A DNA stretch of 64,000 bases from a virus (taxonomy: Duplodnaviria > Heunggongvirae > Uroviricota > Caudoviricetes), in the IMG/VR virus record IMGVR_UViG_3300044693_000272; one strand, 5' to 3'. This document shows positions 1 through 64,000 of this stretch, one piece after another (position 1 is the stretch's first letter; every line of letters begins with the position of its first letter). The notes beneath the pieces are model-generated. The model saw nothing but the letters and a program-made list of their open reading frames with translations, was not told where the DNA came from and searched no databases. The translations under genes were made by a program, and so were the position numbers.

Positions 1-171
1 AACCACATATTGTTTGTACACCATGGCGCGAGTGTCATCACTCTCATCAGTTCGTCCGTTGAACTGATTTACACGTTCCGCGAATGCTTCAGCCACTGCT
101 TCGTTATCAAACATGCCATAGCTACGGTCCAGACAATAGTCACGTTCAGCAACGTTGTACAGTGTTTTCAT
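1..171 (-). CDS. hypothetical protein, 5'-complete but 3'-truncated by window edge (MKTLYNVAERDYCLDRSYGMFDNEAV...)
   Basis: ATG at 169-171 with GGAGGG SD 7 nt upstream and a copy of the conserved promoter motif at 185-240; the open frame runs to position 1. Confidence 0.45.
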   Translation of the reverse strand, partial: MKTLYNVAERDYCLDRSYGMFDNEAVAEAFAERVNQFNGRTDESDDTRAMVYKQYVV

Positions 172-184
172 CTAATCGCCCTCC

Positions 185-240
185 ATGTAATCAGTAACCA
201 AATGATAAACTCACCTGAGTCGCGTGTCAAACAATTTCAC
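185..240 (-). promoter_or_regulatory. conserved phage promoter/operator element: -35 TTGACA (225-230), 17-nt spacer, -10 TATCAT (202-207)
   Basis: Matches the repeated consensus; precedes the gene 1-171. Confidence 0.5.
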
Positions 241-565
241 CCTTGAATCGCCACATCATATTGCAAGCATGCATTTCATCTTTGAAGAAGAAAGCAGGTG
301 ACAGCCGGTTTTGGTCTTTCTTTTCGATACCGTGAGCGTAACACCAAAAGTAATCTGTGAATCCACGCATCTTCATCCATTCGAAGACATCGTACAACCA
401 CAATTCAAGCACTGTGTTTTGATCATGTACGGTCGGAAAAACTACAGCATGCCAACCATGGCATACACGACGTTCAAACTTGATTGTCGGTTCATCCTTC
501 TTAGCATCAAGCATATTGTGCTTTTGTTGTTTGGGTTGCTTCTGCTTTTGATCCTGTTCTGCCAT
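227..565 (-). CDS. hypothetical protein (112 aa)
   Basis: ORF track; GAGGT upstream of ATG; same strand and packing as neighbours. Confidence 0.45.
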   Translation of the reverse strand: MAEQDQKQKQPKQQKHNMLDAKKDEPTIKFERRVCHGWHAVVFPTVHDQNTVLELWLYDVFEWMKMRGFTDYFWCYAHGIEKKDQNRLSPAFFFKDEMHACNMMWRFKGEIV

Positions 566-587
566 GGTTACCTCAAGAATGAATGAT

Positions 588-612
588 AGCCAGATGTTAC
601 AACCATCTGGCT
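588..612 (-). terminator. hairpin terminator after gene 631-933
   Basis: agccagatg-ttacaac-catctggct stem-loop with T-rich flanks. Confidence 0.4.
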
Positions 613-630
613 ATTTCATCAATGCTTATC

Positions 631-933
631 TTACTTTTCAACATTCACGCAGAAACCATATATCTGTGATAGTGATGTCCAACCATTTGTCCCGCCACGA
701 TTGTTACCTATCAGCACACGTTTACCATCAACGGCTTTGACGAGGTGTAGATACTGCGCTCCCATCACTTTACAAAGTACAATGTCCCCTTTCTCAGGTA
801 TTCGTGTACCTCTGGGCTCAACTGTAACAAGGTCTCCATCATTTACTAGCCCAGTCATTGAATGACCTCTAGGTCGAAACTGAATAGTCTCACCCTGAAG
901 CAATTTGCCAATGTAAATTGTTGCCCAACCCAT
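631..933 (-). CDS. S24 family peptidase domain protein (LexA/UmuD-like catalytic domain)
   Basis: Motif RGHSMTGLVNDGDLVTVEP ... GDIVL ... K resembles the GDSM...GD...K Ser-Lys dyad region of LexA/UmuD/signal peptidases. Confidence 0.5.
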   Translation of the reverse strand: MGWATIYIGKLLQGETIQFRPRGHSMTGLVNDGDLVTVEPRGTRIPEKGDIVLCKVMGAQYLHLVKAVDGKRVLIGNNRGGTNGWTSLSQIYGFCVNVEK

Positions 934-936
934 GTA

Positions 937-1095
937 TCAACCGTACTTCGAATATAGAAGCCCAATCACATAAGCGATCATACGAAACGGGCCGGTGATA
1001 ACATAATCGAGCCACTTCGGCAGTTGAAAGTTTGAAAGAATCCAAATGAAACCAACGAATAACCATACTACTAAAGCAATTCCAATGTAAATCAT
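937..1095 (-). CDS. small hydrophobic membrane protein (52 aa)
   Basis: Not in the ORF track (<60 aa); ATG at 1093-1095 preceded by AAGGTGA; hydrophobic MIYIGIALVVWLFVGFIWIL...; stop overlaps the start of the next gene. Confidence 0.35.
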   Translation of the reverse strand: MIYIGIALVVWLFVGFIWILSNFQLPKWLDYVITGPFRMIAYVIGLLYSKYG

Positions 1096-1107
1096 TATTT
1101 CACCTTG

Positions 1108-2016
1108 TTATGTGATAGCAGGTTTATCGAGACTTCCGAAGCCGTTCAATGTCGCTTGTTGAATGCGCTTGCCAAGTTCGCGATTACGCCAGCGCATTGC
1201 ACGAAGCGATCCGCGCCCAAACGAGAATAGATCATTGTCGGCAGCGAAACCGTCAACAATGTCATCACTAATCGCTCGCAGCACATCTTCGAGGCTCCAT
1301 TCGTAGTTACCATTTTCTGGGTGCCGTACTTCTGCTGAATGCCCGATATTAGTAAAGAACGATGCTTCATCCTTCAAGTCAACAAAAACCAAAGGCTGGT
1401 TGTTGAAGAATTTATACACATTGCCCCGTTCGACCACCTCCAACTCTGCTTCATTGACGTAAGTTGATCCGTGCCCAGTCTGGCGATATTCGTCGACTAG
1501 ATCAACATGATATGACACATCACGTTCCGAATCGCCGATATTATAATCAATGCGACGAATGCGACCGAATTTATAATGATCACGCCAACGATCAGGCATC
1601 CGATACCGAATATAGTCGAGCTCCCATCCCTTCGTGACAGGTAGATCACCAATTCTCTCGGCATTTTCGTATTTGTCGTCACATGCCGTATAGCCGATCA
1701 GTGCCGTTTCTTCGCGACGTTGTTGTGCTCGCCGTTCGAATTCTTTTCGATTGACCATCTCCAACTTATATGCATTTGGAGTCGTCACTGAGCCGTCATG
1801 ATCCCATTTAACTTGGCATGAACCATCCCTCACCCAGATACCAGGCTCTCTTGATACGAAGCCGTAACGTTCTTCGATTCTGGTCACTCGATTTTTGCCG
1901 ACGACAACACCTTTCGCACGATCCATCGGCGGATCACCTGGAGTCGGATAGTAATCTTGGCCACGCTTGAATATGACAGTGTCATCGATACGGAACAAAC
2001 TTTCGGTGAAAGACAT
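1108..2016 (-). CDS. hypothetical protein (302 aa)
   Basis: Long ORF; AAGGAGAG SD before the ATG. Confidence 0.6.
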   Translation of the reverse strand: MSFTESLFRIDDTVIFKRGQDYYPTPGDPPMDRAKGVVVGKNRVTRIEERYGFVSREPGIWVRDGSCQVKWDHDGSVTTPNAYKLEMVNRKEFERRAQQRREETALIGYTACDDKYENAERIGDLPVTKGWELDYIRYRMPDRWRDHYKFGRIRRIDYNIGDSERDVSYHVDLVDEYRQTGHGSTYVNEAELEVVERGNVYKFFNNQPLVFVDLKDEASFFTNIGHSAEVRHPENGNYEWSLEDVLRAISDDIVDGFAADNDLFSFGRGSLRAMRWRNRELGKRIQQATLNGFGSLDKPAIT

Positions 2017-2027
2017 TTATACTCTCC

Positions 2028-2219
2028 TTATGCAAGGTCGTAAAACGATGGTTCCGTATCGATTGCATGCAAACCTTTGAGACGTGCATCAATTTCAGCA
2101 CAAGCAACATCATATAACGGATGCATCTCGTTGGCCTCGATCTTTGCAAGCTCCAAGTCTGTCATCTTTGCAACCGTTTCGTAGTGCTTGCGGGCCGCCG
2201 TCGTGATCACTTTTGTCAT
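2028..2219 (-). CDS. hypothetical protein (63 aa)
   Basis: Promoter motif copy 2229-2281 immediately upstream; AAGGAG SD. Confidence 0.5.
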   Translation of the reverse strand: MTKVITTAARKHYETVAKMTDLELAKIEANEMHPLYDVACAEIDARLKGLHAIDTEPSFYDLA

Positions 2220-2228
2220 CTCCTTGTT

Positions 2229-2281
2229 TGTTTACCATGTTCAAATGATACGTTCACCTGAGTGAACGTTCAAGCACTTTT
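2229..2281 (-). promoter_or_regulatory. conserved promoter/operator element: -35 TTGAAC (2268-2273), 17 nt, -10 TATCAT (2245-2250)
   Basis: Spacer is a perfect palindrome GTTCAC-TCAG-GTGAAC; followed by TTGAACATGGTAAACA and AAGGAG. Confidence 0.55.
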
Positions 2282-2849
2282 AGTCGTAGAGGCTATAGCT
2301 GTGGATGCGCTTGTGGACGGGGCGCTTTTTCTTCGTTGCGCCCAAGCGCACCAGGAACGCTTCCACCTCGTCAAACGTCCAGCCCATCTCGCCAGTCCAG
2401 CCGTCCGTATTAAAGGAAACCCCAGAGCACCAGTTTCCCCCGTTACGTTCATTCGGTCGCCACGCAAGTTTTTTCGGAGTGCGCTGGTAATACGTGCCGC
2501 CCAGCAAGCCAGTCTGCGGGTCAAAGGTAAACCGCACAGTGCAAATGCTTTCCATCTCCTTCAGCAACTCACGTTCTTTTTCCGTAAGCGAAACTCGGAT
2601 CGCCATCTGCGCTTGATCGATGTACTGGTGATCAGTGAAGCCGAAGTGCTCTTTGAACTTCTTCTCCCACTGGCTGTGCGTGATACGCTCCAGCTTTTTG
2701 TAGTCCTTGTCATTCAGGTAATTCAGGACGGGGATCGACTCGCAGTCGAGATAATCGGCGAGATAGTCGATCAATTCATGCGAGTCTCGCACTTCGTCCA
2801 TCAGGTATTCCAAAACTGTTGCAACGCCTTGTTCGAAAGTGATCTGCAT
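2280..2849 (-). CDS. hypothetical protein (about 189 aa; start trimmed to MQITFEQ)
   Basis: The ORF-track N-terminus MNMVNNGG is read-through of the promoter motif at 2877-2927; ATG at 2849 follows GGCGGAG. Confidence 0.5.
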   Translation of the reverse strand: MQITFEQGVATVLEYLMDEVRDSHELIDYLADYLDCESIPVLNYLNDKDYKKLERITHSQWEKKFKEHFGFTDHQYIDQAQMAIRVSLTEKERELLKEMESICTVRFTFDPQTGLLGGTYYQRTPKKLAWRPNERNGGNWCSGVSFNTDGWTGEMGWTFDEVEAFLVRLGATKKKRPVHKRIHSYSLYD

Positions 2850-2876
2850 GTTTTGCACTCCGCCGTTGTTTACCAT

Positions 2877-2927
2877 GTTCAAATGATAAGTTCACTTGAA
2901 CGTAGCGTCAAGCGTTTTTACAGTTGG
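2877..2927 (-). promoter_or_regulatory. conserved promoter/operator element: -35 TTGACG (2915-2920), -10 TATCAT (2892-2897)
   Basis: Consensus copy upstream of 2280-2849. Confidence 0.5.
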
Positions 2928-3235
2928 GTTTTCATCTTGCGCAACATCTGGGCGATTGAATTGCAACCAGCTTCACGAGCGTTTCGTTCTTGCATACCAA
3001 GTTTGCCACCGCCTCGTTGGCCGCTTCTAAATTCGTGCCCACGCTCTTGAGCAAGCTTTGCTGCTTCTTCGAGCAATAGCTCACTAAACTTACGGAGCTC
3101 ATGTTGAATCATGATGCGTTCTTTCACGCCCTGTTCTTCACCGTTGGCGTCGATGACTTTGTCATTTTTGGATACATCAAAACCGGCTTGCTTCGCCAGT
3201 TCGAAAATATCGATAGATTCTTGTTTCTTAATCAT
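2918..3235 (-). CDS. hypothetical protein (about 105 aa; start MIKKQES)
   Basis: Trimmed promoter-motif artefact; ACGGAG SD upstream of the ATG at 3235. Confidence 0.5.
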   Translation of the reverse strand: MIKKQESIDIFELAKQAGFDVSKNDKVIDANGEEQGVKERIMIQHELRKFSELLLEEAAKLAQERGHEFRSGQRGGGKLGMQERNAREAGCNSIAQMLRKMKTQL

Positions 3236-3290
3236 AATCATCTCCGTAACATTTACCATAAAGATATGGTATGTTCATATGAACATGATG

Positions 3291-3602
3291 TCAAGGCTTC
3301 GGGGCGGGTGGATTAGGATGCGGTGGGGCAGAACTATTCGATGGCCATCGAATAACATATGGTTGATCAAGATCGTATGAGGAAAATATTGTTTCTCGAT
3401 AGCCTTGAGCCCAATCAACGAAACGGTACCACCATACCCAAAACAACGCAGCCAAAGCAAATTGAATGAAGGTGTTGATAGCAGGTTTCTGCAGTAAGTA
3501 CAGAAATGTAGGATATGCGATCAGAAATATAGCGACTGGAGCAAAGCACATCACGTAATATCGACGGCTTCCAATAGTCGGGCGTTGCAACCAAGACATC
3601 AA
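3291..3602 (-). CDS. hypothetical membrane protein with proline-rich C-terminus
   Basis: Hydrophobic segments; ORF track. Confidence 0.45.
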   Translation of the reverse strand: MMSWLQRPTIGSRRYYVMCFAPVAIFLIAYPTFLYLLQKPAINTFIQFALAALFWVWWYRFVDWAQGYRETIFSSYDLDQPYVIRWPSNSSAPPHPNPPAPKP

Positions 3603-3659
3603 TGCCTCTTAATGAATTTACCAAATGTATGGTAAATTCACTAGAAGTATTTGTCAACG

Positions 3660-4559
3660 TTATGGCAAAATTGCATCAAGAATAGCAACACAAGCTTTGG
3701 CAGTGCGAAGGTCGCCAGAATCACGCTCTGGATTATATTCGACCAATTCGAAGCCAATCAACTTGCGTTTGTTCATACTTTCAAATGTCCTTACTACATC
3801 AGATAGCCACAACCCACCATCTTCTGGTGAACCAACTCCTGGTGCATCAATAGGATCCAGACTATCAATGTCAAATGTGATGCCATAACCAACAGTTTCT
3901 TTTGAAACTATTTCAATAGCTTCGTCTAAGCAAACATCGAAACCACGGTCATGCACTTCTTCAATTCGCATAACGCGAACGCCAAGGCTTTCTAGTAGAT
4001 CTTCTTCACCCTTTTCACTGCTCCGTGCTCCGATCACCACTACATTTTGAGGACGTAGCTTTCGAACAACATCGTGTATGGTGGTGAGATTGCGGCTGCC
4101 ATACCCTAGAAGGCAGGCTAGAGGCATACCATGAGGAGCACCGCTTTCAGATGTTTGTGGAGTATGACTGTCAAGATGAGCATCAATCCAGATTAGACCA
4201 ATATCACCCATTGTTCGATAGAAATTAGCTATTGCACTCCAAGTGCCAATTGCACAGGAATGATCACCGCCAATTACGAGAGGGAAACGTTCTTTTGAGA
4301 GTGTAGAATGTACGGCATTGGCAAGTCTTGGCATATATTCTTCGACCACCGCCAATTTACCGTGTTCCAGCAAAGAAGCATCACTGGTTATAAAAGATCC
4401 CCATTGAAGGGGAATAGGAAGCTTTGAAATATGTTCTCGGAGTGCAAGAGGCCCTGATTTGCACTCCATGATCTGGGCGCCTTCGCCGATTGCTGCTAAA
4501 GTAATTTCGATATGTTGCACGACAATCTCCAGAAAATAATTGGCAAATGGCACAGACAT
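3660..4559 (-). CDS. arginase/agmatinase/formiminoglutamase-family ureohydrolase
   Basis: Binuclear-Mn signature motifs of the arginase fold: VIGGDHSCAIG, IWIDAHLDSHTP, SGAPHGMPLA. Confidence 0.7.
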   Translation of the reverse strand: MSVPFANYFLEIVVQHIEITLAAIGEGAQIMECKSGPLALREHISKLPIPLQWGSFITSDASLLEHGKLAVVEEYMPRLANAVHSTLSKERFPLVIGGDHSCAIGTWSAIANFYRTMGDIGLIWIDAHLDSHTPQTSESGAPHGMPLACLLGYGSRNLTTIHDVVRKLRPQNVVVIGARSSEKGEEDLLESLGVRVMRIEEVHDRGFDVCLDEAIEIVSKETVGYGITFDIDSLDPIDAPGVGSPEDGGLWLSDVVRTFESMNKRKLIGFELVEYNPERDSGDLRTAKACVAILDAILP

Positions 4560-4628
4560 CTATTATACAATGCCCGTGCCAATTTTGTTTTGAAATATTT
4601 ATTTCATCTGGGATTGCTTTAACAACGT

Positions 4629-4823
4629 CTAGATTTCCAAAATCATTTTCGCAATCAATGGTAGCCACAATGCGAAGAACCATCCAGACCACACAAGAAA
4701 CAGGAAATTCGTTGGAATCTTATCATAAGCTAGAGCAAGGCCATAAATCACGCACATGATAGGACACCAGATCAGAGTATATAGAATCGTGAATAATTTT
4801 TCTTTGTTCATTATTATAACCAC
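4629..4823 (-). CDS. small membrane protein (64 aa)
   Basis: Two predicted TM helices; ORF track. Confidence 0.35.
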   Translation of the reverse strand: MVIIMNKEKLFTILYTLIWCPIMCVIYGLALAYDKIPTNFLFLVWSGWFFALWLPLIAKMILEI

Positions 4824-4859
4824 ATGAGAGATTTCGTATTATAGCACAATGGTATGGCA

Positions 4860-4882
4860 GAAAGGGCTCATTTAGCCCTTTC
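4860..4882. terminator. hairpin terminator-like structure
   Basis: gaaagggct-cattt-agccctttc. Confidence 0.35.
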
Positions 4883-4902
4883 TATCATAGCTTGTAATCA
4901 GT

Positions 4903-5142
4903 TTAGACTGCGCTATCGATTTCGTTTGAAAGAATATCGAAATGGTACACAATATGTGGCAATTCATAGCGAATGAGAGAAATCAACTTACCTTCGCAAG
5001 CCGTACCGTAATTCTGGTCCGTTGCTTTCATCCATTCAAGCATCTCTGGCTTGTTCAACAACTTCACTGCATCGGTTAGTTTCTTATATGCATCAGCGAA
5101 ATCTTCTGTGAAGTCAATACTACTTTCATATTGAGCAGCCAT
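4903..5142 (-). CDS. hypothetical protein (79 aa)
   Basis: Promoter motif copy 5160-5215 upstream; terminator-like hairpin 4860-4882 downstream. Confidence 0.5.
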   Translation of the reverse strand: MAAQYESSIDFTEDFADAYKKLTDAVKLLNKPEMLEWMKATDQNYGTACEGKLISLIRYELPHIVYHFDILSNEIDSAV

Positions 5143-5242
5143 TTAAACCTCCGTTGTGTTGTTCACCATATATCAAATAATACATTCATTTGGTAACAAG
5201 TCAAGCAATATCATTCGTACTCTATCGTCAATCGTTGTCATA

Positions 5243-5692
5243 TTATTGCTCAATTGTGAAAGTTTCATAATCAACAATTAGATATGTCAGCCGATGATTA
5301 CGATGAAACATGAATAACACTTGTTTGGCGTTACAGTCAATCATGAAGTCGAATATTTCAACACTTGACAATTCACGCATTGATTGTTTGGTTTTTAGTT
5401 GGAAAACCATTCTCTTGTAACCAATTTCATGACAGTCATAGTAATGAAACGCATCTACTTTGAACTTTATCAAGTAATCATTAACAATCCGTCGTGACGA
5501 AAAATCCTTAACGATGGCATCGTGCAATGAAAAGTAATTACCGTTTGCCCCGCCCATAAACGCATCCGTGTCTTTACGTAGGTTGTAATATTGGGACAAG
5601 AATGCGATGTATTCTTCATCGTCTTCGAGACTAGAATCTGTATTCTGATGCCATTTAATGGTTTTGATAGCGTATCGTTCAAGCATATTCAC
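5243..5692 (-). CDS. hypothetical protein (149 aa)
   Basis: ORF track; GAGGTG before ATG. Confidence 0.5.
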   Translation of the reverse strand: MNMLERYAIKTIKWHQNTDSSLEDDEEYIAFLSQYYNLRKDTDAFMGGANGNYFSLHDAIVKDFSSRRIVNDYLIKFKVDAFHYYDCHEIGYKRMVFQLKTKQSMRELSSVEIFDFMIDCNAKQVLFMFHRNHRLTYLIVDYETFTIEQ

Positions 5693-5738
5693 CTCGGATT
5701 GATGATCATATAATCATATGATAGCATGACTGGTATGG

Positions 5739-5762
5739 CAAAAGCCCCTTTCGGGGCTTTTG
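5739..5762. terminator. GC-rich hairpin after the solute-binding protein gene
   Basis: caaaagcccc-tttc-ggggcttttg. Confidence 0.45.
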
Positions 5763-5782
5763 CGTTGTTGAAAACTAACGGT

Positions 5783-6700
5783 TTACTTGAAGTCGTAGTA
5801 TGTCCACAACCCCTTGTTGCCTGCTTCGACCACTTGCCACTTCGGGTGCGTTCCAACAGTGTCCTTCAGATCAGGTAGTGCTTGTACTTCGCACTGGCGG
5901 AATCGCTTCAGACCATCGAGCATCTGAGCCGAACTGTAAACCCGCGAGACCATCAAAGCTTCCGTAGCAACCGTCGGTACACCACGCTGCCCAAGGTTAC
6001 CATAGCTGACACGCGCCGGCTTGTAAACCTTAGCCAGAATACCTTGTTGCTGCGGCGTGATCATGAGCAGCTTGAAGCGTTGATCAAGATTTGCGACGGT
6101 CGAGAGCGGTGCTCCACCGACAGCAATGAACGCGTCGATATTACCAGCTTGTAGCGCTTTCGAGGCTTCGTCGTTTGACGAGAACTTGACGATGTTGTAA
6201 TTGATCTTGGTCAACGCTTTGATCACTTCAGCAGTTAATGCTGATCCGCCGACGGCGCCAACGTTGTGACCATTCAGGTCACCAATGTTGTTGAAGATCA
6301 CTTGCTTGCCACCGATCGAGAAACCACCAAGGCTCACCCCACCTTCATGCACACCATCTGCTCGAGCGACGAAGTGGACTTCTTCGGGATACAAAGTAAA
6401 CAGGGTTCGCACATTGTTCAGATCATCTTCCGATCGCGAACGCCAGAATAGAGCATCAGTTTGCACGATCGCGGCGTTCACTTTGTTCTGTTCGAGCATG
6501 TCGAGGTTTGCATTCGAGCCATTAGAATTCACCTCACGCAGTGAAACACTCTGGCATCGGCCCGATAGTTCCTTGAACATCGTCGAGTATGTTAGCTTAG
6601 GATCGCCCGTTGCAACCACCAGCGACTGCGCTTGTGCAACCGATGAAAAGATGATCAGTGCTGTCAGCGAGCCGACGAGACTAGCGATGAAACGTTTCAT
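5783..6700 (-). CDS. secreted periplasmic solute-binding protein (PhnD/TAXI-like fold)
   Basis: N-terminal signal peptide MKRFIASLVGSLTALIIFSSVAQA; size about 305 aa and alternating beta/alpha pattern typical of type II SBPs; AAGGAG SD. Confidence 0.55.
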   Translation of the reverse strand: MKRFIASLVGSLTALIIFSSVAQAQSLVVATGDPKLTYSTMFKELSGRCQSVSLREVNSNGSNANLDMLEQNKVNAAIVQTDALFWRSRSEDDLNNVRTLFTLYPEEVHFVARADGVHEGGVSLGGFSIGGKQVIFNNIGDLNGHNVGAVGGSALTAEVIKALTKINYNIVKFSSNDEASKALQAGNIDAFIAVGGAPLSTVANLDQRFKLLMITPQQQGILAKVYKPARVSYGNLGQRGVPTVATEALMVSRVYSSAQMLDGLKRFRQCEVQALPDLKDTVGTHPKWQVVEAGNKGLWTYYDFK

Positions 6701-6726
6701 GTAAATCTTCTCCTTGAAGTTGTAAA

Positions 6727-6921
6727 TCAGTTGCGGTTGTTGATCGAAAAATTGCTCATGCCATTATCTTGTGGCGCAGGCGTAGGGGTAGCTTGAGTTT
6801 CAGTCGATGTCTGTGATTGTGCAATCGGAGTCACCGAACTAGAGGAGAGACCGCCTTTCAGCATGAACATACCGACAGCCACGATAATGGCAAGTGCGCT
6901 AAAAATCAAACGAAATTTCAT
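6727..6921 (-). CDS. small membrane-anchored protein with Ser/Thr/Pro-rich tail
   Basis: N-terminal TM/signal segment; AAGGAGTGG SD. Confidence 0.4.
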   Translation of the reverse strand: MKFRLIFSALAIIVAVGMFMLKGGLSSSSVTPIAQSQTSTETQATPTPAPQDNGMSNFSINNRN

Positions 6922-6932
6922 CTCACCACTCC

Positions 6933-7703
6933 TTAAACGGTTGTGCGTTGAACGTTAATCTGGCCAAGCTGATTAAGAACTTGGCTCGGATTATCGGCAA
7001 GTGCCAACATTGTTGGCATATCTTCAACCGTAACGTCAATCGTCTTGTAATCCATCGCGATGGCCGTATCAAGCTGTGCGAATGACTGATTGACTGCATT
7101 TTGCACCGATTGCAATGCCGTTTGCTGCTTCATGAATTCGATTGGATCAAGTTGTTCGAATTCGGCCGTCGCTTCGTTTGCAGCAATAGCCGCTTGTGCC
7201 ATCTCCCACTTGTCGGCAGTGATGCTAATCAAATCACGCAGCGAATCAAGATCTTTTGCCCCCTGTCGCAAGCCCGCCAGCTGTTTGCCCAGCGCATATT
7301 TCATCTGGTTGAGCTGATTGGTGTACATTTGTGCATCTTCTGGGTACTTCTTGATATATCCAGCGACCTTGTCTGCAAAAGTACGAGTTGCCGTGTTGAA
7401 AAGTGTTACCTTTTCGGCGCGCGTTTGAAGCTGTTTATGCTTGTCGATCCACTGGTTTTGAAGGGTTTCGACCGGGTTCTTTTTTGCTTCATGCTTGATT
7501 GCCTTAAGTCCCAAGTTCCTGAACTTCATCTCAACCCACGGTGCGAAGTTCACAATGGCCAAGCCGCCGACAATCGCAACCCCCAGAGCAACCACGCCCT
7601 GAGCGGCGGTGACGAGAACCGGCTCAAACACAGCTACGGCACCGATTGCAAGACCATACTTGAGAGCAGTGGCGAGCTTTGTCGGTTTTGGTTCAGCTGA
7701 CAC
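6933..7703 (-). CDS. membrane-anchored coiled-coil protein (probable GTG start)
   Basis: AGGAGGCAAT precedes an in-frame GTG (VSAEPKPTKL...); TM segments then a long predicted coiled coil. Confidence 0.5.
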   Translation of the reverse strand: MSAEPKPTKLATALKYGLAIGAVAVFEPVLVTAAQGVVALGVAIVGGLAIVNFAPWVEMKFRNLGLKAIKHEAKKNPVETLQNQWIDKHKQLQTRAEKVTLFNTATRTFADKVAGYIKKYPEDAQMYTNQLNQMKYALGKQLAGLRQGAKDLDSLRDLISITADKWEMAQAAIAANEATAEFEQLDPIEFMKQQTALQSVQNAVNQSFAQLDTAIAMDYKTIDVTVEDMPTMLALADNPSQVLNQLGQINVQRTTV

Positions 7704-7813
7704 ATTGCCTCCTAAAAATGTTAACTTTGTAACGCCATGCATGATACACGATGCCAGCCAATTTCAAAGACTGGCAAACCACATACCTGTTGTTGGCACA
7801 CTACAATGAAACT

Positions 7814-8446
7814 TTATTTGATTAATGGCAGTAATGCCGTGAATGCCTTCTTAATCTTGCCATCAGGAATTGCTAACGATGTAAGCGTATCAAAGCATTG
7901 CGAAATTTCTACTGAATCAACCATGTTATATTGTTTCAAGATTGAGTCTTTCAAAATTTGATGTCGTTCGGCAATTTTTGCCGCTTTGCTTACTTTTCGT
8001 GCTTCTTCATTCGCTCTTTTAGATTCAGCAGAATTAAGCTCTTGAATGATATTCTTTTCAAATATCTCCAAGAATGGTGGGAAATCACCTAAATTCTTTA
8101 CTGTGAATCGACGCTGGAGGTTCCAATGAGAAAAGAAACGATCATATTCTGTATAATGGTAGCCACCACGATAACCAGCTCGCGTTGATTTGACTTCAAT
8201 CATACCATTAGCAAATACATTCACGCGTAGGACAACATCAATCGTATCGTCTTCGTGTTTGAATGTATAACGGACATAGCAATCAACACCACGATGTGAT
8301 GGAGACAATCTAAATGAAGCAGAATCACGAATCTTCGCAATTTCAGTTACCACCCATTTCTGATCTTCAGACATGGGTTTACCGGTATTCTTTAATATTG
8401 CAGTAAGCAAGCTCTTTTCAGCTTTTGTCGATTTAGTTGTTATCAT
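7814..8446 (-). CDS. tandem paralog family A, member 1 (210 aa)
   Basis: N-terminus MITTKSTKAEKSLLTAIL and C-terminus ...AFTALLPLIK are shared with the next four genes. Confidence 0.5.
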   Translation of the reverse strand: MITTKSTKAEKSLLTAILKNTGKPMSEDQKWVVTEIAKIRDSASFRLSPSHRGVDCYVRYTFKHEDDTIDVVLRVNVFANGMIEVKSTRAGYRGGYHYTEYDRFFSHWNLQRRFTVKNLGDFPPFLEIFEKNIIQELNSAESKRANEEARKVSKAAKIAERHQILKDSILKQYNMVDSVEISQCFDTLTSLAIPDGKIKKAFTALLPLIK

Positions 8447-8447
8447 C

Positions 8448-9176
8448 TTATTTTGATTCATCCGCTTTGTACGGATCACCTTTCAGCAATTTGGCATATG
8501 TTTCGAATTGCTGTTTAACCACTCGCTTACCATGCCAACCGTATGATCGAAAGATCATATCATATGCCCAGTTCACGATTTCATTTTCAACGAAACCATG
8601 ACTTGCTAGGATGTCTTCTTTCATCTTTCGCAAGCGTTCTTTCTCTTTTTCTTCTCGGATTTTTATATCAACTATTCTTTTTTCAGCATCCTTGATTTCT
8701 CTTGCAACATTGGTGGTTAGTTCTTTAAACAGAGCATCCAAATCGATTTCGTCACGCTTTTCTGATTTGAACGTGTATGACACACTGGTATGTCCGGCGT
8801 AATAACATGAATCTGAGCCTTCGTAGAAATGTTGGCCGTCTTTGAAACCAGCTCGAATTGCTACTATGATTAATTGGCGAAAGTTCGGATTTCTACCAGG
8901 GCCCCAATACGGTTTATTTGATACTCTTACATTTAGAGTAACATTGATTGGAACTTTCTCTTTCTTTTTGCGATCGTAATATGACAGCTTTGTTGTGAAC
9001 GTCAATACTTCACAAATATTATTATTCCAAGGCATGTCCTGATCGGGATTGATGAACTTGAATTTACCAGTATGTTTTTCCGCCAATTGTTGAGCAACAT
9101 ATTTCAAGTCAGCGTCGATTGTGAAAGAAGAAGTAAGTACGGCAGTGAGCAAATCACCTTCAGTTTTTGATGCCAT
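8448..9176 (-). CDS. tandem paralog family A, member 2 (242 aa)
   Basis: MASKTEGDLLTAVL N-terminus; same architecture as neighbours. Confidence 0.5.
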   Translation of the reverse strand: MASKTEGDLLTAVLTSSFTIDADLKYVAQQLAEKHTGKFKFINPDQDMPWNNNICEVLTFTTKLSYYDRKKKEKVPINVTLNVRVSNKPYWGPGRNPNFRQLIIVAIRAGFKDGQHFYEGSDSCYYAGHTSVSYTFKSEKRDEIDLDALFKELTTNVAREIKDAEKRIVDIKIREEKEKERLRKMKEDILASHGFVENEIVNWAYDMIFRSYGWHGKRVVKQQFETYAKLLKGDPYKADESK

Positions 9177-9184
9177 GGTTATTA

Positions 9185-9817
9185 TTAGATTGAGGCTTTT
9201 AGCAAGGTCACAAGCTTCTTAAAGAGCTTTTCCTGCGCGGTTTTTTGTCGTTCGTATTTGGTGGCTATGTCAAATGCTAATTTAAAATCTTCATTATCTT
9301 TCAGATTATATGCCTTAATCCAAGTTTGTTTGCGTTGGATTTCTTCAGCTTCAATCTTGAGAATATAATCAATAAAACGTTTTGTTTTATCCTCAAATTC
9401 ATCAATCATTCCAATATAATTGACATTGGCTATTTCTGAGGCTTCAAGCAAATCATCTAGACAGCCGTAAACTGATCTACTATAACGTACTGGTCGATAT
9501 GATTGTTTACCAATCTTTAGTACATCAAGTATCATTTCAACTTTAGCTTCGTATTCGTCGTAATTGATGGCATGCAATGAACCATTCAATGTGTACTTGG
9601 CATCATTATAATTGAATTGATACTTGAATTTCACTTCTTCAAACCCAGAATTCTGATCGAATCCGTGGAGCGGCGTTTCGTCCCCTTCGGGGGCTATACT
9701 GAATATGAAATCACGATGCTTGATTAGTTCTTTTAGAACTGGGAAGAGATATTGATTGCCTTTTTCGGCACCTGATAGAATCAGTGCCAGCAATGCTGTT
9801 TCATGTTTCTTTGCCAT
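9185..9817 (-). CDS. tandem paralog family A, member 3 (210 aa)
   Basis: MAKKHETALLALIL ... KLVTLLKASI. Confidence 0.5.
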   Translation of the reverse strand: MAKKHETALLALILSGAEKGNQYLFPVLKELIKHRDFIFSIAPEGDETPLHGFDQNSGFEEVKFKYQFNYNDAKYTLNGSLHAINYDEYEAKVEMILDVLKIGKQSYRPVRYSRSVYGCLDDLLEASEIANVNYIGMIDEFEDKTKRFIDYILKIEAEEIQRKQTWIKAYNLKDNEDFKLAFDIATKYERQKTAQEKLFKKLVTLLKASI

Positions 9818-9885
9818 TTTGTATTTTTAAGTTGTCAGGCGTTGTGCGGCAAGTATAACATTTGCTAACACAAAGAAACAGACTT

Positions 9886-10569
9886 CTACTTCAGAAGTGG
9901 TAAGATCTTGCCAAATGCTTCACTGATTTTGTCAAAGGTACCAAGCTTACTAACTGCTTCGTACAAGGTTTCAATATTGGCTGGGGGCCTAGTGATGTGA
10001 ATATTGTACTTCTCGAAGACTTGTTGCTTCAAATTTATTGACTTCAGTGTACGAGCGTTTTTGCGTTGCTCGGTCTTGATTTTACGTGCTTTAGCATTGC
10101 TGCTGGCTACTGCGATCACGTCTTCTATATCATGTTCTTCAGCTAATCGAATTTTATTAAGCATCGTGCTAATAAGCCCTTGATATTCACCCAAAGATGT
10201 ACCAGGAATTATTGATTCCCAAACGTGCAGATGAAAATCGTAATGTGGCAAGCATTCACGGAATGCTTGCCCATCAACATAACCATATCTCTTGATGCTG
10301 AATATTAGACTACCAGAAAATCCTGCTACTTCTGCGGTGATGCGCACTTGTTTACCACTAGGGGTATCAAACGTGTAAGTGAAAGAGAGTTGTGAATCAC
10401 CTTCTTCGACAACCTTTGAAATCGATTTACCACTTCCTTTGATTTTGTGTAATTTGAACGACCCTTGAGGATTACGGGACGCCAACGCTTTACAGAACGC
10501 CTTCTCAAGGTCGTTTAGGTTATAGGAAAGGATTACTTTGACAAGTGAGGCTTCAGCTTTGCTGGCCAT
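9886..10569 (-). CDS. tandem paralog family A, member 4 (227 aa)
   Basis: ATG at 10569 (MASKAEASLVKVIL) after GGGGGT; C-terminus FGKILPLLK. Confidence 0.5.
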   Translation of the reverse strand: MASKAEASLVKVILSYNLNDLEKAFCKALASRNPQGSFKLHKIKGSGKSISKVVEEGDSQLSFTYTFDTPSGKQVRITAEVAGFSGSLIFSIKRYGYVDGQAFRECLPHYDFHLHVWESIIPGTSLGEYQGLISTMLNKIRLAEEHDIEDVIAVASSNAKARKIKTEQRKNARTLKSINLKQQVFEKYNIHITRPPANIETLYEAVSKLGTFDKISEAFGKILPLLK

Positions 10570-11275
10570 TTTTACCCCCAATCAATGGCAATAGCTCACC
10601 GAATGCTTTGCTGATTGCTTTTTCATTATTCAGCCTACTCAACACCTTGAACAGTAGTTCTGTTTCTGGTGTTGATGTGACATTGTGATTCTGAAACACC
10701 AATTGTTTCTTTCGATCTCGTGCAGAACTTCGTTGAACCCGTAAATTAGCACGTTGTTCTTCAGCTTCAGCCTTTTGCTGATCAAGCTTTTCCAAATAAG
10801 CTGGGATTTCATTCTCTGCTTTTTCAAACTTGGTGAAAACCGTTCTTATCGTGTCACCAAGTTTTATGGCATACACGTCATCAGAGCATCCTTCAGCACA
10901 CCAAAACGCGTCAGCACACCAAAATCTAGTGTGTCCTTGACTAATGTTGGTAATTGAAGGTTTGTTGCTTTTGTTGAAGCCACAAAAACTAATGCCCATA
11001 TGTGTGTTGATGTTTTTGGTGCTTTGTGGTGTCGCTACGACAACAACTTCAGCTTTATAGCTTTGACCGTCACGTTCAAATTTATATTTGAAACCGCACC
11101 TTGTACTCATCCTCGAGTTATACTTCCATTGACGGTCAGTGCTCGGATCGTATTCGTAAAACTCACCATCAGGATAACGCCGTGCCAATTCACCAGCCAG
11201 CATCTTCTCCAGACAATTGATGTCGATCGTAAGAGCCAATTTCAATAGGCTCTCTTCAGCTGCGGTAAGAATCAT
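10553..11275 (-). CDS. tandem paralog family A, member 5 (240 aa)
   Basis: MILTAAEESLLKLALT ... FGELLPLIGGK; its ATG overlaps the stop of the upstream gene (ATGA). Confidence 0.5.
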   Translation of the reverse strand: MILTAAEESLLKLALTIDINCLEKMLAGELARRYPDGEFYEYDPSTDRQWKYNSRMSTRCGFKYKFERDGQSYKAEVVVVATPQSTKNINTHMGISFCGFNKSNKPSITNISQGHTRFWCADAFWCAEGCSDDVYAIKLGDTIRTVFTKFEKAENEIPAYLEKLDQQKAEAEEQRANLRVQRSSARDRKKQLVFQNHNVTSTPETELLFKVLSRLNNEKAISKAFGELLPLIGGKNGQQS

Positions 11276-11943
11276 GCTGCAATGCCTTGAGCGTTTACGC
11301 TACGATAAATTCGTAGCTGAGTTGTAAGGTTGAATTTAATGTTTTCGTAAACTGGTTCTTGTTCAGGGAAATTGCGCCGTGCAGCTTTCAAGAACGGGAA
11401 GAAATGTTCTTCCGTTTCATCGCAGTAACTGATTTGCTTTTCCAGCTTGAACACACCAGCCATCGTTCGCATATTATGCACGCGATCGCTGCCTTTCACA
11501 ACAGACACACAGAAATTACCGGCCAGTGGTTCGAAGTATTCATCCGTGGTTTTCTTTTCACCTCGGTATTCTTTTGCAAGCAGACGACAATCAGCTTCGA
11601 TCACTGTGTCTGTTTTCTCACCGATTTCTTCGAAGCTGATTTGGTGACCATAGTCTTCACCGAGATCATGTAGCAGAGCGTCAGCGATTGTGCGTGGAGC
11701 GTCAATCAACAGTTTCTCCATGGTCAGGAGATACAGCGCGATTTCGATCTGATGTTGGAATTCAGGCGTTTTGCCGTCTTTGCGGAAACCTGTGTGGTAC
11801 AAGAGGCCTAGATCGAGTGCCTTGATTGCCACGTACCAAGCAGGATCACGAGAAGCTCGTCCCATCAACTGATAACGAAGAGCCATCTTCAACTTTTCGT
11901 AATGAAGGACTTCAGGTGTTACGAGCTTCTGGTGGGTTGCCAT
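11272..11943 (-). CDS. RelA/SpoT-family HD-domain (p)ppGpp hydrolase (small alarmone hydrolase, Mesh1-like)
   Basis: ALLHDLGEDYG matches the SpoT HD motif ALLHDVIEDT; VKGSDRVHNMRTM matches KLADRLHNMRTL; no synthetase domain. Confidence 0.65.
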   Translation of the reverse strand: MATHQKLVTPEVLHYEKLKMALRYQLMGRASRDPAWYVAIKALDLGLLYHTGFRKDGKTPEFQHQIEIALYLLTMEKLLIDAPRTIADALLHDLGEDYGHQISFEEIGEKTDTVIEADCRLLAKEYRGEKKTTDEYFEPLAGNFCVSVVKGSDRVHNMRTMAGVFKLEKQISYCDETEEHFFPFLKAARRNFPEQEPVYENIKFNLTTQLRIYRSVNAQGIAA

Positions 11944-12021
11944 CGTTGGCTCCTCGAAATCATTCTAGATATGGCGAATGATAGCTTCAAGGTGGCCAAT
12001 TTGCAAGTGAATCTTGCCAGA

Positions 12022-12384
12022 TCAGTTGCGATAAAGTCGAAAACGTGTTGACTTGCTTGACTTGAGCGGTTTGTATTTGATAGTGAATGAATGATTATTA
12101 CCGAGTTTTCCCGTACTGTACATACGCACACTGTAAGGTTTTAATTCAATCGATTCGAACGTTTCCTGTACTTCTTCCAGAGCAGCATCAAGGCTTCTGT
12201 AAGTTGTTTTTAAGGTGTACCATCTATTCGTACGATTGTCACGAATTACGGCATCCCACCATCCGTAAAGATCAAGCCAAAGTTTTATCCGATAATGCTT
12301 ATGTCTACGAATCAGTGTTTTCATAATGAACTCATAATCATTTTCAACAATTATACTTTCATCATATGTCATACGCAAGCTCAT
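12022..12384 (-). CDS. hypothetical protein (120 aa)
   Basis: ORF track. Confidence 0.45.
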   Translation of the reverse strand: MSLRMTYDESIIVENDYEFIMKTLIRRHKHYRIKLWLDLYGWWDAVIRDNRTNRWYTLKTTYRSLDAALEEVQETFESIELKPYSVRMYSTGKLGNNHSFTIKYKPLKSSKSTRFRLYRN

Positions 12385-12412
12385 AAATACCAGACATTTA
12401 TAGTGAGGGTTT

Positions 12413-12931
12413 ATGAAACATCCATTACTTGGCTATTTGGAATACGAAGCAAAGGTAAAACCAGCAATTGCTGAATTAGTTGCCAAAGTAGATTCGATGA
12501 CTGATGAAGAGATTGATGCGGCTGATACCCCATTGCCATGGTTTAAGACTGCATTAAAGATGCTGAAATACGAAAATATCCGTAAGGCTCAAGGTGTTGA
12601 AATGCTTGGTGTAACAATGGGTCACACACCTGATTCAATGGGTCAAGCTGCAATGTGGACAGACGGTGATATCTTCATTCAAGCATCTAGCAAAATGGCG
12701 GTTGAATTGAAAACCAACACCTTGGTCTGGTTTCCGGAAACCGGTGGGGTCTGGATTGAAAGTACATTCTGCAGGACCGTGGATCATCGCCTAGCAGATT
12801 TACCAATTACTGATGTGATGACAAAGAGTCAGTATATGGTTGCGTATAAAGAAGCACTCGCCAAACGTCACGGTGTCGTTATCAAGCAAGAACCGGAATC
12901 ACCAATTAAAGGGGTTAGGATTTATCGTTGA
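12413..12931 (+). CDS. hypothetical protein (172 aa), one of few plus-strand genes
   Basis: GTGAGGG SD before ATG; divergent from the 12022-12384 gene. Confidence 0.5.
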   Translation: MKHPLLGYLEYEAKVKPAIAELVAKVDSMTDEEIDAADTPLPWFKTALKMLKYENIRKAQGVEMLGVTMGHTPDSMGQAAMWTDGDIFIQASSKMAVELKTNTLVWFPETGGVWIESTFCRTVDHRLADLPITDVMTKSQYMVAYKEALAKRHGVVIKQEPESPIKGVRIYR

Positions 12932-13086
12932 AAAAATCACTCAACGCTTGTTTGTATCCTTTTATTCGTCGTTGTACTTGATCCAGTTGAAAAATATCTT
13001 CTGGTGTCATGATTTCCTTATAATAAATCAAGGATCGCTGAAGCATTTGTTCCAGACGAATGGCACTTATTTCAAATACAGTCATT

Positions 13087-13440
13087 TTATGTGCGTTTGG
13101 CGTTCTTTGAATTCAAAAAGCGTTTGGATACTACCGCATTAAATTTGGTCATCCAAAATTGCTCTCGTACTTTCAATACCTCTTCATCAGCAACATATTC
13201 TAGTATAATGCGTTCAAATTGAGTGATGCCATAATGCTCGAATATCTGTTTGAATAATTTACCAGATCCACGATAGTCGTCAGTGACTTTACCTTTGTGG
13301 CTACCAATATAAAATTTGTCTTCAGGAATACATCGCCACATATAAACGAATCCAGCATATTCATCAGGTTTTACTGCGTCCAAATTTTGGATATTTTCTA
13401 GTAGTGGATTTTTATGAGTAATTGAAACAATGGTCTTCAT
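13087..13440 (-). CDS. GIY-YIG domain nuclease-like protein (117 aa)
   Basis: GFVYMW...FYIGSHKG...Y.GSG spacing fits the GIY-(10-11)-YIG motif. Confidence 0.5.
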   Translation of the reverse strand: MKTIVSITHKNPLLENIQNLDAVKPDEYAGFVYMWRCIPEDKFYIGSHKGKVTDDYRGSGKLFKQIFEHYGITQFERIILEYVADEEVLKVREQFWMTKFNAVVSKRFLNSKNAKRT

Positions 13441-13475
13441 TCAACCATGTTACAGTAGCCATGTTTTAGTAGTCA

Positions 13476-13504
13476 AAATGGTGGGCTACTTAGCCCACCA
13501 TTTT
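13476..13504. terminator. hairpin terminator
   Basis: aaatggtgggct-actt-agcccaccattt followed by TTATC. Confidence 0.45.
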
Positions 13505-13515
13505 ATCACTACACC

Positions 13516-13758
13516 TCATCTCGAATTTGATTGTTTGATAATCTTAGAACGCAGATACATCGTTCCCATACCAGTAAGAACGACAATCATGTATATCAAG
13601 CCGAGACCGCCGATGAGCCACCAACCAAAAAGGAAAATTGCAAGGTTCTCGCCATCTTGTAAATATGCGCTTCTACATACTACAGGCATACCACCTGTTG
13701 CGATGAACAGCACTAATGCGATGCTACCGGCAAGTATCCAAAGAATGATGAATAGCAT
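13516..13758 (-). CDS. small membrane protein (80 aa)
   Basis: Two hydrophobic helices; hairpin terminator 13476-13504 downstream. Confidence 0.45.
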   Translation of the reverse strand: MLFIILWILAGSIALVLFIATGGMPVVCRSAYLQDGENLAIFLFGWWLIGGLGLIYMIVVLTGMGTMYLRSKIIKQSNSR

Positions 13759-13791
13759 TACTGCACTCCAGTATATGCTACTAACCTTGGA

Positions 13792-13986
13792 TTATTCATC
13801 ACGTTCCTTTAGCTTGATGCGTTTTGGTGGAGCATCAGAGCTGAGTAGGTAAATGCGAACTTCGCCGTAATTTTTCAAATCACGAGCATAGTTTTGTGCT
13901 TGCTCTTCTTCTGGAAAGAGTCGCATAGGATCAATGTGTAATGCACTGCGCCAAATCGTTGTTACGAAATACATTTGAAATTCCAA
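13792..13986 (-). CDS. hypothetical protein (64 aa)
   Basis: ORF track. Confidence 0.35.
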   Translation of the reverse strand: MEFQMYFVTTIWRSALHIDPMRLFPEEEQAQNYARDLKNYGEVRIYLLSSDAPPKRIKLKERDE

Positions 13987-14040
13987 TAGCGTTGATGCCG
14001 TATGCTAACACATATGGCATCAACATAATCTAAAACTGGC

Positions 14041-14403
14041 TTACTTTTGGCGGCCGCAGAGGGGAACCGTTTCTTTACCCATCGCAATACGTTTCGCATT
14101 CTGTTCTTCAGCAATCTCAGCTAGTTGGCGCCAGTAATGCATGATTCGACCGCGCACCTTCTGCAGATGATAGTCATCAAGCCGACCATTGCGCAACGCA
14201 AACTTGGCAGCCATCGTCATGTACTTTGCATCGTTTGCGCGGAAGCCTACTTCGTTATGGTGCTTCGTTTCTTCGCTGCGTTGCTCATCAGCCGTTTGGC
14301 GCTCGTAAATACGAACGAGAGCACGGACAACAGCACGATCATCCTTTGCGAGCAACGACTGAATCTGCTCTTTCTTCAGCTTCTGCGCTTGCGTCTTGTT
14401 CAT
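14041..14403 (-). CDS. hypothetical protein (about 120 aa; start MNKTQAQ)
   Basis: Promoter-motif artefact MVDKQEST trimmed; CAGGAGAGC SD. Confidence 0.5.
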   Translation of the reverse strand: MNKTQAQKLKKEQIQSLLAKDDRAVVRALVRIYERQTADEQRSEETKHHNEVGFRANDAKYMTMAAKFALRNGRLDDYHLQKVRGRIMHYWRQLAEIAEEQNAKRIAMGKETVPLCGRQK

Positions 14404-14536
14404 TGTGCTCTCCTGTTTGTCTACCATGTTCGTATATTACGTTCATTTGGTATAACAGTCAAGCACTAACTGAACATGGTTACTTCTTGCGTACCGGCTC
14501 GTAAAGGTCCCAACTGATGGTAGCGATGCCATATGC

Positions 14537-14577
14537 TTTAATTGAATGATTGATGGCCTCCATTTGGAGGCCATCAA
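14537..14577. terminator. palindromic hairpin of the ATGATGGCC ... GGCCATCAT family
   Basis: tgaatgattgatggcctcc-attt-ggaggccatcaatcattta. Confidence 0.45.
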
Positions 14578-14590
14578 TCATTTATTACAT

Positions 14591-15103
14591 TCACTTCAAC
14601 AATGTTATTGCGCCCCATTCTGAATTTGAAAATTCAACACGTCGTCCGTTCGAAAATTCAATCACCACATCTTCGGCATCGCAATTGAGTTGATAGCTTT
14701 CTTCATTTTCGAAGACGCTCACTCCTTTCTTTTCACAAGCGGCGACACGAACATAACCAGCTACCGCAATATCACCGAAGATTACTTTTGCAGCTTGGGT
14801 CACAACGTCATTTGACAGAAATATTTGCTGATTCAAATCCTTACCATGTCGAAAACCACCACGTTCAGCAATTCTCTCATCCATTTCACGACTCCTTTCT
14901 GCTTCGAAATATTCAGAGCGTATACCGATAAGAAACCACAATTCCTCGAAACCATCTTCAGTATCGAAGTCACTTTCGATACCAAGATCAATTAGCATCA
15001 TCGATAATTCTTGAAGTTGTGTTTCATTATAAAACCAAACGTCATGCGCTACTTCATCGGCACGCTTACCGTTAAGCAGCATCTGCCCGTATTCAACTTT
15101 CAT
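14591..15103 (-). CDS. hypothetical protein (170 aa)
   Basis: ACAGGAGCG SD; palindromic hairpin 14537-14577 downstream. Confidence 0.55.
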   Translation of the reverse strand: MKVEYGQMLLNGKRADEVAHDVWFYNETQLQELSMMLIDLGIESDFDTEDGFEELWFLIGIRSEYFEAERSREMDERIAERGGFRHGKDLNQQIFLSNDVVTQAAKVIFGDIAVAGYVRVAACEKKGVSVFENEESYQLNCDAEDVVIEFSNGRRVEFSNSEWGAITLLK

Positions 15104-15173
15104 GTTCGCTCCTGTTATTTAACTTAGAACAATAGTAACTTCATATGAATGAAACAGCAAGCGTAGAATGAAC

Positions 15174-15206
15174 GATGGCTCCCAAATTGGGAGCCATCAT
15201 ATTTTC
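15174..15206. terminator. palindromic hairpin of the GATGGC ... GCCATC family
   Basis: gatggctccc-aaatt-gggagccatc then ATATTTTC. Confidence 0.45.
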
Positions 15207-15216
15207 AGATCAAGTA

Positions 15217-15657
15217 TTACTTGAATACAGCAAGTGATGCTTTAACATTCAAGCCAATGTTATTCACTGATCGAACTAGCTCATTGTTCTCAAAGTGAGC
15301 AACATTCAGAACTGTGTAAAAACCCTTTGACGCATGAGTCTGATCATGGAATGCTTCGTAAGTCTTGCCTACTTTGTCATCGCCTTCTTGACCTGAGGAA
15401 TATACAAACAATATGCGCTGGCGACCATTCTCGTCTTTAGCACAAATGTAGATTGTACCGTCACCCCACTCTGACACCGCTTCTTGCAGCGTCACCACAC
15501 GCTTGCCATACAATGCCATAGTAGCTGGAAGGATAATCCAGCCTCGAGACATACGATCCCAATTCGCTTCATCAAGTTCTTTTTCGTTGTCGTTTACGCT
15601 ATTTGGCTGGTATCCGATGTCTTCTTGCAGGATTTTATAAAATTCATCAAAACGCAT
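15217..15657 (-). CDS. hypothetical protein (146 aa)
   Basis: AAAGGAGAA SD; hairpin 15174-15206 downstream. Confidence 0.55.
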   Translation of the reverse strand: MRFDEFYKILQEDIGYQPNSVNDNEKELDEANWDRMSRGWIILPATMALYGKRVVTLQEAVSEWGDGTIYICAKDENGRQRILFVYSSGQEGDDKVGKTYEAFHDQTHASKGFYTVLNVAHFENNELVRSVNNIGLNVKASLAVFK

Positions 15658-15962
15658 TGGAATTCTCCTTTGCGTTTATTTATCCTGAGCTTTAAAACTA
15701 CCGATTCAACATCCCGATAGTTGGCTAATAACACTCGAAGCAATGATATTTCTTGCCACTCGTTTTAATTGATTTTCATATGTGGCACGCAGATTTGCGC
15801 ATTTTGCCGTTGACCAAAGGTGGATTAACTCTACTACATCTTCAGCAGCAAGTGACATCTACGGTCTCCATTAAGTCACGTACTAACAACAAAACGTAGA
15901 TTAAAACTGATTATGCTCCACCGCAAGCACTTTTTACAGAAATTTTTGTAACCAAGTAAATT

Positions 15963-16253
15963 TTACTTAATCGACGGTGTAATGTGGATGAGGATCCCCA
16001 TCACCACAAAAGCAGCAATGGTAAATCCAATAAAAGACCAACCCCATATCGCGCGTTTTTCAGCATCTTTTGGGAGAATCGACCGTTCAAGCTTGACGTC
16101 AATTTCCTCTTCCCATACACCGTCAACAATTCGATTTACAGTAGTGGTGATGATTGTAAATTCTTCCCGAATGTGATATCGGTAATACATAACGTAGCAA
16201 ATGATCATCAATCCAACCATCACATATTGAATAACGACAAGCAGGTTATGCAT
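15963..16253 (-). CDS. small membrane protein (about 96 aa; start MHNLLVV)
   Basis: GGAGG SD 9 nt before the internal ATG; hydrophobic helices. Confidence 0.45.
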   Translation of the reverse strand: MHNLLVVIQYVMVGLMIICYVMYYRYHIREEFTIITTTVNRIVDGVWEEEIDVKLERSILPKDAEKRAIWGWSFIGFTIAAFVVMGILIHITPSIK

Positions 16254-16440
16254 CACCAGCCTCCCTCTTGTATTTGGCAAGAACCTCACACATCTTCAAC
16301 CCAGAAAAGTCTGGATACTCGAAGTTAGGAAACAATACTGACAAGGCAGTCCGAAAGTCAGGATCCTCATCATAGATCTCCCAAACTTCCATGGCAGGGT
16401 GGTACGCATCAACATAATCATATGCTTGTTTGATGTTCAT
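16246..16440 (-). CDS. hypothetical protein (64 aa)
   Basis: AAAGGGGGTGGT SD. Confidence 0.5.
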   Translation of the reverse strand: MNIKQAYDYVDAYHPAMEVWEIYDEDPDFRTALSVLFPNFEYPDFSGLKMCEVLAKYKREAGDA

Positions 16441-16450
16441 ACCACCCCCT

Positions 16451-16711
16451 TTAGATAAGCTGAATGTTATTGCAAATGAACGTATCTACCTGACTAAAAC
16501 CATGTTCCCGTTCTGCTTGAGCAATAAGGTTCTCAACCTCCCTACCCCGCTCCCCCAAAAACATAGACAAACGATTGGCATCCAAAACCAGCTCGACAGC
16601 TTCATCGTTCGAATCACATTCGTCAACATCAGGAGCAATCATACCCCACACTGATTGGATAGGACTACGAATCTTACCCAAAAACTCAGCGTCTAGCTTA
16701 ATAGCCATCAT
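16451..16711 (-). CDS. hypothetical protein (about 86 aa)
   Basis: Trimmed promoter-motif artefact; AGGGAGGTG SD. Confidence 0.5.
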   Translation of the reverse strand: MMAIKLDAEFLGKIRSPIQSVWGMIAPDVDECDSNDEAVELVLDANRLSMFLGERGREVENLIAQAEREHGFSQVDTFICNNIQLI

Positions 16712-16771
16712 CACCTCCCTGGTGTCTACCATGTACCAAATGATACGTTCATTTAACCATAGTAGCAAACA

Positions 16772-17401
16772 CTATTTTGAAGTCACATTTCGTTCGGCAT
16801 CACGCTCAATCATGTTCCAAGCATAGTCGAACAAATAATTGTGCGCGTTACCCTTGAGATTGTAAATCTGTTTCGACAAAGACAACTTAACAAATGTCCG
16901 GTACCCCGCCACGGCTCTTGTGGAGGTTCTGTGAACGATCTTGTTATCAAGTCTTAGTAACGTCTTGGGTAGATAGGTGATAATGTTACCTTCATCAGCT
17001 TGCGCAGTCATGTCAACAATCGACTGATGCTCATCTTCTGAAATATCAAATGCCTGATCGCAGAACTCAGTACTGTTTTCAGGAGCACCATCAGACCAAA
17101 TATAATTGATATCATCCGTCCCAAAACCATCAATATGCCACCCAGGTCGATTACCCAAATTCTCAGGAGTAACATACAAATGCTTGGCTGTGATATAAAT
17201 GTAATACTCATCATTAAAAGAGAAATAAGTCTCCTCAGCATCACGAATGACTCGATCAATCAACGGCTTGAAACACATCAGGTTATCCGGAATACGAAGA
17301 CCACATCCAGGCATTTGAATAGGCATATATTGAATAAACATCATCTCAGACGCATCACATTCAATAACACCCAAATTATGAGGAAGACCTCCTACTATCA
17401 T
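16772..17401 (-). CDS. hypothetical protein, possibly 2OG-Fe(II)/PhyH-like oxygenase
   Basis: AAGGGGGTG SD; PGWHIDG resembles the PhyH W-H-x-D motif, later His residues present. Weak. Confidence 0.4.
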   Translation of the reverse strand: MIVGGLPHNLGVIECDASEMMFIQYMPIQMPGCGLRIPDNLMCFKPLIDRVIRDAEETYFSFNDEYYIYITAKHLYVTPENLGNRPGWHIDGFGTDDINYIWSDGAPENSTEFCDQAFDISEDEHQSIVDMTAQADEGNIITYLPKTLLRLDNKIVHRTSTRAVAGYRTFVKLSLSKQIYNLKGNAHNYLFDYAWNMIERDAERNVTSK

Positions 17402-17560
17402 CACACACCCCCTTGTGGTATACCATATCATTATTTTATGTTCATATGAACCATTCCGCAAACAGATTGTTCATGGACAATTCATGGAGGTTATTAACTT
17501 TAACTAAGGAACTCTGTGATCCTATTAATGAAAGCTATCAAACCCAGGCAGAACTCTGAT

Positions 17561-17594
17561 AATATGATGGCCTCCAACTGGAGGCCATCATATT
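17561..17594. terminator. palindromic hairpin of the ATGATGGCC family
   Basis: aatatgatggcctcc-aact-ggaggccatcatatt. Confidence 0.45.
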
Positions 17595-17606
17595 AAAGAA
17601 ATCTGG

Positions 17607-17963
17607 TTAAAACGACTGCAATACTTGATTGCGATAGTTGTTGATCATGCCATTTACTGCAACCGAGGTTCTGGCACAAGCCAACATCGCTTCTTCCTTC
17701 TGTTCGGAAGTAAGACCATCTTTGAATGGTAACGTACTGTAATAAGCTGCAATCTTACCTTCGAGAATGCATCCTTCCTGCGAAACGGTAATCAGCATTT
17801 CCTGATTGCCATGTTTGCGTGCTTGTAGATAGTTGAACAGATGTCGCCGAATTAGGATCTTTAGATCACAACAAGCATCAACAGATGTTACAACGTTTGT
17901 GGGTGTAAAGGCAAAACGCTCAATGATCAAGTCTGCGTACTTCTCAAAAAACGAGTCAATCAT
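17607..17963 (-). CDS. hypothetical protein (118 aa)
   Basis: AAGGAGGAATAATG start overlapping upstream stop (TAATG). Confidence 0.5.
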   Translation of the reverse strand: MIDSFFEKYADLIIERFAFTPTNVVTSVDACCDLKILIRRHLFNYLQARKHGNQEMLITVSQEGCILEGKIAAYYSTLPFKDGLTSEQKEEAMLACARTSVAVNGMINNYRNQVLQSF

Positions 17964-18139
17964 TATTCCTCCTTATATTGTTTCAACGCATTATAAGTTT
18001 CAGAACAGCAGAAAGAGCAACAGACTGGCGCACCACACAACAGACACCCCATTCGAGGGTATGAATACACTGTGTTGTTACCACAATGCTCGCACTCTTC
18101 GCCAGTGCCCTTCTTGTCATCGTTTGCTGAGTTGATCAT
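17963..18139 (-). CDS. small Cys-rich zinc-ribbon protein (58 aa)
   Basis: Not in ORF track; MINSANDDKKGTGEECEHCGNN...CLLCGAPVCCSFCC; ATG overlaps upstream stop (ATGA); stop overlaps downstream ATG. Confidence 0.45.
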   Translation of the reverse strand: MINSANDDKKGTGEECEHCGNNTVYSYPRMGCLLCGAPVCCSFCCSETYNALKQYKEE

Positions 18140-18330
18140 GCATATTCCTTGAATGTGTAGAAGATGCCAAATTCATTCAACTGTTCGATATACGAACGAG
18201 CATCAAGCGTTGATACTTTGCCCTTGTTTTTCATGATGTGATCGTAAACACGAATATTGTCAGCATCTACCTTGAATTTCGACATTTGCTTCATGTTCAC
18301 CGATAGCAGACCAAACATTTTCACCTCCAC
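18136..18330 (-). CDS. hypothetical protein (64 aa)
   Basis: GGAGGTGAAA SD; promoter motif 18337-18385 upstream. Confidence 0.5.
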   Translation of the reverse strand: MEVKMFGLLSVNMKQMSKFKVDADNIRVYDHIMKNKGKVSTLDARSYIEQLNEFGIFYTFKEYA

Positions 18331-18336
18331 ATTTGC

Positions 18337-18385
18337 TTACCATGTTCAAATGATACATTCATCTGAACATGGTTGCAAGTGTTTT
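18337..18385 (-). promoter_or_regulatory. conserved promoter/operator element: -35 TTGCAA (18373-18378), -10 TATCAT (18350-18355)
   Basis: Near-consensus copy with CATGTTCA/TGAACATG inverted repeat. Confidence 0.55.
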
Positions 18386-18641
18386 ATTCGTCCTCGTCTT
18401 CTTCTTCGCCCTCGTCTCCATCTTCATCGTTTTCGTCACGAACGAGAGCGTTAAGGACGCATTCGTCACCATCGTAGTCAGGTGCTTCAACGCTCACTTC
18501 GAGCAGCGTTCCGTAGATGCCCGAGTCGTCACCCACTCCCGACCGACCTTTCACTTCCATATCCGGTGGAAGCGTCTTGAGGATGGCAAGCGCAGCTTCC
18601 AGTTGAGCGATCAGATCTTTGTTCAGCATTTGCTTTGCCAT
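18384..18641 (-). CDS. hypothetical acidic protein (about 85 aa) with poly-Asp/Glu C-terminus
   Basis: ACAGGAGAAC SD; promoter motif 18655-18706. Confidence 0.5.
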   Translation of the reverse strand: MAKQMLNKDLIAQLEAALAILKTLPPDMEVKGRSGVGDDSGIYGTLLEVSVEAPDYDGDECVLNALVRDENDEDGDEGEEEDEDE

Positions 18642-18654
18642 TGTGTTCTCCTGT

Positions 18655-18706
18655 TGTTTACCAATAGCCAAATGATACATTCACCTGAACATGGTTGCAA
18701 CACTTA
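18655..18706 (-). promoter_or_regulatory. conserved promoter/operator element: -35 TTGCAA (18695-18700), -10 TATCAT (18672-18677)
   Basis: Consensus copy. Confidence 0.5.
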
Positions 18707-19321
18707 TTTGAAGCGATCAGTTACTTCAATTAGACGTCCGTCTTTAATGGTGAATACTTTGAGGTTGTCGACTACCCGAGCAAAACCCCAATCGTATTCA
18801 ACGGGATAACCTAGCACATGTTCGGTCAGCAATTCATAGTAAGCGTTGCCGCGCGATTCCTCATTCATGTTTTGCTCAGGCGTCAGAGCCCACAGTGTCT
18901 TGGTATCAGGCGACAGCTTCTCCAAGTGACGATCAAAGAGATTGCGCATTACTTTTTCATATGCTTTGAAGTCATGCTCTTCGTTACCCATGCCAGGATC
19001 TTGGTGTGAATTTGCGCTGGTGAATATGCTAGTAAGCTCGATATAAAAGTCGAGATCATTCTCGGTGAGATTCCTGAGCACTTTCGTTCTGTAGTGATCA
19101 GCGTCATTTTCCCACGTTTCGATACACAGTTCGAACGTATCAGCCACATCTATGGTACTAAGCGGTGGAATATCACGACAAAAGCTGTCATTACCAGTTC
19201 GATCTCGTACCATCTTAATGATTTGTTCGGCAATATCACCATCCGGATAGCAACCTTCACGCCCTGCAACTTCATTCAGAATAGCTTGAACGATAAGGAA
19301 TTGTTCTTTAATTTCCATCAC
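18704..19321 (-). CDS. hypothetical protein (205 aa)
   Basis: GGGGAG SD. Confidence 0.55.
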   Translation of the reverse strand: MMEIKEQFLIVQAILNEVAGREGCYPDGDIAEQIIKMVRDRTGNDSFCRDIPPLSTIDVADTFELCIETWENDADHYRTKVLRNLTENDLDFYIELTSIFTSANSHQDPGMGNEEHDFKAYEKVMRNLFDRHLEKLSPDTKTLWALTPEQNMNEESRGNAYYELLTEHVLGYPVEYDWGFARVVDNLKVFTIKDGRLIEVTDRFK

Positions 19322-19386
19322 ACACTCCCCAAAAAGAAAACGCCATTTTAACTGAATGGCGTGGTTATGTATGACATAAATGAAAA

Positions 19387-19629
19387 TTATTTGCTATACA
19401 TGATTTCGGTTGCGCGCTTGCTGGATAAATTCTTGATGACCTTATCGAGACGTTCCTTCGCCTCACAGTACTCTTTCCATGCCGGGACCAATGTTATGAT
19501 GTCCGGGTCTGGGTGATTGTCGAATATCGACCAATCGACTGGAGGAACATACAAAACTTGCACTTGCGCATGCAATTTGAGCAAACGAGGAATCGAGACT
19601 TTCATTGATTCTTTAGCATTGCTTGTCAT
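19387..19629 (-). CDS. hypothetical protein (about 80 aa)
   Basis: AAGGGGAAAGTG SD before ATG at 19629. Confidence 0.5.
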   Translation of the reverse strand: MTSNAKESMKVSIPRLLKLHAQVQVLYVPPVDWSIFDNHPDPDIITLVPAWKEYCEAKERLDKVIKNLSSKRATEIMYSK

Positions 19630-19698
19630 CACTTTCCCCTTATTCATTTCATGAGTTTCACAAGTAGATGGTATATTCAGATGATGAATGAAGCAAGC

Positions 19699-19733
19699 GA
19701 AAAAAGAGCCACTAGGCGAGGGTCCTAGTGGCT
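19699..19733 (-). terminator. strong rho-independent terminator (minus orientation)
   Basis: Minus strand: gagccactagg-accctcg-cctagtggctc followed by TTTTTTCGC. Confidence 0.6.
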
Positions 19734-19822
19734 CTAAACGGGGAATTGTGCGAGAGACCAGTCAACGCACAGCCGCCAATACTATAGGATCACCTTTTAT
19801 ACGTCAAGACTTGATTCAAAAT

Positions 19823-19858
19823 GAAAAAAGAGGCCACGACCTGTAAGTCGTGGCCTCT
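19823..19858 (-). terminator. strong rho-independent terminator (minus orientation)
   Basis: Minus strand: agaggccacgac-ttacag-gtcgtggcctct followed by TTTTTTCAT. Confidence 0.6.
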
Positions 19859-19951
19859 AACTAGGGTCTTATGCCGTGTGCCCCGCCAAGACGGAAGCAC
19901 ACATCTATCATCATATTACAAACCGCACCGCATAGCAAGCGCTGGGAGACG

Positions 19952-20434
19952 TTACTCAAATTCCCCTTCAATTTCAATTACTATTTTTTCACCACACGCA
20001 TTTTCGATCCACAATGCAATCATTTTTACTTGAAGTTCGATTTCATATGGGAGGTGATTACAATCCTGCTTCACCTGCTCTAGGTACTCTAATTGAGAGC
20101 CAAGAACCCTGTCCTTGGCTTCTAACCAATTTTCAGGTGTGGCCGCAATTGAATTGCCAGGATGACGCTTATTCCAAGCAATCCGACGGGTCTCTGTATA
20201 TTCCTGTTCAATATAACTGTTCTGTTGCTTGTTCCAAGCTTCTAAAATGCAATCAACTAATGATCTTTCAGATATCGAACTATGCATATGGCCGTCATCA
20301 TACTTTTGCCATACTTCTTCATCATTCACAAATATGGTTGTTCTTTCAGAACTATGACTGCCACAATATTCGCACTCATGCATCGCACCAGTGAAGTTTA
20401 CAATTTTGATTGTTGTCGTCATTATCATTCCCAT
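19952..20434 (-). CDS. hypothetical protein with CxxC pair (160 aa)
   Basis: ORF track; two strong minus-oriented terminators follow at 19699-19858. Confidence 0.5.
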   Translation of the reverse strand: MGMIMTTTIKIVNFTGAMHECEYCGSHSSERTTIFVNDEEVWQKYDDGHMHSSISERSLVDCILEAWNKQQNSYIEQEYTETRRIAWNKRHPGNSIAATPENWLEAKDRVLGSQLEYLEQVKQDCNHLPYEIELQVKMIALWIENACGEKIVIEIEGEFE

Positions 20435-20470
20435 AAAAACAAAATGGCCTCAGTTAAAACTGAGGCCATT
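20435..20470 (-). terminator. rho-independent terminator (minus orientation) between the tRNA cluster and the next gene
   Basis: aatggcctcag-ttttaa-ctgaggccatt then TTTGTTTTTATGG on the minus strand. Confidence 0.5.
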
Positions 20471-20501
20471 ATCTGAAAGCACATAGCTAACAGGATGAAT
20501 T

Positions 20502-20579
20502 TGGTCTCCAGTGCAAGATTCGAACTTGCGTCCCATGGTCCCAAACCACGTATACTAACCAGACTATACTAACCGGAGA
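20502..20579 (-). tRNA. tRNA-Pro (anticodon UGG)
   Basis: Hand-folded cloverleaf on the minus strand: acceptor tctccgg/ctggaga, anticodon stem cgtgg/ccatg, loop tTTGGga, T-arm gcaag-ttcgaat-cttgc, 3' CCA encoded. Confidence 0.6.
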
Positions 20580-20619
20580 ACGGGGGCCAGCTTTCGCCAG
20601 CTGAGCTAATTCCCCAAAA
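20580..20619 (-). pseudogene. tRNA-like 5' fragment (acceptor plus D-arm only)
   Basis: Minus strand reads ggggaattagctcagctggcgaaagctgg..., a canonical tRNA 5' half with no matching 3' half before the next tRNA begins. Confidence 0.25.
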
Positions 20620-20694
20620 TGGTGCGTCTGGAGAGGGTTGAACTCCCGACCTTGGCCTTGTAAGGGCCCTGCTCTTCCACTGAGCTACAGACGC
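20620..20694 (-). tRNA. tRNA-Val (anticodon UAC)
   Basis: Hand-folded: acceptor gcgtctg/cagacgc, D-stem gctc/gagc, anticodon loop cTTACaa, T-arm gggag-ttcaacc-ctctc, CCA encoded. Confidence 0.65.
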
Positions 20695-20796
20695 AAATTC
20701 TTTCCACAACAACGTTTGCTGCTGTTCCGTAAGTGTTTCACATTCTATTTAGTACGGTGCCAATAGTCAACAATAATTTCTACTGGAATAACCACT

Positions 20797-21660
20797 TTAA
20801 AAGTGGATAAGCTTGCCCATACATTGTGTTAGCATGCCATGCACGATCATGTTCAGATCACGCTCAAGGTATGCAAGCTCTTCGCTAAGTTGGCGAGCAG
20901 TATAACGTTCTTGTGACTTCATGTAAAGATTATCAATTACTTGATAATGACTACGCACTAAATGCTGGCGATCCTTAACTGCATTCATGATATCGATGCG
21001 CTGGTCCCAACCTTCGACTGGTAGCAATGAAATCTTGCCAGTTATCACATATTGTGCCAGTAGTTCACCCAAAAAATCCAAATCACTGCTGATATTACAC
21101 ATACGAGCAGACCGCATTGTCATGAGAAGCATCAACAATGCTTCTAGATCCCGACCAAAGCCTTGGATTCGCCCTGATAACACTTTTGCCTTATCACCAG
21201 TCAATCGCTCATAGGCTTCAGCAAGCGTATCGATCAAAGACTGCTCGGATACGTAACCACGTGCTTGGTTGGCATGTGCCATGCGATGCACCATAATCCA
21301 AGCATTCATGGGGATATAGTTGCTGTTAGTAGTAACATTCGTCGTATGACAAACATTTATGGCAGTTGGATCAACCAATTGTTCGCTAGGAATGATTTTG
21401 TTTAATTTGTCAGAGTCAAAAACGGCATGCTTTTGCATGAGGATATTGATGTTGAAATCGAACGTCGTTTTGTCGAACGAGCGATAGATCTTTGCCAAAC
21501 CCTTTTCCGATTTGAGCAAGTCAACATCTTGTTGTTGCCATGAACCAGAACCTTGCTCCAGGCAAGCCATATCACAGTGAATACCAAGATTGCGCAAGCT
21601 CATCTTTTCCTCCGCTCTTGACCATAAACCAAGTTTACGTTCATTTGGTGAAGGAGTCAA
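20797..21660 (-). CDS. hypothetical protein (287 aa)
   Basis: AGCGGAGGAAAAG SD. Confidence 0.55.
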   Translation of the reverse strand: MTPSPNERKLGLWSRAEEKMSLRNLGIHCDMACLEQGSGSWQQQDVDLLKSEKGLAKIYRSFDKTTFDFNINILMQKHAVFDSDKLNKIIPSEQLVDPTAINVCHTTNVTTNSNYIPMNAWIMVHRMAHANQARGYVSEQSLIDTLAEAYERLTGDKAKVLSGRIQGFGRDLEALLMLLMTMRSARMCNISSDLDFLGELLAQYVITGKISLLPVEGWDQRIDIMNAVKDRQHLVRSHYQVIDNLYMKSQERYTARQLSEELAYLERDLNMIVHGMLTQCMGKLIHF

Positions 21661-21672
21661 CAGATGAATACC

Positions 21673-22269
21673 TCAAGGCATCATTTTGGCTAAGAAGTCA
21701 TGGTAGGAAAGTGTTTGATCGCAAGGACTCAATGTGAATATGATACGATCACCTTCGATGCCAGTAACACTATGAATGTCGGTTGCGTCCAATGCCCCCC
21801 AGGCCCCAAGTGGTGTGTCAAAAGTTGCTCTTATGGGAGCGTTGATTTCGTTGAAAAATGTATTGGCAACAGAAGCGGCAGGCTCATGAAAATGTAGTTT
21901 TACATTTTCACCACCACTTTGAAGAAGATAGTTAAGTGCAACACCACGTTTTCTATCAGTATGTGCTGGAAAGATAGCTTTTCTATTTGGCCGAATATTC
22001 CGCATAATAAACAATTGATAGGTGGCCTCAATTGGTAAAGCCGGTTCCATTATTGCTTTCAATTCACACAAATCAATATAGTCACCAATATTGAAACTGA
22101 TGCGTTCGACAATATTGTAATGATCAAGAATTTCAGTAGAGAATGGATATGGACGAGTGGTTATCCACTGACGTTGTAATTCTTCGTCATAAAATAGATC
22201 TTTAGCCAATTTAATTAACTTATCAGTCAACTCTGGTGAAAGCGTAGGTAAAGGAACTACTTGAAACAT
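21673..22269 (-). CDS. cupin/2OG-oxygenase-like protein, paralog 1 (retains HxD...H)
   Basis: PAHTDRKRG ... KLHFHE gives a candidate His-x-Asp...His facial triad; paralogous to 23348-23959. Confidence 0.45.
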   Translation of the reverse strand: MFQVVPLPTLSPELTDKLIKLAKDLFYDEELQRQWITTRPYPFSTEILDHYNIVERISFNIGDYIDLCELKAIMEPALPIEATYQLFIMRNIRPNRKAIFPAHTDRKRGVALNYLLQSGGENVKLHFHEPAASVANTFFNEINAPIRATFDTPLGAWGALDATDIHSVTGIEGDRIIFTLSPCDQTLSYHDFLAKMMP

Positions 22270-22347
22270 ATAATATCCTTGAACGTATTTGCAGGTATTT
22301 AGTTATGAAAATATAGTTAAATACCACTTTAAACCTTATAGAATATC

Positions 22348-23316
22348 ATGAATTCAGGTACACACAACGACCATTATCATTGGGGTTGGGACGACGGTTG
22401 GTATAATTTGCCAACGTCAACCGAGTCAACTTACAAAGTCCAATTTACAAGTGCTGGCACACACGATTCCTTTCATGTAGAAACAATTCGAGCAGCCACA
22501 TTAATGGCAAATGAATGGAAGAAACCATTTATAGTTGGGTTGTCTGCTGGATTAGATTCACAGATCGTTTGTTTGGCATTGAAAGAAATAAAGAAGGACT
22601 TCGAAGCCGTAACTATGGCTTGGTTAGATAACGACGGTAATATCATTAATGCCGATGACGTCAACTATGCAATTGAATTCTGCAAACTTCATAATATCAA
22701 ACATACCTGTGTCAAGTATTCGGTAGAAGCGTTTTTAGCTGGGCGCGGTACATATCTTGCACAAAAATATTGCATACACTTTTATCGTAAAATCGTGCAA
22801 GCTCATTTATTGGATCTTTACAAAGATACTCACACAATTTTAATAGGAGCCGGTAACCCAGTATTTGATATGGTCGGTGGTAAACTTATGATTGAAATCT
22901 CAGCCACTTACCTACAACGTTGTTATGTCAATGAAGGGGTAGAAGGCACATCAATCTTTTTTAAATACACACCCGAGCTCTATATGTCACAAATTGATAA
23001 TGTATTTTGTGATGCATTTTTGGCTGGTGCGTATAAGAGTATGTTTGATGCTTTTAAGGAAGATAGTAAAAATCCATATTGGACATGGCGCATGTTCACT
23101 TCATATTTCAAGCCACTTGTTTGTCAAGCGAATTGGGACGGTTTACTCCATAGAAGTAAACAGCATGGGTTTGAAACATATTCCAAAGATGATTATTGGA
23201 AAAAACAGATAGAATTACAACGTGCCGGTAGGAAGAATATTCTGTATGCGGATGCATTTGAGTTTACTGAATTTTTGAAACAGCCAAAAGGAACTCAACG
23301 ATTGTGGACAATCTAA
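22348..23316 (+). CDS. PP-loop (N-type) ATP pyrophosphatase superfamily protein
   Basis: FIVGLSAGLDSQIVCLA is the SGGxDS PP-loop signature (QueC/TilS/TtcA/asparagine synthetase-like); plus strand between two minus-strand paralogs. Confidence 0.55.
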   Translation: MNSGTHNDHYHWGWDDGWYNLPTSTESTYKVQFTSAGTHDSFHVETIRAATLMANEWKKPFIVGLSAGLDSQIVCLALKEIKKDFEAVTMAWLDNDGNIINADDVNYAIEFCKLHNIKHTCVKYSVEAFLAGRGTYLAQKYCIHFYRKIVQAHLLDLYKDTHTILIGAGNPVFDMVGGKLMIEISATYLQRCYVNEGVEGTSIFFKYTPELYMSQIDNVFCDAFLAGAYKSMFDAFKEDSKNPYWTWRMFTSYFKPLVCQANWDGLLHRSKQHGFETYSKDDYWKKQIELQRAGRKNILYADAFEFTEFLKQPKGTQRLWTI

Positions 23317-23349
23317 AAGGAAAACCCTGCATTTGCAGGGTTTTCCTTT
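23317..23349. terminator. bidirectional terminator between convergent genes (PP-loop ATPase and cupin-like paralog 2)
   Basis: aaaggaaaaccctgc-attt-gcagggttttccttt, a perfect 15-bp stem. Confidence 0.55.
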
Positions 23350-23959
23350 ATGCGTTTGGTGTATATGACGGTCCAAACAAACTAGGATGTTGTTGTAGTA
23401 AATCTGGGAATGTAATTGATGTATCAGTTGGAGCCAAACTGACTACAATACAAGTATCAGTAATCCCAGAAATTGAGCGTACCATGGTAGCATCAAATGC
23501 ATACCAAGAGCCAGCGGTCATAGTATATGACGACGTTGGTGTTAATGTTGGATCATATACGGTATTTGCTTGATTGACGGCTTCGTTAAAGAAGAAATTA
23601 TATAAGGTGCTGCCGCCAAGTTGAAGGTAATAATTGATTGCAACTGAACCAGCCAATCCACGGCTTGGTGGCATAAGGGCAGGAGTACTAGCTGTGGTGT
23701 TCTTCATAATAAAGAATTCATAATCCACAGCAAATGGTAGTGAAGACGAAATAGCTGCTGCCAAATCAGTGGGATCTGGAATCATACACCCCATACGTTC
23801 AACAATATTAGAAGCGGTCATTTGCGCACTTGTATATGGCCAAGGATGACGACTATTGAAGCTTGTAATATTATCAGCTGTGAACATATTTGTTGCTTGA
23901 GTTATCAAGCTTGATGTGAGTGTATCTGACAGCTTTGGCAGAGTTAAATTGTAAATCAT
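23348..23959 (-). CDS. cupin-like protein, paralog 2 (candidate metal ligands lost)
   Basis: Colinear with 21673-22269 (FIMKN..., INYYLQLGGS) but PPSRG and FFFNE replace the His/Asp positions. Confidence 0.45.
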   Translation of the reverse strand: MIYNLTLPKLSDTLTSSLITQATNMFTADNITSFNSRHPWPYTSAQMTASNIVERMGCMIPDPTDLAAAISSSLPFAVDYEFFIMKNTTASTPALMPPSRGLAGSVAINYYLQLGGSTLYNFFFNEAVNQANTVYDPTLTPTSSYTMTAGSWYAFDATMVRSISGITDTCIVVSLAPTDTSITFPDLLQQHPSLFGPSYTPNA

Positions 23960-23963
23960 ATGT

Positions 23964-24173
23964 TTACCGTTGTGGTGTGATCGATAGTTTTATGAGAATA
24001 GCATTCTGTCGCGCATTCTCTAATTCATAGATATCAGACTTGAAATTAAGTTCTGGTGTAGCTTCGCGCATCAAAAATTCGATGCATTCATCAACAAACT
24101 GGTCGATATCCTCAAATGTTACTGATTGGTCGTATGCCATATCACGGATACGATCTAGAATTTTATGCTGCAT
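23964..24173 (-). CDS. hypothetical protein (69 aa)
   Basis: ORF track; overlaps upstream stop. Confidence 0.4.
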   Translation of the reverse strand: MQHKILDRIRDMAYDQSVTFEDIDQFVDECIEFLMREATPELNFKSDIYELENARQNAILIKLSITPQR

Positions 24174-24648
24174 TTGTGAAGTTTTTCAGCTTTGTGGCTA
24201 ATTTAATGTTCGTAACCGTCAAGCCAAATGCTTGCGCAGATTTCGAAAGTTCCCCATATTTATAGCCTGCGAATCTAGTCAAAAGCGTGATCATGACGTG
24301 AACAAAGATACCACCGTGTTCACCACTATCAGTTTCATCTATGAAATTTGTCAAAGTATGAGCTAATTCATGCAAAACAATAATATTGTTTCTTGACCAT
24401 TTGGGGAGGTGAATTTCTTTACAATCACTACGAGCATAAATGCTGCCACGACCATCAATCACTTTTGGTGCTGGACCTTTCATATTGAGTTCCTTCCAGA
24501 CTTCTTTAATCAACTGCTGACATTGTTTCAGAGATAGAATGGTTTCGTTGCGACAGGTGAATCGTGAGAGTTCCCAGCCATAACAGAGTTGAGTTTGACC
24601 AGCAAAAAGACCAGCACTTAGGGAATTTTCGGCGCGCGGATTGCTCAT
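24163..24648 (-). CDS. HExxH zinc metallopeptidase (SprT/WLM/DUF45-like)
   Basis: IIVLHELAHTL motif with a downstream Glu/His region; ACAGGAGCC SD. Confidence 0.5.
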   Translation of the reverse strand: MSNPRAENSLSAGLFAGQTQLCYGWELSRFTCRNETILSLKQCQQLIKEVWKELNMKGPAPKVIDGRGSIYARSDCKEIHLPKWSRNNIIVLHELAHTLTNFIDETDSGEHGGIFVHVMITLLTRFAGYKYGELSKSAQAFGLTVTNIKLATKLKNFTNAA

Positions 24649-24729
24649 ATCACTGGCTCCTGTTATAATTTGGCATGCACCACAAAGTTATTTAGTGGTG
24701 TGTCAAACTAATTAACAGCGCACAAAGAA

Positions 24730-25059
24730 ATGAGCGATAAGAAACCTACGTCAATGTGGGACGCTGTGACTCATGCTATGGCGGCAAAAGATGATCCGCA
24801 CGGATCGAACATGCTACGTCGGTATGGTCCAGTCCAACCAGGAAGTGAAGAATTTGATAGTTTGCTGAAACGAACGGCGCATGCTATGCACAAAGTTGGC
24901 GATGCTGCGTATGGACTTCAGGGAATATATCGCCGAGACCTCACCAACACGCCAGAAGACGTTCTGGCGGCCATCCAGAGTTTAAAAGAAGCCCACAAGC
25001 TTCTTTTGGGCGCAGAGGCTGTATTGCGCTCTGCGCATGTCCGGGCTAAGAAAAAGTGA
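24730..25059 (+). CDS. hypothetical protein (109 aa), plus strand
   Basis: Divergent from the metallopeptidase gene; ORF track. Confidence 0.4.
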   Translation: MSDKKPTSMWDAVTHAMAAKDDPHGSNMLRRYGPVQPGSEEFDSLLKRTAHAMHKVGDAAYGLQGIYRRDLTNTPEDVLAAIQSLKEAHKLLLGAEAVLRSAHVRAKKK

Positions 25060-25174
25060 AAGTTTGGTTAAAGAAATTAGCCCCACAAAAGGCAAGAGAT
25101 TACTTTGGACTGATTGCAGGATGTTTTGCTATTCCTGCAATCTTGCTATTGATTTATGCTGAATTATTTTTGAA

Positions 25175-25399
25175 ATGAAATCTAGAATTGATATTCGTGT
25201 TAGTGGTCCTGGATCAACTATCCATTGCGAGATAGCAGTGATTCACAAAGCATTGAAAGAAGCAGGCTTTAACGTTTGTGTGGTCGATAGTCATCCCTGT
25301 CCGGATGACTATAATCCACTAAACGAAAAAGCGATGGAATTGGCTCGTGAGAATAAGGTGATCTGTATTATCGCAGACCACCAACCATGGGGTGGTTAA
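25175..25399 (+). CDS. hypothetical protein (74 aa), plus strand
   Basis: ORF track. Confidence 0.35.
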   Translation: MKSRIDIRVSGPGSTIHCEIAVIHKALKEAGFNVCVVDSHPCPDDYNPLNEKAMELARENKVICIIADHQPWGG

Positions 25400-25684
25400 T
25401 TACTTAATGGGGAAAGGCATGATGCCGTTGGGCTCACCATCATCAACAACTCCTCCCAAATATTCGGGATATAGAACTTTCATTTCGACCAGTTGTTGGC
25501 CGAGTTGATCATTGGTTAGCCTATGTAATCCTACGCTCTTAGGGTCAGAATGCAATTGCTTACCCAAGAGTGATAGTGCTACTTCCCTTGCGAATACCCA
25601 TTTGTAACCAGCTGGGATACTCATAGGAATAGAGTCAGGATATACTGGTTCGTTTAAAAAATCGGCTCGTCTTTCAACATTCAT
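25400..25684 (-). CDS. small protein, tandem paralog pair B member 1
   Basis: AGYKWVFAREVALSLLG ... GGVVDDGEPNG is paralogous to the next gene. Confidence 0.5.
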   Translation of the reverse strand: MNVERRADFLNEPVYPDSIPMSIPAGYKWVFAREVALSLLGKQLHSDPKSVGLHRLTNDQLGQQLVEMKVLYPEYLGGVVDDGEPNGIMPFPIK

Positions 25685-25692
25685 AGTATCAC

Positions 25693-25965
25693 CTATGTTA
25701 TTTGAACTGCTTGAATGAAACCGTTTGGAGCACCATCAACGACAACTCCACCGAATACACTATCATGTATGGCTCCTGCCGCAAGGAGACATTCACCTAG
25801 TTCTACGTTATCCATTGTGGTGTATTCAAGTTGCTCATCTTCGTCTACATCTTCCTGCAACATATTCAATACAAAGATAGCAACGCTTCGGGCAAACACA
25901 AATCGCCCACCTTTATGCACTTTCACTGGTATTGCGGCTGGATACACTAATTCATAGCTGTCCAA
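25693..25965 (-). CDS. small protein, tandem paralog pair B member 2
   Basis: KGGRFVFARSVAIFVLN ... GGVVVDGAPNG. Confidence 0.5.
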   Translation of the reverse strand: MDSYELVYPAAIPVKVHKGGRFVFARSVAIFVLNMLQEDVDEDEQLEYTTMDNVELGECLLAAGAIHDSVFGGVVVDGAPNGFIQAVQIT

Positions 25966-25985
25966 CTCACCACCTCAATGAAACA

Positions 25986-26014
25986 AAGGCTAACCCCTTT
26001 AAGGGGTTAGCCTT
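25986..26014 (-). terminator. rho-independent terminator after the H1-like protein gene
   Basis: aaggctaacccc-ttta-aggggttagcctt then TTTGTTTCATTG on the minus strand. Confidence 0.55.
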
Positions 26015-26034
26015 GATTATTGCGTAACATTAAC

Positions 26035-26865
26035 TTACGCTTGCGCTTCCTTCTTGTCTTGGCCCTTCTTGGAAGTCGACGCTTTCTTCACGGCAGCGGT
26101 TGTATTTTTTGCTTCGGCTGCCGCAGCGGGTGTCTGGCCTTCGACTTGTGCATCACCAGCCGGTGCATTCGTCGTTTCGCCTGTTGCTTGCTCGCCGTTG
26201 CTTTCAGCGCCGAAGTGCTGCATCAGTGCCTCTGCCGAGCTCGTGTCTTGTGCTTCACCAGCCGTCGCACTGGGTTGCTCTGTCGTTACACCACCCGTCG
26301 CCCCAGCGTTCGTTTCGGGTTGAGCGTTGGTTGGCTCAGTCGGCGCTTCGGGCTGTGCTTCAACTTGCTTCGACTTGCCCTTGCGTTCAGCTTTCGGCTT
26401 GTCAGCTTTTGCTGCCTTGGGTAATTTGTCGGGCTTGGGCAGTTTGTCGGCCTTGGCTTGCTTCGGTTCTTTTGCCGGTTCTTCAGCCTTTGCATCGGAC
26501 AGGGTCGCTGTCTTCATCAACGCGCTGTCCGCAACGATCAAAGTGGGGGTCGATTCGGCTGCATCGTCCGGAAGATCACGCAAGGTGAACCATCCGTAGC
26601 CGTCGTTGTGGAACAGGAATGATGTGCCGAGCTCGGGGCGAGGATACTTGAGGTCTTTGATGAAACTTGCGGGAATTTCAACCAGCGTTGCTCCGCTTTC
26701 AGCTTTTGCCGTGCGCGCTTGCATGTTTTTACCCGAAACGCGGTAGCTGGGGCGCAGGGCCAGGTATTCAACGCCCCCACGCTTCATCGTCTTGACACGA
26801 AGACGGGTGATACCATGGAGCAGCTCGACCGCCGCCCCGTTGAATTGCAGAACCAACGAAGACAT
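26035..26865 (-). CDS. protein with globular N-domain and long Ala/Lys/Pro/Glu-rich, histone H1-like low-complexity C-terminal tail
   Basis: AAAGGAGAA SD; tail PKPDKLPKAAKADKPKAERKGKS...; hairpin terminator 25986-26014 downstream. Confidence 0.55.
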   Translation of the reverse strand: MSSLVLQFNGAAVELLHGITRLRVKTMKRGGVEYLALRPSYRVSGKNMQARTAKAESGATLVEIPASFIKDLKYPRPELGTSFLFHNDGYGWFTLRDLPDDAAESTPTLIVADSALMKTATLSDAKAEEPAKEPKQAKADKLPKPDKLPKAAKADKPKAERKGKSKQVEAQPEAPTEPTNAQPETNAGATGGVTTEQPSATAGEAQDTSSAEALMQHFGAESNGEQATGETTNAPAGDAQVEGQTPAAAAEAKNTTAAVKKASTSKKGQDKKEAQA

Positions 26866-27022
26866 ATGAAATTCTCCTTTACTTCAAGTGAGTTTTTGAT
26901 CTAATCTTTCCACAAAACTGCTTGTGTAAATGAACTCTAACATCACCTGCTCACCTATACAAGCATTTTATGCTTATTCATCTTAAAAGAATACCACGTT
27001 TCATTTAAATCTGGTTTACGCC

Positions 27023-27700
27023 TTATTCTACAATGAACCGCATTTTTGCTTCATTAATCCCGAGAACCTCAATGCCTTCACGGGTCTTGGGAATATTGAA
27101 AATGCCAATTGCGGAGAAGGGGTTTGTATTATCAACTTCTTGCTCAGCATTTTCATCAAAAAGCCACCGCATAGCAAATCGATAATTATGTCCAACTATC
27201 CTGTAATTCATTACCGTAATAGACGGATCATAACCAGACCAAACCATTCTTGCAAACTGTTTGGGTTCAACTAGAGCCACTCTCGTGAATGCTTGTGGCG
27301 ATATTACCCCGCGATATCCGCAAGTGCCCAACACTTTTAGGCTTCCTTCCCAAGAGTATTGATCAGCACGTTCGCGATAAAACATGGTTCGCTTATGCAT
27401 ATCCCAAGCTTTCGGCAGTTTGTCCTGGCCGCGAGTTGCTTGCTCAATCGCGTCTTCATCAGCGACAAACTTATACTGATTCATCTTACTAGTGTCGATT
27501 TCTAGAACGACAAGCTGCTCATCAACTTTGCTTGCTTGAGCTGCAAAGTATAGAGCATACGCATCAGTCAGGTATACTGTTTGAGCATTGCTGGGGATAC
27601 TATGATCCCAGTTACTCATCTCGTTTTGATTGCGCGGCGTCAGACCATCAGCCAGAATTGAAGGTAGGTGCCGACTCGTGGTGCCATGAAAGAGCTTCAT
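27023..27700 (-). CDS. ADP-ribosyltransferase-fold protein with PARP-like catalytic signature
   Basis: MKLFHGTTSRHLPSILADGL parallels the PARP beta1-alpha motif LWHGSR..N...ILSQGL (H-Y-E class). Confidence 0.5.
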   Translation of the reverse strand: MKLFHGTTSRHLPSILADGLTPRNQNEMSNWDHSIPSNAQTVYLTDAYALYFAAQASKVDEQLVVLEIDTSKMNQYKFVADEDAIEQATRGQDKLPKAWDMHKRTMFYRERADQYSWEGSLKVLGTCGYRGVISPQAFTRVALVEPKQFARMVWSGYDPSITVMNYRIVGHNYRFAMRWLFDENAEQEVDNTNPFSAIGIFNIPKTREGIEVLGINEAKMRFIVE

Positions 27701-28035
27701 GCTGCTTGCCTCTTCTCGAATAGTTCAAGAGCCTTAACATCAAGCACGCAGAGATCGCCTTCTGGGAAATCCTGGTTCGCTCGGTTAAGCATCCTCGAGC
27801 AATCGTAGCAGTAATACGCATACGAACCACGGTTCCACCAAACTGCACCAGGTTCCTGGCAGGCGGTACGATTGCAACTTCCCGCCATCTTGCCCTTATC
27901 TGCCTTCAGCACGGGTTCTGTCTGACCACCGTATAGCGTTACCGCCACAGGCGAAGATTCGAAGGGATGGCCCATACGACGAGCACGTCGCTTCATCAAT
28001 ATTCGTTGTTCGATGCTCCCCGGGCGGGCCATCAC
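27697..28035 (-). CDS. Cys-rich zinc-finger protein (112 aa)
   Basis: ACAGGAGAA SD; CNRTAC ... CYDC. Confidence 0.5.
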   Translation of the reverse strand: MMARPGSIEQRILMKRRARRMGHPFESSPVAVTLYGGQTEPVLKADKGKMAGSCNRTACQEPGAVWWNRGSYAYYCYDCSRMLNRANQDFPEGDLCVLDVKALELFEKRQAA

Positions 28036-28103
28036 CTGATTCTCCTGTTCGTTTACCTATCGCAGATAGTATGTTCGCATGAATTTGATGTAAAGCGATG
28101 TTT

Positions 28104-28478
28104 TCACGCGCTTTGTGCCAAGATGATCGCGTACAATTTTGGGCTCACCATACGAAGCTGGTCAGCATCAACCTTCAAGCGGGCAAGAGCACTGACAATA
28201 TTGTTACTCTCCATATCACGAGCCGCCATCACCACAACCGTGTAGTCTTGTAGATCTTCACGATCAAGTTCATCAAGCAAATCGTAATATTGCGTTGACG
28301 TTAGCTTGTAACCTTGCTTCTGAATACGATACAGACACCAGAAATGGTGTCTGTTGATGTCACCGTTGATCTGTGGATCCGAAAGTTTACAAGACGAGCA
28401 GCAATAATAAGGATTATCACCTCCGATCGGTTCATTCGGATAATCGCTATCGTAAACCATATTTCCTCCACTGTTCAT
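28104..28478 (-). CDS. hypothetical protein with CCSSC motif (124 aa)
   Basis: GTGGAGGAAAT SD. Confidence 0.5.
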   Translation of the reverse strand: MNSGGNMVYDSDYPNEPIGGDNPYYCCSSCKLSDPQINGDINRHHFWCLYRIQKQGYKLTSTQYYDLLDELDREDLQDYTVVVMAARDMESNNIVSALARLKVDADQLRMVSPKLYAIILAQSA

Positions 28479-28599
28479 TTAATGCTGGCCCCCAACCAAT
28501 GCCTCTACATGGGATGATACTCAAATGCCCAAACGCACTTCTTACATGGATTCGCCAGTACTAACTGAACTGTTTGAGGGGCTGTCGCCCCTCACCCGC

Positions 28600-28971
28600 T
28601 TACTTCTTCGTCTTGTAGGTCTTGACTTTCTTGCGGCGCGCCGCGATACGAGGACGCTTGACCTTCACGTCGCGAACATCGAACGACAACTTGATCTTCG
28701 CAGCGTCTTCTTCGCTCGACAAGTACACTTTGTCGACGTAGATGATCTGGTTTTCGAATTCCTTCGGCCGACCCTTGACGCGCGTGGAATCCTTGTGCGT
28801 GTAGCACACCACCTTGTAGTAGCCCTTTGCATTTTCACGCAGCCACGTCAACACATCTTCCGGTGTGAGCTGGCTGTTGCCAAACCAGAAACGCACAGGA
28901 AATGCGTAGTAGTGGCTGATGTCACCGAAACGTTCGCTGTGGCGACCGAAATCTTTGATCGTTGTGGACAT
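28600..28971 (-). CDS. hypothetical protein with basic C-terminal tail (123 aa)
   Basis: GAGGAGGGAAAC SD; promoter motif 28993-29040. Confidence 0.5.
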   Translation of the reverse strand: MSTTIKDFGRHSERFGDISHYYAFPVRFWFGNSQLTPEDVLTWLRENAKGYYKVVCYTHKDSTRVKGRPKEFENQIIYVDKVYLSSEEDAAKIKLSFDVRDVKVKRPRIAARRKKVKTYKTKK

Positions 28972-28992
28972 CTCGTTTCCCTCCTCACGTTG

Positions 28993-29040
28993 TTTACCGT
29001 ACGTCAGATGATAAGTTCACCTGAATGTGGCGTCAATTGA
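28993..29040 (-). promoter_or_regulatory. conserved promoter/operator element: -35 TTGACG (29031-29036), -10 TATCAT (29008-29013)
   Basis: Consensus copy. Confidence 0.5.
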
Positions 29041-29043
29041 ATT

Positions 29044-29592
29044 TCATTCCACAAGCTTCAGATACTTTGCATCTACGGCATCAACCAGCCACACATCATT
29101 TGCTGACTTGTAGAAATCAACTTTATCAGCCAGCATAGCTTTAGAGTCAACTTCAATTACTACAGTTTTTCGAAACCGTTTCCGAGCCAGTTCAATGTCA
29201 GCAGTGAGATGAACGTGAGTACGTGTCATCTTATTGAGACCTTTCTTCTTGATGATCTCCCAAGCTTCGCTTGAAGTGCCGTGATACAAGATCACTGGCG
29301 GCACTGCTTTTTGCAACCCAGGATCAACATTAATGGAATGTCCTTGGTTTGCCCGAATTTTGGTGAAGTCTTCATTGAATGAATAACGGCCCTTCTGATC
29401 GTTAGCAACAATTCCTTTCAGGATTTCAAGATCAAATTCATAACCTGCTTTCTTGCCCGCCGCTATCACATCGTCTACTAGGATGAATGCTTGTTTGTCA
29501 ATTTTGACTTTTTGTTCTTTCGCACCATGTCGCAGCAAGTACGACAACCAAATACTATGCTTTTTGTACTTTTTATTGAAGTCTTCATTCAT
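29044..29592 (-). CDS. kptA: RNA 2'-phosphotransferase Tpt1/KptA
   Basis: Start at internal ATG (MNEDF), TAATG-coupled; motifs LSYLLRH, IRANQGHS, LYHGTSS, THVHL match the Tpt1 Arg-His-Arg-Arg and HGT signatures. Confidence 0.8.
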   Translation of the reverse strand: MNEDFNKKYKKHSIWLSYLLRHGAKEQKVKIDKQAFILVDDVIAAGKKAGYEFDLEILKGIVANDQKGRYSFNEDFTKIRANQGHSINVDPGLQKAVPPVILYHGTSSEAWEIIKKKGLNKMTRTHVHLTADIELARKRFRKTVVIEVDSKAMLADKVDFYKSANDVWLVDAVDAKYLKLVE

Positions 29593-29825
29593 TATTTTGG
29601 TATCCCATCTGTATATCCGAACACACCATAGCCACGCACACTCACCAAGTAAGTATCCCAACCAATGCGTTCATCTTTTCCTTGATGAAGGAATGCAATG
29701 TCGTCATGGCAAAAATGTGTCCCCATGCGTTCGTTAATTTCCGTCAACAAGTCTTCCTTCGTTTCGAAATTGAAGACCGTAGCCAGTGATTCGGCCAATC
29801 CACCACGATGTTCACGTGCTCGCAT
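29592..29825 (-). CDS. hypothetical protein (77 aa)
   Basis: GAGGGATATC SD; stop overlaps the Tpt1 start. Confidence 0.45.
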   Translation of the reverse strand: MRAREHRGGLAESLATVFNFETKEDLLTEINERMGTHFCHDDIAFLHQGKDERIGWDTYLVSVRGYGVFGYTDGIPK

Positions 29826-29829
29826 ATTC

Positions 29830-30990
29830 AGATATCCCTCTTGTTCGTTTTCATTGCGCGCTCAACTTCACGCTTGCCCTCACGTTCTTTTTCCGCTGTT
29901 CGCTTGTCATGTTGTTTCTTTCCCTTCGCCTCGCTGGAGCGTTATGCGCTCGTCGTCTTCGTTTCGCCGAACGCGATCGAACGTGCGCTCGGCGCAGTCC
30001 CCGGTTTCGCTTGGCCAGACTCCGTGCCGATCGGCGTGGTCGGGCCGGGCAGCGTGGCCGAACTGGCGCGGCAATGCCGTGCCGCGCCGAGGCATCAGGT
30101 CATCGCGCCCGCGGGGGCCGACGTGGGGAATGCGGCGCATCCTTTGCCGTTGCGTCGACTGGCTGCGCTTCATGAGCGGGCTTCAACGCGGGCTGATGGA
30201 CTGGCATCTCGCTCGCTTCTGGCAAAGCGATTTCGTCATCGACCCGGTGCCGGGAAACCGGAGTAGCCGTCCAGCGAGCAAGCCGATCAGGAAGTATTCC
30301 GCCGCGCGGCGCCGAGAGCGCCAGCGGATCGTATTGCTCCGTCCACCACAGGCCATCGATGTCGGGACAATGACGCTCGACGAAAATCATCAGGGCCATA
30401 TCCGTGCTCTCGGTCTGATTCAAACCGACTCGACCGACGGCCGATTCGAGGGCGGGCGTGCCAACCCATTGGCAGATCGGTTCGATGTACGGTTTCCCGT
30501 CGGGCCCAGGCGCATCGTCGGGCGAATCGAATTCGCCGGTATCGATCTCGCTCCATGCGGCTTCGCGCGAGTCGGCGACGAAGTAGTGCCATTCATCGCT
30601 ATCGGTGTCGAGATACCAGGCGCGGTATTGTTGCTCCGGTCGGAGCAGACCTTCGGACTGCGCCCACGAGCGTAATGCGGCTGTCCGGGTTTCGTCGGCC
30701 AGCAGTGCCAGGACGTCGACGAAGTTCGCATCGTGGTTCGTCAGCTCAAACCACGGCCGACCGCCGATGGTGGCGATCTCCTCCCATGCGTGGGGTGTCG
30801 TGGAGACCGACAGCGCATGTCCTTCGAGGCTTTGCCCGGTACTGTCGCGCGCGGCGGGGTTCATCTCGCCGATGTGAGTGACGCGTTCAATCGCGACGAC
30901 GGGGAGGTATGTAGGGCCGTGAGGCGCGATCGCCGGGCCGTCATCGCGCAGCGCGGGAGGACGCTGCTCAACAAAATGGAATTGTGCGTC
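29830..30990. other. compositional island at about 65% GC, against roughly 45% for the rest of the window
   Basis: By eye the segment is dominated by GC-rich runs (gcgcgccgaggcatcaggtcatcgcgcccgcgggggccgacgtgggg) and produces long open frames on both strands, which is typical of high-GC DNA. Confidence 0.6.
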
Positions 30991-31197
30991 GAGCTCCAGA
31001 AGGCGTGCCGCATAAGCACGACCACGATTGTTGACGACAGGCTCAAGCTTGCCAGTGATTTCGTTAATGTTGGCAACAGGAACATCGCCAAAAGTCTTGA
31101 TAAACGAGAAACGACGGCGAGACTTGGCGCCAGTAAGCGCACGAATGTGAACCTGTTTTTCGATGATGGGAACAGCAATATCCTTCCAAATAACCAT
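30100..31197 (-). CDS. chimeric hypothetical protein: phage-like N-terminus fused to a GC-rich (about 65% GC) body
   Basis: Start trimmed to MVIWKD (AGGAGATAAAAATG) after promoter motif 31214-31262; from about codon 70 the composition switches to high GC. Confidence 0.4.
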   Translation of the reverse strand: MVIWKDIAVPIIEKQVHIRALTGAKSRRRFSFIKTFGDVPVANINEITGKLEPVVNNRGRAYAARLLELDAQFHFVEQRPPALRDDGPAIAPHGPTYLPVVAIERVTHIGEMNPAARDSTGQSLEGHALSVSTTPHAWEEIATIGGRPWFELTNHDANFVDVLALLADETRTAALRSWAQSEGLLRPEQQYRAWYLDTDSDEWHYFVADSREAAWSEIDTGEFDSPDDAPGPDGKPYIEPICQWVGTPALESAVGRVGLNQTESTDMALMIFVERHCPDIDGLWWTEQYDPLALSAPRGGILPDRLARWTATPVSRHRVDDEIALPEASEMPVHQPALKPAHEAQPVDATAKDAPHSPRRPPRAR

Positions 31198-31213
31198 TTT
31201 TATCTCCTGTTCT

Positions 31214-31262
31214 TTACCATGTTCAAATGATACATTCACCTGAACATGGTGTCAACTGTTTT
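31214..31262 (-). promoter_or_regulatory. conserved promoter/operator element: -35 TTGACA (31250-31255), -10 TATCAT (31227-31232)
   Basis: Consensus copy preceding the chimeric GC-rich gene. Confidence 0.55.
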
Positions 31263-31464
31263 ATGGTGTTGCCGGATCCAAGTCACATGCTGCAACTTCG
31301 ATCACATCGATAAAAGGCACTCTACCAATGCGAACTTGGTAATAATCAACACCGTTCTTACGCATGCATTTCATCTTGATAGTACCCGTCCGACCAAGCA
31401 TCAAACCATAGTCTTTCTTCGTGTCTCGAGCAATTTTTACAACAGCATTGTCTGTGAATTGCAT
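31261..31464 (-). CDS. hypothetical protein (67 aa)
   Basis: ACAGGAGAATAG SD. Confidence 0.5.
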   Translation of the reverse strand: MQFTDNAVVKIARDTKKDYGLMLGRTGTIKMKCMRKNGVDYYQVRIGRVPFIDVIEVAACDLDPATP

Positions 31465-31583
31465 GAACTATTCTCCTGTTGTGTCTACCATGTATCGTAT
31501 TCTGCATTCATATGAATGAATTGTCAACGACCAAATGAATGGTTGGGCCTAGGAATCCTAGGCCCAACCACAGGAGAGCAGCG

Positions 31584-32414
31584 TTATTGCTTGGTGCTCA
31601 CATCGACTACTTTTGTGACACCACCAATATTTTCAGCTTGTGTTTGAGCTGCGTTGGCATTGCGCCAAGCGATCACTTCTTCAGGTGTAAGGTGAGCAGC
31701 ATCAGCTGCTGCTCTCAGAGCCTCTGCATCGATCGTAGCTTTCTTGCTTGCAAGTTCTTTGCGTTGCGCAATCAGCGCCAGCTCGGCCTTGTTGCGTTCT
31801 GCCTCGGCATTAAATGCCGCAACTGCGTTCACTTGTTGTTGAATCGAATCGGGCAACTTGAAATGCAACGTGAGGACCGATACCGACTCGAACGCGTTCG
31901 GGTATCGCGCATCAAGCACACGTTTGAATTCAGCGGAAGCTTTTTCGTCATACGCTTTCGTATTCTTCGCAATGGCTACCGGATCATCAGTTTCTGTTGC
32001 GGTTTGCATCACACCAGGGGCCAATTGCTTGATTGCTTCGAGCCCGATCGTGGTGTATTCACGCCCACTGCCGTCTTTGTATGTATCAAGTTCATGCGTG
32101 CTGGTGTAGAACTGTGCCACATACGTGGCGTTGAGCTTGTATGTGACAACGATATCCAAGTCATTTACAGGAACACCGTTGGCATCTTTGGGCGTGAGGT
32201 TGTTCACGGCCACTCTCGTCGGTGTCGTATCCACCTCTGCGAGCAGAGAATCAAAGACCATAGGGTGAAAGCCAGGATCTGCAACTTCAGGGTCAACTTT
32301 GCCGCCCCAGTGCTTGACAATGCCGACATTGCCAGATTCAATGCGCGTGCATCCGCTCATCGTCATCATTGCACCGATAGCCAATGCAACAATAAAGCCA
32401 ATCGTACGTTTCAT
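31584..32414 (-). CDS. SPFH/band-7 domain lipoprotein
   Basis: Signal peptide with lipobox (MMTMSGC); IESGNVGIVKHWGGKV...PGFH matches the SPFH N-terminal core; ACGGAGGGT SD. Confidence 0.6.
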   Translation of the reverse strand: MKRTIGFIVALAIGAMMTMSGCTRIESGNVGIVKHWGGKVDPEVADPGFHPMVFDSLLAEVDTTPTRVAVNNLTPKDANGVPVNDLDIVVTYKLNATYVAQFYTSTHELDTYKDGSGREYTTIGLEAIKQLAPGVMQTATETDDPVAIAKNTKAYDEKASAEFKRVLDARYPNAFESVSVLTLHFKLPDSIQQQVNAVAAFNAEAERNKAELALIAQRKELASKKATIDAEALRAAADAAHLTPEEVIAWRNANAAQTQAENIGGVTKVVDVSTKQ

Positions 32415-32454
32415 TTACCCTCCGTAGGTTGTTTGGTGCGCCAATTATACTATG

Positions 32455-32487
32455 GCAAAAAGAAAGCGGGAGTAAATTCTCCCGCTT
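32455..32487 (-). terminator. rho-independent terminator
   Basis: aagcgggag-aattta-ctcccgctt then TTCTTTTTGCC on the minus strand. Confidence 0.55.
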
Positions 32488-32503
32488 CGTAGCCAGATAT
32501 TAC

Positions 32504-33151
32504 TTACCAGCCAAAGCGATCACGCAGTTCCTTCTTGCGAGCTCGCGTTTCAGCACGCTTTGCACCAACATCCGCAGCTTCGGCCTTGTGCGCGTTGTAG
32601 CAAGCATCCAGCGACACATCGAACGCGTTCTTTTGCTTCAGCTTGACGGTAACGTCAGGATGCTTGTAGTTTGCCCATCCCATGCGAGAACCAACGCGCG
32701 TATACGAGGTTTCGACGTTAAAGCCCTTCAAGCGACCCTTAGCGAAATCGATCTCGCATACTTTAAAGTCGTAGTTTTTATTGGGGGTAGTGATCGTAAC
32801 AATATCACCAGGTTGGATGTTTTGCGTGATAATCACGTCCTTGTATGCAGCATAGTCACGCTCGTTTAGATCGCGTTGCTTGTCGGCGGCTTTTTTCGTC
32901 GTTTCTGCTGTGGCCTTTTTTGCAACGCTGGCATACGTCGCAAGTCGATTGCAAGCGCCATCCAGGTAATCACGGAACTTCCAGTGCCACGTTTTGCCAG
33001 TTGCGACGGATTCGAAGTGGAACGTGGTGTTTGCGCTGCGAGGAGCACGTTCAATGTTGATGATACGTGAACGACCAAATTTCTTTGCTTGACTAGCATC
33101 TTTAAGATCGATTTCCGCACCAACGACGAACAGTTCTACATTCTTCGACAT
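32504..33151 (-). CDS. hypothetical protein (about 215 aa; start MSKNVELF)
   Basis: ACAGGAGAGCAACAAATG; promoter motif upstream; terminator 32455-32487 downstream. Confidence 0.5.
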   Translation of the reverse strand: MSKNVELFVVGAEIDLKDASQAKKFGRSRIINIERAPRSANTTFHFESVATGKTWHWKFRDYLDGACNRLATYASVAKKATAETTKKAADKQRDLNERDYAAYKDVIITQNIQPGDIVTITTPNKNYDFKVCEIDFAKGRLKGFNVETSYTRVGSRMGWANYKHPDVTVKLKQKNAFDVSLDACYNAHKAEAADVGAKRAETRARKKELRDRFGW

Positions 33152-33225
33152 TTGTTGCTCTCCTGTGTTGTCTACCATATTCCTATTCTGCATTCATTTG
33201 GTTAGGAACGCAAGCGCTAAATGAA

Positions 33226-33411
33226 CTAACGCTTCAAAACCAGGTCCTGTCGCTCTGCTATATCGTTACGCCAACCACCACGATCAAGTTCGTGGCCATT
33301 AGCATCGAGAAGAACCCAGTCACCCTCTTCCGGTTTGCGCTCCAGAATGTAGCCATCAGCGGATTCATAACGTTCGTCACGCTTGACTACTTCCATTACC
33401 TTCTTGTTCAT
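33226..33411 (-). CDS. hypothetical protein (about 61 aa)
   Basis: Trimmed motif artefact; ACAGGAGACAGC SD. Confidence 0.45.
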   Translation of the reverse strand: MNKKVMEVVKRDERYESADGYILERKPEEGDWVLLDANGHELDRGGWRNDIAERQDLVLKR

Positions 33412-33528
33412 TGCTGTCTCCTGTTTGTCCACCACGTTCTTATAATAAGTTCATTTGAAAATAATATCAAGCGTTAAATGAACGAAGACCTCACAATTGT
33501 GAGGTCTTCAGTTTACTGCTTTTGTCGC

Positions 33529-33927
33529 TTATTTCAGCAGATCAGCAAGATCGTCGAAATAGTTCGCTACTTCTTGGAATCCAGAGCTATGGCCGTAATC
33601 CCAAGCAAGTTGAAATGCGCGTTCTGCTTTGGGGTGGCCTGTCACTCCATGCTGATCGAACAGATCACGCTTGAATTCAGCTTCGAGCGCAAAACGTGCT
33701 TCATGGTATTTGCGCATTTCAGTATGGTGCGCGTTTTTATCGATGTCTTCTTCGATAGTGTAACCCTTGGTTTGGTAATCGCGCATGTCTTCGTCACTGA
33801 TTTGACTGCGTAGAACACCATTCACGATCGTTTTGCCTTTGCTGTATACAAAGACTTTCTTGAAGTCATTCCGCGCTGGATACGGAACCGAAACAGTCTT
33901 GTAGTAATCGAATGCTTTGAGACCCAT
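33529..33927 (-). CDS. hypothetical protein (132 aa)
   Basis: ACGGAGAG SD. Confidence 0.5.
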   Translation of the reverse strand: MGLKAFDYYKTVSVPYPARNDFKKVFVYSKGKTIVNGVLRSQISDEDMRDYQTKGYTIEEDIDKNAHHTEMRKYHEARFALEAEFKRDLFDQHGVTGHPKAERAFQLAWDYGHSSGFQEVANYFDDLADLLK

Positions 33928-33995
33928 TTAAACTCTCCGTGTGTTTGCTTACCATGCTCAGATGGTAAGTTCACTTGGTAGATGAGTCAACACTT

Positions 33996-34304
33996 TTACA
34001 TGTGATCAAGACGTTCATCTCGTGTTTGGTATTTGTTTGCTTCAGGGTTCCAGCTTGCACCAAGAGCAGTAGCCATCACCCAGCCAAACAGTGTTCGATC
34101 ATCAGTGATCATTTCGATGTCACGTGAAAAACCAAGCACATTGAATGCTGCTTGAATAGCCTCCTGGCATTCAGGCAGAGGAAGTTGATTTAATTCATTT
34201 GCAAACCTTTTGTTGAATTTACCAGATGTTTTGGCATTGTAGTAAAGCACCAATACCTTCTCATGAGGTGCCCACTTCTGTTCTTGAATGTCGCTCATAT
34301 TCAA
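33996..34304 (-). CDS. hypothetical protein (102 aa)
   Basis: GAGGATTGAAT SD. Confidence 0.5.
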   Translation of the reverse strand: MNMSDIQEQKWAPHEKVLVLYYNAKTSGKFNKRFANELNQLPLPECQEAIQAAFNVLGFSRDIEMITDDRTLFGWVMATALGASWNPEANKYQTRDERLDHM

Positions 34305-34537
34305 TCCTCAATAGGAAAATCACGTTGATCTTTGAATTCCGTAGCTGACCAAAACTTTGCGGAACTACCACCGTTGGCATCTCGCTTGCGTTTGTTGATC
34401 AGTTTGCTTGGACGGTTTCGAATAGTCTGAGGATGCGTTACCTTACCAACCCATTCGGTAGGAATCTCAACCAGCTTCCCGCGACGTTTGCGATAAAACT
34501 TACCGTAAATTTCAATCCGTTTGCTCATTATTCTCAC
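34301..34537 (-). CDS. small basic protein (78 aa)
   Basis: ORF track; ATGA-coupled. Confidence 0.45.
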   Translation of the reverse strand: MRIMSKRIEIYGKFYRKRRGKLVEIPTEWVGKVTHPQTIRNRPSKLINKRKRDANGGSSAKFWSATEFKDQRDFPIED

Positions 34538-34964
34538 TCAGTTTTTCTACTAGTTTTTGTTCTTCTAGACCTTTTCTCCAATTACATGGACCACAGCTAG
34601 TTACTGCATTCTCCAAGTCATTTGGAGCCCCACCAAGAGCACGGGCTAGAACATGATCATGCGTGAATAGAACCTCTTCGCCATCAGGACCAATACCCCA
34701 TAGGTTGATATGGTAGGGTCGGCCTTTTTCTTCATCTGCAAGACTGCGCTCAACTGCAAAATATTGGGCTGGCAATTTGCAATACTCACAGATTGTACCT
34801 TTGTTTGCGAAACAACGTAGACGCAAACTAGAAAGCTTGACCATTACACCGCCTAGTTCGACACGCGAATTAGAACGAACTCCTTCCTGCTCTTTAATAG
34901 CAAGAATCACCAAATCAATCGGAAGAGTCGTCAATCGAGCATACTTAGGTGATTTAAAGTTCAT
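34512..34964 (-). CDS. HNH endonuclease
   Basis: FTHDHVLARALGG ... N ... CGPCNWRKG, the His-Asn-His with CxxC zinc knuckle. Confidence 0.6.
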   Translation of the reverse strand: MNFKSPKYARLTTLPIDLVILAIKEQEGVRSNSRVELGGVMVKLSSLRLRCFANKGTICEYCKLPAQYFAVERSLADEEKGRPYHINLWGIGPDGEEVLFTHDHVLARALGGAPNDLENAVTSCGPCNWRKGLEEQKLVEKLSENNEQTD

Positions 34965-35019
34965 TGTCTTCTTATTTCGTTTATAGAAAATGCTATGATG
35001 CGCTCATTTGAATTCACAG

Positions 35020-35292
35020 TCAACTGCTGACTATGTCGGTGAATGTTAGCCTAAACTGCATTGCTACAACATCATCTTTGAAGTGAACGGTTGATGCCAA
35101 CCACACATATTCATCGCTGGTGGCATTGTTCAGCAACCAATCTGTAGCTTCAGCTATGAGCTGCTTTTGCTCAGTTGTATTGCGCATGAGTTTGAACTTG
35201 AACGGAAACAATCGTTTGAGCATCACTTCACTACTATCGGTTGATTTCCTGTCCAACGATTGCAGTAATTCAACCCATTCAATGGCATTCAT
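35020..35292 (-). CDS. C-terminal FKLTWG-motif family member (90 aa)
   Basis: Ends VVAMQFRLTFTDIVSS. Confidence 0.45.
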   Translation of the reverse strand: MNAIEWVELLQSLDRKSTDSSEVMLKRLFPFKFKLMRNTTEQKQLIAEATDWLLNNATSDEYVWLASTVHFKDDVVAMQFRLTFTDIVSS

Positions 35293-35567
35293 CAGTGTTC
35301 ATATCCATACGTTAGTTTGAACTGCAATGCTTCCATCTCATTTTCGAAAAAGTAATACAAACCCGGTGGCACTGGCTGTTCTTCCCACGTATAGGGAGAA
35401 TCTACATTTTCATCCAACCAAGTATATCGCTCGAATACTTCACCAGCCGTTTTGGGCGGACGGCACTGTACTACGAAGTTGATGGGCCATTTGAAATCTT
35501 TAAAATGAAAATGCCAGACCATCCGATCAACATCCGACATTTCAGCAAGCCATGTACTGTATTTCAT
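35292..35567 (-). CDS. C-terminal FKLTWG-motif family member (91 aa)
   Basis: Ends EMEALQFKLTYGYEH. Confidence 0.5.
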   Translation of the reverse strand: MKYSTWLAEMSDVDRMVWHFHFKDFKWPINFVVQCRPPKTAGEVFERYTWLDENVDSPYTWEEQPVPPGLYYFFENEMEALQFKLTYGYEH

Positions 35568-35884
35568 TATTCAACACCGTACATGAGCTTGAACATTGCT
35601 GCATCACCAAGGTCCTCGAAACACCAGATTGCATTTATGCCAGGTGCTGAAGTGACAATAGCACCAAACTGCCCGCTAGTATTATTATCAAGCCATTCAT
35701 CCAAGTCTTTTGTTTTGTAGCCTTTCGAGCGGAAGTTGTCTCGATGAATGTTGGTAAGCACCACGTAGCCATCAGGAACAAACTCGAGATCGTCAACGCC
35801 TCGAATGATTCCTGGCCAAAAGGCGTTCGGGATTTTCGCGTTTTCGAGCACTGCTTCAAGCTTTTGCACTTGACTACGCTTCAT
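35567..35884 (-). CDS. C-terminal FKLTWG-motif family member (105 aa)
   Basis: Ends GDAAMFKLMYGVE. Confidence 0.5.
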   Translation of the reverse strand: MKRSQVQKLEAVLENAKIPNAFWPGIIRGVDDLEFVPDGYVVLTNIHRDNFRSKGYKTKDLDEWLDNNTSGQFGAIVTSAPGINAIWCFEDLGDAAMFKLMYGVE

Positions 35885-35940
35885 GTTAATCTCCTGCTAT
35901 CATCTATCTAACCAAATGATAGCTTCATATGAAGGCAAAA

Positions 35941-36282
35941 TCAAGCACACCAGGTGAGTCTGAAGCCAATAGCGTCGGTTTCTCGTTCAAATCCCCAAAG
36001 GCGACACTTTAAACCGAATAGGATATCAGGATTTGCCACTTCAACGATAGCACCGTAATCATCGGACCAGCGAACGATATCGTGTTTCGAAAAATAGCGT
36101 AAGCCATTTGCCTGGTCAGTTTTCAATTCGTCTGTCATCCGATCATACGCTTCATAGCTTTGAATAACAAAATATTCAACATTTGGTCCCTCAAATGAGT
36201 GAGCAGTTGAATGCTCAACTCTAGTTTTAGTTTCATTGATCGCCCGATCAATTGCCATTTTCATCAATTCATCATATTTCAT
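35941..36282 (-). CDS. C-terminal FKLTWG-motif family member (113 aa)
   Basis: Ends TDAIGFRLTWCA. Confidence 0.5.
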   Translation of the reverse strand: MKYDELMKMAIDRAINETKTRVEHSTAHSFEGPNVEYFVIQSYEAYDRMTDELKTDQANGLRYFSKHDIVRWSDDYGAIVEVANPDILFGLKCRLWGFERETDAIGFRLTWCA

Positions 36283-36283
36283 A

Positions 36284-36634
36284 TCAGCACCAAGTTAGTT
36301 TGAATAAAACAGCATCATGTTCATTCTGGAAACACAGCAACCTTGAAATACCAGAGCCAATCCGTTCTGTTGCTTGCTCGATTCTTAATACTGAAAACCG
36401 ACCACTCATGTTTTGATGAAGCCAATTCATAATTGAGCCATCGAATTTTTTACGTTCAGACATGATTTTTTCAAGATGTTTGAAATTAAAAATAAAAAAT
36501 GCTGTTGGATTATAATCAAACATATTCACTTTTGTTTCAAACAACTTGATAATATGGTCTCGATCGGCTTCTTTCTTTTGGACATCATCCCTAGCATTAT
36601 AATGCTCACTAATAACGTCGTGAAGTGTTTTCAT
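36284..36634 (-). CDS. C-terminal FKLTWG-motif family member (116 aa)
   Basis: Ends HDAVLFKLTWC. Confidence 0.5.
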   Translation of the reverse strand: MKTLHDVISEHYNARDDVQKKEADRDHIIKLFETKVNMFDYNPTAFFIFNFKHLEKIMSERKKFDGSIMNWLHQNMSGRFSVLRIEQATERIGSGISRLLCFQNEHDAVLFKLTWC

Positions 36635-36894
36635 TTTTCTAGCGCCAATTTACAAGCAATTGCATCTGCCATAGATTCAAAATAAATGGCATTACAAAAT
36701 ATTGGTTTAAAATATGCGCCAGCCGTATTTTTAATGAACCACTCTAGGTTCTCGCGCACTAGGGCAGAAGCCGCCACTCCTTTGGTACGCAGCACACAAG
36801 CTGGTGTGAATTTGAGTTTGTTGTAGACGCGACGCCGAACTTCCTGATTTTGCTCAGTAATGAAGTCGTGAACGGTCATGATGATCAATTGCAT
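36631..36894 (-). CDS. divergent C-terminal-motif family member (87 aa)
   Basis: Ends MADAIACKLALEK. Confidence 0.4.
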   Translation of the reverse strand: MQLIIMTVHDFITEQNQEVRRRVYNKLKFTPACVLRTKGVAASALVRENLEWFIKNTAGAYFKPIFCNAIYFESMADAIACKLALEK

Positions 36895-36960
36895 ATGAAA
36901 TAAGGGGAACGCTGTTCCCCTTATTGTAGCACCGTTTGGTGAGTTAGTGCCAATTCTGGC

Positions 36961-37320
36961 TTAGTGATTCGTATTAACCTTGCCCTTTGCAAGATCGCTA
37001 TAGAAGTGCTTCGTGACATCTTGTACGAGACGCGGACACAGCGTCATTTGCATCGTTGCCGAGAGAATCGGCGTGTATACGTCACCACCATCCGTGCGGC
37101 CACCAATCTTTTCGGCCCACTTTTCCATGACCTTACCCATCTCGCTGAGATAACGCGTCTTGAACTTCAGCTTGCCGTTGCGGCGACCCCAGAAGTTGAC
37201 CAACTTACCGTCGATCTTAGCAATTCCCCAGATTTTATCGTTGCTTGCTGCACCGCCTGCGTTGCCACGTGCGCCTTCGTTGTAGAAGTGACCAAACTTG
37301 ATGATTTCGACGTTTGCCAT
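36961..37320 (-). CDS. WGR-domain protein (about 119 aa)
   Basis: Start trimmed to MANVEIIKFGH; KLVNFWGRRNGKLKFKT plus downstream A...F...K..KG pattern fit the WGR domain. Confidence 0.55.
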   Translation of the reverse strand: MANVEIIKFGHFYNEGARGNAGGAASNDKIWGIAKIDGKLVNFWGRRNGKLKFKTRYLSEMGKVMEKWAEKIGGRTDGGDVYTPILSATMQMTLCPRLVQDVTKHFYSDLAKGKVNTNH

Positions 37321-37541
37321 TTCGATCTCCTGTAAAGTTTGTTGCGTTGTCTTCACTGCTTACCATGTATCACATTCTAGGTTCATCTAAAGATGGCGTC
37401 AAGCAAATTTAAGGAGATTTTTAGATAAACTCGATCACGTCGATAGTTACAGTGCAAGCTGAATTGTGTGCCTCAAAGTGATTTATGTAGCCTAATGAAA
37501 GGTGGTGCAAGCAAAACTCGCACCACCTGGTTGCAAGGTTT

Positions 37542-37835
37542 TTAGTAAGGGCCGCTCAAGTCACCAATATCTTCTAGTTCAGTTGAACTAAGATGCTCGA
37601 TACGATCATTGAAAGCCCACAGGGTGGCGCCGTAACGCACGCCTTCGTTGCTAATAGCAGACAAATACAAAGTTTCATGCCTACCTTGCTGCTGCATTCT
37701 GAAATCGTTTCCGAGCCAGTCAATAAGCAGTTTTCGCACATCTTTAGGGTCGATGCTGCTCACTGTACCCACAAAGTCATGAGCGCCGCCAGGGCCCACT
37801 TGCCCGTCCGAAACCTTAATGAATACTAGCACCAT
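37542..37835 (-). CDS. hypothetical protein (97 aa)
   Basis: AGGGAGTTCGT SD. Confidence 0.5.
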   Translation of the reverse strand: MVLVFIKVSDGQVGPGGAHDFVGTVSSIDPKDVRKLLIDWLGNDFRMQQQGRHETLYLSAISNEGVRYGATLWAFNDRIEHLSSTELEDIGDLSGPY

Positions 37836-37899
37836 ACGAACTCCCTATTCATTTACCATATTCTTATGGTAAATTCAAATGAGCAAGAAGTAAAGCGTT

Positions 37900-38028
37900 T
37901 TCAACGGCCGTAAAATTCATGTTCTCTTGAGGCAGGAAACTCATATTTCATGTTTTTCACCATCAAGGGAATTAGCATAAAAACAACAAAACCGATACCG
38001 AACAGTAACCCAATCAACAAATCGTACA
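37900..38028 (-). CDS. very small hydrophobic protein (42 aa)
   Basis: Not in ORF track; GGGGG SD then ATG; MYDLLIGLLFGIGFVVFMLIPLMV. Confidence 0.3.
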
Positions 38029-38080
38029 TATAAACCCCCTATCATTCTATGTACGATTATTTTAAATATGGATCAAATCT

Positions 38081-38398
38081 TCAGCACCATGTTAGTTTGA
38101 ATATGGCTGCGTCTGCTTCATCTTGAAAGCACCACAGCTCATAAATTGGAGACTTGACTTCCGATGTCAAAAACGCAGCAAACGCACCACGCACATTATT
38201 GCCACACCATTCATGTATGCTCTGAACGTAGTCGGAGCGGCGCTTGCGATGTGTCTCGGAAAACACGACGAATGCTTTTGGCTTGAAGGGAAGGTTCTTG
38301 ATGTCTTTGCAGAAATTTTCCTCTTCGTAGTCACGGCTGCTCCACTGTGTAGGTTTGCAGCCATAAAATTCGTTTAATGTTTCACTAAGCGTCTTCAT
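38081..38398 (-). CDS. C-terminal FKLTWG-motif family member (about 105 aa)
   Basis: Start at internal MKTLSETL; ends ADAAIFKLTWC. Confidence 0.45.
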   Translation of the reverse strand: MKTLSETLNEFYGCKPTQWSSRDYEEENFCKDIKNLPFKPKAFVVFSETHRKRRSDYVQSIHEWCGNNVRGAFAAFLTSEVKSPIYELWCFQDEADAAIFKLTWC

Positions 38399-38777
38399 GA
38401 GAAAGCATGCTGCCACCAAACAGATAATGGTAAAAGGCCGCACCACAATCGAGGTTGACATAGTCTGGGCCTTGCATACCCATTTCGGAATAGCTAATCG
38501 CCGCAGCACCGTCAGCCGGAACATAACATTGAGCAATGAGTGCCCGCCGAAATGTTGCTAACCACGTGTCATCAGTGTAGATGCGGCCGTCGTCAATATC
38601 CCAGGTGTTAGGATCAAAGTAAGCGTTCACCGACGCAAACTTGGACTCGTGATCCACATAAGCTACTTCAAGTCGAACGATGTTGACATCACGTGCAACC
38701 TTGGACCAAAGACCTTTCCCATCGGTCTTGGTGTTCATAGGAAAACCGTGTGGGGGTCGAATAGCTAAATTATTCAT
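38385..38777 (-). CDS. hypothetical protein (130 aa)
   Basis: ORF track. Confidence 0.45.
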   Translation of the reverse strand: MNNLAIRPPHGFPMNTKTDGKGLWSKVARDVNIVRLEVAYVDHESKFASVNAYFDPNTWDIDDGRIYTDDTWLATFRRALIAQCYVPADGAAAISYSEMGMQGPDYVNLDCGAAFYHYLFGGSMLSHEDA

Positions 38778-38887
38778 ATTTGCTTCATGATTACAGCACT
38801 TTCGCAGCCATCATTTCGTCAACATGACTTCATGAATGTCGAAACCGACCACATCAATGCGATCAAAACGGCTGATAGTAGGCTTAT

Positions 38888-39097
38888 TCATTCTATCACA
38901 GTCGCATATTTGCAGAACAGTGATTGAAAGACGAGCTTCTCACCACCTTGACTATCCCGCATTAGAACATGCGGTTTGTCATATGCAGTTCCATTCTCAC
39001 GGTGAGTTCTCACTCCCACGAAAGTGACGCGTTTATATGCGCCATATGAAACGGGAGTACCATCCGGAAGTGCTTTTAGTTGTTCTACAGTGATCAT
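38888..39097 (-). CDS. hypothetical protein (69 aa)
   Basis: ACAGGAGCG SD. Confidence 0.5.
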   Translation of the reverse strand: MITVEQLKALPDGTPVSYGAYKRVTFVGVRTHRENGTAYDKPHVLMRDSQGGEKLVFQSLFCKYATVIE

Positions 39098-39166
39098 TTT
39101 CGCTCCTGTCGAATGCCATACTCATATAGTATATTCATATTAGTACGGCATCAACAGGTAAATGAA

Positions 39167-39379
39167 TCAGTCAAGTACTTCGATTGTTACTCGCACACGC
39201 TTACCAATCAAGTTGTCAAAATCCGGATGTTCTCCTTCTTCTGACCAGCTCTGCACTCGAACGAACATACCTTCCTCTGCTCCTGTACCGTCATCATCTA
39301 TGTCAAGAATCTTTGCACAGCCACCGTCTTCCTCTGAAACGTCTCTTGCGGACACCGTTTGTTCAAATACTTTTTTCAT
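39167..39379 (-). CDS. hypothetical acidic protein (70 aa)
   Basis: AAAGAGGTCAC SD. Confidence 0.5.
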   Translation of the reverse strand: MKKVFEQTVSARDVSEEDGGCAKILDIDDDGTGAEEGMFVRVQSWSEEGEHPDFDNLIGKRVRVTIEVLD

Positions 39380-39410
39380 AGTGACCTCTTTGTTGAAACC
39401 GCTAGTTTAA

Positions 39411-39442
39411 AGCAAAAAGGTACCTGTTTGTAGGTACCTTTT
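39411..39442 (-). terminator. rho-independent terminator
   Basis: aaaggtacct-acaaac-aggtaccttt then TTTGCTTTAAA on the minus strand. Confidence 0.5.
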
Positions 39443-39558
39443 ACACGACTAGTCTGTTTATTACTCAGCTGTAAGCTTTGTTACCAGGATTACAGTGCCA
39501 TATTTTAAGAGCGTGACTTTGCTAGAGCACGTTGTTTCCAGTGTTACTGCGTTACTGC

Positions 39559-39960
39559 TTACGCTTCAACTGCCTTCGCCAGTTCCACTTTGAAGTGGGC
39601 TAGTTTCGCTTCATGATCCTTCACACGGAGGCGCGCATATCCAAGTTCACGTTCTTCATTTGCGATCTTCTCGTTCAAGCCCCAGACTGTCGCAGCTTTG
39701 ATGGGGTCTGCTGCGTCGAGCAAGTTTACCGGAAACACATAGTCGCTCGTGTTTTCGCAGCCACGGACCGACCAACTCGTTTCGATACGCACGTTCTCTC
39801 CGTAAAAATCGATCGATTCGACTGTGTCATGCGCAATGCTGCCCAAGCCAGCCGCTTCTATAATCTTATTAAGTCGGTTCTTGGCTTCGTCAATGTTTGG
39901 GTGTTTGTACATCGAAAGGTCCGACGCGGCTTGCGCAACGAGTTCCCGAAGTGTAGACAT
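39559..39960 (-). CDS. hypothetical protein (133 aa)
   Basis: ACAAGGAGAAC SD; promoter motif upstream. Confidence 0.55.
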   Translation of the reverse strand: MSTLRELVAQAASDLSMYKHPNIDEAKNRLNKIIEAAGLGSIAHDTVESIDFYGENVRIETSWSVRGCENTSDYVFPVNLLDAADPIKAATVWGLNEKIANEERELGYARLRVKDHEAKLAHFKVELAKAVEA

Positions 39961-40067
39961 TTTGTTCTCCTTGTTTGTTTACCATGTTCCTATGGAAAGT
40001 TCATTTGAATATGATTACGACAGAAGAATGAAGAGGCCATAAAAGCCTCTTAAATATTCAAAATTGA

Positions 40068-40307
40068 TTAAAAATCAGCTGGATGGATGACTTGGGTACC
40101 CTTACCATCAGCCTGCACATCTTTTTCACACAGAACAACACTAACCATGTGCTGTTTACTTTTGGGCACTTTGAACAATGCAATGGCTTGCTTCTTTGCA
40201 TCAACTAGACTATCAGCATAGATGTCAGATTGCTTACCATTGTAAAATCCTTTATAACCATGCATTATTTTCTCCTTTTCATTACTATATTCGTATATTA
40301 TGTTCAA
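40068..40307 (-). CDS. hypothetical protein (79 aa)
   Basis: AAAAGGAGAAAAT SD. Confidence 0.5.
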   Translation of the reverse strand: MNIIYEYSNEKEKIMHGYKGFYNGKQSDIYADSLVDAKKQAIALFKVPKSKQHMVSVVLCEKDVQADGKGTQVIHPADF

Positions 40308-40377
40308 ATGGATATAAAATCAAGCATCAAATGAATGATGACCGCTTTTGGGCGGTCATCATGTTGTGTGTTATTGC

Positions 40378-40923
40378 TTACGCTTGCACTTCACGACGTG
40401 CTGCAAGCTGCCATGCGTTGCTTGCGTTCACTAGGATCAGGATTGCAAGGCCGCCAAGGCTCAGTGCTTCATGATGCGCAAAAACAAGCGTACCTTCAAG
40501 CAACACTGTGAAGCCCCATGCCTTGATTTGATGACCGCACCATTTATTTGCCCAGCTTGCCACCGACGGGGCCGAGAACATAAGCGCGGCAGCTACCAAA
40601 ATCCAGAGAAGCGGTTGGGATGCGGCTTCTTGATGAGCAATCACAAAGCTTGCAATCGGGAGAAAACCGCTTGCGATTGCAGCAACAAACTGGCCGATCG
40701 TTCGCTTCTGGGCAGCCGACACCTTGATCGGAGCAGCCGTCGGGAGTGCCCGCGGCTTTGCTGCCTTCTTTGCTACCTTCGCTTCGCCTACTTGCGGCGT
40801 TGTCTTTGCATCCTTCAATGCTTGCGTAGCAGCACGACGAGCACGACTACGAACAGCACTGGGTGACATCGAGAGTTGTTTTTCAGACTTTACGATCTCA
40901 ACCACGTTCGTTGCGTTTGCCAT
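40378..40923 (-). CDS. membrane protein with basic N-terminal region and 3-4 TM helices (about 181 aa)
   Basis: Start trimmed to MANATNVV (AAGGAGTTAACAAC ATG). Confidence 0.5.
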   Translation of the reverse strand: MANATNVVEIVKSEKQLSMSPSAVRSRARRAATQALKDAKTTPQVGEAKVAKKAAKPRALPTAAPIKVSAAQKRTIGQFVAAIASGFLPIASFVIAHQEAASQPLLWILVAAALMFSAPSVASWANKWCGHQIKAWGFTVLLEGTLVFAHHEALSLGGLAILILVNASNAWQLAARREVQA

Positions 40924-40942
40924 GTTGTTAACTCCTTTGTTG

Positions 40943-40990
40943 TTTACCATGTATCAAATTATGCATTCATTTGATCTTGGTTGCAAGCGT
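40943..40990 (-). promoter_or_regulatory. conserved promoter/operator element: -35 TTGCAA, -10 CATAAT variant
   Basis: Consensus-like copy upstream of 40378-40923. Confidence 0.45.
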
Positions 40991-41069
40991 TATATGAACA
41001 TTTTATGATTCAACTTCAAAAGAAATGGCCACCTTGGTGGCCATTTTCACTCTTGCTTATTGCCCTTGT

Positions 41070-41441
41070 TTAGTACGCAAGGACAATATCAAAATGCCGT
41101 TTGTGTTGTTCGACTGACTTCACAATCGCCTTCGGAAACTTGAACACACGCACCGTCCATTCGGTGTCACGAACTTTCGTGCTTTTGGTACGAGACTGAA
41201 GGCCGATACCACCATGACGATTGACAATGGTTTTCTTCTGCGCGAATTTTGCTCGTTTCTTTTCGATGTGATATACGAAGATGTGATCATGGTCTCGGCC
41301 TTCGCTCAGGTATGAACCTTTGTTCCCCATCGTATGGGCGAGAACGCCACGATAAGCGTCGTTATAACTGATCTGATGATTGCGTGTCATGCTTGCAACA
41401 CGAAAATCATTCATCTTTGGCTTACGAGAAATGATAGCCAT
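41070..41441 (-). CDS. hypothetical basic protein (about 124 aa; start MAIISRKP)
   Basis: Trimmed MSISFEHGKQ artefact; ACAAGGAGAATAAAG ATG. Confidence 0.5.
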   Translation of the reverse strand: MAIISRKPKMNDFRVASMTRNHQISYNDAYRGVLAHTMGNKGSYLSEGRDHDHIFVYHIEKKRAKFAQKKTIVNRHGGIGLQSRTKSTKVRDTEWTVRVFKFPKAIVKSVEQHKRHFDIVLAY

Positions 41442-41460
41442 CTTTATTCTCCTTGTTTGT

Positions 41461-41510
41461 TTACCATGTTCAAATGATATGCTCATCTGAACATGATTGC
41501 AAGCACTTTT
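41461..41510 (-). promoter_or_regulatory. conserved promoter/operator element: -35 TTGCAA (41497-41502), -10 TATCAT (41474-41479)
   Basis: Consensus copy. Confidence 0.55.
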
Positions 41511-41697
41511 ATTCTTCAAATCGATCAAGGAACGAATCCAAGTTTTCGATGTCAATTGCTTGTACACTGTAATCGTCACTAATATTTTCGACGTGTTTAC
41601 GAACAGTTTCAAGATCTGCGCACTCTCCATCAATCACAGCAAGCAGGGCTTCACTCGGCACGGCGGAAAAATCAGTCACTACATAAACAGTTGTCAT
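41509..41697 (-). CDS. hypothetical acidic protein (about 63 aa; start MTTVYVV)
   Basis: Trimmed MNLSFEHGKQ artefact. Confidence 0.45.
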   Translation of the reverse strand: MTTVYVVTDFSAVPSEALLAVIDGECADLETVRKHVENISDDYSVQAIDIENLDSFLDRFEE

Positions 41698-41716
41698 CTT
41701 TATTCTCCTTGTTTGT

Positions 41717-41765
41717 TTACCATGTTCAAATGATAAATTCACCTAACCACCTTCGCAAGCACTTT
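41717..41765 (-). promoter_or_regulatory. conserved promoter/operator element: -35 TTGCGA (41753-41758), -10 TATCAT (41730-41735)
   Basis: Consensus copy. Confidence 0.5.
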
Positions 41766-41786
41766 TTGAATGTGGTTATCATTCTT

Positions 41787-42506
41787 TTACATGACAAGCA
41801 ACATCTTCTTTATGATCGTAATCAGCTGCTTTTCCGTATAGTCATCGATCTTGTAGAGATGCTTAGATGCGTGCCGAATATTGCATGCAATTTCAAAGAT
41901 CATCTCACGCTTGCGGTGTCGCGTCAGGCCAGTCTTCTCGAAAATGCGCTGTTTGACTTGTTCATTGAAAGCCACGCGTTCTCGGTTTTGCTGTTCTTTT
42001 TCCTGCTTTGCCTTTTCAGCTCGTTCTTCGTCAGTGCCATGTTCAGCAATAAACTTTGTTCGAGCATTTTCATTGTTGATAACAACTCGAGTAGCATATG
42101 TTTCCCAATCCGCAAGGCGCTCGATTAGCTTTGTTTCGAACGTATTCCATTCGCTTTCACCAATGGCGAGTTTGAAACGCTTGGGGTTGTGTGATGGCGA
42201 GATCATGTTTTGACTAATCGAGTCGGGATCAACACCATTAAATCCAACCAACTCAATGCGAAAGATGTTTTCAGCAGCCCGAAGCCCGCCCCCATAAACC
42301 TTGTAATATACTTTCAGGTTGATCTTACGGCCCTTGTTTTCAAATTCATAATTCGCCCTAGTGTACGGTACATAAATCGACTTATCAATTTCAAACATTG
42401 CTCCTTTCGCAAGCAATATATTGGCAGCAGTTGTTTCAACGCTAGAATACGTATAACCAAGTTCAATCAAGCGTGCCATAATCTCTGCGGTCGTTTGCAA
42501 GATCAT
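41787..42506 (-). CDS. hypothetical protein (about 239 aa)
   Basis: AAGGAG ATG ATC start. Confidence 0.5.
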   Translation of the reverse strand: MILQTTAEIMARLIELGYTYSSVETTAANILLAKGAMFEIDKSIYVPYTRANYEFENKGRKINLKVYYKVYGGGLRAAENIFRIELVGFNGVDPDSISQNMISPSHNPKRFKLAIGESEWNTFETKLIERLADWETYATRVVINNENARTKFIAEHGTDEERAEKAKQEKEQQNRERVAFNEQVKQRIFEKTGLTRHRKREMIFEIACNIRHASKHLYKIDDYTEKQLITIIKKMLLVM

Positions 42507-42640
42507 CTCCTTGTCATTTACCATATATCAAATTATACATTCATTTGGCTACAGTGCAAGCATTATTTGATATGGTTATTCCTTCCTCCATAAACAAAAA
42601 GCCACCTCCACGTGGCTTTTTGTTTATTTGCGTTTTTGCT

Positions 42641-42916
42641 TTAGCTCAAATAAAAAGTGTACATGTTGCCAGTCATTTCATCGAAGCAATATGCATGATC
42701 ACCATCAATACTAACTGTCACTTCATCTTCTTCAAGCTCATCGGCTAGTTCGTGCTCAGCAAGATCAACTTCCAGCACTTCGATCATGAACTTCACGATC
42801 ATGTCAAAGCACTCTTCTTCCTGCATCGTATCGCAGTCGGGACCAACAACGTGTTTGATTTTACCGTCAAAGCGGTGATTGACATCGCGAATAACAGCAA
42901 TCATGTTCAATTTCAT
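42641..42916 (-). CDS. hypothetical protein (about 92 aa; start MKLNMIAV)
   Basis: ACGGAGAGAACA ATG. Confidence 0.45.
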   Translation of the reverse strand: MKLNMIAVIRDVNHRFDGKIKHVVGPDCDTMQEEECFDMIVKFMIEVLEVDLAEHELADELEEDEVTVSIDGDHAYCFDEMTGNMYTFYLS

Positions 42917-42932
42917 TGTTCTCTCCGTTTGT

Positions 42933-43184
42933 TTACAAAAGGTTGTTGACGTTGATCCCGCTTTGAACCATTTGCTCATTCAATATCGAGTTAAATCGCT
43001 CGCTTGCATCGATAAAGAGCTTCCATTCAGTTAGGAATTTCACCACTTCGGGATCGTTCATATCGAAGTGCTCTGCAATGTATTGATCCCAGTTCTGGGC
43101 ATCGCTTGCACCAGGATAACTACCATTAAGAACGCCGCCGATGATGTGAGCACGGAGCAATTGTTGCATCGTAGTCTTTGCCAT
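42933..43184 (-). CDS. hypothetical protein (about 83 aa; start MAKTTMQQ)
   Basis: ACAAGGAGTTGAAA ATG. Confidence 0.5.
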   Translation of the reverse strand: MAKTTMQQLLRAHIIGGVLNGSYPGASDAQNWDQYIAEHFDMNDPEVVKFLTEWKLFIDASERFNSILNEQMVQSGINVNNLL

Positions 43185-43275
43185 TTTCAACTCCTTGTGT
43201 TTGTTTACCATGTATCAAATAATACATTCATTTGGTTAAAGTATCAAATGAATAATGATTTTTTCATGAAGTGGA

Positions 43276-43315
43276 AATGATGATGGCCAGGGCAGATGCC
43301 CTGGCCATCATCATT
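43276..43315. terminator. perfect extended palindrome of the ATGATGGCC family after the WGR gene 43324-43875
   Basis: aaatgatgatggccagggc-agat-gccctggccatcatcatt. Confidence 0.5.
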
Positions 43316-43323
43316 GAGAGTTA

Positions 43324-43875
43324 TTACTCTTGTGTGCTGGAGGGAATAGTGGTCGTTGGGTACGGCCAGCTAAAAGGAGCCGTGTTGGTTGGCGCAGTCT
43401 GAGCCGGTGGCGTTTCGGGAGCCTTTGATTCGGCCTTGGGTTTTCCCTTAGCTTTACCAGCTGCTTTCGGATCCTCAGCCTTCGGCTCCGCAACTTCGCC
43501 ATCAGCTTCGTCATCGACCTTCGCAATGCGGTAGTCGATCTTGCCTTCAGCAAGCGCTGCTTCATACTTTTCGCAAAGCTCTTGCGAGAAGTTGGTCCCA
43601 AGCAGCTCAGCCTGCTTGTCGGCATCGAGATCATCGTGCTTCAGCTTCTTTGCATCAGTGCCATCTAGCTTCTGCTGGTACAGCTTGAGCGCTGCTTCGA
43701 GCTCGCTGATCGGTTCTTGTTTGAACCTAATCGATCCGCCGCGCCGCCCGAAGAACTTGATGACTGCCTCATCAGTGCGCATCAGCCCCCAGAGAGAATC
43801 CTTTTTCGGCTTGTCGTTAGCAAACTTACCCTTGATGAAGGCATGACCAACTTTAAGAATGACCAAGTTACTCAA
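43324..43875 (-). CDS. WGR-domain protein with Lys/Ala/Pro-rich H1-like tail (183 aa)
   Basis: MSNLVILKVGHAFIKGK ... VIKFFGRRGGSIRFKQE ... then AEPKAEDPKAAGKAKGKPKAESK tail. Confidence 0.55.
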   Translation of the reverse strand: MSNLVILKVGHAFIKGKFANDKPKKDSLWGLMRTDEAVIKFFGRRGGSIRFKQEPISELEAALKLYQQKLDGTDAKKLKHDDLDADKQAELLGTNFSQELCEKYEAALAEGKIDYRIAKVDDEADGEVAEPKAEDPKAAGKAKGKPKAESKAPETPPAQTAPTNTAPFSWPYPTTTIPSSTQE

Positions 43876-43941
43876 TTCCGTTCTCCTGTTGTTGTTTACC
43901 GTATGCTTATTGTGTGCTCATCTGAATTTGGTGTCAAGACC

Positions 43942-44106
43942 AATCAGTTACTATTTGAACCTAGCGATCATGTATTCAATCAAGCAGCTATGATCGTCGT
44001 GCCCTGCATCAAACGCTTGCAAAATCGTGTGCTTACCAAGCACACGACGCCCACAACCCCATGGACCGTTGAGATACATTGTCTTGTAGCAGAGCCGCCG
44101 AACTCG
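43942..44106 (-). CDS. small Cys-containing protein (54 aa)
   Basis: Not in ORF track; ATG overlaps the upstream stop (ATGA). Confidence 0.3.
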
Positions 44107-44111
44107 AACCT

Positions 44112-44426
44112 TCATTGCGAATCCATCAACTTTAACGCTTCAAGCGTACCGTCAGCCTTACGACGTCGAACTTCACTCTTGGAGATGCCATACTTCGCAG
44201 CAATTTCAGCAACAGTTCCCATCTCGTGAGGTTGTTGATTCTTGCGCATCTGATTCAGCATTTCTTGGTGCCGAGTCTGATCTGCTTGTCGATCTGCTTC
44301 ATCAGCCGTGCGAAATATTTCTTGTACAACACCACGGAAGTGATTTTTGATTCGCTCGAGCCCTGCAAGTACCTCAGGAGTTTCGAGATCAGCTTCAGTT
44401 GCAGGTGATTGAAATTTGTCTTTCAT
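44112..44426 (-). CDS. small HTH DNA-binding protein (104 aa)
   Basis: MGTVAEIAAKYGISKSEVRRRKADGTL is a helix-turn-helix (sigma region 4 / excisionase-like). Confidence 0.5.
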   Translation of the reverse strand: MKDKFQSPATEADLETPEVLAGLERIKNHFRGVVQEIFRTADEADRQADQTRHQEMLNQMRKNQQPHEMGTVAEIAAKYGISKSEVRRRKADGTLEALKLMDSQ

Positions 44427-44605
44427 GCCAAAGACTGCACATTTGATCTGGAGATCAAAATGACCGGCAACGATAAGTGCAACAGTTTGAATGGTCTGTC
44501 GCGCCGATCACCGACAAACCAGTCAATGCTTTGCTTGCATAACCTTCCATCCTGTCCTCTCAAGTAGTTGCCATATTCATATTGTATCTTCAAATGAATA
44601 TGGAG

Positions 44606-44821
44606 TCAACCAAAAAGCATCACAAAAAACATAATGACGAGAACAACAGCGGAAATCATTGCAATAATTACAATCACCCAAGCACAAATATCAACGCCAT
44701 TAATGCTATGACCCTCAGCAGAGGCATGGCCACCGCCACCATGACCTCCACCTCCGCCACCCCCTCGTGCGAAGGCAACAGTAGCAAACAGCTTCAAAAG
44801 CACAGCAAGAAATCGTTTCAT
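44606..44821 (-). CDS. small Gly/His-rich membrane protein with signal peptide (71 aa)
   Basis: N-terminal signal peptide, GGGGGGGHGGGGH tract, C-terminal TM helix. Confidence 0.45.
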   Translation of the reverse strand: MKRFLAVLLKLFATVAFARGGGGGGGHGGGGHASAEGHSINGVDICAWVIVIIAMISAVVLVIMFFVMLFG

Positions 44822-44882
44822 GAATATTCTTTAAAAAGATCGAAAAGCCATATGGTACGGCTTTTTCTTCACAACCACAAGG

Positions 44883-45173
44883 TTATTTGGTTACTTCGTT
44901 TAAAATCACGTCGAGTGCTTTGAGAAATTCGTCCGAAAGCATTTGATCAGAGCCACGCATCAGTTTCACTGTGATGATGGCATCTTCGAGAGGAGAGTTT
45001 TTGTATTCGACACCGTTCCAATTTGCAGCAGCACCAATCTGAGTTTCGTGAGGAGCCGCTTGATGCCCGCAATAATGGCACTTGGCAAAGAATTTGCCAA
45101 TTTGATGTATATGAATCGTTTGGGTATTCTTGCAGTTGGGGCAAGCATTGAGATTGAGGGACACGTTTTTCAC
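44883..45173 (-). CDS. zinc-ribbon protein (96 aa), apparent GTG start
   Basis: CPNCKN ... CHYCGH. Confidence 0.4.
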   Translation of the reverse strand: MKNVSLNLNACPNCKNTQTIHIHQIGKFFAKCHYCGHQAAPHETQIGAAANWNGVEYKNSPLEDAIITVKLMRGSDQMLSDEFLKALDVILNEVTK

Positions 45174-45285
45174 CTAAGGAATTGCCATGTCCCTCATAAT
45201 AGTACTTGCCAATTTTGGCATCAAGTGTTACTTGATGTATTTGGCAATAAGTTGCATCAACTTTTCACGTGCTCATTGCTTCTCC

Positions 45286-45498
45286 TTATGCAGTTATACG
45301 ATTGTAGGCGTCACGTGCTTCTGCTTCAGTCTTGAAAACTCCGTAATCGTCACCCTTCTTGTTGCTCACCCTGAACCACATTACTAGGCTAGTATTGGTG
45401 TAAGGAGTGCATGAACGCAGTAGATAAGCCTTATCACATTCTTCAAGAATAGCAGTTGTGTCTTCGGTCACAATTTCATAACCATCTATTGTCTTCAT
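45286..45498 (-). CDS. hypothetical protein (about 70 aa; start MKTIDGY)
   Basis: GAAGGGAGATTGTG ATG. Confidence 0.5.
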   Translation of the reverse strand: MKTIDGYEIVTEDTTAILEECDKAYLLRSCTPYTNTSLVMWFRVSNKKGDDYGVFKTEAEARDAYNRITA

Positions 45499-45610
45499 CA
45501 CAATCTCCCTTCGTTTGTCATGTTCATATGGTATACTCAAATACATCAACAGTAAAGGACCAAATGAGCAACGGCCACCTTTCGGTGGCCGTGTACGTTC
45601 CGTTAAATGC

Positions 45611-45943
45611 TCACTTAAAGACCCAGACGGGTGCTTTAGAGCTAAGGTACAGATGATTTTCTTTGTTGATTACCTGGCCGTTTTCTACGTCGATGATGTT
45701 GACGATCTCGTAATAACCATAGCTGGCACCAGTTTGATCATGCTGAATACGGTGATTTGTGCCAACCTTGAATTTATTACTAAGGCGCCCAGAGCTTACG
45801 AAAAACACAACCTTGTCTTGATCGTTCCGGCCAACGTATACGGTGTTCTTGTACCACACTTCATTGAGGCGAGACAGCGGAATCTTGTTTGCATTGAACA
45901 GGCAGCTCGTAGCGGGAAGCAGAGCAACACCATTGCGACTCAT
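45611..45943 (-). CDS. hypothetical protein (about 110 aa; start MSRNGVAL)
   Basis: ACAAGGAGATAAAG ATG. Confidence 0.5.
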   Translation of the reverse strand: MSRNGVALLPATSCLFNANKIPLSRLNEVWYKNTVYVGRNDQDKVVFFVSSGRLSNKFKVGTNHRIQHDQTGASYGYYEIVNIIDVENGQVINKENHLYLSSKAPVWVFK

Positions 45944-46009
45944 CTTTATCTCCTTGTGGTTGTTTACCATGTTAAAATGAATGTATCAGTTGAACATGAT
46001 TGCGAGAGT

Positions 46010-46495
46010 TTATTTACTGCGTGAAGTGCGCGCATTCGAACTGCGAGCGCACATACCTTCCCACTTGTAAAGCTGGGCAACAACTTCACTTTCCAAATTG
46101 GTGTCACCAAATTGAGTAACAATGTGTTCCCGACATTCATACGGCTTTTTCTGGAAGGATTGCTGATGGCCGACTTTACCGTATTCTTTCAATTCAAGTG
46201 AGATACCTGCATTTTGGCTGTAACGGGGCGACCATGATTCATGAAAAAATCGAAATTCTATTATCATCCAGTATTTGGTAGCATTGTAAATGTACTCATA
46301 TCGATAATGAAAGATAGGTGCAGCCTCATAACTTCCGCCGTAAACGTTGTCAGAACGTTTACCAGCAGTAACCGTGAATTCTCCTCTCTTAGGTAACAAT
46401 AAAGAAATCACTTTCAGCTCTTCTTTGTTGGCCGGAAGCCCAAGCGTTGCCAATTGTTCTAGAACAGATCTACTCACAACGTTCTCCTTTGTCAT
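46010..46495 (-). CDS. hypothetical protein (about 155-161 aa; true start may be GTG at 46477)
   Basis: AAGGAG lies inside the annotated N-terminus followed by GTG 6 nt later. Confidence 0.45.
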   Translation of the reverse strand: MTKENVVSRSVLEQLATLGLPANKEELKVISLLLPKRGEFTVTAGKRSDNVYGGSYEAAPIFHYRYEYIYNATKYWMIIEFRFFHESWSPRYSQNAGISLELKEYGKVGHQQSFQKKPYECREHIVTQFGDTNLESEVVAQLYKWEGMCARSSNARTSRSK

Positions 46496-46545
46496 TTACC
46501 ATATTCAAATATTATATTCATTTGAATATAGCCGCAAGCTTTTTA
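46494..46545 (-). promoter_or_regulatory. conserved promoter/operator element: -35 TTGCGG (46532-46537), -10 TAATAT (46509-46514)
   Basis: Consensus-like copy. Confidence 0.45.
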
Positions 46546-46773
46546 GATCGTTTTGAGCTTACGTGTGAGGTCGATGCCAACTTTGGTATGATGTAAGGTG
46601 ATACTGGCGGAGAATGCCTTGCTCATACGCCGAGCCATGACTTTTTGTTTGTGGGAACCATGGCGCAATATGCTGTTGAGCTTTCGCAATGCCAACGCTT
46701 CACGCGGTTTGATAACATTTTCCTCTTCCCACGATATTTCTTCAGGTAGCAGGAATTGTTCTGCAGTCATCAA
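46543..46773 (-). CDS. hypothetical protein (76 aa)
   Basis: TAGGAGCGATTG ATG. Confidence 0.5.
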   Translation of the reverse strand: MMTAEQFLLPEEISWEEENVIKPREALALRKLNSILRHGSHKQKVMARRMSKAFSASITLHHTKVGIDLTRKLKTI

Positions 46774-46831
46774 TCGCTCCTAATGTTTACCATGTCCTTA
46801 TGGTAAATTCACTTGAATAGAACGTCAAGAC

Positions 46832-47941
46832 TCATTCACTTGGAGTGACTATCAAACTTTTCTGATTGAACTTTGAATCAACCCAAGAATTGATTCGTTT
46901 ACGTATTGGTGTCTCTACTCGCATATTGAGAATATGTGCTGAGACAATTGATAATGTAATATACAACACAGCAGCAATTACACGTTCAATAGTACCTGTT
47001 GTTATGGCAATAAACGTCGCAAAAGCCATAACTATGGCGGCATGGCTCAAATATAATGAATAAGAAATTCTACCCAAATATTGAGCAAAGCGACTATTGA
47101 GTAAAAGTGTCACTGGTCCGTTATTCATAGTTAGTGTCGCTATGAATAATGCAAACAATAATGGCGCAACACATGCTAAGCCTGGAATGCTATCAGCGAT
47201 TAGAATAAAGAGTAATGTACCGGTAAATATCGCTAATTGTATATTTGGTTTACAAAGACTGATCACAAATCGATGATTGCGATATTCGGCAAGCAGAGCA
47301 CCAATGAAGAAGCCAACTAGACCGCGTCCCCATCCAAAGTAATAGGTTTGTTCAAAACATCCGCCCTTAGTCAAACATGAACTAACAATTATCGACTGCC
47401 ATAAAGCAATCGAATAACCAAAAAGAGCAAATGCGATAAACGCAGCCGTTCTAATTTTTCCATGTAGGGAAATACAGAGTAGTGCGAATATACAGTAGAT
47501 CCAAAATTCAACACTGGCACTCCAACTTACTGCAATACCAATTACATTCGTGATAGCCAAACCTTGAAGAAACGTCGCAACACCTAATAGTTGAATAATG
47601 CTTGGTAATCGATATTCATGAAAGCTTGCGAGATATTGTAAGAAAAAATAAATGAAATTCGCAATCATGAATGCTGGCCACAATCTCCCAATTCGACGCA
47701 ATATAAAAGCACCAAAATCAGAATTATTTCTCAGCTTCGCTTTATATGAATCATATATTACGAAACCACTCAATACGAAGAACAAATCAACAGCCAAATA
47801 ACCGTTCTTTGAAAAAGAAAAGAAACTTGCGGCAGCACGAGAATTCGGTACAGCTTGCAATGACATATAAACATGAAGGAAGACAACAATTAAAGCGGCA
47901 AACCCGCGCAAGCCTTCAAGGCTATGAAGTCGGCCGCCCAT
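46832..47941 (-). CDS. acyltransferase family 3 integral membrane protein (OafA/YrhL-like)
   Basis: LEGLRGFAALIVVFLHV ... FFVLSGFVI plus about 10 TM helices; GAGGAGATGACAT ATG. Confidence 0.65.
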   Translation of the reverse strand: MGGRLHSLEGLRGFAALIVVFLHVYMSLQAVPNSRAAASFFSFSKNGYLAVDLFFVLSGFVIYDSYKAKLRNNSDFGAFILRRIGRLWPAFMIANFIYFFLQYLASFHEYRLPSIIQLLGVATFLQGLAITNVIGIAVSWSASVEFWIYCIFALLCISLHGKIRTAAFIAFALFGYSIALWQSIIVSSCLTKGGCFEQTYYFGWGRGLVGFFIGALLAEYRNHRFVISLCKPNIQLAIFTGTLLFILIADSIPGLACVAPLLFALFIATLTMNNGPVTLLLNSRFAQYLGRISYSLYLSHAAIVMAFATFIAITTGTIERVIAAVLYITLSIVSAHILNMRVETPIRKRINSWVDSKFNQKSLIVTPSE

Positions 47942-47944
47942 ATG

Positions 47945-48199
47945 TCATCTCCTCAAGATTTGTAGATGGTTGAACGCTGCTCGATCGAATGATCGATCAT
48001 CAGCCTTGCATTGTTTGGCATGATTGAATCTAACGAGTAAGCATACATACTCGATCTCTTTTGCCGTCAGCTTGAGGCGCGATCCATCGTATGCCAACCC
48101 TGCTATTCTTAGCAGTCGGAGCAGTTCATCATCGGTGAATGTATGGTTGGTCCTGATGTTACGTACTTCGATCGAACCAACGAATTGGTAATCGTTCAT
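47945..48199 (-). CDS. hypothetical protein (84 aa)
   Basis: ORF track. Confidence 0.45.
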   Translation of the reverse strand: MNDYQFVGSIEVRNIRTNHTFTDDELLRLLRIAGLAYDGSRLKLTAKEIEYVCLLVRFNHAKQCKADDRSFDRAAFNHLQILRR

Positions 48200-48411
48200 T
48201 TCCGATTGTGACGCATTAACGCATTACGGAATGCGTCACCCATGTTGGTAACTGCAAATCGATCACCACGGCGCTCGATTTCGCGTCTGGAGCGTTCTCG
48301 TTCTGCTGCATCGGCTTTATAAGCCTCGATTTCGTCATCCATGGCACGAAAATCATCCTCATCTAGTTGATGATCGTTGAACATGTATAGTGTGGGATCT
48401 TCGTAGAACAT
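48196..48411 (-). CDS. hypothetical protein (71 aa)
   Basis: AAGGAGAGGAAATG start. Confidence 0.45.
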   Translation of the reverse strand: MFYEDPTLYMFNDHQLDEDDFRAMDDEIEAYKADAAERERSRREIERRGDRFAVTNMGDAFRNALMRHNRK

Positions 48412-48527
48412 TTCCTCTCCTTGTTGTCTTCACATTCATATTGTTCGTTCGTATGAACTTGAAGTCAAGCAGCCATTCAGCAAAAGAGCGGGGGATCGCT
48501 CACCCCGCCTTTTGCGCCAATCATGGC

Positions 48528-48923
48528 TTATGCTTCAGCTTCAGCAGCCTTGCGGGCGCCCTTCGTCGAACGCGTGTTCACCTTGCCTTCACGCACAGCC
48601 GCGTAGTAGCCCTTGCTTACATCTTCGACGATCGACGGGCACGTTTCCTTGATCCCCTTCGCGCTCGACACGTCGACGTACTTGATGCCCTTCACGTCCT
48701 TGCCGGCCAGCTTTTCTTCGAACAGTGCCAGCGCTTCGTCGAGTGCGGCCTTCTTTTCCGTCTTGAAGCGCAGCTTGCCACCACGACGGCCGTAGAACTT
48801 GACGAGTGCGTTGCCGACGTATGCGATACCCCAGACGCTGTCCTTCGACGGCTTGCCACCCTTTTCGCCGCGTTCGCCTTCGATCAGTGCGTGACCCAGC
48901 TTGATGATTTCGACCTTTGCCAT
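48528..48923 (-). CDS. WGR-domain protein (131 aa)
   Basis: MAKVEIIKLGH ... LVKFYGRRGGKLRFKTEKKAALDEALALFEEKLAGKDVKGIKY reproduces the WGR core and C-terminal KGY. Confidence 0.6.
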   Translation of the reverse strand: MAKVEIIKLGHALIEGERGEKGGKPSKDSVWGIAYVGNALVKFYGRRGGKLRFKTEKKAALDEALALFEEKLAGKDVKGIKYVDVSSAKGIKETCPSIVEDVSKGYYAAVREGKVNTRSTKGARKAAEAEA

Positions 48924-49073
48924 GTGTTTCTCCTTGAAAAGTTACTACGTTGCGTTGTCTGTCAGTTACTGCTCACCACATGTCAAATGATAGGATCACT
49001 TAAATGTGGCGTCAACAGTTTTTCTAACTTTTTGAACGTGAGTAGCTAGGAATCAGAACTGGTGAAGGTATGG

Positions 49074-49334
49074 TTAATTGTACGTAAAGTCGAACAGGAG
49101 AGCATCTCGCACCTCTTCAAAAACCACAACTAACATATTGTCAGTAGGAATGTGATGAGTCCAAAACTTACCTACACACTGCTCAACTAGATTGGCTCTG
49201 AGCTCTTCAATAGTCTGATTGCCCATCAAGACCATAAAATTGCATTCATCTAACGACAAGTTACCAATTGTTGTGGCCATATAGGCTGCACGTTTTGCTA
49301 TTTTGTCTGTTGTATTTTTGCAACTGTATATCAT
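49074..49334 (-). CDS. C-terminal-motif family member (86 aa)
   Basis: Ends VRDALLFDFTYN. Confidence 0.45.
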   Translation of the reverse strand: MIYSCKNTTDKIAKRAAYMATTIGNLSLDECNFMVLMGNQTIEELRANLVEQCVGKFWTHHIPTDNMLVVVFEEVRDALLFDFTYN

Positions 49335-49335
49335 T

Positions 49336-49635
49336 TTATTGGCCGAATGTTAGATAGAACGCCAAAGCATCGTTGTATTTTTCATACATAGTGACAACGA
49401 CCATACCGAACTGTCGCCAGTTCAATTTGATTTTTTGTTCCTTGTGCCAAAGCCTTACAGCCTGATCTCGCTCAGACTTAACGAGACCGTCAGACATGAC
49501 TATATACCCTGACGGTAGTTTGTTAACTTCTTCGAAGTCCGCCCTTAATGACTGGCGAATCACATATTCGACAGCACTGTGCAATTCATCATCTTTCATG
49601 GCGAACCATCTTTCCATTTCACGAATAATAGCCAT
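49336..49635 (-). CDS. C-terminal-motif family member (99 aa)
   Basis: Ends NDALAFYLTFGQ. Confidence 0.5.
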   Translation of the reverse strand: MAIIREMERWFAMKDDELHSAVEYVIRQSLRADFEEVNKLPSGYIVMSDGLVKSERDQAVRLWHKEQKIKLNWRQFGMVVVTMYEKYNDALAFYLTFGQ

Positions 49636-49638
49636 CCC

Positions 49639-49929
49639 TTAACCCCAAGTCAGGAAATAGTTCAGCGCGTCTTGGTAGTTCGAGAATAAACCAAGTACGG
49701 TTGTTTTGAGCAGTATTATTGAATAATCATACTCAATATTGAGCTTTGCCCAACGGCGAGATGCCATTATATTACTATTGGTAATGGCAATGTCTACAGC
49801 ATATAGATACATATGGAATTCAATGGCTTCGCGATCATCAACTATGCGTTGACGAAACAGTTCATGTGAGCCACTTATATGCTCCTCACTGCCATTCTTG
49901 ATCCAATCTTGAACTGTTCGAAGTGGCAT
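49639..49929 (-). CDS. C-terminal-motif family member (about 96 aa)
   Basis: Start at internal MPLRTV; ends QDALNYFLTWG. Confidence 0.45.
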   Translation of the reverse strand: MPLRTVQDWIKNGSEEHISGSHELFRQRIVDDREAIEFHMYLYAVDIAITNSNIMASRRWAKLNIEYDYSIILLKTTVLGLFSNYQDALNYFLTWG

Positions 49930-49930
49930 A

Positions 49931-50203
49931 TCAGCACCACGTAAGGTAGAATGCCAAAGCATTTTTGTAGTCAGTGAAGAAACACATCATCACATTTAGC
50001 TTGCCATCGAGCGTGAAACAACCGTCATATTCATTTTTGACGGTATCGATTATATGTGTAAAGCTGTTTGGCAAATCAAATGTAACAACATATGGATGGT
50101 TCTTCTTTGAAGAGCGATAGTGTTCTATTAATAGATTGGCACGCTTGCCCTGTTCGGGCCCTTCAATATCCAACCATTCTTTTGTTGTTTGTAATTTAGC
50201 CAT
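49931..50203 (-). CDS. C-terminal-motif family member (90 aa)
   Basis: Ends KNALAFYLTWC. Confidence 0.5.
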   Translation of the reverse strand: MAKLQTTKEWLDIEGPEQGKRANLLIEHYRSSKKNHPYVVTFDLPNSFTHIIDTVKNEYDGCFTLDGKLNVMMCFFTDYKNALAFYLTWC

Positions 50204-50213
50204 GCTGACACCA

Positions 50214-50537
50214 TCACACTTTGTCGCCGTGTGTCATGTAAAACTTGATTGCGTCAATTTCGCGTTCGAAAAACACGGCCATAACGCCGCTACCGTTCTT
50301 CGTACGCATTATTGGAAGTTGGTCTCCCTCGCACTCGGATTCAAGCCATTCGCATAGCTCGATCCATGTCCAACGACGTTTGGAATCGAACATGATGATC
50401 ATTGCACACGCGATGTGAAATTCAGCTGATTCGATACCATTCTTGAACCAGCTACCGGCCTCGTGTAAGTCACCGTATAGCTTATCGAGCTTACTCAGCT
50501 CGTTGAAGACGTGTGGTTTGAATATTTGTGCATTCAT
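50214..50537 (-). CDS. C-terminal-motif family member (107 aa)
   Basis: Ends IDAIKFYMTHGDKV. Confidence 0.5.
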   Translation of the reverse strand: MNAQIFKPHVFNELSKLDKLYGDLHEAGSWFKNGIESAEFHIACAMIIMFDSKRRWTWIELCEWLESECEGDQLPIMRTKNGSGVMAVFFEREIDAIKFYMTHGDKV

Positions 50538-50731
50538 TTTGCTGGATATGGGCTAAACCATAACCCCTCATGTTGTTTGTTTAACTTACCAGCCCTGTAC
50601 AATGCTCCCTGTTCGCTATATCCGATGAATGCTTCCTCCGAATTTGGGCTGAGCCATTTTTCACCTGCCTTACCTGTGTAATACAGAGTTTCGCCCTTCT
50701 GATTCTGGACCATAATGCCATGCGTGCTCAT
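50534..50731 (-). CDS. hypothetical protein (65 aa)
   Basis: ATGA-coupled to downstream gene. Confidence 0.45.
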   Translation of the reverse strand: MSTHGIMVQNQKGETLYYTGKAGEKWLSPNSEEAFIGYSEQGALYRAGKLNKQHEGLWFSPYPAK

Positions 50732-50790
50732 GTGATTCTCCGACTTTCGTAGTACAAGAACTCACATGATACGTTCATATGAACCGTAAG

Positions 50791-51066
50791 TCAACCCCAA
50801 GCCAGCAACCAGGCAACCGCATCAGTTTCATGCTGAAAATAAATTGCTGGTGGTATGAAATCTACTGCTGGGTTGAAACCGATCTTCCCCTTCACATTTT
50901 CAGTGCGCCAATCAGGATCCACTTCATAGAAGTGATCGTGTTTATCAGATAGTAATACTGAGCCAGGAAGGAAACGAACATTTCCCATTGTTCGAGACAT
51001 CCAGTTTCGAACTCGATCTTCGCCATATCTGGCTTGGAAGGCTGCGAATGAGAGTAACTGCATCAA
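50791..51066 (-). CDS. C-terminal-motif family member (91 aa)
   Basis: Ends TDAVAWLLAWG. Confidence 0.45.
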   Translation of the reverse strand: MMQLLSFAAFQARYGEDRVRNWMSRTMGNVRFLPGSVLLSDKHDHFYEVDPDWRTENVKGKIGFNPAVDFIPPAIYFQHETDAVAWLLAWG

Positions 51067-51305
51067 TCACCTTTCTTACCAAGTCGTATGACAAAGCGAT
51101 CACCAAACTTTTCAATCTCGAAAGTTTCTCCCTGAAAATAACTTATGTAGTCGGCGGGAACTTCAAGCTTCATTTCGGTTTCATAGACCGAGGTGTACGG
51201 TTGATAACCGTACCGATCATTTTCGGCTGTTGTAATTACTTCGATCTGGGTGTCTTCAGGAAATTGATCCAACCAGCGTTGCAATTCGACTCGAGTAGTC
51301 ATCAT
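51063..51305 (-). CDS. hypothetical protein (80 aa)
   Basis: ATGA-coupled. Confidence 0.45.
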   Translation of the reverse strand: MMTTRVELQRWLDQFPEDTQIEVITTAENDRYGYQPYTSVYETEMKLEVPADYISYFQGETFEIEKFGDRFVIRLGKKGD

Positions 51306-51362
51306 AATCTCCTGAAGTAATCATGCTCATATGGTACGTTCATATGAGCATGATATCAAGAG

Positions 51363-51641
51363 CTATGCGACCAAATGAACCGTAAGATAATCTATAAAGC
51401 TTTTGAAATACACTTGATATGGTCTTCTATCATTAGATCGCTCACAGATCACATCGCCGCGCAATCCTCGATATAAAAGGTGAAAAGCATGGTTATCGAA
51501 CCTAAAACCTTCGCTGAAAGTCAAACGAACAATGACTTCAGGTTTGAAACCATGCTCTAGTTCAAAGTCATGAATCTTCTGTTGACGACCCAGAAAGGCA
51601 AGTGTGGGATCGAGATATTCTTCAAGAGTCCAAGCAATCAT
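51363..51641 (-). CDS. divergent C-terminal-motif family member (92 aa)
   Basis: Ends FIDYLTVHLVA. Confidence 0.4.
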   Translation of the reverse strand: MIAWTLEEYLDPTLAFLGRQQKIHDFELEHGFKPEVIVRLTFSEGFRFDNHAFHLLYRGLRGDVICERSNDRRPYQVYFKSFIDYLTVHLVA

Positions 51642-52150
51642 ACATTCGCCCGATCTGCTAACGCCTGAAGAACAAATGGGTGAATGTATTTTGCCACTTT
51701 TTCTTCCCAGTTGTTAATTCCGACAAACCCTCGCACAGCTGATGAGCTGATACGCGTGATATCTTCGGGAGGAATTACAAAGACATGGTCGATGCTATTT
51801 TCAATATCTGCGTTGAAACCCTGAATATCTTTCTCGTAACCAAAGTCAACAGCATTGCGAATGCCACGCATGATGGTGGTAACACCTAGATGCTTCGCCA
51901 CGCTGACCGTGAATTCATTTTCAATCACTACAAACTTCAACTTTTCGAACAGCTCAGATGTGAGTGAGTCAGCCAACACTCGCCGTGCCAGTTCCTCACG
52001 TTCGATCGAATTGAACATTCCCTTCTTTGCTGGATTGTAAGCAATCGCAAAGTAGACTTCATCGAATGTGCGACAAGCACGCTCGACCATCCATTCATGC
52101 CCTCGTGTGATTGGATCGAACGACCCAGTAACCATACCGATCGTATACAT
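51638..52150 (-). CDS. CoaD-like nucleotidyltransferase (phosphopantetheine adenylyltransferase family)
   Basis: GSFDPITRGHEWMV matches the (H/T)xGH motif GTFDPITNGH; RGIRNAVDFGYE matches RGLRAVADFEYE; start chosen at the ATG that TAATG-overlaps the upstream stop. Confidence 0.6.
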   Translation of the reverse strand: MYTIGMVTGSFDPITRGHEWMVERACRTFDEVYFAIAYNPAKKGMFNSIEREELARRVLADSLTSELFEKLKFVVIENEFTVSVAKHLGVTTIMRGIRNAVDFGYEKDIQGFNADIENSIDHVFVIPPEDITRISSSAVRGFVGINNWEEKVAKYIHPFVLQALADRANV

Positions 52151-53385
52151 TAGACCCAACGCTCCCATTTCTTGATAAGTGTGTCCAAGTTTGCACGTGC
52201 ATTATCTTCGAGATGTGCAAAGTGCGATGATTGAAAAACTTTTGGTCGACGCAAAAATGTCTTCAATACAGAAACCCGGCCTCTAGCAAATGTTCGAATT
52301 TCATACTCATTTTTGAACTCCTGATATACTGCGTCATCAAATGCTTCAGCCTCCTCGGGAGTTCCACCCAACATCATCAAGTCCACATCAAGAAACAATT
52401 CACAATCGTTTTTCAACTTAGGATTGGCTTTCAAGAAATGCGAAGAAGCCGAATGCGTTTTCGTACTCATGATGTATTCAGCAGCAACTGCGAGTGATGG
52501 GATACCATCTTCAATTTCAAATCGCAATGCTTCTGGCATAATTGCTTTGAATTGATCAATCATGAACTTAACGCTTTGAGATTCATTATGTGGATACAGA
52601 GTCTTATACGTACTGTATACCACATCATGATAGATAATCGCAATACCGGCAATGCTAGGATAGTTGAATTTGTCAAGATTCGACATAAACCATCGATACA
52701 TAGCAAGTGGGTGATCTGCATTATGCCAGTGCCGATCAAAACCGTGATATTGTTTCATCGCATTGTCGAACAATTCACCAGCTTCCTTTTCTTTTTTGTA
52801 AAAAGCGCTTTGGAAGAATAAACGTAGATCTTTTCGAGCAATGTTACCAGCAATGCGTTTAGCTTCAGTTTCAAGCTCTTCAAGCGAAACATTAGTGTCA
52901 ATTGTTTCATCCGACATTGCCGACTTCACAATAGTACTGAGTTGCGCACCACGAATCTTTGCGATTTTTTCGGCAGTGAAGCCATCACGTGCAATCACAC
53001 GTTTTTCTTGCGTCTCATCGTCGCACATACACGTGATGATGAAATCGTATTTGTCATTATTGCACATTTCAAACAACAGAGGAAATTCAACTACGATGTG
53101 ATTCTGACTGTCGATTTTTATCATTCGCAACCGCATGTGCGTTTTCACCAAATCTTCAAGCCATTTACGTTGCTCTGGGTCGTTGAATACGATATCCGAT
53201 ATTTGCTTGCGATCATCCGTTCCGAATTGTTCCTTCAGTTCTTTAGCAAATTCGGTGTTCTTATAAAGCTCGTGAACCATCTCATCGATGCTTGCTTGAG
53301 TGTAATTTGGTGTAAGATGTTTCACCAATAGTTTCGTGAATGTGGATTTTCCACAGCCAATGTTACCGGTAATCGCGATCCGCAT
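52150..53385 (-). CDS. two-domain protein: N-terminal CoaE-like P-loop kinase and C-terminal HD-domain phosphohydrolase
   Basis: MRIAITGNIGCGKSTF is a Walker A as in dephospho-CoA kinase (LTGGIGSGKST); C-terminal RHWHNADH ... IIYHDVVYS ... DVDLMMLG carries the HD-domain His/Asp pattern. Confidence 0.55.
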   Translation of the reverse strand: MRIAITGNIGCGKSTFTKLLVKHLTPNYTQASIDEMVHELYKNTEFAKELKEQFGTDDRKQISDIVFNDPEQRKWLEDLVKTHMRLRMIKIDSQNHIVVEFPLLFEMCNNDKYDFIITCMCDDETQEKRVIARDGFTAEKIAKIRGAQLSTIVKSAMSDETIDTNVSLEELETEAKRIAGNIARKDLRLFFQSAFYKKEKEAGELFDNAMKQYHGFDRHWHNADHPLAMYRWFMSNLDKFNYPSIAGIAIIYHDVVYSTYKTLYPHNESQSVKFMIDQFKAIMPEALRFEIEDGIPSLAVAAEYIMSTKTHSASSHFLKANPKLKNDCELFLDVDLMMLGGTPEEAEAFDDAVYQEFKNEYEIRTFARGRVSVLKTFLRRPKVFQSSHFAHLEDNARANLDTLIKKWERWV

Positions 53386-53483
53386 TGATGCTCCTTTATT
53401 CGTTTTTGATGATCAAGCTACCATAAGCCATTCATTTATTCATTGTATGACAAATCATACCAAATGTAAAGCCGCCAAATGGC

Positions 53484-53510
53484 AGATGGCCCCATATGGG
53501 GCCATCTTTT
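53484..53510. terminator. hairpin of the GATGGCC family after the ligase-like gene
   Basis: agatggcccc-atat-ggggccatct then TTTTAC. Confidence 0.45.
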
Positions 53511-53515
53511 ACAGC

Positions 53516-54085
53516 TTAGTACGGAAAGTCAGCTTTCTTGATTTTCACAAGGCGACCATCTTCGTGATGCCAAACAATGCCTTCGATAGGCTTGTCTCGC
53601 AACCATTCTTTGATGCCATCAAACGTGCGCGGGCAATCTTCTAAGATATCCTTACCGTGAGGAACAAGAATGTGTTCGGTCAAACCTTCAGGATTAGCAC
53701 CGTGACGTGTCCCAATTTTGGGACCACACGCTTCATATGTGCCATCAGGGATTCCACCGGCAAACTTGTTCTTCTGCGCCCATTCGACAGCTTCTCGAAT
53801 GTACTTCGATTCCGGGCCTTCAGCGGGAACCCAACCAGGCCAGTGCCCGCTTTTCGGATCAGGGTTAGGTTGGGCAGGAATGAAGTCAACGGGAGGTGTT
53901 CTCCCAGTCTTAGCGTCGTAACGCTTAAAGACTTGACCATCCTTTACCAACACAGCCACGCCATCCCATTTACGAGTAGCGTAACCTTCACCCTGAACAA
54001 CCCATTCAGCACCCGGAGTAACTTCGTCACGAACCTTACGATCCCCTTCGTAGTTACGTTGAAACAACGACATGATTTTCTTCAT
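53516..54085 (-). CDS. minimal covalent nucleotidyltransferase (ATP-dependent RNA/DNA ligase-like)
   Basis: Start trimmed to MKKIMSLFQ (AAGGAGCAGTTC ATG); ATRKWDGVAVLVKDG is motif I (KxDG), EGIVWHHEDGRLVKIKK resembles motifs IV/V. Confidence 0.55.
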   Translation of the reverse strand: MKKIMSLFQRNYEGDRKVRDEVTPGAEWVVQGEGYATRKWDGVAVLVKDGQVFKRYDAKTGRTPPVDFIPAQPNPDPKSGHWPGWVPAEGPESKYIREAVEWAQKNKFAGGIPDGTYEACGPKIGTRHGANPEGLTEHILVPHGKDILEDCPRTFDGIKEWLRDKPIEGIVWHHEDGRLVKIKKADFPY

Positions 54086-54136
54086 GAACTGCTCCTTAAA
54101 AGTGATGAGATAGTTTTCGAGTCCCATCAACGCCAC

Positions 54137-54200
54137 CTTAAGGTTTACTGCAACTACTAAGCCATATTGTATTGCAAGTACACTATGGCGTCAAACACTT
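54137..54200 (-). promoter_or_regulatory. sigma70-like promoter variant: -35 TTGACG, 17 nt, -10 TACAAT, upstream of the ligase-like gene
   Basis: Reverse complement of 54140-54185 reads TTGACGccatagtgtacttgcaaTACAAT. Confidence 0.4.
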
Positions 54201-54206
54201 TTGCGC

Positions 54207-54524
54207 TTATTCTCCTGCCTTCTTAACAGACCAGAGGTTCTTCGAATTTCCCCTTACCCACATACGGTTACCATCTGTGCAATCGATCACCACTTCATAC
54301 GCGTAATCATGCGTATGGTGAGCCCTGACAAAAGCAACCACCCCTTCTTTGACGACCTTATTGGAAGCCTTATATCGCACTGTGCAGCCAGCAGAATAAC
54401 CGGAAAGCTCGGCGTGTCCTTGGGCGTAAGCTTCACGCAGTTCACCGCGCCGTTGCTCCAGATCTCGGATCTGTTGGTTAACTGCATTCAGTTCATCATC
54501 AATTGCGCCAAGTTCTTGCCGGTT
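54207..54524 (-). CDS. hypothetical protein (about 105 aa; start MNRQELG)
   Basis: Promoter-motif artefact trimmed; probable coiled coil. Confidence 0.5.
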   Translation of the reverse strand, partial: NRQELGAIDDELNAVNQQIRDLEQRRGELREAYAQGHAELSGYSAGCTVRYKASNKVVKEGVVAFVRAHHTHDYAYEVVIDCTDGNRMWVRGNSKNLWSVKKAGE

Positions 54525-54546
54525 CATACTAGACTCCGTGTTTGTT

Positions 54547-54598
54547 TTACCATGTTCAGATGGTACATTCACCTGAACATGGTTACAAGCACTTTTTA
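54547..54598 (-). promoter_or_regulatory. conserved promoter/operator element: -35 TTGTAA (54583-54588), -10 TACCAT (54560-54565)
   Basis: 10-bp inverted repeat CCATGTTCAG ... CTGAACATGG brackets the -10 hexamer. Confidence 0.5.
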
Positions 54599-55066
54599 GC
54601 ACTTGACCTCGAATGATGCACCGTACTGCACAACCACAAACGTGACACGAACAGAAGTGCGCGTTTCTGCCTCCTTCTCCGTTTCCGCATCGCCGATGAA
54701 GTCGATAGCAACGTTCACACCAATTCCCGCGAGACGTTTGATTGCCGAGAAATTGATGTCGAAATCATCGAAGCCATGCACTTGCGATTGTGGCACGATG
54801 TATTGGCGCATACGCAGCAGAAGTTCGTCGATTTCTTCTTTGCTGTAGAGCTTTCCGAACGCCTTTTCGGAATCCAGGAAAACATGGTTGAACATCGAAC
54901 AAAAAGGAGCGTCAGGCAAGACTTCCTTGTATGCTTGGCAAAGCTGGCGAATGAGCTCGTCGTTCTCGGACAAATAGCTGAGCACCGTGCAGAGATTATC
55001 GAAAGTCTCGATACCCAGTGCGGCTTCGAACTGATCTTTGGTTGCGTTGATGTCGGCGATACGCAT
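54596..55066 (-). CDS. hypothetical protein (about 156 aa; start MRIADINA)
   Basis: CAGGAGCAAACAA ATG. Confidence 0.5.
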   Translation of the reverse strand: MRIADINATKDQFEAALGIETFDNLCTVLSYLSENDELIRQLCQAYKEVLPDAPFCSMFNHVFLDSEKAFGKLYSKEEIDELLLRMRQYIVPQSQVHGFDDFDINFSAIKRLAGIGVNVAIDFIGDAETEKEAETRTSVRVTFVVVQYGASFEVKC

Positions 55067-55181
55067 TTGTTTGCTCCTGTTGTTAACCATAATCATATGG
55101 TAAGTTCAAATGAACAAAACATCAACACCAGAAATGACGATGGCTAGGGTAAAACCTAGCCATTGTATTACGCGTTACTGC

Positions 55182-55679
55182 TTACGCAGCAGCCTTATCG
55201 GCCTTTGCCGCCTTCTTGGCTGCCTTTTCGGCTGCCGCAGCGGCAGCCGCCACCGAAGCTTGCGTCGGGAACGCGAACACCTTCTTCGGGTTCGGTGCCT
55301 TGTACTTCGGAGCTTGCGGCTTCGTCGAACGCGTGTTCAGCTTGCCGTTGCCCATCGCCTTGTAGAACATCTTGCCGAGGTTTGCTTCAAAATCGGCACC
55401 GAGCGTTTCGACCTGAGCCGCAGCATCGAGATCCTTATACGCAAAACCCTTGTCCTTGCCCGTCAGCTTTTTCGCGTAAAATGCGAGTACGCTTTCGAGT
55501 GCATCTTTCTTGTATGTCTTGAAACGCAGCATGCCACCACGGCGGCCACCGAACGTCACGAGGTTGCCTTGTACCTTTGCCACACCGAACACGCTGTCCT
55601 TCGACGGAGCACCACCGTTATCACCACGCTTGCCAGCGATCAGTGCATGACCAACACGCAGAATTTCGACCTTTGCCAT
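55182..55679 (-). CDS. WGR-domain protein with Ala/Lys-rich tail (165 aa)
   Basis: MAKVEILRVGH ... LVTFGGRRGGMLRFKTYKKDALESVLAFYAKKLTGKDKGFAY; tail AAAAAAEKAAKKAAKADKAAA; AGAGGAGATTACAA ATG. Confidence 0.6.
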   Translation of the reverse strand: MAKVEILRVGHALIAGKRGDNGGAPSKDSVFGVAKVQGNLVTFGGRRGGMLRFKTYKKDALESVLAFYAKKLTGKDKGFAYKDLDAAAQVETLGADFEANLGKMFYKAMGNGKLNTRSTKPQAPKYKAPNPKKVFAFPTQASVAAAAAAAEKAAKKAAKADKAAA

Positions 55680-55896
55680 TTGTAATCTCCTTTAAAGTTT
55701 TTACCATTTTGCAGTGCTTTCTTTGCACTGCGCGTCTACCATGTATCACATTCTGTGTTCATTTGATACTTGAGTCAACAGCTAAATGAACAAATTTTTC
55801 AACTTTTTGATTCGTTGCTTTGATGCAACATGGCGGAAAACCACTTTGACAAGAGATTGTCAGTGTAAAATGGCAACCTATTATGTGAGGATCGAT

Positions 55897-56163
55897 ATGA
55901 TCGGATTTTTGATTTTGTTTCTTGTGATTACGCTTGCGGCCGTATGCGTCGCATACTTACCGATTTGGCTCGGTGTGCTTATCGTTGTGCTGTACGTATT
56001 TGGTATTGGTGCAACGTTTGGAGTGTTCCGACACTTAGTGACTGGGGATGGTACTCTCAGCGGGGATGATGAGCTTGATTTTTGCTTGATTATGTTGTGG
56101 CCGTTGACCTTGTTTGTTACGATTGCCTATCGATGTGGTTTACTGATAGCCAAGCTGTTTTAA
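55897..56163 (+). CDS. small membrane protein (about 88 aa), plus strand
   Basis: GAGGA SD before the internal ATG; three hydrophobic helices. The ORF-track start at 55786 is less likely. Confidence 0.35.
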   Translation: MIGFLILFLVITLAAVCVAYLPIWLGVLIVVLYVFGIGATFGVFRHLVTGDGTLSGDDELDFCLIMLWPLTLFVTIAYRCGLLIAKLF

Positions 56164-56165
56164 TT

Positions 56166-56492
56166 CTATTCATATTCGTTACCAAACCTGAAGTAGAATG
56201 CAAGTGCGTCTGAATGATGTTTGAAGAAGTAATAGCCCATAGCACTCACCGCAGTATATCCTAAGCGTGCATGGGGATATTGCTTTACCACTTTATGCTG
56301 AACATTGTCTAGCAGCCACTCGAACATGGTATAAACCGCAGCGTTCTTTGTCACATCGTTGCCCGTGATAGACACCAGATAAAAGGGGACTTCGTCAAGG
56401 GTATTGATGCGCTGGCGTACTGCTTTCTTGATGTCTTTGTCGAACTGGTTCAAAAACGCTTCGACATCAGTTATTTCGACAATGCTAGACAA
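56166..56492 (-). CDS. C-terminal-motif family member (108 aa)
   Basis: Ends SDALAFYFRFGNEYE. Confidence 0.5.
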   Translation of the reverse strand: MSSIVEITDVEAFLNQFDKDIKKAVRQRINTLDEVPFYLVSITGNDVTKNAAVYTMFEWLLDNVQHKVVKQYPHARLGYTAVSAMGYYFFKHHSDALAFYFRFGNEYE

Positions 56493-56775
56493 AGCGATCT
56501 CCCCACGTTAGGTAAAACTGCATAGCATCGACGTGGCTTTGAAAGAAAAACATGCCAACGGCAATGTCGGAAACATAGTCGTCCTTTGTATTTTCTTTCA
56601 ACCAAGATATTACTTCATCTTGATTGCTTGTCGTCCAATTTCTTATATCCAGATCAACAAGATATATTGGTTTCTTAAACGAACGCAAGCTTGCTTTGAT
56701 GACTCCCCTTTCAACATAAAATGTTGAAAGGAATGTATTTAGCGAACCTTCGTCGAGCTCTTCAATAACACTCAT
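56485..56775 (-). CDS. C-terminal-motif family member (96 aa)
   Basis: Ends VDAMQFYLTWGDRFV. Confidence 0.5.
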   Translation of the reverse strand: MSVIEELDEGSLNTFLSTFYVERGVIKASLRSFKKPIYLVDLDIRNWTTSNQDEVISWLKENTKDDYVSDIAVGMFFFQSHVDAMQFYLTWGDRFV

Positions 56776-56990
56776 GAGATTGCTTTTTGTAAGGCCACGA
56801 TCATCATCTGAACGCGTTCTTTAGATTGGTAACGTGCAAGAAGAGCAGCAGCTTGTTCCATGTGAATCTTTGCCGTTTGCTCACTGGTTTCGAAGATCTC
56901 GAAACCATATTCTTGAAATTCAAGGAGAGCACGTTCAGTTTCAACACGACGTTCTTGTTGACGTGCCTTGTAACGTTCTGCGCTGTTCAT
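56772..56990 (-). CDS. hypothetical coiled-coil protein (about 72 aa; start MNSAERY)
   Basis: Promoter-motif artefact trimmed; GGAGAAGGAG ATG. Confidence 0.45.
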   Translation of the reverse strand: MNSAERYKARQQERRVETERALLEFQEYGFEIFETSEQTAKIHMEQAAALLARYQSKERVQMMIVALQKAIS

Positions 56991-57007
56991 CTCCTTCTCC
57001 TGTCTGT

Positions 57008-57055
57008 CTACCATGTTTCGCATGATATGTTCAGATGAACATGGTATCAAGTGTT
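57008..57055 (-). promoter_or_regulatory. conserved promoter/operator element: -35 TTGATA, -10 TATCAT (57023-57028)
   Basis: Consensus-like copy with GAACATGG repeat. Confidence 0.45.
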
Positions 57056-57151
57056 TTTCACTCGACGTAGTATTCTTTCCACACGTCATTGTCCCACTTC
57101 GCGCTCGTTGGCATCGAGCAATTCAATCTTGATGACTTTCACGTGAACACC

Positions 57152-57451
57152 TTAGGAGCAGTCGGTTGCCTTCAGAATGTCTTCTTCGAAGGACACGCCC
57201 ATACGACGCAGCATGACCGGCAAAGCATTGTAGACAGAATATGCATCTTCTTCGCTGATCTCCCACGAGATGAAGCCACCTTCACCGTCGCGGTCACGAT
57301 CGGACTTGTCTGCGCCACCCCAGCAGCACACCAGATCCAGGAACTTCTTGAAGGTCTGGAAACGATCGTACAGCTTTTCCAGTTCAACGTCGCGGGCGCG
57401 AACATAAATGCGTTGTGTCCTATATGCCGTCTTCGTCATGCCGATGTACAT
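57152..57451 (-). CDS. hypothetical protein (99 aa)
   Basis: AAGGAGTTCACG ATG. Confidence 0.5.
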   Translation of the reverse strand: MYIGMTKTAYRTQRIYVRARDVELEKLYDRFQTFKKFLDLVCCWGGADKSDRDRDGEGGFISWEISEEDAYSVYNALPVMLRRMGVSFEEDILKATDCS

Positions 57452-57520
57452 CGTGAACTCCTTGCAGTTGTTTAACCATGTTCAGATGGTAAGTTCATAT
57501 GAAACATGAATCAAGAGATT

Positions 57521-57751
57521 CTAGTCACAATCGCTGAAATCGACGTCAGCGACACTGAAGCCCAGCGCCTTACGGACAGCCTTCTCGGGCACTTCATCGA
57601 CCCGAATCGCAAAGCCATACCCACAGTGCCGCCCATTCTCGCCTTCCATCACAAGTGCTTGCTTGATGAGCTGCATGAGGTTGTGAAATTCGCGCGAATC
57701 GTCGCACCACACTTCCATTTCCAGCTTGATCTTCTTGACAATAGCAGTCAT
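57521..57751 (-). CDS. hypothetical protein (76 aa)
   Basis: ACGGGAGCAGAAC ATG. Confidence 0.5.
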   Translation of the reverse strand: MTAIVKKIKLEMEVWCDDSREFHNLMQLIKQALVMEGENGRHCGYGFAIRVDEVPEKAVRKALGFSVADVDFSDCD

Positions 57752-57767
57752 GTTCTGCTCCCGTTAA

Positions 57768-57974
57768 TTAAAGCTGTTGCATCTGCTTGACAACACCGTG
57801 CAGCACATTCAGCGTGTTGTGTGCCTTTTCGACATCTTCGAACGTAACAAAGCGCTGTTCCGTTTGCAGCGGATGGAAATTGCGCTGCGGGTTCATGTGC
57901 GGATAGCCTTTGTGGTCTACCACTTCACCTTCAGTGTTGACAACTTTAATTTCAACGACCACCGTGTAGCTCAT
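57768..57974 (-). CDS. hypothetical protein (68 aa)
   Basis: AAAGGAGATTCAA ATG. Confidence 0.5.
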   Translation of the reverse strand: MSYTVVVEIKVVNTEGEVVDHKGYPHMNPQRNFHPLQTEQRFVTFEDVEKAHNTLNVLHGVVKQMQQL

Positions 57975-58030
57975 TTGAATCTCCTTTGCTGTTCACCATA
58001 CAAAGATGATACGTTCATATGAACCAAGTA

Positions 58031-58447
58031 TCAAGCGTTTTTGTCTTTTGCTGCTCTACGTTTGGCTGCGCGTTCAGTTGCTTCATGGGAAGTTTTGGCA
58101 GTATGACATGGTTCGCATAGCGTCTGCAAGTTTGGTAGTCGCCAGTAGTCCAAGTTTCCTTGAGCTTCCACGAGTGGTTTGATGTGATCCATGTGCCAAG
58201 GATTCTGGTAACGGTCGCACTTGGCACCACATTGATTACACTTTGCTCGATCGCGTTTGTACACTGCGCGACGGGTAGTGGCGGGCCAGAACAACAGTTT
58301 GTATTCAGCTAGACAGGCAGGATGCCAGCGTGATTTGCTTTGCTTGCCCTTAGGCGTTAGACCAACTTCTTGATTGCACCAACGACAAGTGCCTTCTGGC
58401 ACTGTATCGAAATATGGTGGCTTTGGAGGTGTACGGTGAGCACCCAT
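58031..58447 (-). CDS. HNH endonuclease
   Basis: CRWC ... HMDHIKP ... NLQTLCEPCHTAKT. Confidence 0.6.
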   Translation of the reverse strand: MGAHRTPPKPPYFDTVPEGTCRWCNQEVGLTPKGKQSKSRWHPACLAEYKLLFWPATTRRAVYKRDRAKCNQCGAKCDRYQNPWHMDHIKPLVEAQGNLDYWRLPNLQTLCEPCHTAKTSHEATERAAKRRAAKDKNA

Positions 58448-58494
58448 GAAAAATCCCCTAACTAGTAGGGGATATTTATTGTGGCGGCGAAGAA

Positions 58495-58863
58495 TTAGCC
58501 TGCGTGACGTGTAACGAAATTAATTCGAGTACGTTGTGGAGCAAAATACTTGTTAACCATGTCGATCACTGTTTGCTGATCATATTCTCGACAGGAAAAT
58601 ACGTCGAAGTAAGCAGTGCCATCGAGGTCCATAAAATGCCCGCAAATGTTGGAGGTCGTGATGAGCTGCATCAGGCTATAGCCCTGCTTTGGATCGCCTG
58701 GCAACAGATATTCGATGATAGGCTCGCCGTGCGCTTCCATATCGATAGCGACGACTAGTTCCTTGATGAAGTTGTAGATTGCTTCCTTGCTACCAATGCC
58801 ACCGTCAACTTTACAACCTGCACAGTCCAGCATGAGGTGATAACCCCAGAATTTGTTATCCAT
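58495..58863 (-). CDS. S-adenosylmethionine decarboxylase-like protein (SpeH/SpeD class 1 fold)
   Basis: WGYHLMLDCAGC ... EAHGEPII ... LITTSNICGHFMD ... YFDVFSC parallels bacterial AdoMetDC (G.HL..ELYGC ... LLAESHITIHTWPE ... IDIFTCG); the Glu-Ser cleavage pair is Thr-Ser here. Confidence 0.5.
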   Translation of the reverse strand: MDNKFWGYHLMLDCAGCKVDGGIGSKEAIYNFIKELVVAIDMEAHGEPIIEYLLPGDPKQGYSLMQLITTSNICGHFMDLDGTAYFDVFSCREYDQQTVIDMVNKYFAPQRTRINFVTRHAG

Positions 58864-58916
58864 AATAATCCCGTCCGAGTTAAGGAATGTGTTAATACCG
58901 TTCGGAACTATTTATG

Positions 58917-58950
58917 AAAAGATTAAGGGGCCATTTAGCCCCTTAATCTT
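58917..58950. terminator. hairpin terminator
   Basis: aaaagattaagggg-ccattta-gccccttaatcttt. Confidence 0.45.
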
Positions 58951-59198
58951 TAGTCGAGTTCTGGGGACCAATCGTAGCGCTTCACTTCAACTTTTACATC
59001 ACGGAAGCTTGCACCATTTTCACGTGCTTTGCGTTTAAGATAATTCAATTTTTCAGGTTTCGCTTCACCAATCCATATGATGTGATCGTAAGTGTGAGTA
59101 CCAATAATCGGGCGAGGTTCGGTTACAATAACTCGATAAAACTCACGCACTACTTCTTCACCCAGAACTTCGATGTTATGCTCAAGTTTTGTGGCCAT
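58950..59198 (-). CDS. hypothetical protein (about 82 aa; start MATKLEHN)
   Basis: ACGGAGCGTTCGAAA ATG. Confidence 0.5.
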   Translation of the reverse strand: MATKLEHNIEVLGEEVVREFYRVIVTEPRPIIGTHTYDHIIWIGEAKPEKLNYLKRKARENGASFRDVKVEVKRYDWSPELD

Positions 59199-59256
59199 TT
59201 TCGAACGCTCCGTGTTGTTCATCATATTCAAATGATAGTTTCACTTGAACATGATG

Positions 59257-59448
59257 TCAACACCTATTTGCTTTGACGTGCGTAGCAAGAGTGTCCGCGA
59301 TTGATTGCAAATCACTAACACGAATCAACTTAGTGTTTGCAACAATTTGTCGCATGATTTGCTCAAGATGAGATTCGCATTCAAAATGAATGTCTTTGAA
59401 TTCAGGCGCACGGTCATTCGGAAAGAGATAAATTTTTGTCGTTACCAT
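59257..59448 (-). CDS. hypothetical protein (about 63 aa)
   Basis: AAGGAGTAGCGATATG start. Confidence 0.45.
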   Translation of the reverse strand: MVTTKIYLFPNDRAPEFKDIHFECESHLEQIMRQIVANTKLIRVSDLQSIADTLATHVKANRC

Positions 59449-59506
59449 ATCGCTACTCCTTATGCTGTTTTCATGTTTCAAATGATACGGCCAGTTGAAC
59501 GAGGAG

Positions 59507-60271
59507 TCAATGCTGGCGATACGTAAGGTTATTGTAAATCTCGTTATCGCAGATGTCTTCGCCTACATTGCGAAACACATAGACATTTCTACCCGAAAAG
59601 AACATTTCCATAGCTATGTCATCTACACGTGGATGTACGATAGCACCGTTAGGCGTGAGGAATGGGTTAAGAATGAAGTCCCAATCATTATGTCCCCAAT
59701 GCTTAAGGTGGGTAATATCGCCAGGAGTATCATTCAATCCTTCACGCAATACATAGTTGATTCTAATTTTGGAGAACGATGCGTAATGCATGGATACGGA
59801 TTCCAAAATCCGATAAATCGGATCAGATTTTGGAATCATCTTATCACGAATCGACTGATTAAAAGTGTGCATCGACACCTGTAACTCAGCAGGGAAAGTG
59901 GTAGTATCAAGAAAACGTATCCGGCGGGATGCAACCCCACTTATCGAATAACGAACTGATGTGATCGGTATGCTAAGAGTGTAGAGGGTTGATAAAGCAT
60001 TGCTCACATTCTCGGTGTTAAAGAGAACATCACCCTCGCCAGTAAATGAAAGAACAAATGGGTGATTTGGTGCATTTTTGACCACCAAATCAACAATCTC
60101 ATCAGCAGTGAGATTACGAACAAATTTATTGGTAGTTGATACGCAAAATGAACAACCGACCGGACAACCAATCTGCGTTGGAACACTTAGGACATTTTTA
60201 TTACCAGCACTGACATTCAGTACTGGCACGCTGATGTCTTTGATTGGTATGTGCCGAAGATAAACGCTCAC
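59507..60271 (-). CDS. radical SAM domain protein (254 aa), GTG start
   Basis: GCPVGCSFC is the CxxxCxxC cluster motif; SFTGEGDVLF is a glycine-rich SAM-binding segment; the start is GTG 3 nt after the upstream stop. Confidence 0.55.
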   Translation of the reverse strand: MSVYLRHIPIKDISVPVLNVSAGNKNVLSVPTQIGCPVGCSFCVSTTNKFVRNLTADEIVDLVVKNAPNHPFVLSFTGEGDVLFNTENVSNALSTLYTLSIPITSVRYSISGVASRRIRFLDTTTFPAELQVSMHTFNQSIRDKMIPKSDPIYRILESVSMHYASFSKIRINYVLREGLNDTPGDITHLKHWGHNDWDFILNPFLTPNGAIVHPRVDDIAMEMFFSGRNVYVFRNVGEDICDNEIYNNLTYRQH

Positions 60272-60274
60272 TTA

Positions 60275-60448
60275 TTACGGTTTCCCATCGATTTTTGCTA
60301 GAGCATCTTCTTGATTGTGAACACCAAGATGCTTGTAAATGGCATGAAGGTTACGGTGATTGCTACCAAACCACTTGTCGAATTTCATACCAACGTAGAT
60401 ACCGAGAGCCAGAATTGCGATACCGCCTAGATCGAGAAGGAAAAACAT
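60275..60448 (-). CDS. small membrane protein (57 aa)
   Basis: Not in ORF track; MFFLLDLGGIAILALGIYVGMKF...; fills the gap between 60451-60855 and the radical SAM gene. Confidence 0.4.
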   Translation of the reverse strand: MFFLLDLGGIAILALGIYVGMKFDKWFGSNHRNLHAIYKHLGVHNQEDALAKIDGKP

Positions 60449-60450
60449 AA

Positions 60451-60855
60451 TCAGACCTTTTTGTTGAGTTGGTTTTGTAGTTGATCAAATGATTCTAGGT
60501 CAAGACGCACATTACGCTCGTCAAGATCAGTATCAAGCATCTGATCTAGTTCAATAGCCGTTCTAATTGCACCAGCACCATAGAATGCGTCAAATGCAAT
60601 ATCACCATTATCGTGTTCTAGATAGTAACGTATCAATTGATACCGTTGTGAATTTTCCAAATGTGGTTGCATGGCATTACGCAATGCCAAATCGGCTTTA
60701 TTACGTTCAGTTACTGCGTCAGCCAATTTATCCAGCTCAGGCTCGATTTCATCTTGAGCGTAGTCGTATCCGACTTGACGACCAACCACATATCCAAAAA
60801 TCATCCCAAGAATTGTAAGCGCTATTATAATGCTGGCAATCAAATAGAAATCCAT
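60451..60855 (-). CDS. membrane-anchored protein (134 aa)
   Basis: N-terminal TM helix. Confidence 0.5.
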   Translation of the reverse strand: MDFYLIASIIIALTILGMIFGYVVGRQVGYDYAQDEIEPELDKLADAVTERNKADLALRNAMQPHLENSQRYQLIRYYLEHDNGDIAFDAFYGAGAIRTAIELDQMLDTDLDERNVRLDLESFDQLQNQLNKKV

Positions 60856-60866
60856 GTTTATTCTTC

Positions 60867-61235
60867 TTATTCAAAAAGTAAAATCGTCTGAGTTGCCACC
60901 AACATAGCAGCAAGTAATGGGTGGTGCGCGCAAAACAACATCAAATATGTTTCCACTAATGTGAAAGCTAAATGGAATAAAAAATCAATTGGTGTGGCCG
61001 GAGCAAAAGAAATATCAGGCTGTTCACCATTACTTGCTGCCCAACGCAAATAGTAATTACGAGCAATGACACCAATAATCGTAATGCCCAGCATAGTTAT
61101 TACCAGCCAAACCCATACTACCTCGGCCCAGGCGATATCCAAGCCCAACCACATAATTGGAAGTGCAATGTGCGCAGTCCATATGATCCTGGTCAATGCG
61201 GTAGTTTTTTCGTTGATTTCAGACATTGAATACAT
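60867..61235 (-). CDS. integral membrane protein (122 aa)
   Basis: Four hydrophobic helices. Confidence 0.5.
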   Translation of the reverse strand: MYSMSEINEKTTALTRIIWTAHIALPIMWLGLDIAWAEVVWVWLVITMLGITIIGVIARNYYLRWAASNGEQPDISFAPATPIDFLFHLAFTLVETYLMLFCAHHPLLAAMLVATQTILLFE

Positions 61236-61662
61236 ACTCCATTTTACCAGGTCGGTATAAACCTTTTTCCACCTTACTCAAGATGAAGTCGAAATGATTA
61301 ATGAATGCTCGACTATACATATGAAACATTTCTTCGGCAACAGTACAACTTGGTTTGTCATTATCAAGTAGCTTCAACATCCGCTCAATCAAATGCAATC
61401 CTGTTCCTTTATTTTGATATTCAGGTAAAACTCGAACACACCGCAGCTTTGTTTCTTCAGCTGTCTGCTTGCCTAGAGCAACACCAATCACCCTACCATT
61501 ATCCTTTGATAACAACATAATGTCATTGCCTGTAACCAGGCCTGGCATCATCTGGTTGATATACCAGTATTCAAAGTCAGGGTAAAGTTGATCCAATCCT
61601 TTCAACAACGGAAGCACACTAAATGCTTCAACAAAGGACTTTGAATTGTGATACTCAATCAT
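61219..61662 (-). CDS. GNAT family N-acetyltransferase
   Basis: VRVLPEYQNKGTGLHLIERM matches GNAT motif A (V.P.YQ.KGIG..L). Confidence 0.5.
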   Translation of the reverse strand: MIEYHNSKSFVEAFSVLPLLKGLDQLYPDFEYWYINQMMPGLVTGNDIMLLSKDNGRVIGVALGKQTAEETKLRCVRVLPEYQNKGTGLHLIERMLKLLDNDKPSCTVAEEMFHMYSRAFINHFDFILSKVEKGLYRPGKMEYVFNV

Positions 61663-61963
61663 TTTCGGCAGGGTTGATTTCGATCGGTCGGTTTGGTTGA
61701 CGCGTTGTCAAGAAGTCGACTATATTTGTCGCATCACTTGGTTGCATGACAAAGGGTACTATTTCCCATTCATCACCAATAACGTATACAGCATGAACGT
61801 TGTTACCAACCACTCGCTGTTCAGTATACAGTGCTAGATGTGACATGAGAGCAGCCATTGAGGTGAACATTTTTCCGTTCTTTGACCATTTTGTATGACT
61901 CGTAGCGAGCTTATACAGTCCTGTTCGCTTGTTCCGGATTTTGTAGTGAACGCACTCAGCCAT
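61655..61963 (-). CDS. hypothetical protein (about 103 aa; start MAECVHYK). The ORF-track GTG start at 61999 lies inside a terminator hairpin
   Basis: Hairpin 61978-62004 overlaps the annotated start; the first in-frame ATG is at 61963. Confidence 0.4.
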   Translation of the reverse strand: MAECVHYKIRNKRTGLYKLATSHTKWSKNGKMFTSMAALMSHLALYTEQRVVGNNVHAVYVIGDEWEIVPFVMQPSDATNIVDFLTTRQPNRPIEINPAEND

Positions 61964-61977
61964 GATGGGCTCAAAAT

Positions 61978-62004
61978 AAAAGGTGCCATATTGTGGCACC
62001 TTTT
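61978..62004. terminator. hairpin terminator after 62024-62212
   Basis: aaaaggtgcca-tatt-gtggcacctttt. Confidence 0.45.
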
Positions 62005-62023
62005 ATTACTGGCAACAAGTTCG

Positions 62024-62212
62024 CTATGCCACGTTCCGCAGCTTGATGGGTTCGCGCACTTCAGTTTGAGCAATTGATACTGCTTCCGAAGTCAACTGTT
62101 GTACTGCGATTTCACGGAAGAATCCTTCCAGGTCTTGGCGGCGCATCGCCTCGTAGTATTTGTTACGAATCTCTTTGATTCGAGCAAGAACTGCGGTGTG
62201 ACTGACGGTCAT
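62024..62212 (-). CDS. hypothetical protein (62 aa)
   Basis: ORF track; GGGGAAATAAC ATG. Confidence 0.45.
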   Translation of the reverse strand: MTVSHTAVLARIKEIRNKYYEAMRRQDLEGFFREIAVQQLTSEAVSIAQTEVREPIKLRNVA

Positions 62213-62321
62213 GTTATTTCCCCTTGGAAAGTTGACACAACCCTATTATACAATCACATGAAAGCCCCTCGTTCATATGTGCCAAATAGCAACAAAACGA
62301 GGGGCTAAAGAAAGCAATCTA

Positions 62322-62528
62322 TTACGTCAACGATCGTTTTTGGAAAGATTGGTGGTCTTCTAGTTTACAGAGCTTACCAAATTGGACCTGTTGGTCCGGC
62401 AAACCCTCAGTTATCTGTCGAACGCGACATTTGATATACATCATGCAGGTAGTCCAACCTGCTTCACCGACTTCCTCAACCGCCTGACGAAAAGCAATAA
62501 GCTCTGTTCGTTCATCCTTAGTCAACAT
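62322..62528 (-). CDS. hypothetical protein (68 aa)
   Basis: AGAGGGAGACGACCTG ATG. Confidence 0.45.
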   Translation of the reverse strand: MLTKDERTELIAFRQAVEEVGEAGWTTCMMYIKCRVRQITEGLPDQQVQFGKLCKLEDHQSFQKRSLT

Positions 62529-62915
62529 CAGGTCGTCTCCCTCTTGTGAGACCGCGCTTGCGGCAGTTACGAGTGTAAATGTAAACCATTACAAGTGCTT
62601 GATTCATCAAAAATATATTTGCTTCCAGCAACAATTTGTTTCGTCAGGATGTCCTCATATGCTAATTGCTAATACCACCACGTTCAGCCGTGATGAACCA
62701 TTCATCCCTGGTTCGGGATAACACTAATAGTGGACAGTCAGATTAGATGCTCGGGTATATTTCCGAGCTTTGGATAGAATTGGTAGTCAATTCAAATTTG
62801 AGGACTTCTGCCTGGGTTTGATGTCGTCCATGAAGGGCTAAAGCCCTGACACGATTCTTCATCCCCATGAATTGTCCGTGAACAATGATCATTACGAGCT
62901 CTCAGTTAGGTGGTG

Positions 62916-63167
62916 TTATTCTTTAGTTGAAAGACTTGTGAAGATATTGCTAATTGTTTCTAGTATGTCTGGTGTGAAGGACGAATCTATTATTGTTAGT
63001 GGTTTAAACTGTGTATTGTAAGTTAATGTTTTAAGGGTATGAGTTTTTATATCGATGGTTAAAAAGTTGCGTGAATCCCACAATGCTACGGACGCCCATA
63101 TGCCTTGTGTGTTTGAGCCTTCTCCGTAGTACCACGCATTCTTTTTAAGGTCATCGAGTTTAATCAT
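62916..63167 (-). CDS. hypothetical protein (83 aa) in AT-rich segment
   Basis: ORF track; ATGA-coupled. Confidence 0.4.
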   Translation of the reverse strand: MIKLDDLKKNAWYYGEGSNTQGIWASVALWDSRNFLTIDIKTHTLKTLTYNTQFKPLTIIDSSFTPDILETISNIFTSLSTKE

Positions 63168-63625
63168 GCTGTATTCGTGATTCGTTGTTTGTTCATTTCA
63201 GTATCTAACCAGTGTTTGAATTTCACTATATCGAATTCTTTTGGATCGCCGAATTCGAGTTTCACTACTGCGAGCGCTTGTAGATCCAGGTAACCGCCAT
63301 TTCGTTTCAGGAAGTGTTGAAGTAGGAAAGTAAGGCGATTGTGATCTTGGAGGCATTCTTTTGCGAATAGTTCTTGAGCAGCGTGTTGAGCTTCTGCTGT
63401 TCTAATTCGTTCCAGAGTGATCCGTTGATCGAGATCTTCTGCGTCCCATCCTTCATACCACATTTCCTTTGCGAAATCAGCATAGGATTTCTTGCTGTAC
63501 TTAGTGTAAAACAGGCGCTGGATGAATGTGAGCTTTATTCCTGTTTTGTAAGGGTTGGTGTTACGGTTTTGATCTTTCTTGCGAGCCTCAATGCCTTCGG
63601 TGAAGAATTTGTTCACTACTATCAT
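63164..63625 (-). CDS. hypothetical protein (153 aa)
   Basis: ORF track. Confidence 0.45.
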   Translation of the reverse strand: MIVVNKFFTEGIEARKKDQNRNTNPYKTGIKLTFIQRLFYTKYSKKSYADFAKEMWYEGWDAEDLDQRITLERIRTAEAQHAAQELFAKECLQDHNRLTFLLQHFLKRNGGYLDLQALAVVKLEFGDPKEFDIVKFKHWLDTEMNKQRITNTA

Positions 63626-63629
63626 TTTG

Positions 63630-63956
63630 TTATCCTTGTGTGTAGCCTCTGGAGATTAACCATTCTTCAACTTGATGACGATGGAAGATCGGTCCTGATC
63701 TAAGGTCAGCCACGGGTTTCGGGAACTTCAAGTCTCTCGCTCTCCAGTTGCTTACCGCTTGTCGTGAGGTATTACAAAAATCAGCTATCTCTGCAATTCC
63801 CACGAGATTCAACTGACCGATTTCGTCGTCTAAGCGTTCTTCAAGTTTTCGATATTCCGTATACTCGACATAGTCACCTAGTCGGCTTTCATCCATTTCA
63901 AATGGGCGGTACATTGATGGAGCGTAGCGTTTAACCATACTTCCCCTTAGCGTCAT
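63630..63956 (-). CDS. HTH DNA-binding protein (108 aa)
   Basis: GIAEIADFCNTSRQAVSNWRAR is a helix-turn-helix (AlpA/excisionase/MerR-like). Confidence 0.5.
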   Translation of the reverse strand: MTLRGSMVKRYAPSMYRPFEMDESRLGDYVEYTEYRKLEERLDDEIGQLNLVGIAEIADFCNTSRQAVSNWRARDLKFPKPVADLRSGPIFHRHQVEEWLISRGYTQG

Positions 63957-64000
63957 TATATGACGGCGTGGTGCTTACCATAAGCGACCAGACATTCCGT

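What the first reader, a model, noticed from the sequence alone, without database searches (positions are those of the whole stretch)
185..59520. One conserved promoter/operator cassette reused before more than 40 genes
Dozens of minus-strand genes are preceded by an approximately 50-nt element. In gene orientation it reads: a sigma70-like -35 (TTGACA/TTGCAA/TTGACG), a 17-nt spacer, a -10 (TATCAT/TAATAT/TACCAT), then TTGAACATGGTAAACA, about 5 nt, AGGAG and the ATG. The spacer and the first transcribed bases form an inverted repeat (CATGTTCA ... TGAACATG, up to 10 bp) bracketing the -10, so every promoter carries the same dyad operator. This implies that either a single dimeric DNA-binding factor (phage repressor or activator, or a host factor) or a phage-modified RNA polymerase governs the whole block. 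It also implies a shared 5' UTR (ACAUGGUAAACA...) on every transcript. The element contains an in-frame ATG and translates as MN[VLI]SFEHGK, which falsely extends many ORFs in automated calls.
Basis: seen in the sequence. Interest (0 to 1): 0.8.

Follow-up and report, generated by a model that had tools for sequence, protein, structure and literature searches.

The report
Repeated phage promoter-hairpin-leader cassette
About fifty small genes of an uncultivated giant phage each carry the same roughly 70-base "promoter plus hairpin plus leader" cassette, a variant of the promoter/stem-loop cassettes (PeSLs) already described in T4-like phages, so it is real and tidy but not a new kind of element.

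Summary
A position-weight scan finds 47 copies on the minus strand (-10 elements at 207 to 59487), one palindromic shadow on the plus strand and none in shuffles. Six weaker copies were found by eye or regex. 46 of 47 sit about 25 nt upstream of an SD-linked start codon.

The anatomy is an A-tract or TTCATTT, TTGAC(a), a 17-bp spacer, TAtcAT, tGAAC, a predicted +1 at the A of ATGGTAAACA, then AGGAG and ATG.

The dyad is longer than reported: a 15-bp stem with a 5-nt loop spanning -30 to +5, with the -10 hexamer inside it. It is strong in only a third to a half of copies. It shows compensatory changes in two independent sequence sets, which fits a hairpin better than a fixed operator. Yet TCAnnTGA stays nearly invariant even where pairing is lost, so a sequence-specific reader is not excluded.

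The same cassette fills related contigs of 290 to 524 kb and many metagenome contigs. Against a syntenic relative, unrelated ORFans are swapped between cassettes.

The closest known analogue is the PeSL cassette of T4-type phages. I rate it a new variant of a known kind, of moderate interest. Nothing here is shown experimentally.

The parts
31195..31265 (-). Reference copy, with sub-features in window coordinates. A-tract ATAAAAC lies upstream. -35 TTGACA is at 31255-31250. Spacer core TTCAggTGAA (-24..-15) is at 31244-31235. -10 TATCAT is at 31232-31227. The stem -30..+5 spans 31250-31216 with 15/15 pairs and MFE -20.3 kcal/mol. Predicted +1 (A of ATGG) is at 31220. SD AGGAG is at 31208-31204 and ATG at 31197-31195. 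It drives a 365-aa ORF.
169..240 (-). Cassette copy: TTGACA / TATCAT (-10 starts at 207); 11/15 stem pairs; the ORF runs off the window.
2208..2283 (-). Cassette copy: TTGAAC / TATCAT (2250); 9/15 pairs; 60-aa ORF.
2847..2921 (-). Cassette copy: TTGACG / TATCAT (2888); 14/15 pairs; 189-aa ORF.
3233..3304 (-). Cassette copy: TTGACA / TACCAT (3271); 11/15 pairs; 105-aa ORF.
3589..3667 (-). Degenerate copy: TTGACA-17-TACCAT (3634), with spacer TTCTAGTGAA.
5137..5215 (-). Copy missed by the PWM register: GCTTGACTTGTTACCAAATGAATGTATTATTTGATATATGGTGAACA (-10 at 5182).
11938..12016 (-). Degenerate copy: TTGCAA-17-TATCAT (11983). TGAA is present but TTCA is absent.
14401..14472 (-). Cassette copy: TTGACT / TAATAT (14439); 5/15 pairs; TTCAGTT at -47; 120-aa ORF.
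15101..15170 (-). Cassette copy: TTGCTG / TACTAT (15137); 7/15 pairs; upstream GC stem-loop plus TTCATTC; 170-aa ORF.
16709..16778 (-). Cassette copy: TTGCTA / TATCAT (16745); 10/15 pairs; 86-aa ORF.
17402..17471 (-). Cassette copy: TTGCGG / TAAAAT (17438); 7/15 pairs; 210-aa ORF.
17950..18028 (-). Weak candidate copy: TTGCTC...TGAAACT TATAAT (17995).
18316..18388 (-). Cassette copy: TTGCAA / TATCAT (18355); 15/15 pairs, -21.0 kcal/mol; 60-aa ORF.
18639..18710 (-). Cassette copy: TTGCAA / TATCAT (18677); 12/15 pairs; 85-aa ORF.
19628..19706 (-). Degenerate copy after a terminator-like hairpin: GCTTGCTTCATTCATCATCTGAATATACCAT (19673).
21601..21670 (-). Cassette copy: TTGACT / TAAACT (21637); 7/15 pairs; 268-aa ORF.
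28033..28104 (-). Cassette copy: TTTACA / TACTAT (28071); 9/15 pairs; 112-aa ORF; orthologous copy in R1 (L026:4133).
28969..29046 (-). Cassette copy: TTGACG / TATCAT (29013); 9/15 pairs; 123-aa ORF (96% identical in R1); orthologous copy L026:3289.
31462..31537 (-). Cassette copy: TTGACA / CAGAAT (31504); 6/15 pairs; upstream stem-loop plus TTCATTT. It drives a 67-aa ORFan that is replaced in R1.
33149..33223 (-). Cassette copy: TTGCGT / CAGAAT (33190); 7/15 pairs; TTCATTT at -47; 215-aa ORF.
33409..33480 (-). Cassette copy: TTGATA / TATTAT (33447); 12/15 pairs; upstream stem-loop plus TTCATTT. It drives a 61-aa ORFan absent from R1.
33925..34000 (-). Cassette copy: TTGACT / TACCAT (33967); 6/15 pairs; 132-aa ORF.
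34955..35033 (-). Weak copy: TTGACT / CATCAT (35000); 10/15 pairs. No SD-linked ORF was called.
35876..35954 (-). Copy missed by the PWM: GCTTGATTTTGCCTTCATATGAAGCTATCATTTGGTTAG (-10 at 35921).
37318..37412 (-). Cassette copy: TTGACG / TAGAAT (37379); 6/15 pairs; long 47-nt leader; 119-aa ORF of a paralogous family.
37833..37904 (-). Cassette copy: TTTACT / TACCAT (37871); 9/15 pairs; 97-aa ORF.
39095..39164 (-). Cassette copy: TTGATG / TACTAT (39131); 13/15 pairs with compensated arms CCGTACTAA/TGAGTATGG; 69-aa ORF.
39958..40030 (-). Cassette copy: TCGTAA / TTCCAT (39997); 11/15 pairs; upstream stem-loop plus TTCATTC; 133-aa ORF.
40263..40333 (-). Cassette copy: TTGATT / TAATAT (40300); 10/15 pairs; upstream stem-loop plus TTCATTT; 65-aa ORF.
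40921..40996 (-). Cassette copy: TTGCAA / CATAAT (40963); 9/15 pairs in the fixed register, with compensated GATCAAAT/ATTTGAT; 181-aa ORF.
41439..41512 (-). Cassette copy: TTGCAA / TATCAT (41479); 15/15 pairs; 123-aa ORF. Its 3' half is identical to that of the next copy.
41695..41768 (-). Cassette copy: TTGCGA / TATCAT (41735); 12/15 pairs; 62-aa ORF.
42498..42570 (-). Cassette copy with an 18-nt spacer register: TTGCAC / TATAAT (42537); 237-aa ORF.
43182..43257 (-). Cassette copy: TTGATA / TATTAT (43224); 10/15 pairs; 83-aa ORF.
43873..43947 (-). Cassette copy: TTGACA / CACAAT (43914); 8/15 pairs; 183-aa ORF.
44548..44619 (-). Cassette copy: TTGACT / TACAAT (44586); 11/15 pairs with compensated CCATATTCA/TGAATATGG. 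It lies upstream of the operon that holds the HTH gene 44112-44426.
45499..45566 (-). Cassette copy: TTTACT / TACCAT (45533); 7/15 pairs; upstream stem-loop plus CTCATTT; 71-aa ORF.
45941..46015 (-). Cassette copy: TCGCAA / ATTCAT (45982); 13/15 pairs; 110-aa ORF. The plus-strand PWM hit at 45990 is its mirror.
46475..46547 (-). Cassette copy: TTGCGG / TAATAT (46514); 14/15 pairs with compensated ATATTCA/TGAATAT; 155-aa ORF.
46771..46838 (-). Cassette copy: TTGACG / TACCAT (46805); 10/15 pairs; 76-aa ORF.
48409..48478 (-). Cassette copy: TTGACT / AACAAT (48445); 11/15 pairs; upstream terminator-like hairpin; 71-aa ORF.
48921..49025 (-). Cassette copy: TTGACG / TATCAT (48992); 17-bp shifted stem, -17.8 kcal/mol; long 57-nt leader; 131-aa paralogue.
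50729..50804 (-). Cassette copy: TTGACT / TATCAT (50771); 13/15 pairs; 65-aa ORF.
51303..51369 (-). Cassette copy: TTGATA / TACCAT (51336); 14/15 pairs with compensated CATGCTCA/TGAGCATG, -19.9 kcal/mol; 80-aa ORF.
54525..54598 (-). Cassette copy: TTGTAA / TACCAT (54565); 14/15 pairs, -21.5 kcal/mol; 106-aa ORFan absent from R1.
55064..55135 (-). Cassette copy: TTGATG / TACCAT (55102); 11/15 pairs; upstream terminator-like hairpin plus TCATTTC; 156-aa ORFan absent from R1.
55677..55788 (-). Cassette copy: TTGACT / CAGAAT (55755); 11/15 pairs; 64-nt leader with an extra small hairpin; 165-aa paralogue; orthologous copy L021:3316.
56988..57060 (-). Cassette copy: TTGATA / TATCAT (57027); 8/15 pairs in the fixed register (1-nt shift; folds at -10.8 kcal/mol); 72-aa ORF; orthologous copy L021:1928.
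57449..57524 (-). Cassette copy: TTGATT / TACCAT (57491); 99-aa ORFan absent from R1.
57972..58044 (-). Cassette copy: TTGATA / TATCAT (58011); 10/15 pairs; 68-aa ORFan absent from R1.
59196..59270 (-). Cassette copy: TTGACA / TATCAT (59237); 15/15 pairs, -19.7 kcal/mol. Its 82-aa ORFan is replaced by a different ORF behind the orthologous R1 copy L021:122.
59446..59520 (-). Cassette copy: TTGACT / TATCAT (59487); 11/15 pairs; 63-aa ORF. This is the last copy in the window.

Best explanation
The element is a repeated regulatory cassette of a very large uncultivated phage.

Inferred from sequence only:
- The host sigma70-type RNA polymerase holoenzyme binds TTGAC(a)-17 bp-TAtcAT. An A-tract at about -43..-38 that resembles a UP element may help.
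- Transcription starts at the A of ATGGTAAACA, giving a roughly 25-nt A/C-rich, unstructured leader that ends in AGGAG and the start codon.
- With about one cassette per 1.2 kb, each cassette would head a short transcription unit (counting genes per unit is my inference from the rough gene calls).

Shown statistically, function inferred:
- A palindrome from -30 to +5 contains the -10 hexamer in its 3' arm and loop. In a third to a half of copies it can form a stem-loop of 12 to 15 bp.
- Its arms co-vary, with a G.U over A.C bias of about 2:1 on the sense strand. The most likely reading is a hairpin in sense RNA that reads through from the upstream unit. It would act as an attenuator, processing site or 3' stabiliser, as proposed and partly shown for the stem-loops of PeSL cassettes. 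It is not a canonical intrinsic terminator, because no U-tract follows it.
- Copies that instead have a separate upstream GC stem-loop followed by TTCATTT have weaker embedded stems, which fits the two being alternative ways to handle read-through.

Shown by synteny, mechanism inferred:
- The roughly 70-nt identical patches also serve as homology for exchanging ORFan modules.

Not explained by the hairpin: the near-invariance of TCAnnTGA. An additional sequence-specific reader, from phage or host, remains likely.
For: Copy number, strand and position:
- 47 minus-strand copies against 1 plus-strand hit and 0 in shuffles.
- A generic sigma70 scan ranks these sites at the top, with a 17-bp spacer.
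- 46/47 precede an SD-linked ORF, with a median leader of 25 nt.

Information profile: TTG, TCA, TGA, TA..AT, GA and GG are conserved, and Y(-1)/A(+1) lies 7 nt after the -10.

Conservation across lineages: the same architecture is found in relatives.
- IMG/VR contigs of 524, 425 and 290 kb, and three contigs from one further sample.
- 124 further unique copies in 27 metagenome contigs, about 1 per kb and almost all co-oriented.
- Orthologous copies diverge at the non-core positions.

Hairpin:
- MFE down to -21.5 kcal/mol; mean z = -2.9; 25/47 copies with z < -2. In R1 the mean z is -3.8.
- 69.8% of cells are paired against 65.5 +/- 0.6 in shuffles (0/500), and 27-47% when the partner is slid. 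Both-side changes number 106 against 63 +/- 7 (0/500).
- An independent metagenome set replicates this: 69.4% against 65.3% (0/500), and 114 against 70 (0/500).
- Compensation has Fisher p = 2e-4 at -25/-1 and 7e-6 at -24/-2.
- G.U against A.C counts are 163:76 and 190:114.

Alternative upstream terminator class: TTCAT-class copies have weaker embedded stems (-6.8 against -10.9 kcal/mol, p = 0.007) and stronger upstream stems (p = 0.002).

Shuffling: between conserved genes, the window and R1 carry different ORFans, each behind its own cassette. DNA homology resumes at about -41 and -34 of the cassette. The cassettes at 41479 and 41735 share identical 3' halves before unrelated ORFs.

Precedent: PeSLs are sigma70 consensus promoters with AT-rich upstream DNA, a stem-loop between -35 and -10 or overlapping the -10, and an SD plus ATG at the 3' end. 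Promoter and terminator activity were shown for them (PMC2839356; PMC4122927).
Against: - There is no experimental TSS. The host and the phage's own transcription machinery are unknown.
- RNAalifold returns no consensus structure, because about 30% of cells are unpaired.
- The excess pairing over shuffles is small (about 4 points). Shuffle tests ignore relatedness among copies, and the 'both-side change' count of one slid control (+1) is close to the observed value.
- The embedded stem has no U-tract, so terminator function is not predicted.
- The C-CAA variant (ACCAAATGAA) is not compensated: only 4/36 have the matching partner.
- In the R2 lineage and the 'AGGAACATGG' subfamily the stem is weak, yet GTTCAnnTGAAC and GAACAT are kept. 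This points to sequence-specific recognition.
- Gene indels would tend to end in intergenic DNA anyway, so the shuffling evidence is only consistent, not decisive.
Confidence: 0.6

Rival explanations
1. Global operator. The palindromic core is the binding site of one dimeric DNA-binding protein from phage or host. TCAnnTGA is present twice, at -23..-15 and -10..-2. Because the sites overlap the spacer, the -10 and the start site, the protein would switch all these promoters off or on together, for example at the early-to-middle transition. This could coexist with the hairpin.
For: - TCA and TGA are nearly invariant: A-21 in 212/222 copies, G-17 in 221/222 and T-18 in 219/222. Neither sigma70 nor pairing requires that.
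- The core is retained in lineages where the 3' arm no longer pairs, such as R2 with TATAAT AGGAACAT.
- Many copies carry a perfect 12-14-bp inner palindrome, GGTTCATATGAACC.
- A small HTH protein sits behind a cassette at 44112-44426. It scores 1e-4 against Sigma70_r4 and 5e-5 against PHROG 66. Homologues at about 60% identity occur in two cassette-bearing metagenome contigs.
Against: - The outer arms vary and compensate, which is not expected for a protein site.
- No cognate protein has been shown. The HTH match is below Pfam's cut-off, and no relative turned up in IMG/VR by the peptide-pattern method.
- The two cores are 13 bp apart centre to centre, an unusual spacing for cooperative dimers (my own judgement).
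Confidence: 0.3
2. Promoters of a phage-encoded sigma factor or phage RNA polymerase. The whole -35 to +10 block would be the recognition sequence of a phage-specified enzyme, making this a middle rather than an early class. Its resemblance to sigma70 elements would reflect a sigma70-family phage sigma.
For: - Conservation extends well beyond the two hexamers, across the spacer core, -5..-1 and +1..+10, as in phage-specific promoters.
- Very large phages often encode sigma factors. This is my own knowledge; phage G, for instance, has three sigma70-like factors (PMC12484599).
Against: - TTGAC-17-TAnnAT, the UP-like A-tract and the Y-1/R+1 start site fit the housekeeping holoenzyme fully.
- No sigma factor or RNA polymerase gene was found among the 138 window ORFs. 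The only related hit is a 104-aa protein with an HTH resembling region 4.
- The rest of the genome could not be read.
Confidence: 0.1
3. Mainly an RNA processing or stability element, or a selfish repeat. The cassette would spread by duplication or recombination and matter chiefly as an RNase III-type or hairpin site between cistrons, or as recombination homology, with the promoter likeness secondary.
For: - The stem co-varies with a G.U bias.
- Adjacent cassettes share identical halves.
- ORFan swaps are bounded by cassettes.
Against: - The best-conserved letters outside the core are exactly the sigma70 contact positions: TTG, and T-12, A-11 and T-7.
- Half of the copies have a poor stem but a good promoter.
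- Orientation and distance to start codons are fixed.
- The element is conserved across divergent lineages, so it is not a recent burst.
Confidence: 0.1

Closest known systems
PeSL (promoter-early stem-loop) cassettes of T4-type phages RB49/phi1, also KVP40/nt-1 and T4/PST (Arbiol, Comeau & Krisch 2010, PMC2839356; Comeau et al. 2014, PMC4122927)
   Same: - A repeated composite motif: sigma70-consensus -35 and -10, AT-rich DNA upstream, and a stem-loop lying between -35 and -10 or overlapping the -10, with G-T pairs tolerated. SD and the start codon sit at the 3' end.
- Dense in ORFan-rich regions.
- Unrelated ORFans are exchanged between cassettes when close relatives are compared.
   Different: - Here the stem is A/T-rich with a conserved sequence (CCATGTTCArrTGA / TCAtyTGAACATGG), not polyG/polyC.
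- The stem sits in one fixed register centred on -13 in all lineages. PeSLs have five positional subclasses.
- The TCAnnTGA core is invariant even without pairing.
- The first 12 transcribed bases are conserved.
- The phages are uncultivated, with contigs of about 0.3-0.5 Mb and no detectable DNA similarity to sequenced isolates.
- Promoter and terminator activity and mini-circles have not been tested here.
Over-conserved early promoter families of large lytic phages read by host sigma70 RNA polymerase, for example the roughly 40 T4 early promoters (own knowledge; not tested here)
   Same: - Dozens of near-identical strong promoters.
- Information extends beyond the two hexamers, into upstream A/T tracts and spacer positions.
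- They drive small early genes.
   Different: T4 early promoters are not built around a co-varying palindrome that contains the -10, and they do not share a conserved leader.
Repressor operators overlapping promoter cores, such as the lambda/434/P22 OR/OL sites and LexA boxes (own knowledge)
   Same: A short palindrome overlaps the -35/-10 spacer and the start site and is repeated at many promoters.
   Different: - No cognate protein is known.
- The outer half-sites compensate each other instead of keeping a fixed sequence.
- The arrangement GTTC-N4-GAAC is the reverse of the Gram-positive LexA box GAAC-N4-GTTC.
Hairpin promoters of the phage N4 virion RNA polymerase (own knowledge)
   Same: An inverted repeat is centred about 12-13 bp upstream of the start site.
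   Different: - N4 hairpins have a 5-7-bp stem and a 3-nt loop. They lack -35/-10 elements and number about three per genome.
- Here the stem is 15 bp with a 5-nt loop, canonical sigma70 elements are present, and there are more than 47 copies in 59 kb.

Membership tests
Bacterial sigma70-type promoter | A -35 hexamer close to TTGACA and a -10 hexamer close to TATAAT, separated by 17 +/- 1 bp | tested here: met
   Mean matches are 4.5/6 for each hexamer. The spacer is 17 bp in 46 of the 47 PWM copies (one copy reads at 18). TTG is present in 43-46/47 copies, T-12 in 39, A-11 in 45, A-8 in 46 and T-7 in 47.
Bacterial sigma70-type promoter | A purine start site about 7 nt after the -10; position and orientation appropriate for a gene | tested here: met
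   Y at -1 and A at +1 (31/47). 46/47 copies lie 19-64 nt (median 25) upstream of an SD-linked start on the same strand.
Bacterial sigma70-type promoter | Transcription initiates there with the host holoenzyme | not testable with these tools
   This needs TSS mapping or in vitro transcription. The host is unknown.
PeSL regulatory cassette | A sigma70-consensus promoter with AT-rich DNA upstream, and SD plus start codon at the 3' end | tested here: met
   An A-tract at about -43..-38 occurs in about 30 of 75 window and R1 copies.
PeSL regulatory cassette | A stable stem-loop within or overlapping the promoter | tested here: inconclusive
   Present in part of the copies: 25/47 with z < -2 and 14/47 with at least 12/15 pairs. 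Co-variation is seen in two sets, but there is no RNAalifold consensus.
PeSL regulatory cassette | Enriched in ORFan-rich hyperplastic regions, with cassettes bounding indels and replacements between close relatives | tested here: met
   Only 23 Pfam families are matched across all 138 ORFs. At least 5 ORFan replacements or insertions in about 18 kb of synteny with R1 each abut a cassette. No chance expectation was computed.
PeSL regulatory cassette | The stem-loop terminates or attenuates upstream transcription; cassette-to-cassette recombination produces mini-circles | not testable with these tools
   This is experimental. In silico, the embedded stem lacks a U-tract.
PeSL regulatory cassette | Host phage belongs to the T4-type myoviruses | not tested
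   No structural or replication genes lie in the window. tblastn of three proteins hits only distant jumbo phages and unrelated phage or metagenome records at under 45% identity.
Intrinsic (rho-independent) terminator | A GC-rich stem-loop immediately followed by a U-tract | tested here: not met
   The embedded stem is followed by GGTAAACAAAC. By contrast, about 11 copies have a separate upstream GC stem-loop followed by (N0-5)TTCATTT.
Dimeric repressor operator | A fixed-sequence palindrome overlapping the promoter core | tested here: inconclusive
   The inner core TCAnnTGA is invariant, with no variation to test. The outer arms vary and compensate.
Dimeric repressor operator | A cognate DNA-binding protein | tested here: inconclusive
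   The only candidate is a sub-threshold HTH protein at 44112-44426.
Known RNA family (Rfam) | A match at the gathering score | tested here: not met
   Only two tRNAs match in the window.

The most novel reading that the evidence does not exclude
The invariant TCAnnTGA core is duplicated 13 bp apart, across the spacer and the -10/discriminator. It could be the operator of a single phage-encoded regulator that gates hundreds of host-polymerase promoters at once across a whole clade of 0.3-0.5 Mb phages. Alternatively, it could be the recognition site of a factor that remodels sigma70 holoenzyme. In either case the co-varying outer stem would add a second, RNA- or DNA-structure layer. That would be a genome-wide single-operator regulon larger than any described for a phage.
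Probability: 0.2. Interest if true: 0.65.

Novelty: new variant of a known kind. Interest (0 to 1): 0.4.

Why it matters
- **Annotation.** The cassette is a ready-made landmark for a clade of uncultivated giant phages. It fixes true start codons: 27 of 46 naive longest-ORF calls are too long. It also delimits short transcription units and marks the ORFan-rich, presumably early, part of genomes that otherwise have almost no recognisable genes.
- **Generality of the PeSL design.** PeSL-type promoter/stem-loop cassettes were described only in T4-like phages. Finding the same design with a different sequence solution in a distant lineage suggests it is a general way for large phages to insulate, express and shuffle accessory genes.
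- **A defined test.** The unexplained invariance of TCAnnTGA gives a small, defined target for finding a global regulator.
- **A possible tool.** If the cassette is active with a common host polymerase, it is a compact, strong promoter-leader module.

Tried and rejected
- **Leaderless mini-ORF from the +1 AUG.** 26 copies start with ATG at +1. Their frames relative to the main start are spread over all three frames and their lengths range from 4 to 224 codons, so there is no conserved uORF.
This gave only weak covariation, p about 0.02-0.03. It was replaced by the continuous 15-bp stem.
- **Inner palindrome TTCAnnTGAA as a co-varying structure.** Observed Watson-Crick counts equal expectation, and a 2-nt loop is impossible.
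- **Direct-repeat coupling of the two TGAAC units.** Identity between them is no higher than expected.
- **RNAalifold consensus.** None was returned.
- **Rfam.** No family matches the element.
- **Embedded stem as an intrinsic terminator in either direction.** No U-tract is adjacent to it.
- **Identifying the phage or host.** There is no megablast hit in INPHARED. Only chance-level matches turned up in one genome per GTDB species. The only source found is a Logan assembly of SRR23978794.
- **Finding relatives of the HTH candidate in IMG/VR.** None were found by the peptide-pattern method.
- **By-eye comparisons from my own knowledge, all rejected.**
  - The T4 MotA box is in the wrong position.
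  - sigma32 promoters have the wrong spacing.
  - Extended -10 TGn: the TG lies 3 bp too far upstream.
  - LexA/Cheo box has the halves in reverse order.
  - N4 hairpin promoters have a different stem and loop size and lack -35/-10 elements.
- **Phage G megaphage paper.** Its promoter predictions are unrelated to this motif.

Full report

Yes.
- The 10-mer TTGAACATGG with up to one mismatch occurs 32 times against 7.2 +/- 2.9 in dinucleotide shuffles.
- A 60-column weight matrix, iterated from the clear copies, finds 47 copies on the minus strand and one on the plus strand. That one is the mirror reading of the palindromic copy at 45976. It finds none in ten shuffled windows.
- Reading the remaining intergenic DNA adds six degenerate or register-shifted copies, with -10 at 3634, 5182, 11983, 17995, 19673 and 35921.
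- Stretches such as about 5.3-14.4 kb, 21.7-28 kb and 59.5-64 kb have few or none.
- The window is almost entirely small co-oriented minus-strand ORFs with two tRNA genes. It has no near match among sequenced phages, and its proteins hit only distant jumbo phages.

**2. Anatomy**

Positions are numbered with the -10 hexamer at -12..-7.
- Upstream: either an A-tract at about -43..-38 or, in 12/47 copies, TTCATTT at -47.
- -35: TTGAC(a).
- Spacer: 17 bp, containing tTCA-nn-TGAAy at -24..-14. A-21 and G-17 are 47/47, which is stronger than either hexamer.
- -10: TAtcAT.
- Then tGAAc at -5..-1 and a pyrimidine/A junction that predicts +1 at the A of ATGGTAAACAa.
- AGGAG follows at about +13..+19, and the start codon at a median of +25.
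- 46/47 copies are followed by an SD-linked ORF.
- A generic sigma70 scan places these sites at the top of its list, all with 17-bp spacers.

**3. The dyad is longer than reported and varies between copies**

TGA at -18..-16 pairs with TCA at -10..-8 of the -10 hexamer, and -20/-19 pairs with -6/-7. This gives a continuous stem of up to 15 bp with a 5-nt loop, down to -21.5 kcal/mol.

The stem is not universal.
- 25/47 copies have z < -2.
- In the fixed register, 14/47 keep at least 12 of 15 pairs and 28/47 at least 10.

Tests on 98 copies from the window and four IMG/VR relatives:

| Measure | Observed | Shuffled | Shuffles reaching observed | Slid-partner controls |
|---|---|---|---|---|
| Cells paired | 69.8% | 65.5 +/- 0.6% | 0/500 | 27-47% |
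| Cells changed on both sides | 106 | 63 +/- 7 | 0/500 | 36-93 |
| Covariation score | 0.229 | 0.167 +/- 0.009 | 0/500 | 0.07-0.11 |

The structure was derived from the window copies, so I repeated the test on 124 unique copies from metagenome contigs that were not used to define it.
- 69.4% of cells were paired against 65.3 +/- 0.55% (0/500).
- Both-side changes numbered 114 against 70 +/- 6 (0/500).

Over all 222 copies, departures from consensus on the left arm are matched on the right arm.
- At -24/-2, left C has partner G in 9/16 copies against 17/206 elsewhere (p = 7e-6).
- At -24/-2, left A has partner T in 10/26 against 25/196 (p = 0.002).
- At -25/-1, left A has partner T in 29/59 against 37/163 (p = 2e-4).

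Concrete compensated variants recur in different lineages: GCTCA/TGAGC, ACTCA/TGAGT, ATCAA/TTGAT and GCCAA/TTGGT.

G.U-type combinations outnumber A.C by about 2:1 (163:76 and 190:114). Positions -29 and -28 are 85% pyrimidine opposite the conserved GG at +3/+4. This leans towards a sense-strand structure.

Caveats:
- The excess over shuffles is only about four percentage points.
- Copies are related to each other.
- One slid control comes close on the both-side count.
- RNAalifold gives no consensus.
- The ACCAAATGAA variant is not compensated.

**4. What pairing does not explain**

The TCA..TGA core is essentially invariant in all 222 copies. It persists in lineages whose -10 is TATAAT and whose 3' arm reads AGGAACAT, where several stem pairs are lost and folding is weak: R2 has a mean z of -1.9.

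The motif TCAnnTGAA occurs twice, 13 bp apart, at -23..-15 and -10..-2. Each occurrence is itself palindromic, which is why inverted-repeat and direct-repeat readings coexist.

The inner palindrome shows no covariation because it does not vary. Bases +6..+12 (AAACAAA) lie outside the stem and are also conserved.

A sequence-specific reader therefore remains plausible. The only candidate in the window is a 104-aa protein at 44112-44426.
- It has a C-terminal HTH. It scores 22.2 bits against Sigma70_r4, below the 24.1 cut-off, and E = 4.9e-5 against PHROG 66, 'excisionase and transcriptional regulator'.
- It sits behind a cassette.
- It has homologues at about 60% identity in two cassette-bearing metagenome contigs.
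- None was found in IMG/VR by the pattern method.

**5. Distribution**

The cassette is not peculiar to this window. It occurs in:
- IMGVR_UViG_3300037418_001546 (524 kb). This contig is syntenic with window 24.5-37 kb and 53.7-59 kb at 66-86% DNA identity. Its cassettes lie between contig coordinates 220 and 483 kb.
- IMG/VR contigs of 425 kb and 290 kb, and three contigs of one further sample.
- 27 metagenome contigs, at about one copy per kb and almost all co-oriented with the genes.

One genome per GTDB species gave only three chance-level matches. No Rfam family matches.

**6. Two cassette classes**

Copies with TTCAT at -47 have weaker embedded stems, with a mean of -6.8 against -10.9 kcal/mol (Mann-Whitney p = 0.007). 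They also have stronger stem-loops further upstream, -19.5 against -13.3 kcal/mol (p = 0.002).

About eleven window copies have a GC-rich hairpin followed within 0-5 nt by TTCATTT, which is terminator-like. This fits the embedded stem and the separate upstream hairpin being alternative ways of dealing with transcription arriving from the previous unit. The overall rank correlation is weak, however (rho = -0.17, p = 0.15).

**7. Gene shuffling**

In about 18 kb alignable with the 524-kb relative, conserved genes are interrupted by unrelated ORFans that each sit behind their own cassette.
- Between the orthologues of 31584-32414 and 30100-31197, the window has one cassette plus ORFan. The relative has two different ones.
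- The orthologous cassettes at 59237 and L021:122 are followed by different first genes.
- The window carries gene-cassette-gene (58447-57768) where the relative has only a cassette.

DNA homology resumes at about -41 and -34 of the cassettes. The cassettes at 41479 and 41735 share an identical 3' half, including SD and spacer, before unrelated ORFs.

This is the pattern reported for PeSLs, but I computed no chance expectation.

**8. Mechanism**

Most likely (0.6):
- Host sigma70 holoenzyme initiates at the A of ATGG, producing short units with a common unstructured A/C-rich leader.
- The embedded palindrome forms a hairpin in read-through sense RNA that attenuates, processes or stabilises upstream transcripts. 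It is not an intrinsic terminator, since no U-tract follows.
- The repeated 70-nt patches act as recombination homology.

The sigma70 likeness, position, conservation, covariation and synteny pattern are shown in silico. Initiation, hairpin function and recombination are inferred.

Rivals:
- A global operator bound by a dimeric regulator (0.3, and not exclusive of the above).
- Promoters of a phage sigma factor or polymerase (0.1).
- Primarily an RNA-processing or selfish repeat (0.1).

**9. Comparison with known systems**

The closest known systems are the PeSL cassettes of T4-type phages. These are sigma70-consensus promoters with AT-rich upstream DNA, a stem-loop most often between -35 and -10 or overlapping the -10, and SD plus ATG at the 3' end. 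They are dense in ORFan-rich hyperplastic regions and mediate modular shuffling. Promoter and terminator activities have been demonstrated for them (PMC2839356; PMC4122927).

The present element shares the design. It differs in five ways:
- The stem is A/T-rich and conserved in sequence.
- It sits in one fixed register that includes the -10.
- Its core is invariant.
- Its leader is conserved.
- Its host lineage is different.

Whether these phages are T4-like was not tested.

**10. Verdict**

The element is a new variant of a known kind, of moderate interest (0.4). It is useful for annotating a clade of giant uncultivated phages, and it leaves one open question: what reads TCAnnTGA.

Noticed in passing
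window 36961-37412, 48528-49025, 55182-55788 (minus strand): Three paralogous genes of 119, 131 and 165 aa, with no Pfam or PHROG family, carry the cassette but have unusually long leaders of 47-64 nt against a median of 25. The leaders share GACAACGCAAC-like sequence. In the 55755 copy there is an extra small hairpin, GCAGTGC...GCACTGC. The same long leader appears in the relative (L021:3316) and in metagenome loci (L193:5010, L254:13831). It may be an additional 5'-UTR regulatory element.
   Followed up: partly
window 44112-44426 (minus strand): A 104-aa protein has a C-terminal helix-turn-helix. It scores 22.2 bits against Sigma70_r4, below the cut-off, and E = 4.9e-5 against PHROG 66, 'excisionase and transcriptional regulator'. 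Homologues at about 60% identity occur in the cassette-bearing metagenome loci L193 and L254. It is the only candidate DNA-binding regulator seen in the window.
   Followed up: partly
window 41439-41768: Two adjacent cassettes, with -10 at 41479 and 41735, share an identical 41-nt 3' half (TATCATTTGAACATGGTAAACAAACAAGGAGAATAAAGATG) in front of unrelated ORFs. This suggests recent recombination or gene conversion between cassettes.
   Followed up: no
position -47 of 12 window copies, e.g. 15170, 31537, 33480, 40333; also relative loci L151, L026, L061: A conserved TTCATTT sits upstream of the -35, often 0-5 nt after a GC-rich stem-loop. It looks like a terminator tail, but it also occurs without a hairpin. 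It marks a cassette subclass with weak embedded stems.
   Followed up: partly
window 53442-53470 and 54166-54194 (minus strand): Two good sigma70-like sites, TTTACA-17-TACAAT and TTGACG-17-TACAAT, lack the TCAnnTGA spacer core and the conserved leader. The region therefore also has 'plain' promoters.
   Followed up: no
window 20502-20694 (minus strand): tRNA-Pro(TGG) and tRNA-Val(TAC) genes are embedded among the cassette-driven ORFs.
   Followed up: no
whole window; located examples are 3660-4559 (arginase family), 5783-6700 (NMT1/TRAP-type solute-binding-like), 11272-11943 (HD domain), 46832-47941 (acyltransferase) and 52150-53385 (CoaE-like kinase plus phosphohydrolase): Among 138 ORFs only 23 Pfam families are matched. 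They include arginase, AdoMet decarboxylase, Tpt1/KptA RNA 2'-phosphotransferase, RNA ligase 1, radical SAM, Lar, two HNH endonucleases and one GIY-YIG (SegE-like) endonuclease. This looks like a polyamine and RNA-repair flavoured accessory set. Most of these hits were not assigned to individual ORFs.
   Followed up: partly
window 29826-30099, within ORF 30100-31197: The 365-aa ORF behind the strongest cassette is homologous to its relative only over the first 57-65 residues. The rest differs in length, which points to a variable or low-complexity region.
   Followed up: no
window 45990 (plus strand): The single plus-strand PWM hit is the reverse reading of the palindromic cassette at 45982. 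It is not an independent element.
   Followed up: yes

What the first reader, a model, noticed from the sequence alone, without database searches (positions are those of the whole stretch)
3660..4559. Phage-borne arginase/agmatinase-family enzyme (polyamine or arginine metabolism)
Clear ureohydrolase motifs (GGDHS, DAHLD, SxxxHG) are present. Together with the AdoMetDC-like gene at 58495-58863 this suggests the phage manipulates putrescine and spermidine supply. Polyamines are needed for DNA packaging and translation, so this is a plausible auxiliary metabolic function. I do not know of a phage described with both genes.
Basis: partly seen in the sequence, partly recalled or inferred. Interest (0 to 1): 0.6.

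Follow-up and report, generated by a model that had tools for sequence, protein, structure and literature searches.

The report
Megaphage arginase paired with ornithine decarboxylase
A roughly 524-kb phage carries an intact arginase gene and a small decarboxylase gene that together could turn the host's arginine into putrescine; arginase had been found in giant eukaryotic viruses but not in phages.

Summary
Window 3660-4559 (minus strand) is an intact arginase-family gene. All six Mn ligands, the catalytic His and the catalytic Glu are present. The likely start is the GTG at 4520, giving 286 aa.

The best reading is arginase, not agmatinase:
- It scores best against the arginase model and against solved arginases.
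- It keeps the arginase-only loop.
- It belongs to a Burkholderiales subfamily. Of its 80 best bacterial loci, 37 have an ornithine aminotransferase or ornithine cyclodeaminase gene directly adjacent.

The contig is a 523,572-bp phage genome whose neighbouring genes match jumbo phages of Ralstonia, Burkholderia and Achromobacter.

The "AdoMetDC-like" gene at 58495-58863 carries the Gln/Thr/Phe/Tyr signature published for pyruvoyl ornithine decarboxylases (SpeDC) and lacks the AdoMetDC proline. The pair therefore most likely makes putrescine (arginine to ornithine to putrescine), not spermidine.

Both genes also occur, in the same order, on a diverged 523,836-bp sister phage genome.

A 2023 survey found no arginase in phages. 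This is a new member of a known kind, and moderately interesting. Neither enzyme activity has been tested.

The parts
3660..4520 (-). Arginase-family gene, 286 aa from the probable GTG start. The longest ORF extends to the ATG at 4559 (299 aa).
   Evidence: Pfam PF00491, E = 2e-56. Best NCBIfam model is rocF_arginase, 173.7 bits. Best solved relative is B. caldovelox arginase, E = 2e-46. AF2 model pLDDT 90.2, and the top 50 PDB fold matches are all arginases. Residue equivalents in rat arginase I numbering, ORF numbering first: Mn ligands H100 (H101), D126 (D124), H128 (H126), D130 (D128), D230 (D232), D232 (D234); catalytic H143 (H141) and E274 (E277). All are invariant in 16 homologs.
4521..4535 (-). 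Ribosome-binding site: GGAG (4527-4530 on the plus strand as CTCC), 6 nt upstream of the GTG at 4520.
   Evidence: Read directly from the sequence. The start position agrees with homologs.
58495..58863 (-). SpeD-like pyruvoyl decarboxylase, 122 aa, predicted to be an L-ornithine decarboxylase (SpeDC type).
   Evidence: Pfam PF02675, E = 1.5e-16. S71, H76 and C91 have the spacing of T. maritima S63, H68 and C83. The central region MQLITTSNICGHFMDLDGTAYFDVFSC contains the four SpeDC-diagnostic residues Gln, Thr, Phe and Tyr and lacks the AdoMetDC Pro.
5783..6700 (-). Secreted TAXI/NMT1_3-like solute-binding protein, conserved upstream of the arginase in related phages. A functional link is not shown.
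   Evidence: Pfam NMT1_3, E = 2.8e-11; phrog_6856, E = 7e-47. NCBIfam TRAP_TAXI 65 bits. 81% identical and syntenic in the sister genome. Homologs were found only in jumbo phages of Ralstonia and Achromobacter.

Best explanation
[quoted passage not shown] It sits in a roughly 524-kb phage that probably infects a member of the Burkholderiales. The phage lineage acquired the gene once from such a host and has kept it.

The phage's SpeD-like protein is predicted to process itself into a pyruvoyl enzyme that decarboxylates ornithine. The two phage enzymes would then form a self-contained route from arginine to putrescine during infection. The host's own ornithine decarboxylase could also use the ornithine. 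Putrescine would serve translation and the neutralisation and packaging of a very large genome.

Shown here: the fold, the intact catalytic residues, the family placement, the phage context, the co-occurrence of the two genes in two diverged genomes, and the operon context of the bacterial relatives.

Inferred: the substrate of each enzyme, that they act in sequence, and what the putrescine is used for.
For: Catalytic machinery is intact and conserved.

Arginase rather than agmatinase:
- rocF_arginase scores 173.7 bits, against 83-90 for the agmatinase models and 81 for hutG.
- All 43 best PDB sequence hits and the top 50 fold hits are arginases.
- The protein keeps the loop TSESGAPHGMP carrying the His141 and Ser137 equivalents. 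A true phage agmatinase (MaAM05 SpeB, 23% identical) lacks this loop.

Context in bacteria:
- The subfamily motifs GGDHSCA and WIDAHLD(S/A) gave at least 550 loci in GTDB genomes, mostly Burkholderiales.
- Of the best 80 loci, 22 have an adjacent same-strand ornithine-oxo-acid transaminase (TIGR01885, 466.7 bits against a cutoff of 378.4).
- A further 15 have an adjacent ornithine cyclodeaminase (NF005762, 553.9 bits against a cutoff of 350).
- The four closest bacterial relatives of the phage enzyme are among the 22 with the transaminase.

Phage residency:
- The exact protein lies on a 523,572-bp contig.
- Neighbouring genes match jumbo phages RP12, RP31, FLC, phiRSL1, RsoM2USA and Motura.
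- The sister genome is an IMG/VR viral genome.
- The gene's GC content is 44.6%, against 44.1% for the window and 63-74% for bacterial homologs.
- The eight closest metagenome homologs form one clade nested in Burkholderiales sequences; phage-like context was checked for four of them.

Partner enzyme:
- The SpeDC signature is present.
- phiN3 gp163, a proven AdoMetDC, differs at the Thr position.

Co-occurrence:
- IMGVR_UViG_3300037418_001546 (523,836 bp) has the arginase at 63% identity and the SpeD-like gene at 86%. They are on the same strand, in the same order, and both neighbourhoods are syntenic.
- Run SRR23815405 holds both genes on two contigs, each syntenic with the window.

Precedents:
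- Klosneuvirus encodes arginase plus ODC.
- Fusobacterium has a natural ODC/arginase fusion (PDB 8d27).
Against: No activity has been measured.

The protein, and its whole bacterial subfamily, score below the curated cutoff of the rocF_arginase equivalog: 168-194 bits against 227.6.

Three residues that recognise the amino-acid end of arginine in rat and human arginase differ, and the differences are invariant in the subfamily: Asn130 to His132, Asn139 to Ala141, and Asp183 to Glu182. No member of the subfamily is known to me to have been characterised.

Ten of the 80 bacterial loci (Thiobacillus group) have succinate-semialdehyde dehydrogenase as the neighbour instead. That would suit a guanidinobutyrase-like role in that branch.

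The two phage genes are 54 kb apart (42 kb in the sister genome), so they are not an operon.

The positions of the four SpeDC-diagnostic residues come from text and a figure legend. I could not see the figure or obtain a characterised SpeDC sequence.

A proven AdoMetDC (phiN3) is the nearest GenBank phage homolog, at 34.5% identity. It also scores low on the AdoMetDC model.

Only 64 kb of about 524 kb was inspected, so a spermidine or homospermidine synthase elsewhere in the genome is not excluded.
Confidence: 0.6

Rival explanations
1. It is an arginase, but not for polyamines. The phage would deplete arginine or redirect nitrogen, for example by feeding ornithine to the host's ornithine cyclodeaminase or aminotransferase to make proline and glutamate. 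It could also release urea, or starve the host or competing phages of arginine. The SpeD-like gene would be functionally unrelated.
For: In bacteria this subfamily sits in catabolic operons with ornithine cyclodeaminase or ornithine aminotransferase, not with polyamine genes. The two phage genes are 42-54 kb apart. The SpeD-like family is spread over at least 197 IMG/VR stretches that lack this arginase.
Against: Both genes are retained together in two genomes whose shared proteins have diverged to between 27% and 89% identity. Arginase followed by ODC is the shortest known route to putrescine, and giant viruses use it.
Confidence: 0.2
2. It is an agmatinase or another guanidino-compound hydrolase (for example guanidinobutyrase or N1-aminopropylagmatine ureohydrolase). 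The SpeD-like protein would then be an arginine decarboxylase, giving arginine to agmatine to putrescine.
For: Three arginine-recognition residues differ from canonical arginases. The score is below the arginase equivalog cutoff. Phage SpeD homologs with ADC activity exist (HTVC201P). Microcystis phage MaAM05 has a SpeD-homolog plus agmatinase cluster. The Thiobacillus branch neighbours succinate-semialdehyde dehydrogenase.
Against: Agmatinase models score less than half the arginase model. The arginase-specific loop and the acidic pair E182/E185, which binds the alpha-amino group, are retained. The nearest bacterial relatives neighbour ornithine-consuming enzymes. The SpeD-like protein has the ODC signature rather than the ADC signature.
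Confidence: 0.12
3. It is an arginase, and the SpeD-like protein is a genuine AdoMetDC. The phage would then boost both ornithine or putrescine and decarboxylated AdoMet for spermidine synthesis, using a host or distant phage spermidine synthase.
For: The nearest GenBank phage homolog, phiN3 gp163, is a proven AdoMetDC within the ODC clade. It shares the Gln, Phe and Tyr positions with the window protein.
Against: The window protein has Thr-Ser-Asn where phiN3 has Asp-Ser-His, and it lacks the AdoMetDC Pro. No spermidine synthase was found in the window. From general knowledge, Burkholderiales typically contain putrescine and 2-hydroxyputrescine rather than spermidine.
Confidence: 0.15
4. It is not a phage gene: the contig is bacterial, a megaplasmid, or a chimeric assembly.
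For: No capsid, terminase or tail gene lies in the 64-kb window.
Against: - The window holds about 130 short ORFs, almost all on one strand and mostly without known families, plus homing endonucleases and two tRNAs.
- Several genes match only jumbo phages.
- The sister genome is listed as a viral genome in IMG/VR.
- The gene's GC content equals that of its surroundings.
- Synteny around the gene holds in four independent assemblies.
Confidence: 0.04

Closest known systems
Bacterial arginase RocF (for example Bacillus caldovelox, PDB 1cev/2cev)
   Same: Same fold (TM 0.87, rmsd 2.2 A, 35% identity). Same six Mn ligands, catalytic His and Glu, and the arginase loop.
   Different: Asn130 is His, Asn139 is Ala and Asp183 is Glu. 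There is a Cys after GGDHS. The score is below the TIGR01229 cutoff. The gene is encoded by a phage.
Uncharacterised Burkholderiales 'arginase' subfamily, found in arginase-ornithine cyclodeaminase and ornithine aminotransferase-arginase operons (Rhodoferax, Variovorax, Ralstonia, Robbsia, Piscinibacterium)
   Same: 44-56% identity. All subfamily-specific residues are shared. The phage clade nests within it.
   Different: The phage copies are shorter at the C-terminus, have 44-50% GC against 63-74%, and have no ornithine-catabolic neighbour.
Klosneuvirus KNV1 arginase plus ODC (Li et al. 2023, PMC9992855)
   Same: A virus-encoded two-step route from arginine to putrescine. The arginase is biochemically proven there.
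   Different: That is a eukaryotic giant virus with a PLP-dependent ODC. Here it is a bacteriophage with a pyruvoyl (SpeD-derived) decarboxylase.
Phage pyruvoyl ornithine decarboxylases (SpeDC: LBP, UCP01-04; Li et al. 2023, PMC9992855 and PMC10407285)
   Same: Size (117-122 aa), phage origin, Ser/His/Cys processing residues and the Gln/Thr/Phe/Tyr signature.
   Different: Direct sequence comparison with the characterised proteins was not possible. None of them was reported together with an arginase.
Microcystis phage MaAM05 cluster speH_2-speH_1-speE-speB (MW495066)
   Same: A jumbo phage combining SpeD homologs with a ureohydrolase.
   Different: There the ureohydrolase is a true agmatinase (TIGR01230, 293.7 bits against a cutoff of 174.3), the genes are clustered, and a spermidine synthase and a canonical AdoMetDC are present. 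It is 23% identical to the window protein.

Membership tests
Ureohydrolase (arginase) superfamily, Pfam PF00491 | Domain match above the gathering score, and the alpha/beta arginase fold | tested here: met
   191.9 bits against a cutoff of 22. AF2 model pLDDT 90.2, TM 0.87 to 2cev.
Ureohydrolase (arginase) superfamily, Pfam PF00491 | Six binuclear-Mn ligands (rat H101, D124, H126, D128, D232, D234) | tested here: met
   H100, D126, H128, D130, D230 and D232 are all present and invariant in 16 homologs.
Arginase (EC 3.5.3.1, RocF) | Catalytic His141 and Glu277 on arginase-type loops | tested here: met
   H143 in SGAPHGMP and E274 in ELVEYNP. The loop is absent from a true agmatinase.
Arginase (EC 3.5.3.1, RocF) | Canonical recognition of the alpha-carboxylate and alpha-amino groups (rat N130, T135, S137, N139, D183, E186) | tested here: inconclusive
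   S137 and E186 are kept. T135 is Ser and D183 is Glu (conservative changes). N130 is His and N139 is Ala. The residue roles are from my knowledge of rat and human arginase structures.
Arginase (EC 3.5.3.1, RocF) | Score above the NCBIfam TIGR01229 equivalog cutoff | tested here: not met
   173.7 bits against 227.6. The bacterial subfamily members also fall short at 188.7 and 193.5 bits.
Arginase (EC 3.5.3.1, RocF) | Genomic association with ornithine-using enzymes (in the bacterial relatives) | tested here: met
   37 of 80 loci have an adjacent ornithine aminotransferase or ornithine cyclodeaminase, both above their equivalog cutoffs.
Arginase (EC 3.5.3.1, RocF) | Hydrolysis of L-arginine to ornithine and urea | not testable with these tools
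   Needs an enzyme assay.
Agmatinase (SpeB) | Score above the TIGR01230 or NF002564 cutoffs | tested here: not met
   83.3 bits against 174.3, and 90 bits against 302.
Pyruvoyl ornithine decarboxylase SpeDC (for the partner gene 58495-58863) | Processing and catalytic residues Ser, His (+5) and Cys (+20), as in T. maritima S63, H68 and C83 | tested here: met
   S71, H76 and C91, invariant in 14 of 14 aligned homologs; the surrounding core motif is conserved across the 120 top homologs.
Pyruvoyl ornithine decarboxylase SpeDC (for the partner gene 58495-58863) | Four diagnostic residues Gln, Thr, Phe and Tyr in the central region, and absence of the AdoMetDC Pro (PMC10407285) | tested here: met
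   Q66, T70, F77 and Y85, with no Pro. The exact logo positions are inferred from the text, because the figure was not viewable.
AdoMetDC class 1b (SpeD/SpeH) | Score above the TIGR03330 cutoff, and the ESH...HT(W/Y)PE motif | tested here: not met
   29.4 bits against 75.65. The motif is TSN...GHFMD. Caveat: the proven AdoMetDC of phiN3 also scores only 28.9 bits.

The most novel reading that the evidence does not exclude
A lineage of roughly 524-kb phages carries the first bacteriophage arginase. With a pyruvoyl ornithine decarboxylase it would form a complete, PLP-independent, phage-encoded route from arginine to putrescine.

The arginase belongs to a biochemically uncharacterised subfamily with a rebuilt substrate-recognition site (His/Ala/Glu in place of Asn/Asn/Asp).

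A bolder extension, not tested here: the putrescine is needed in bulk, either as counter-ion for packaging half a megabase of DNA or for a putrescine-containing DNA modification. I recall such a modification (alpha-putrescinylthymine) from phage phiW-14, which infects a Burkholderiales host.
Probability: 0.5. Interest if true: 0.6.

Novelty: new member of a known kind. Interest (0 to 1): 0.45.

Why it matters
Polyamines are needed for phage replication. The systematic survey of viral polyamine genes (Li et al. 2023) found arginase only in giant eukaryotic viruses and explicitly none in phages.

If the two activities are confirmed, this lineage would show that very large phages can carry a whole arginine-to-putrescine route built from a Mn arginase and a cofactor-free pyruvoyl decarboxylase. 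That would parallel, by different enzymes, what Klosneuvirus does.

It would also give a first functional handle on a large, uncharacterised Burkholderiales arginase subfamily with altered substrate-binding residues.

The finding is not a new kind of biology. Both enzyme families and the pathway logic are known.

Tried and rejected
- **Close DNA relatives in GenBank phages:** none found.
- **tblastn of the arginase against GenBank phages:** only 7 weak records, all at or below 35% identity. They are tiny or unannotated records, or genes annotated hutG or agmatinase. PHROGs has no family for it.
- **Linking the SpeD-like protein to the characterised phage ODCs by accession:** cluster members carry no accessions, and the paper's supplement holds no sequences. 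The PDB has no detectable relative.
- **A wrong interim inference, later corrected:** the sister contig was absent from the top-120 lists for the SpeD-like protein and the RNA ligase. I first took this to mean the sister genome lacked that module. The IMG/VR scan showed the opposite.
- **Metagenome scan with the SpeD-like protein:** this collection did not return the window's own contig. It gave only unrelated freshwater contigs with no arginase, speE or speB in their flanks.
- **Sigma-70 promoter scan around the gene:** not above chance, 12 sites against 9.0 +/- 2.5 expected. A TATAAT just upstream of the ATG at 4559 has no good -35 element and is not claimed.
- **Literature searches:** searches for a phage arginase, or for characterisation of the Burkholderiales subfamily, returned nothing relevant beyond Li et al..
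- **Low AdoMetDC model score:** rejected as evidence against AdoMetDC function, because the proven phiN3 enzyme scores equally low.

Full report
**1. What is there**

The longest ORF at 3660-4559 (minus strand, 299 aa) is the only long ORF over that stretch. It matches Pfam Arginase PF00491 at E = 2e-56 almost end to end.

Aligned with Bacillus caldovelox arginase (1cev, E = 2e-46), every first-shell Mn ligand is present: H100, D126, H128, D130, D230 and D232. So are the catalytic His (H143, rat H141) and Glu (E274, rat E277). All are invariant in an alignment of 16 phage and bacterial homologs.

An AlphaFold2 model is confident (pLDDT 90.2, pTM 0.90). Its 50 best PDB matches are all arginases, the best being 2cev at TM 0.87.

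The annotated start is probably too early. A GTG at 4520 is preceded by GGAG at a spacing of 6 nt. Homologs start there. Residues 1-13 are disordered in the model. The 286-aa version scores identically on Pfam.

**2. Which ureohydrolase**

Among NCBIfam models the arginase equivalog is by far the best (173.7 bits). The agmatinase models score 83-90 bits and formimidoylglutamase 81 bits. All are below their curated cutoffs, however. The same holds for the protein's relatives.

The protein keeps the arginase-specific loop TPQTSESGAPHGMP. A genuine phage agmatinase, MaAM05 SpeB, lacks this loop in pairwise alignment.

Three residues that contact the amino-acid end of arginine in rat and human arginase differ. 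I take those residue roles from my knowledge of those structures.
- Asn130 is His132.
- Asn139 is Ala141.
- Asp183 is Glu182.

Ser137 (S139) and Glu186 (E185) are kept. These states are invariant across the whole clade, so this is a distinct subfamily rather than a decayed copy.

**3. What the subfamily does in bacteria**

The subfamily motifs recovered at least 550 loci in GTDB genomes. Most are Burkholderiales (Rhodoferax, Variovorax, Ralstonia, Robbsia, Janthinobacterium, Thiobacillus), plus Legionellales.

In Rhodoferax the gene overlaps an upstream ornithine cyclodeaminase gene behind an Lrp/AsnC-type regulator. In Robbsia it overlaps a class-III aminotransferase gene.

Among the 80 best loci:

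| Directly adjacent, same-strand neighbour | Loci | Model score against cutoff |
|---|---|---|
| Ornithine-oxo-acid transaminase (TIGR01885) | 22 | 466.7 against 378.4 |
| Ornithine cyclodeaminase (NF005762) | 15 | 553.9 against 350 |
| Succinate-semialdehyde dehydrogenase (Thiobacillus branch) | 10 | TIGR01780 (subfamily model), 719.8 against 646.35 |

The four bacterial sequences closest to the phage enzyme (52-56% identity) all have the transaminase.

Adjacency to two different ornithine-consuming enzymes is good contextual evidence that the product is ornithine. That makes the enzyme an arginase. The Thiobacillus branch is a caveat, because specificity may vary within the family.

**4. Is it phage-borne**

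The exact protein is on JGI contig Ga0466959_0000001, 523,572 bp.

The window holds about 130 short ORFs, almost all on one strand and mostly without families. It also has HNH and GIY-YIG homing endonucleases and two tRNAs.

Several genes have their best or only GenBank matches in jumbo phages of Burkholderiales hosts:
- RNA ligase: 73% identical to Ralstonia phages RP12 and RP31, and also matching FLC and Burkholderia phage FLC9.
- HD-domain protein: Ralstonia phage RsoM2USA.
- TAXI-like binding protein: RP12, RP31, FLC, phiRSL1 and Achromobacter phage Motura.

A sister genome of 523,836-523,837 bp is listed in IMG/VR as a viral genome.

The arginase gene has 44.6% GC, like the window (44.1%) and unlike its bacterial homologs (63-74%). 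This argues against a chimeric assembly or a recent capture.

The eight closest metagenome homologs (P0001-P0008) form one clade nested among Burkholderiales sequences in a neighbour-joining tree without bootstraps. Phage-like context was verified for four of them. This fits a single old acquisition from a host of that order. No virion gene lies inside the 64-kb window, so the phage assignment rests on the points above.

**5. The partner gene**

The ORF at 58495-58863 (minus strand, 122 aa) matches Pfam AdoMet_dc. It scores only 29.4 bits on the AdoMetDC equivalog against a cutoff of 75.65 and has no PDB relative.

Li et al. showed that some phage SpeD homologs are true AdoMetDCs, including Sinorhizobium phage phiN3. 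Others are pyruvoyl ornithine or arginine decarboxylases (PMC9992855). They also reported that the ornithine decarboxylases (SpeDC) are recognised by four conserved residues, Gln, Thr, Phe and Tyr, in the central region. Bona fide AdoMetDCs have an invariant Pro there (PMC10407285).

The central regions compare as follows:

| Protein | Central region | Note |
|---|---|---|
| Window protein | MQLITTSNICGHFMDLDGTAYFDVFSC | All four SpeDC residues, no Pro |
| phiN3 gp163 (proven AdoMetDC) | VQVLQDSHSSAHF...FYFDCFSC | Asp, not Thr, before the Ser |
| MaAM05 SpeH2 | ESH...HTWPE | Canonical AdoMetDC motif |

In the window protein S71, H76 and C91 have the spacing of T. maritima S63, H68 and C83. The four diagnostic residues are in the expected order. 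The core is almost invariant in 120 homologs and in 79 of 80 IMG/VR hits.

I therefore read this protein as an ornithine decarboxylase, with real uncertainty. I could not view the logo or obtain a characterised SpeDC sequence. The low model score is not discriminating, because phiN3 scores 28.9 bits.

No spermidine or homospermidine synthase was found in the window.

**6. Are the two genes linked**

They are 54 kb apart, so they are not an operon.

The sister genome IMGVR_UViG_3300037418_001546 carries both. Its arginase is 63% identical and its SpeD-like gene 86% identical. They lie about 42 kb apart, on the same strand and in the same order. Both neighbourhoods are syntenic, while the shared proteins range from 27% to 89% identity.

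A third relative is suggested by run SRR23815405. One contig there is syntenic with the arginase region and another with the SpeD region.

The arginase subfamily was found in just one of the IMG/VR contigs. The SpeD-like family occurs in at least 197 stretches there, and in many unrelated freshwater contigs. So the decarboxylase is a common phage gene, and the arginase is the rare addition in this lineage.

**7. Mechanism proposed**

[quoted passage not shown] The self-processed pyruvoyl enzyme, and possibly the host's own decarboxylase, converts ornithine to putrescine.

The same logic is proven for Klosneuvirus, which has arginase plus a PLP-dependent ODC. It is also hard-wired in the Fusobacterium ODC/arginase fusion protein (8d27).

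The uses of the putrescine (translation, DNA condensation for a very large genome, possibly DNA modification) are inference only.

**8. Comparison with what is known, and novelty**

Li et al. 2023 screened virus proteomes and found arginase homologs in 11 Imitervirales and one Algavirales genome 'but none in phage'. They found only one phage agmatinase homolog. My searches of GenBank phages, PHROGs and the paper library found no phage arginase either.

A GenBank jumbo phage, Microcystis phage MaAM05, has a speH_2-speH_1-speE-speB cluster with a true agmatinase. A ureohydrolase next to SpeD homologs in a phage therefore already exists in the databases, although via agmatine and with spermidine synthase.

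The present case is a new member of known kinds: an arginase, a pyruvoyl ODC, and a viral arginine-to-putrescine route. It is the first in a phage and comes from an uncharacterised arginase subfamily.

**9. Verdict**

| Claim | Confidence |
|---|---|
| Intact catalytic ureohydrolase of the arginase clade, encoded by a phage | about 0.9 |
| Substrate is L-arginine | about 0.7 |
| Partner gene is an ornithine decarboxylase | about 0.65 |
| Whole picture as stated | about 0.6 |

Interest is moderate (0.45). It is a tidy, testable extension of recent work rather than a surprise of principle.

Noticed in passing
window 5783-6700 (-): A secreted TAXI/NMT1_3-like solute-binding protein with a signal peptide, 1.2 kb upstream of the arginase and 81% identical in the sister genome. 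GenBank homologs occur only in jumbo phages of Ralstonia and Achromobacter (RP12, RP31, FLC, phiRSL1, Motura). Related phage contigs L007 and L008 also carry an SBP_bac_3+LysM protein near the arginase. Whether these bind arginine or ornithine is unknown.
   Followed up: partly
window 51638-54136 (-) and 29044-29661 (-): A CoaD-like cytidylyltransferase-family gene (51638-52168) and a CoaE (dephospho-CoA kinase) fused to a phosphohydrolase-like C-terminal half (52150-53385) sit next to an RNA ligase (53516-54136). A Tpt1/KptA RNA 2'-phosphotransferase lies at 29044-29661. Together they suggest an RNA-repair or cofactor module. The RNA ligase and the CoaE fusion are conserved in the sister genome (89% and 66%).
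   Followed up: partly
window 59507-60271 (-): A truncated RlmN/Cfr-like radical-SAM protein (254 aa; 82 bits on the RlmN model, far below the cutoff) lies 0.65 kb upstream of the SpeD-like gene. It is 47% identical in the sister genome.
   Followed up: no
window 61219-61662 (-): A small GNAT acetyltransferase lies 2.4 kb from the SpeD-like gene. Phage spermidine N-acetyltransferases are known (Li et al. 2023), but only generic GNAT matches were obtained here.
   Followed up: no
window 58031-58447 (-): An HNH homing-endonuclease gene lies immediately downstream of the SpeD-like gene. It is also present in relative L092 (70% identical). In L091 a GIY-YIG gene is inserted between the SpeD-like gene and the HNH homolog, suggesting mobile-element traffic around this gene.
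   Followed up: no
window 7814-11275 (-): A run of five genes of about 210-240 aa with no family match shows weak cross-similarity: several window proteins hit the same sister-genome genes at 24-34% identity. This may be a fast-evolving paralog array between the HD_4 gene and the binding-protein gene.
   Followed up: no
window 20502-20694 (-): Two adjacent tRNA genes, tRNA-Pro(TGG) and tRNA-Val(TAC).
   Followed up: no
L094 (Microcystis phage MaAM05, MW495066.1, 246315-249093): A cluster of speH_2 (canonical AdoMetDC motif), speH_1 (AESH...HSF, no Pro, ADC-like), speE and speB (true agmatinase). This is a possible complete phage-encoded arginine-to-spermidine route. It did not appear in the papers I searched.
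   Followed up: partly
L059, L067, L074, L081, L087, L088 (Thiobacillus and Hydrogenophilales arginase-subfamily loci): In this branch the arginase-like gene is adjacent to succinate-semialdehyde dehydrogenase rather than an ornithine-using enzyme. This hints at a different substrate, for example 4-guanidinobutyrate, within the same subfamily.
   Followed up: no
window 46832-47941 (-): A 369-aa membrane acyltransferase (Acyl_transf_3; PHROG O-acetyltransferase / O-antigen acetylase). It may modify the host surface.
   Followed up: no
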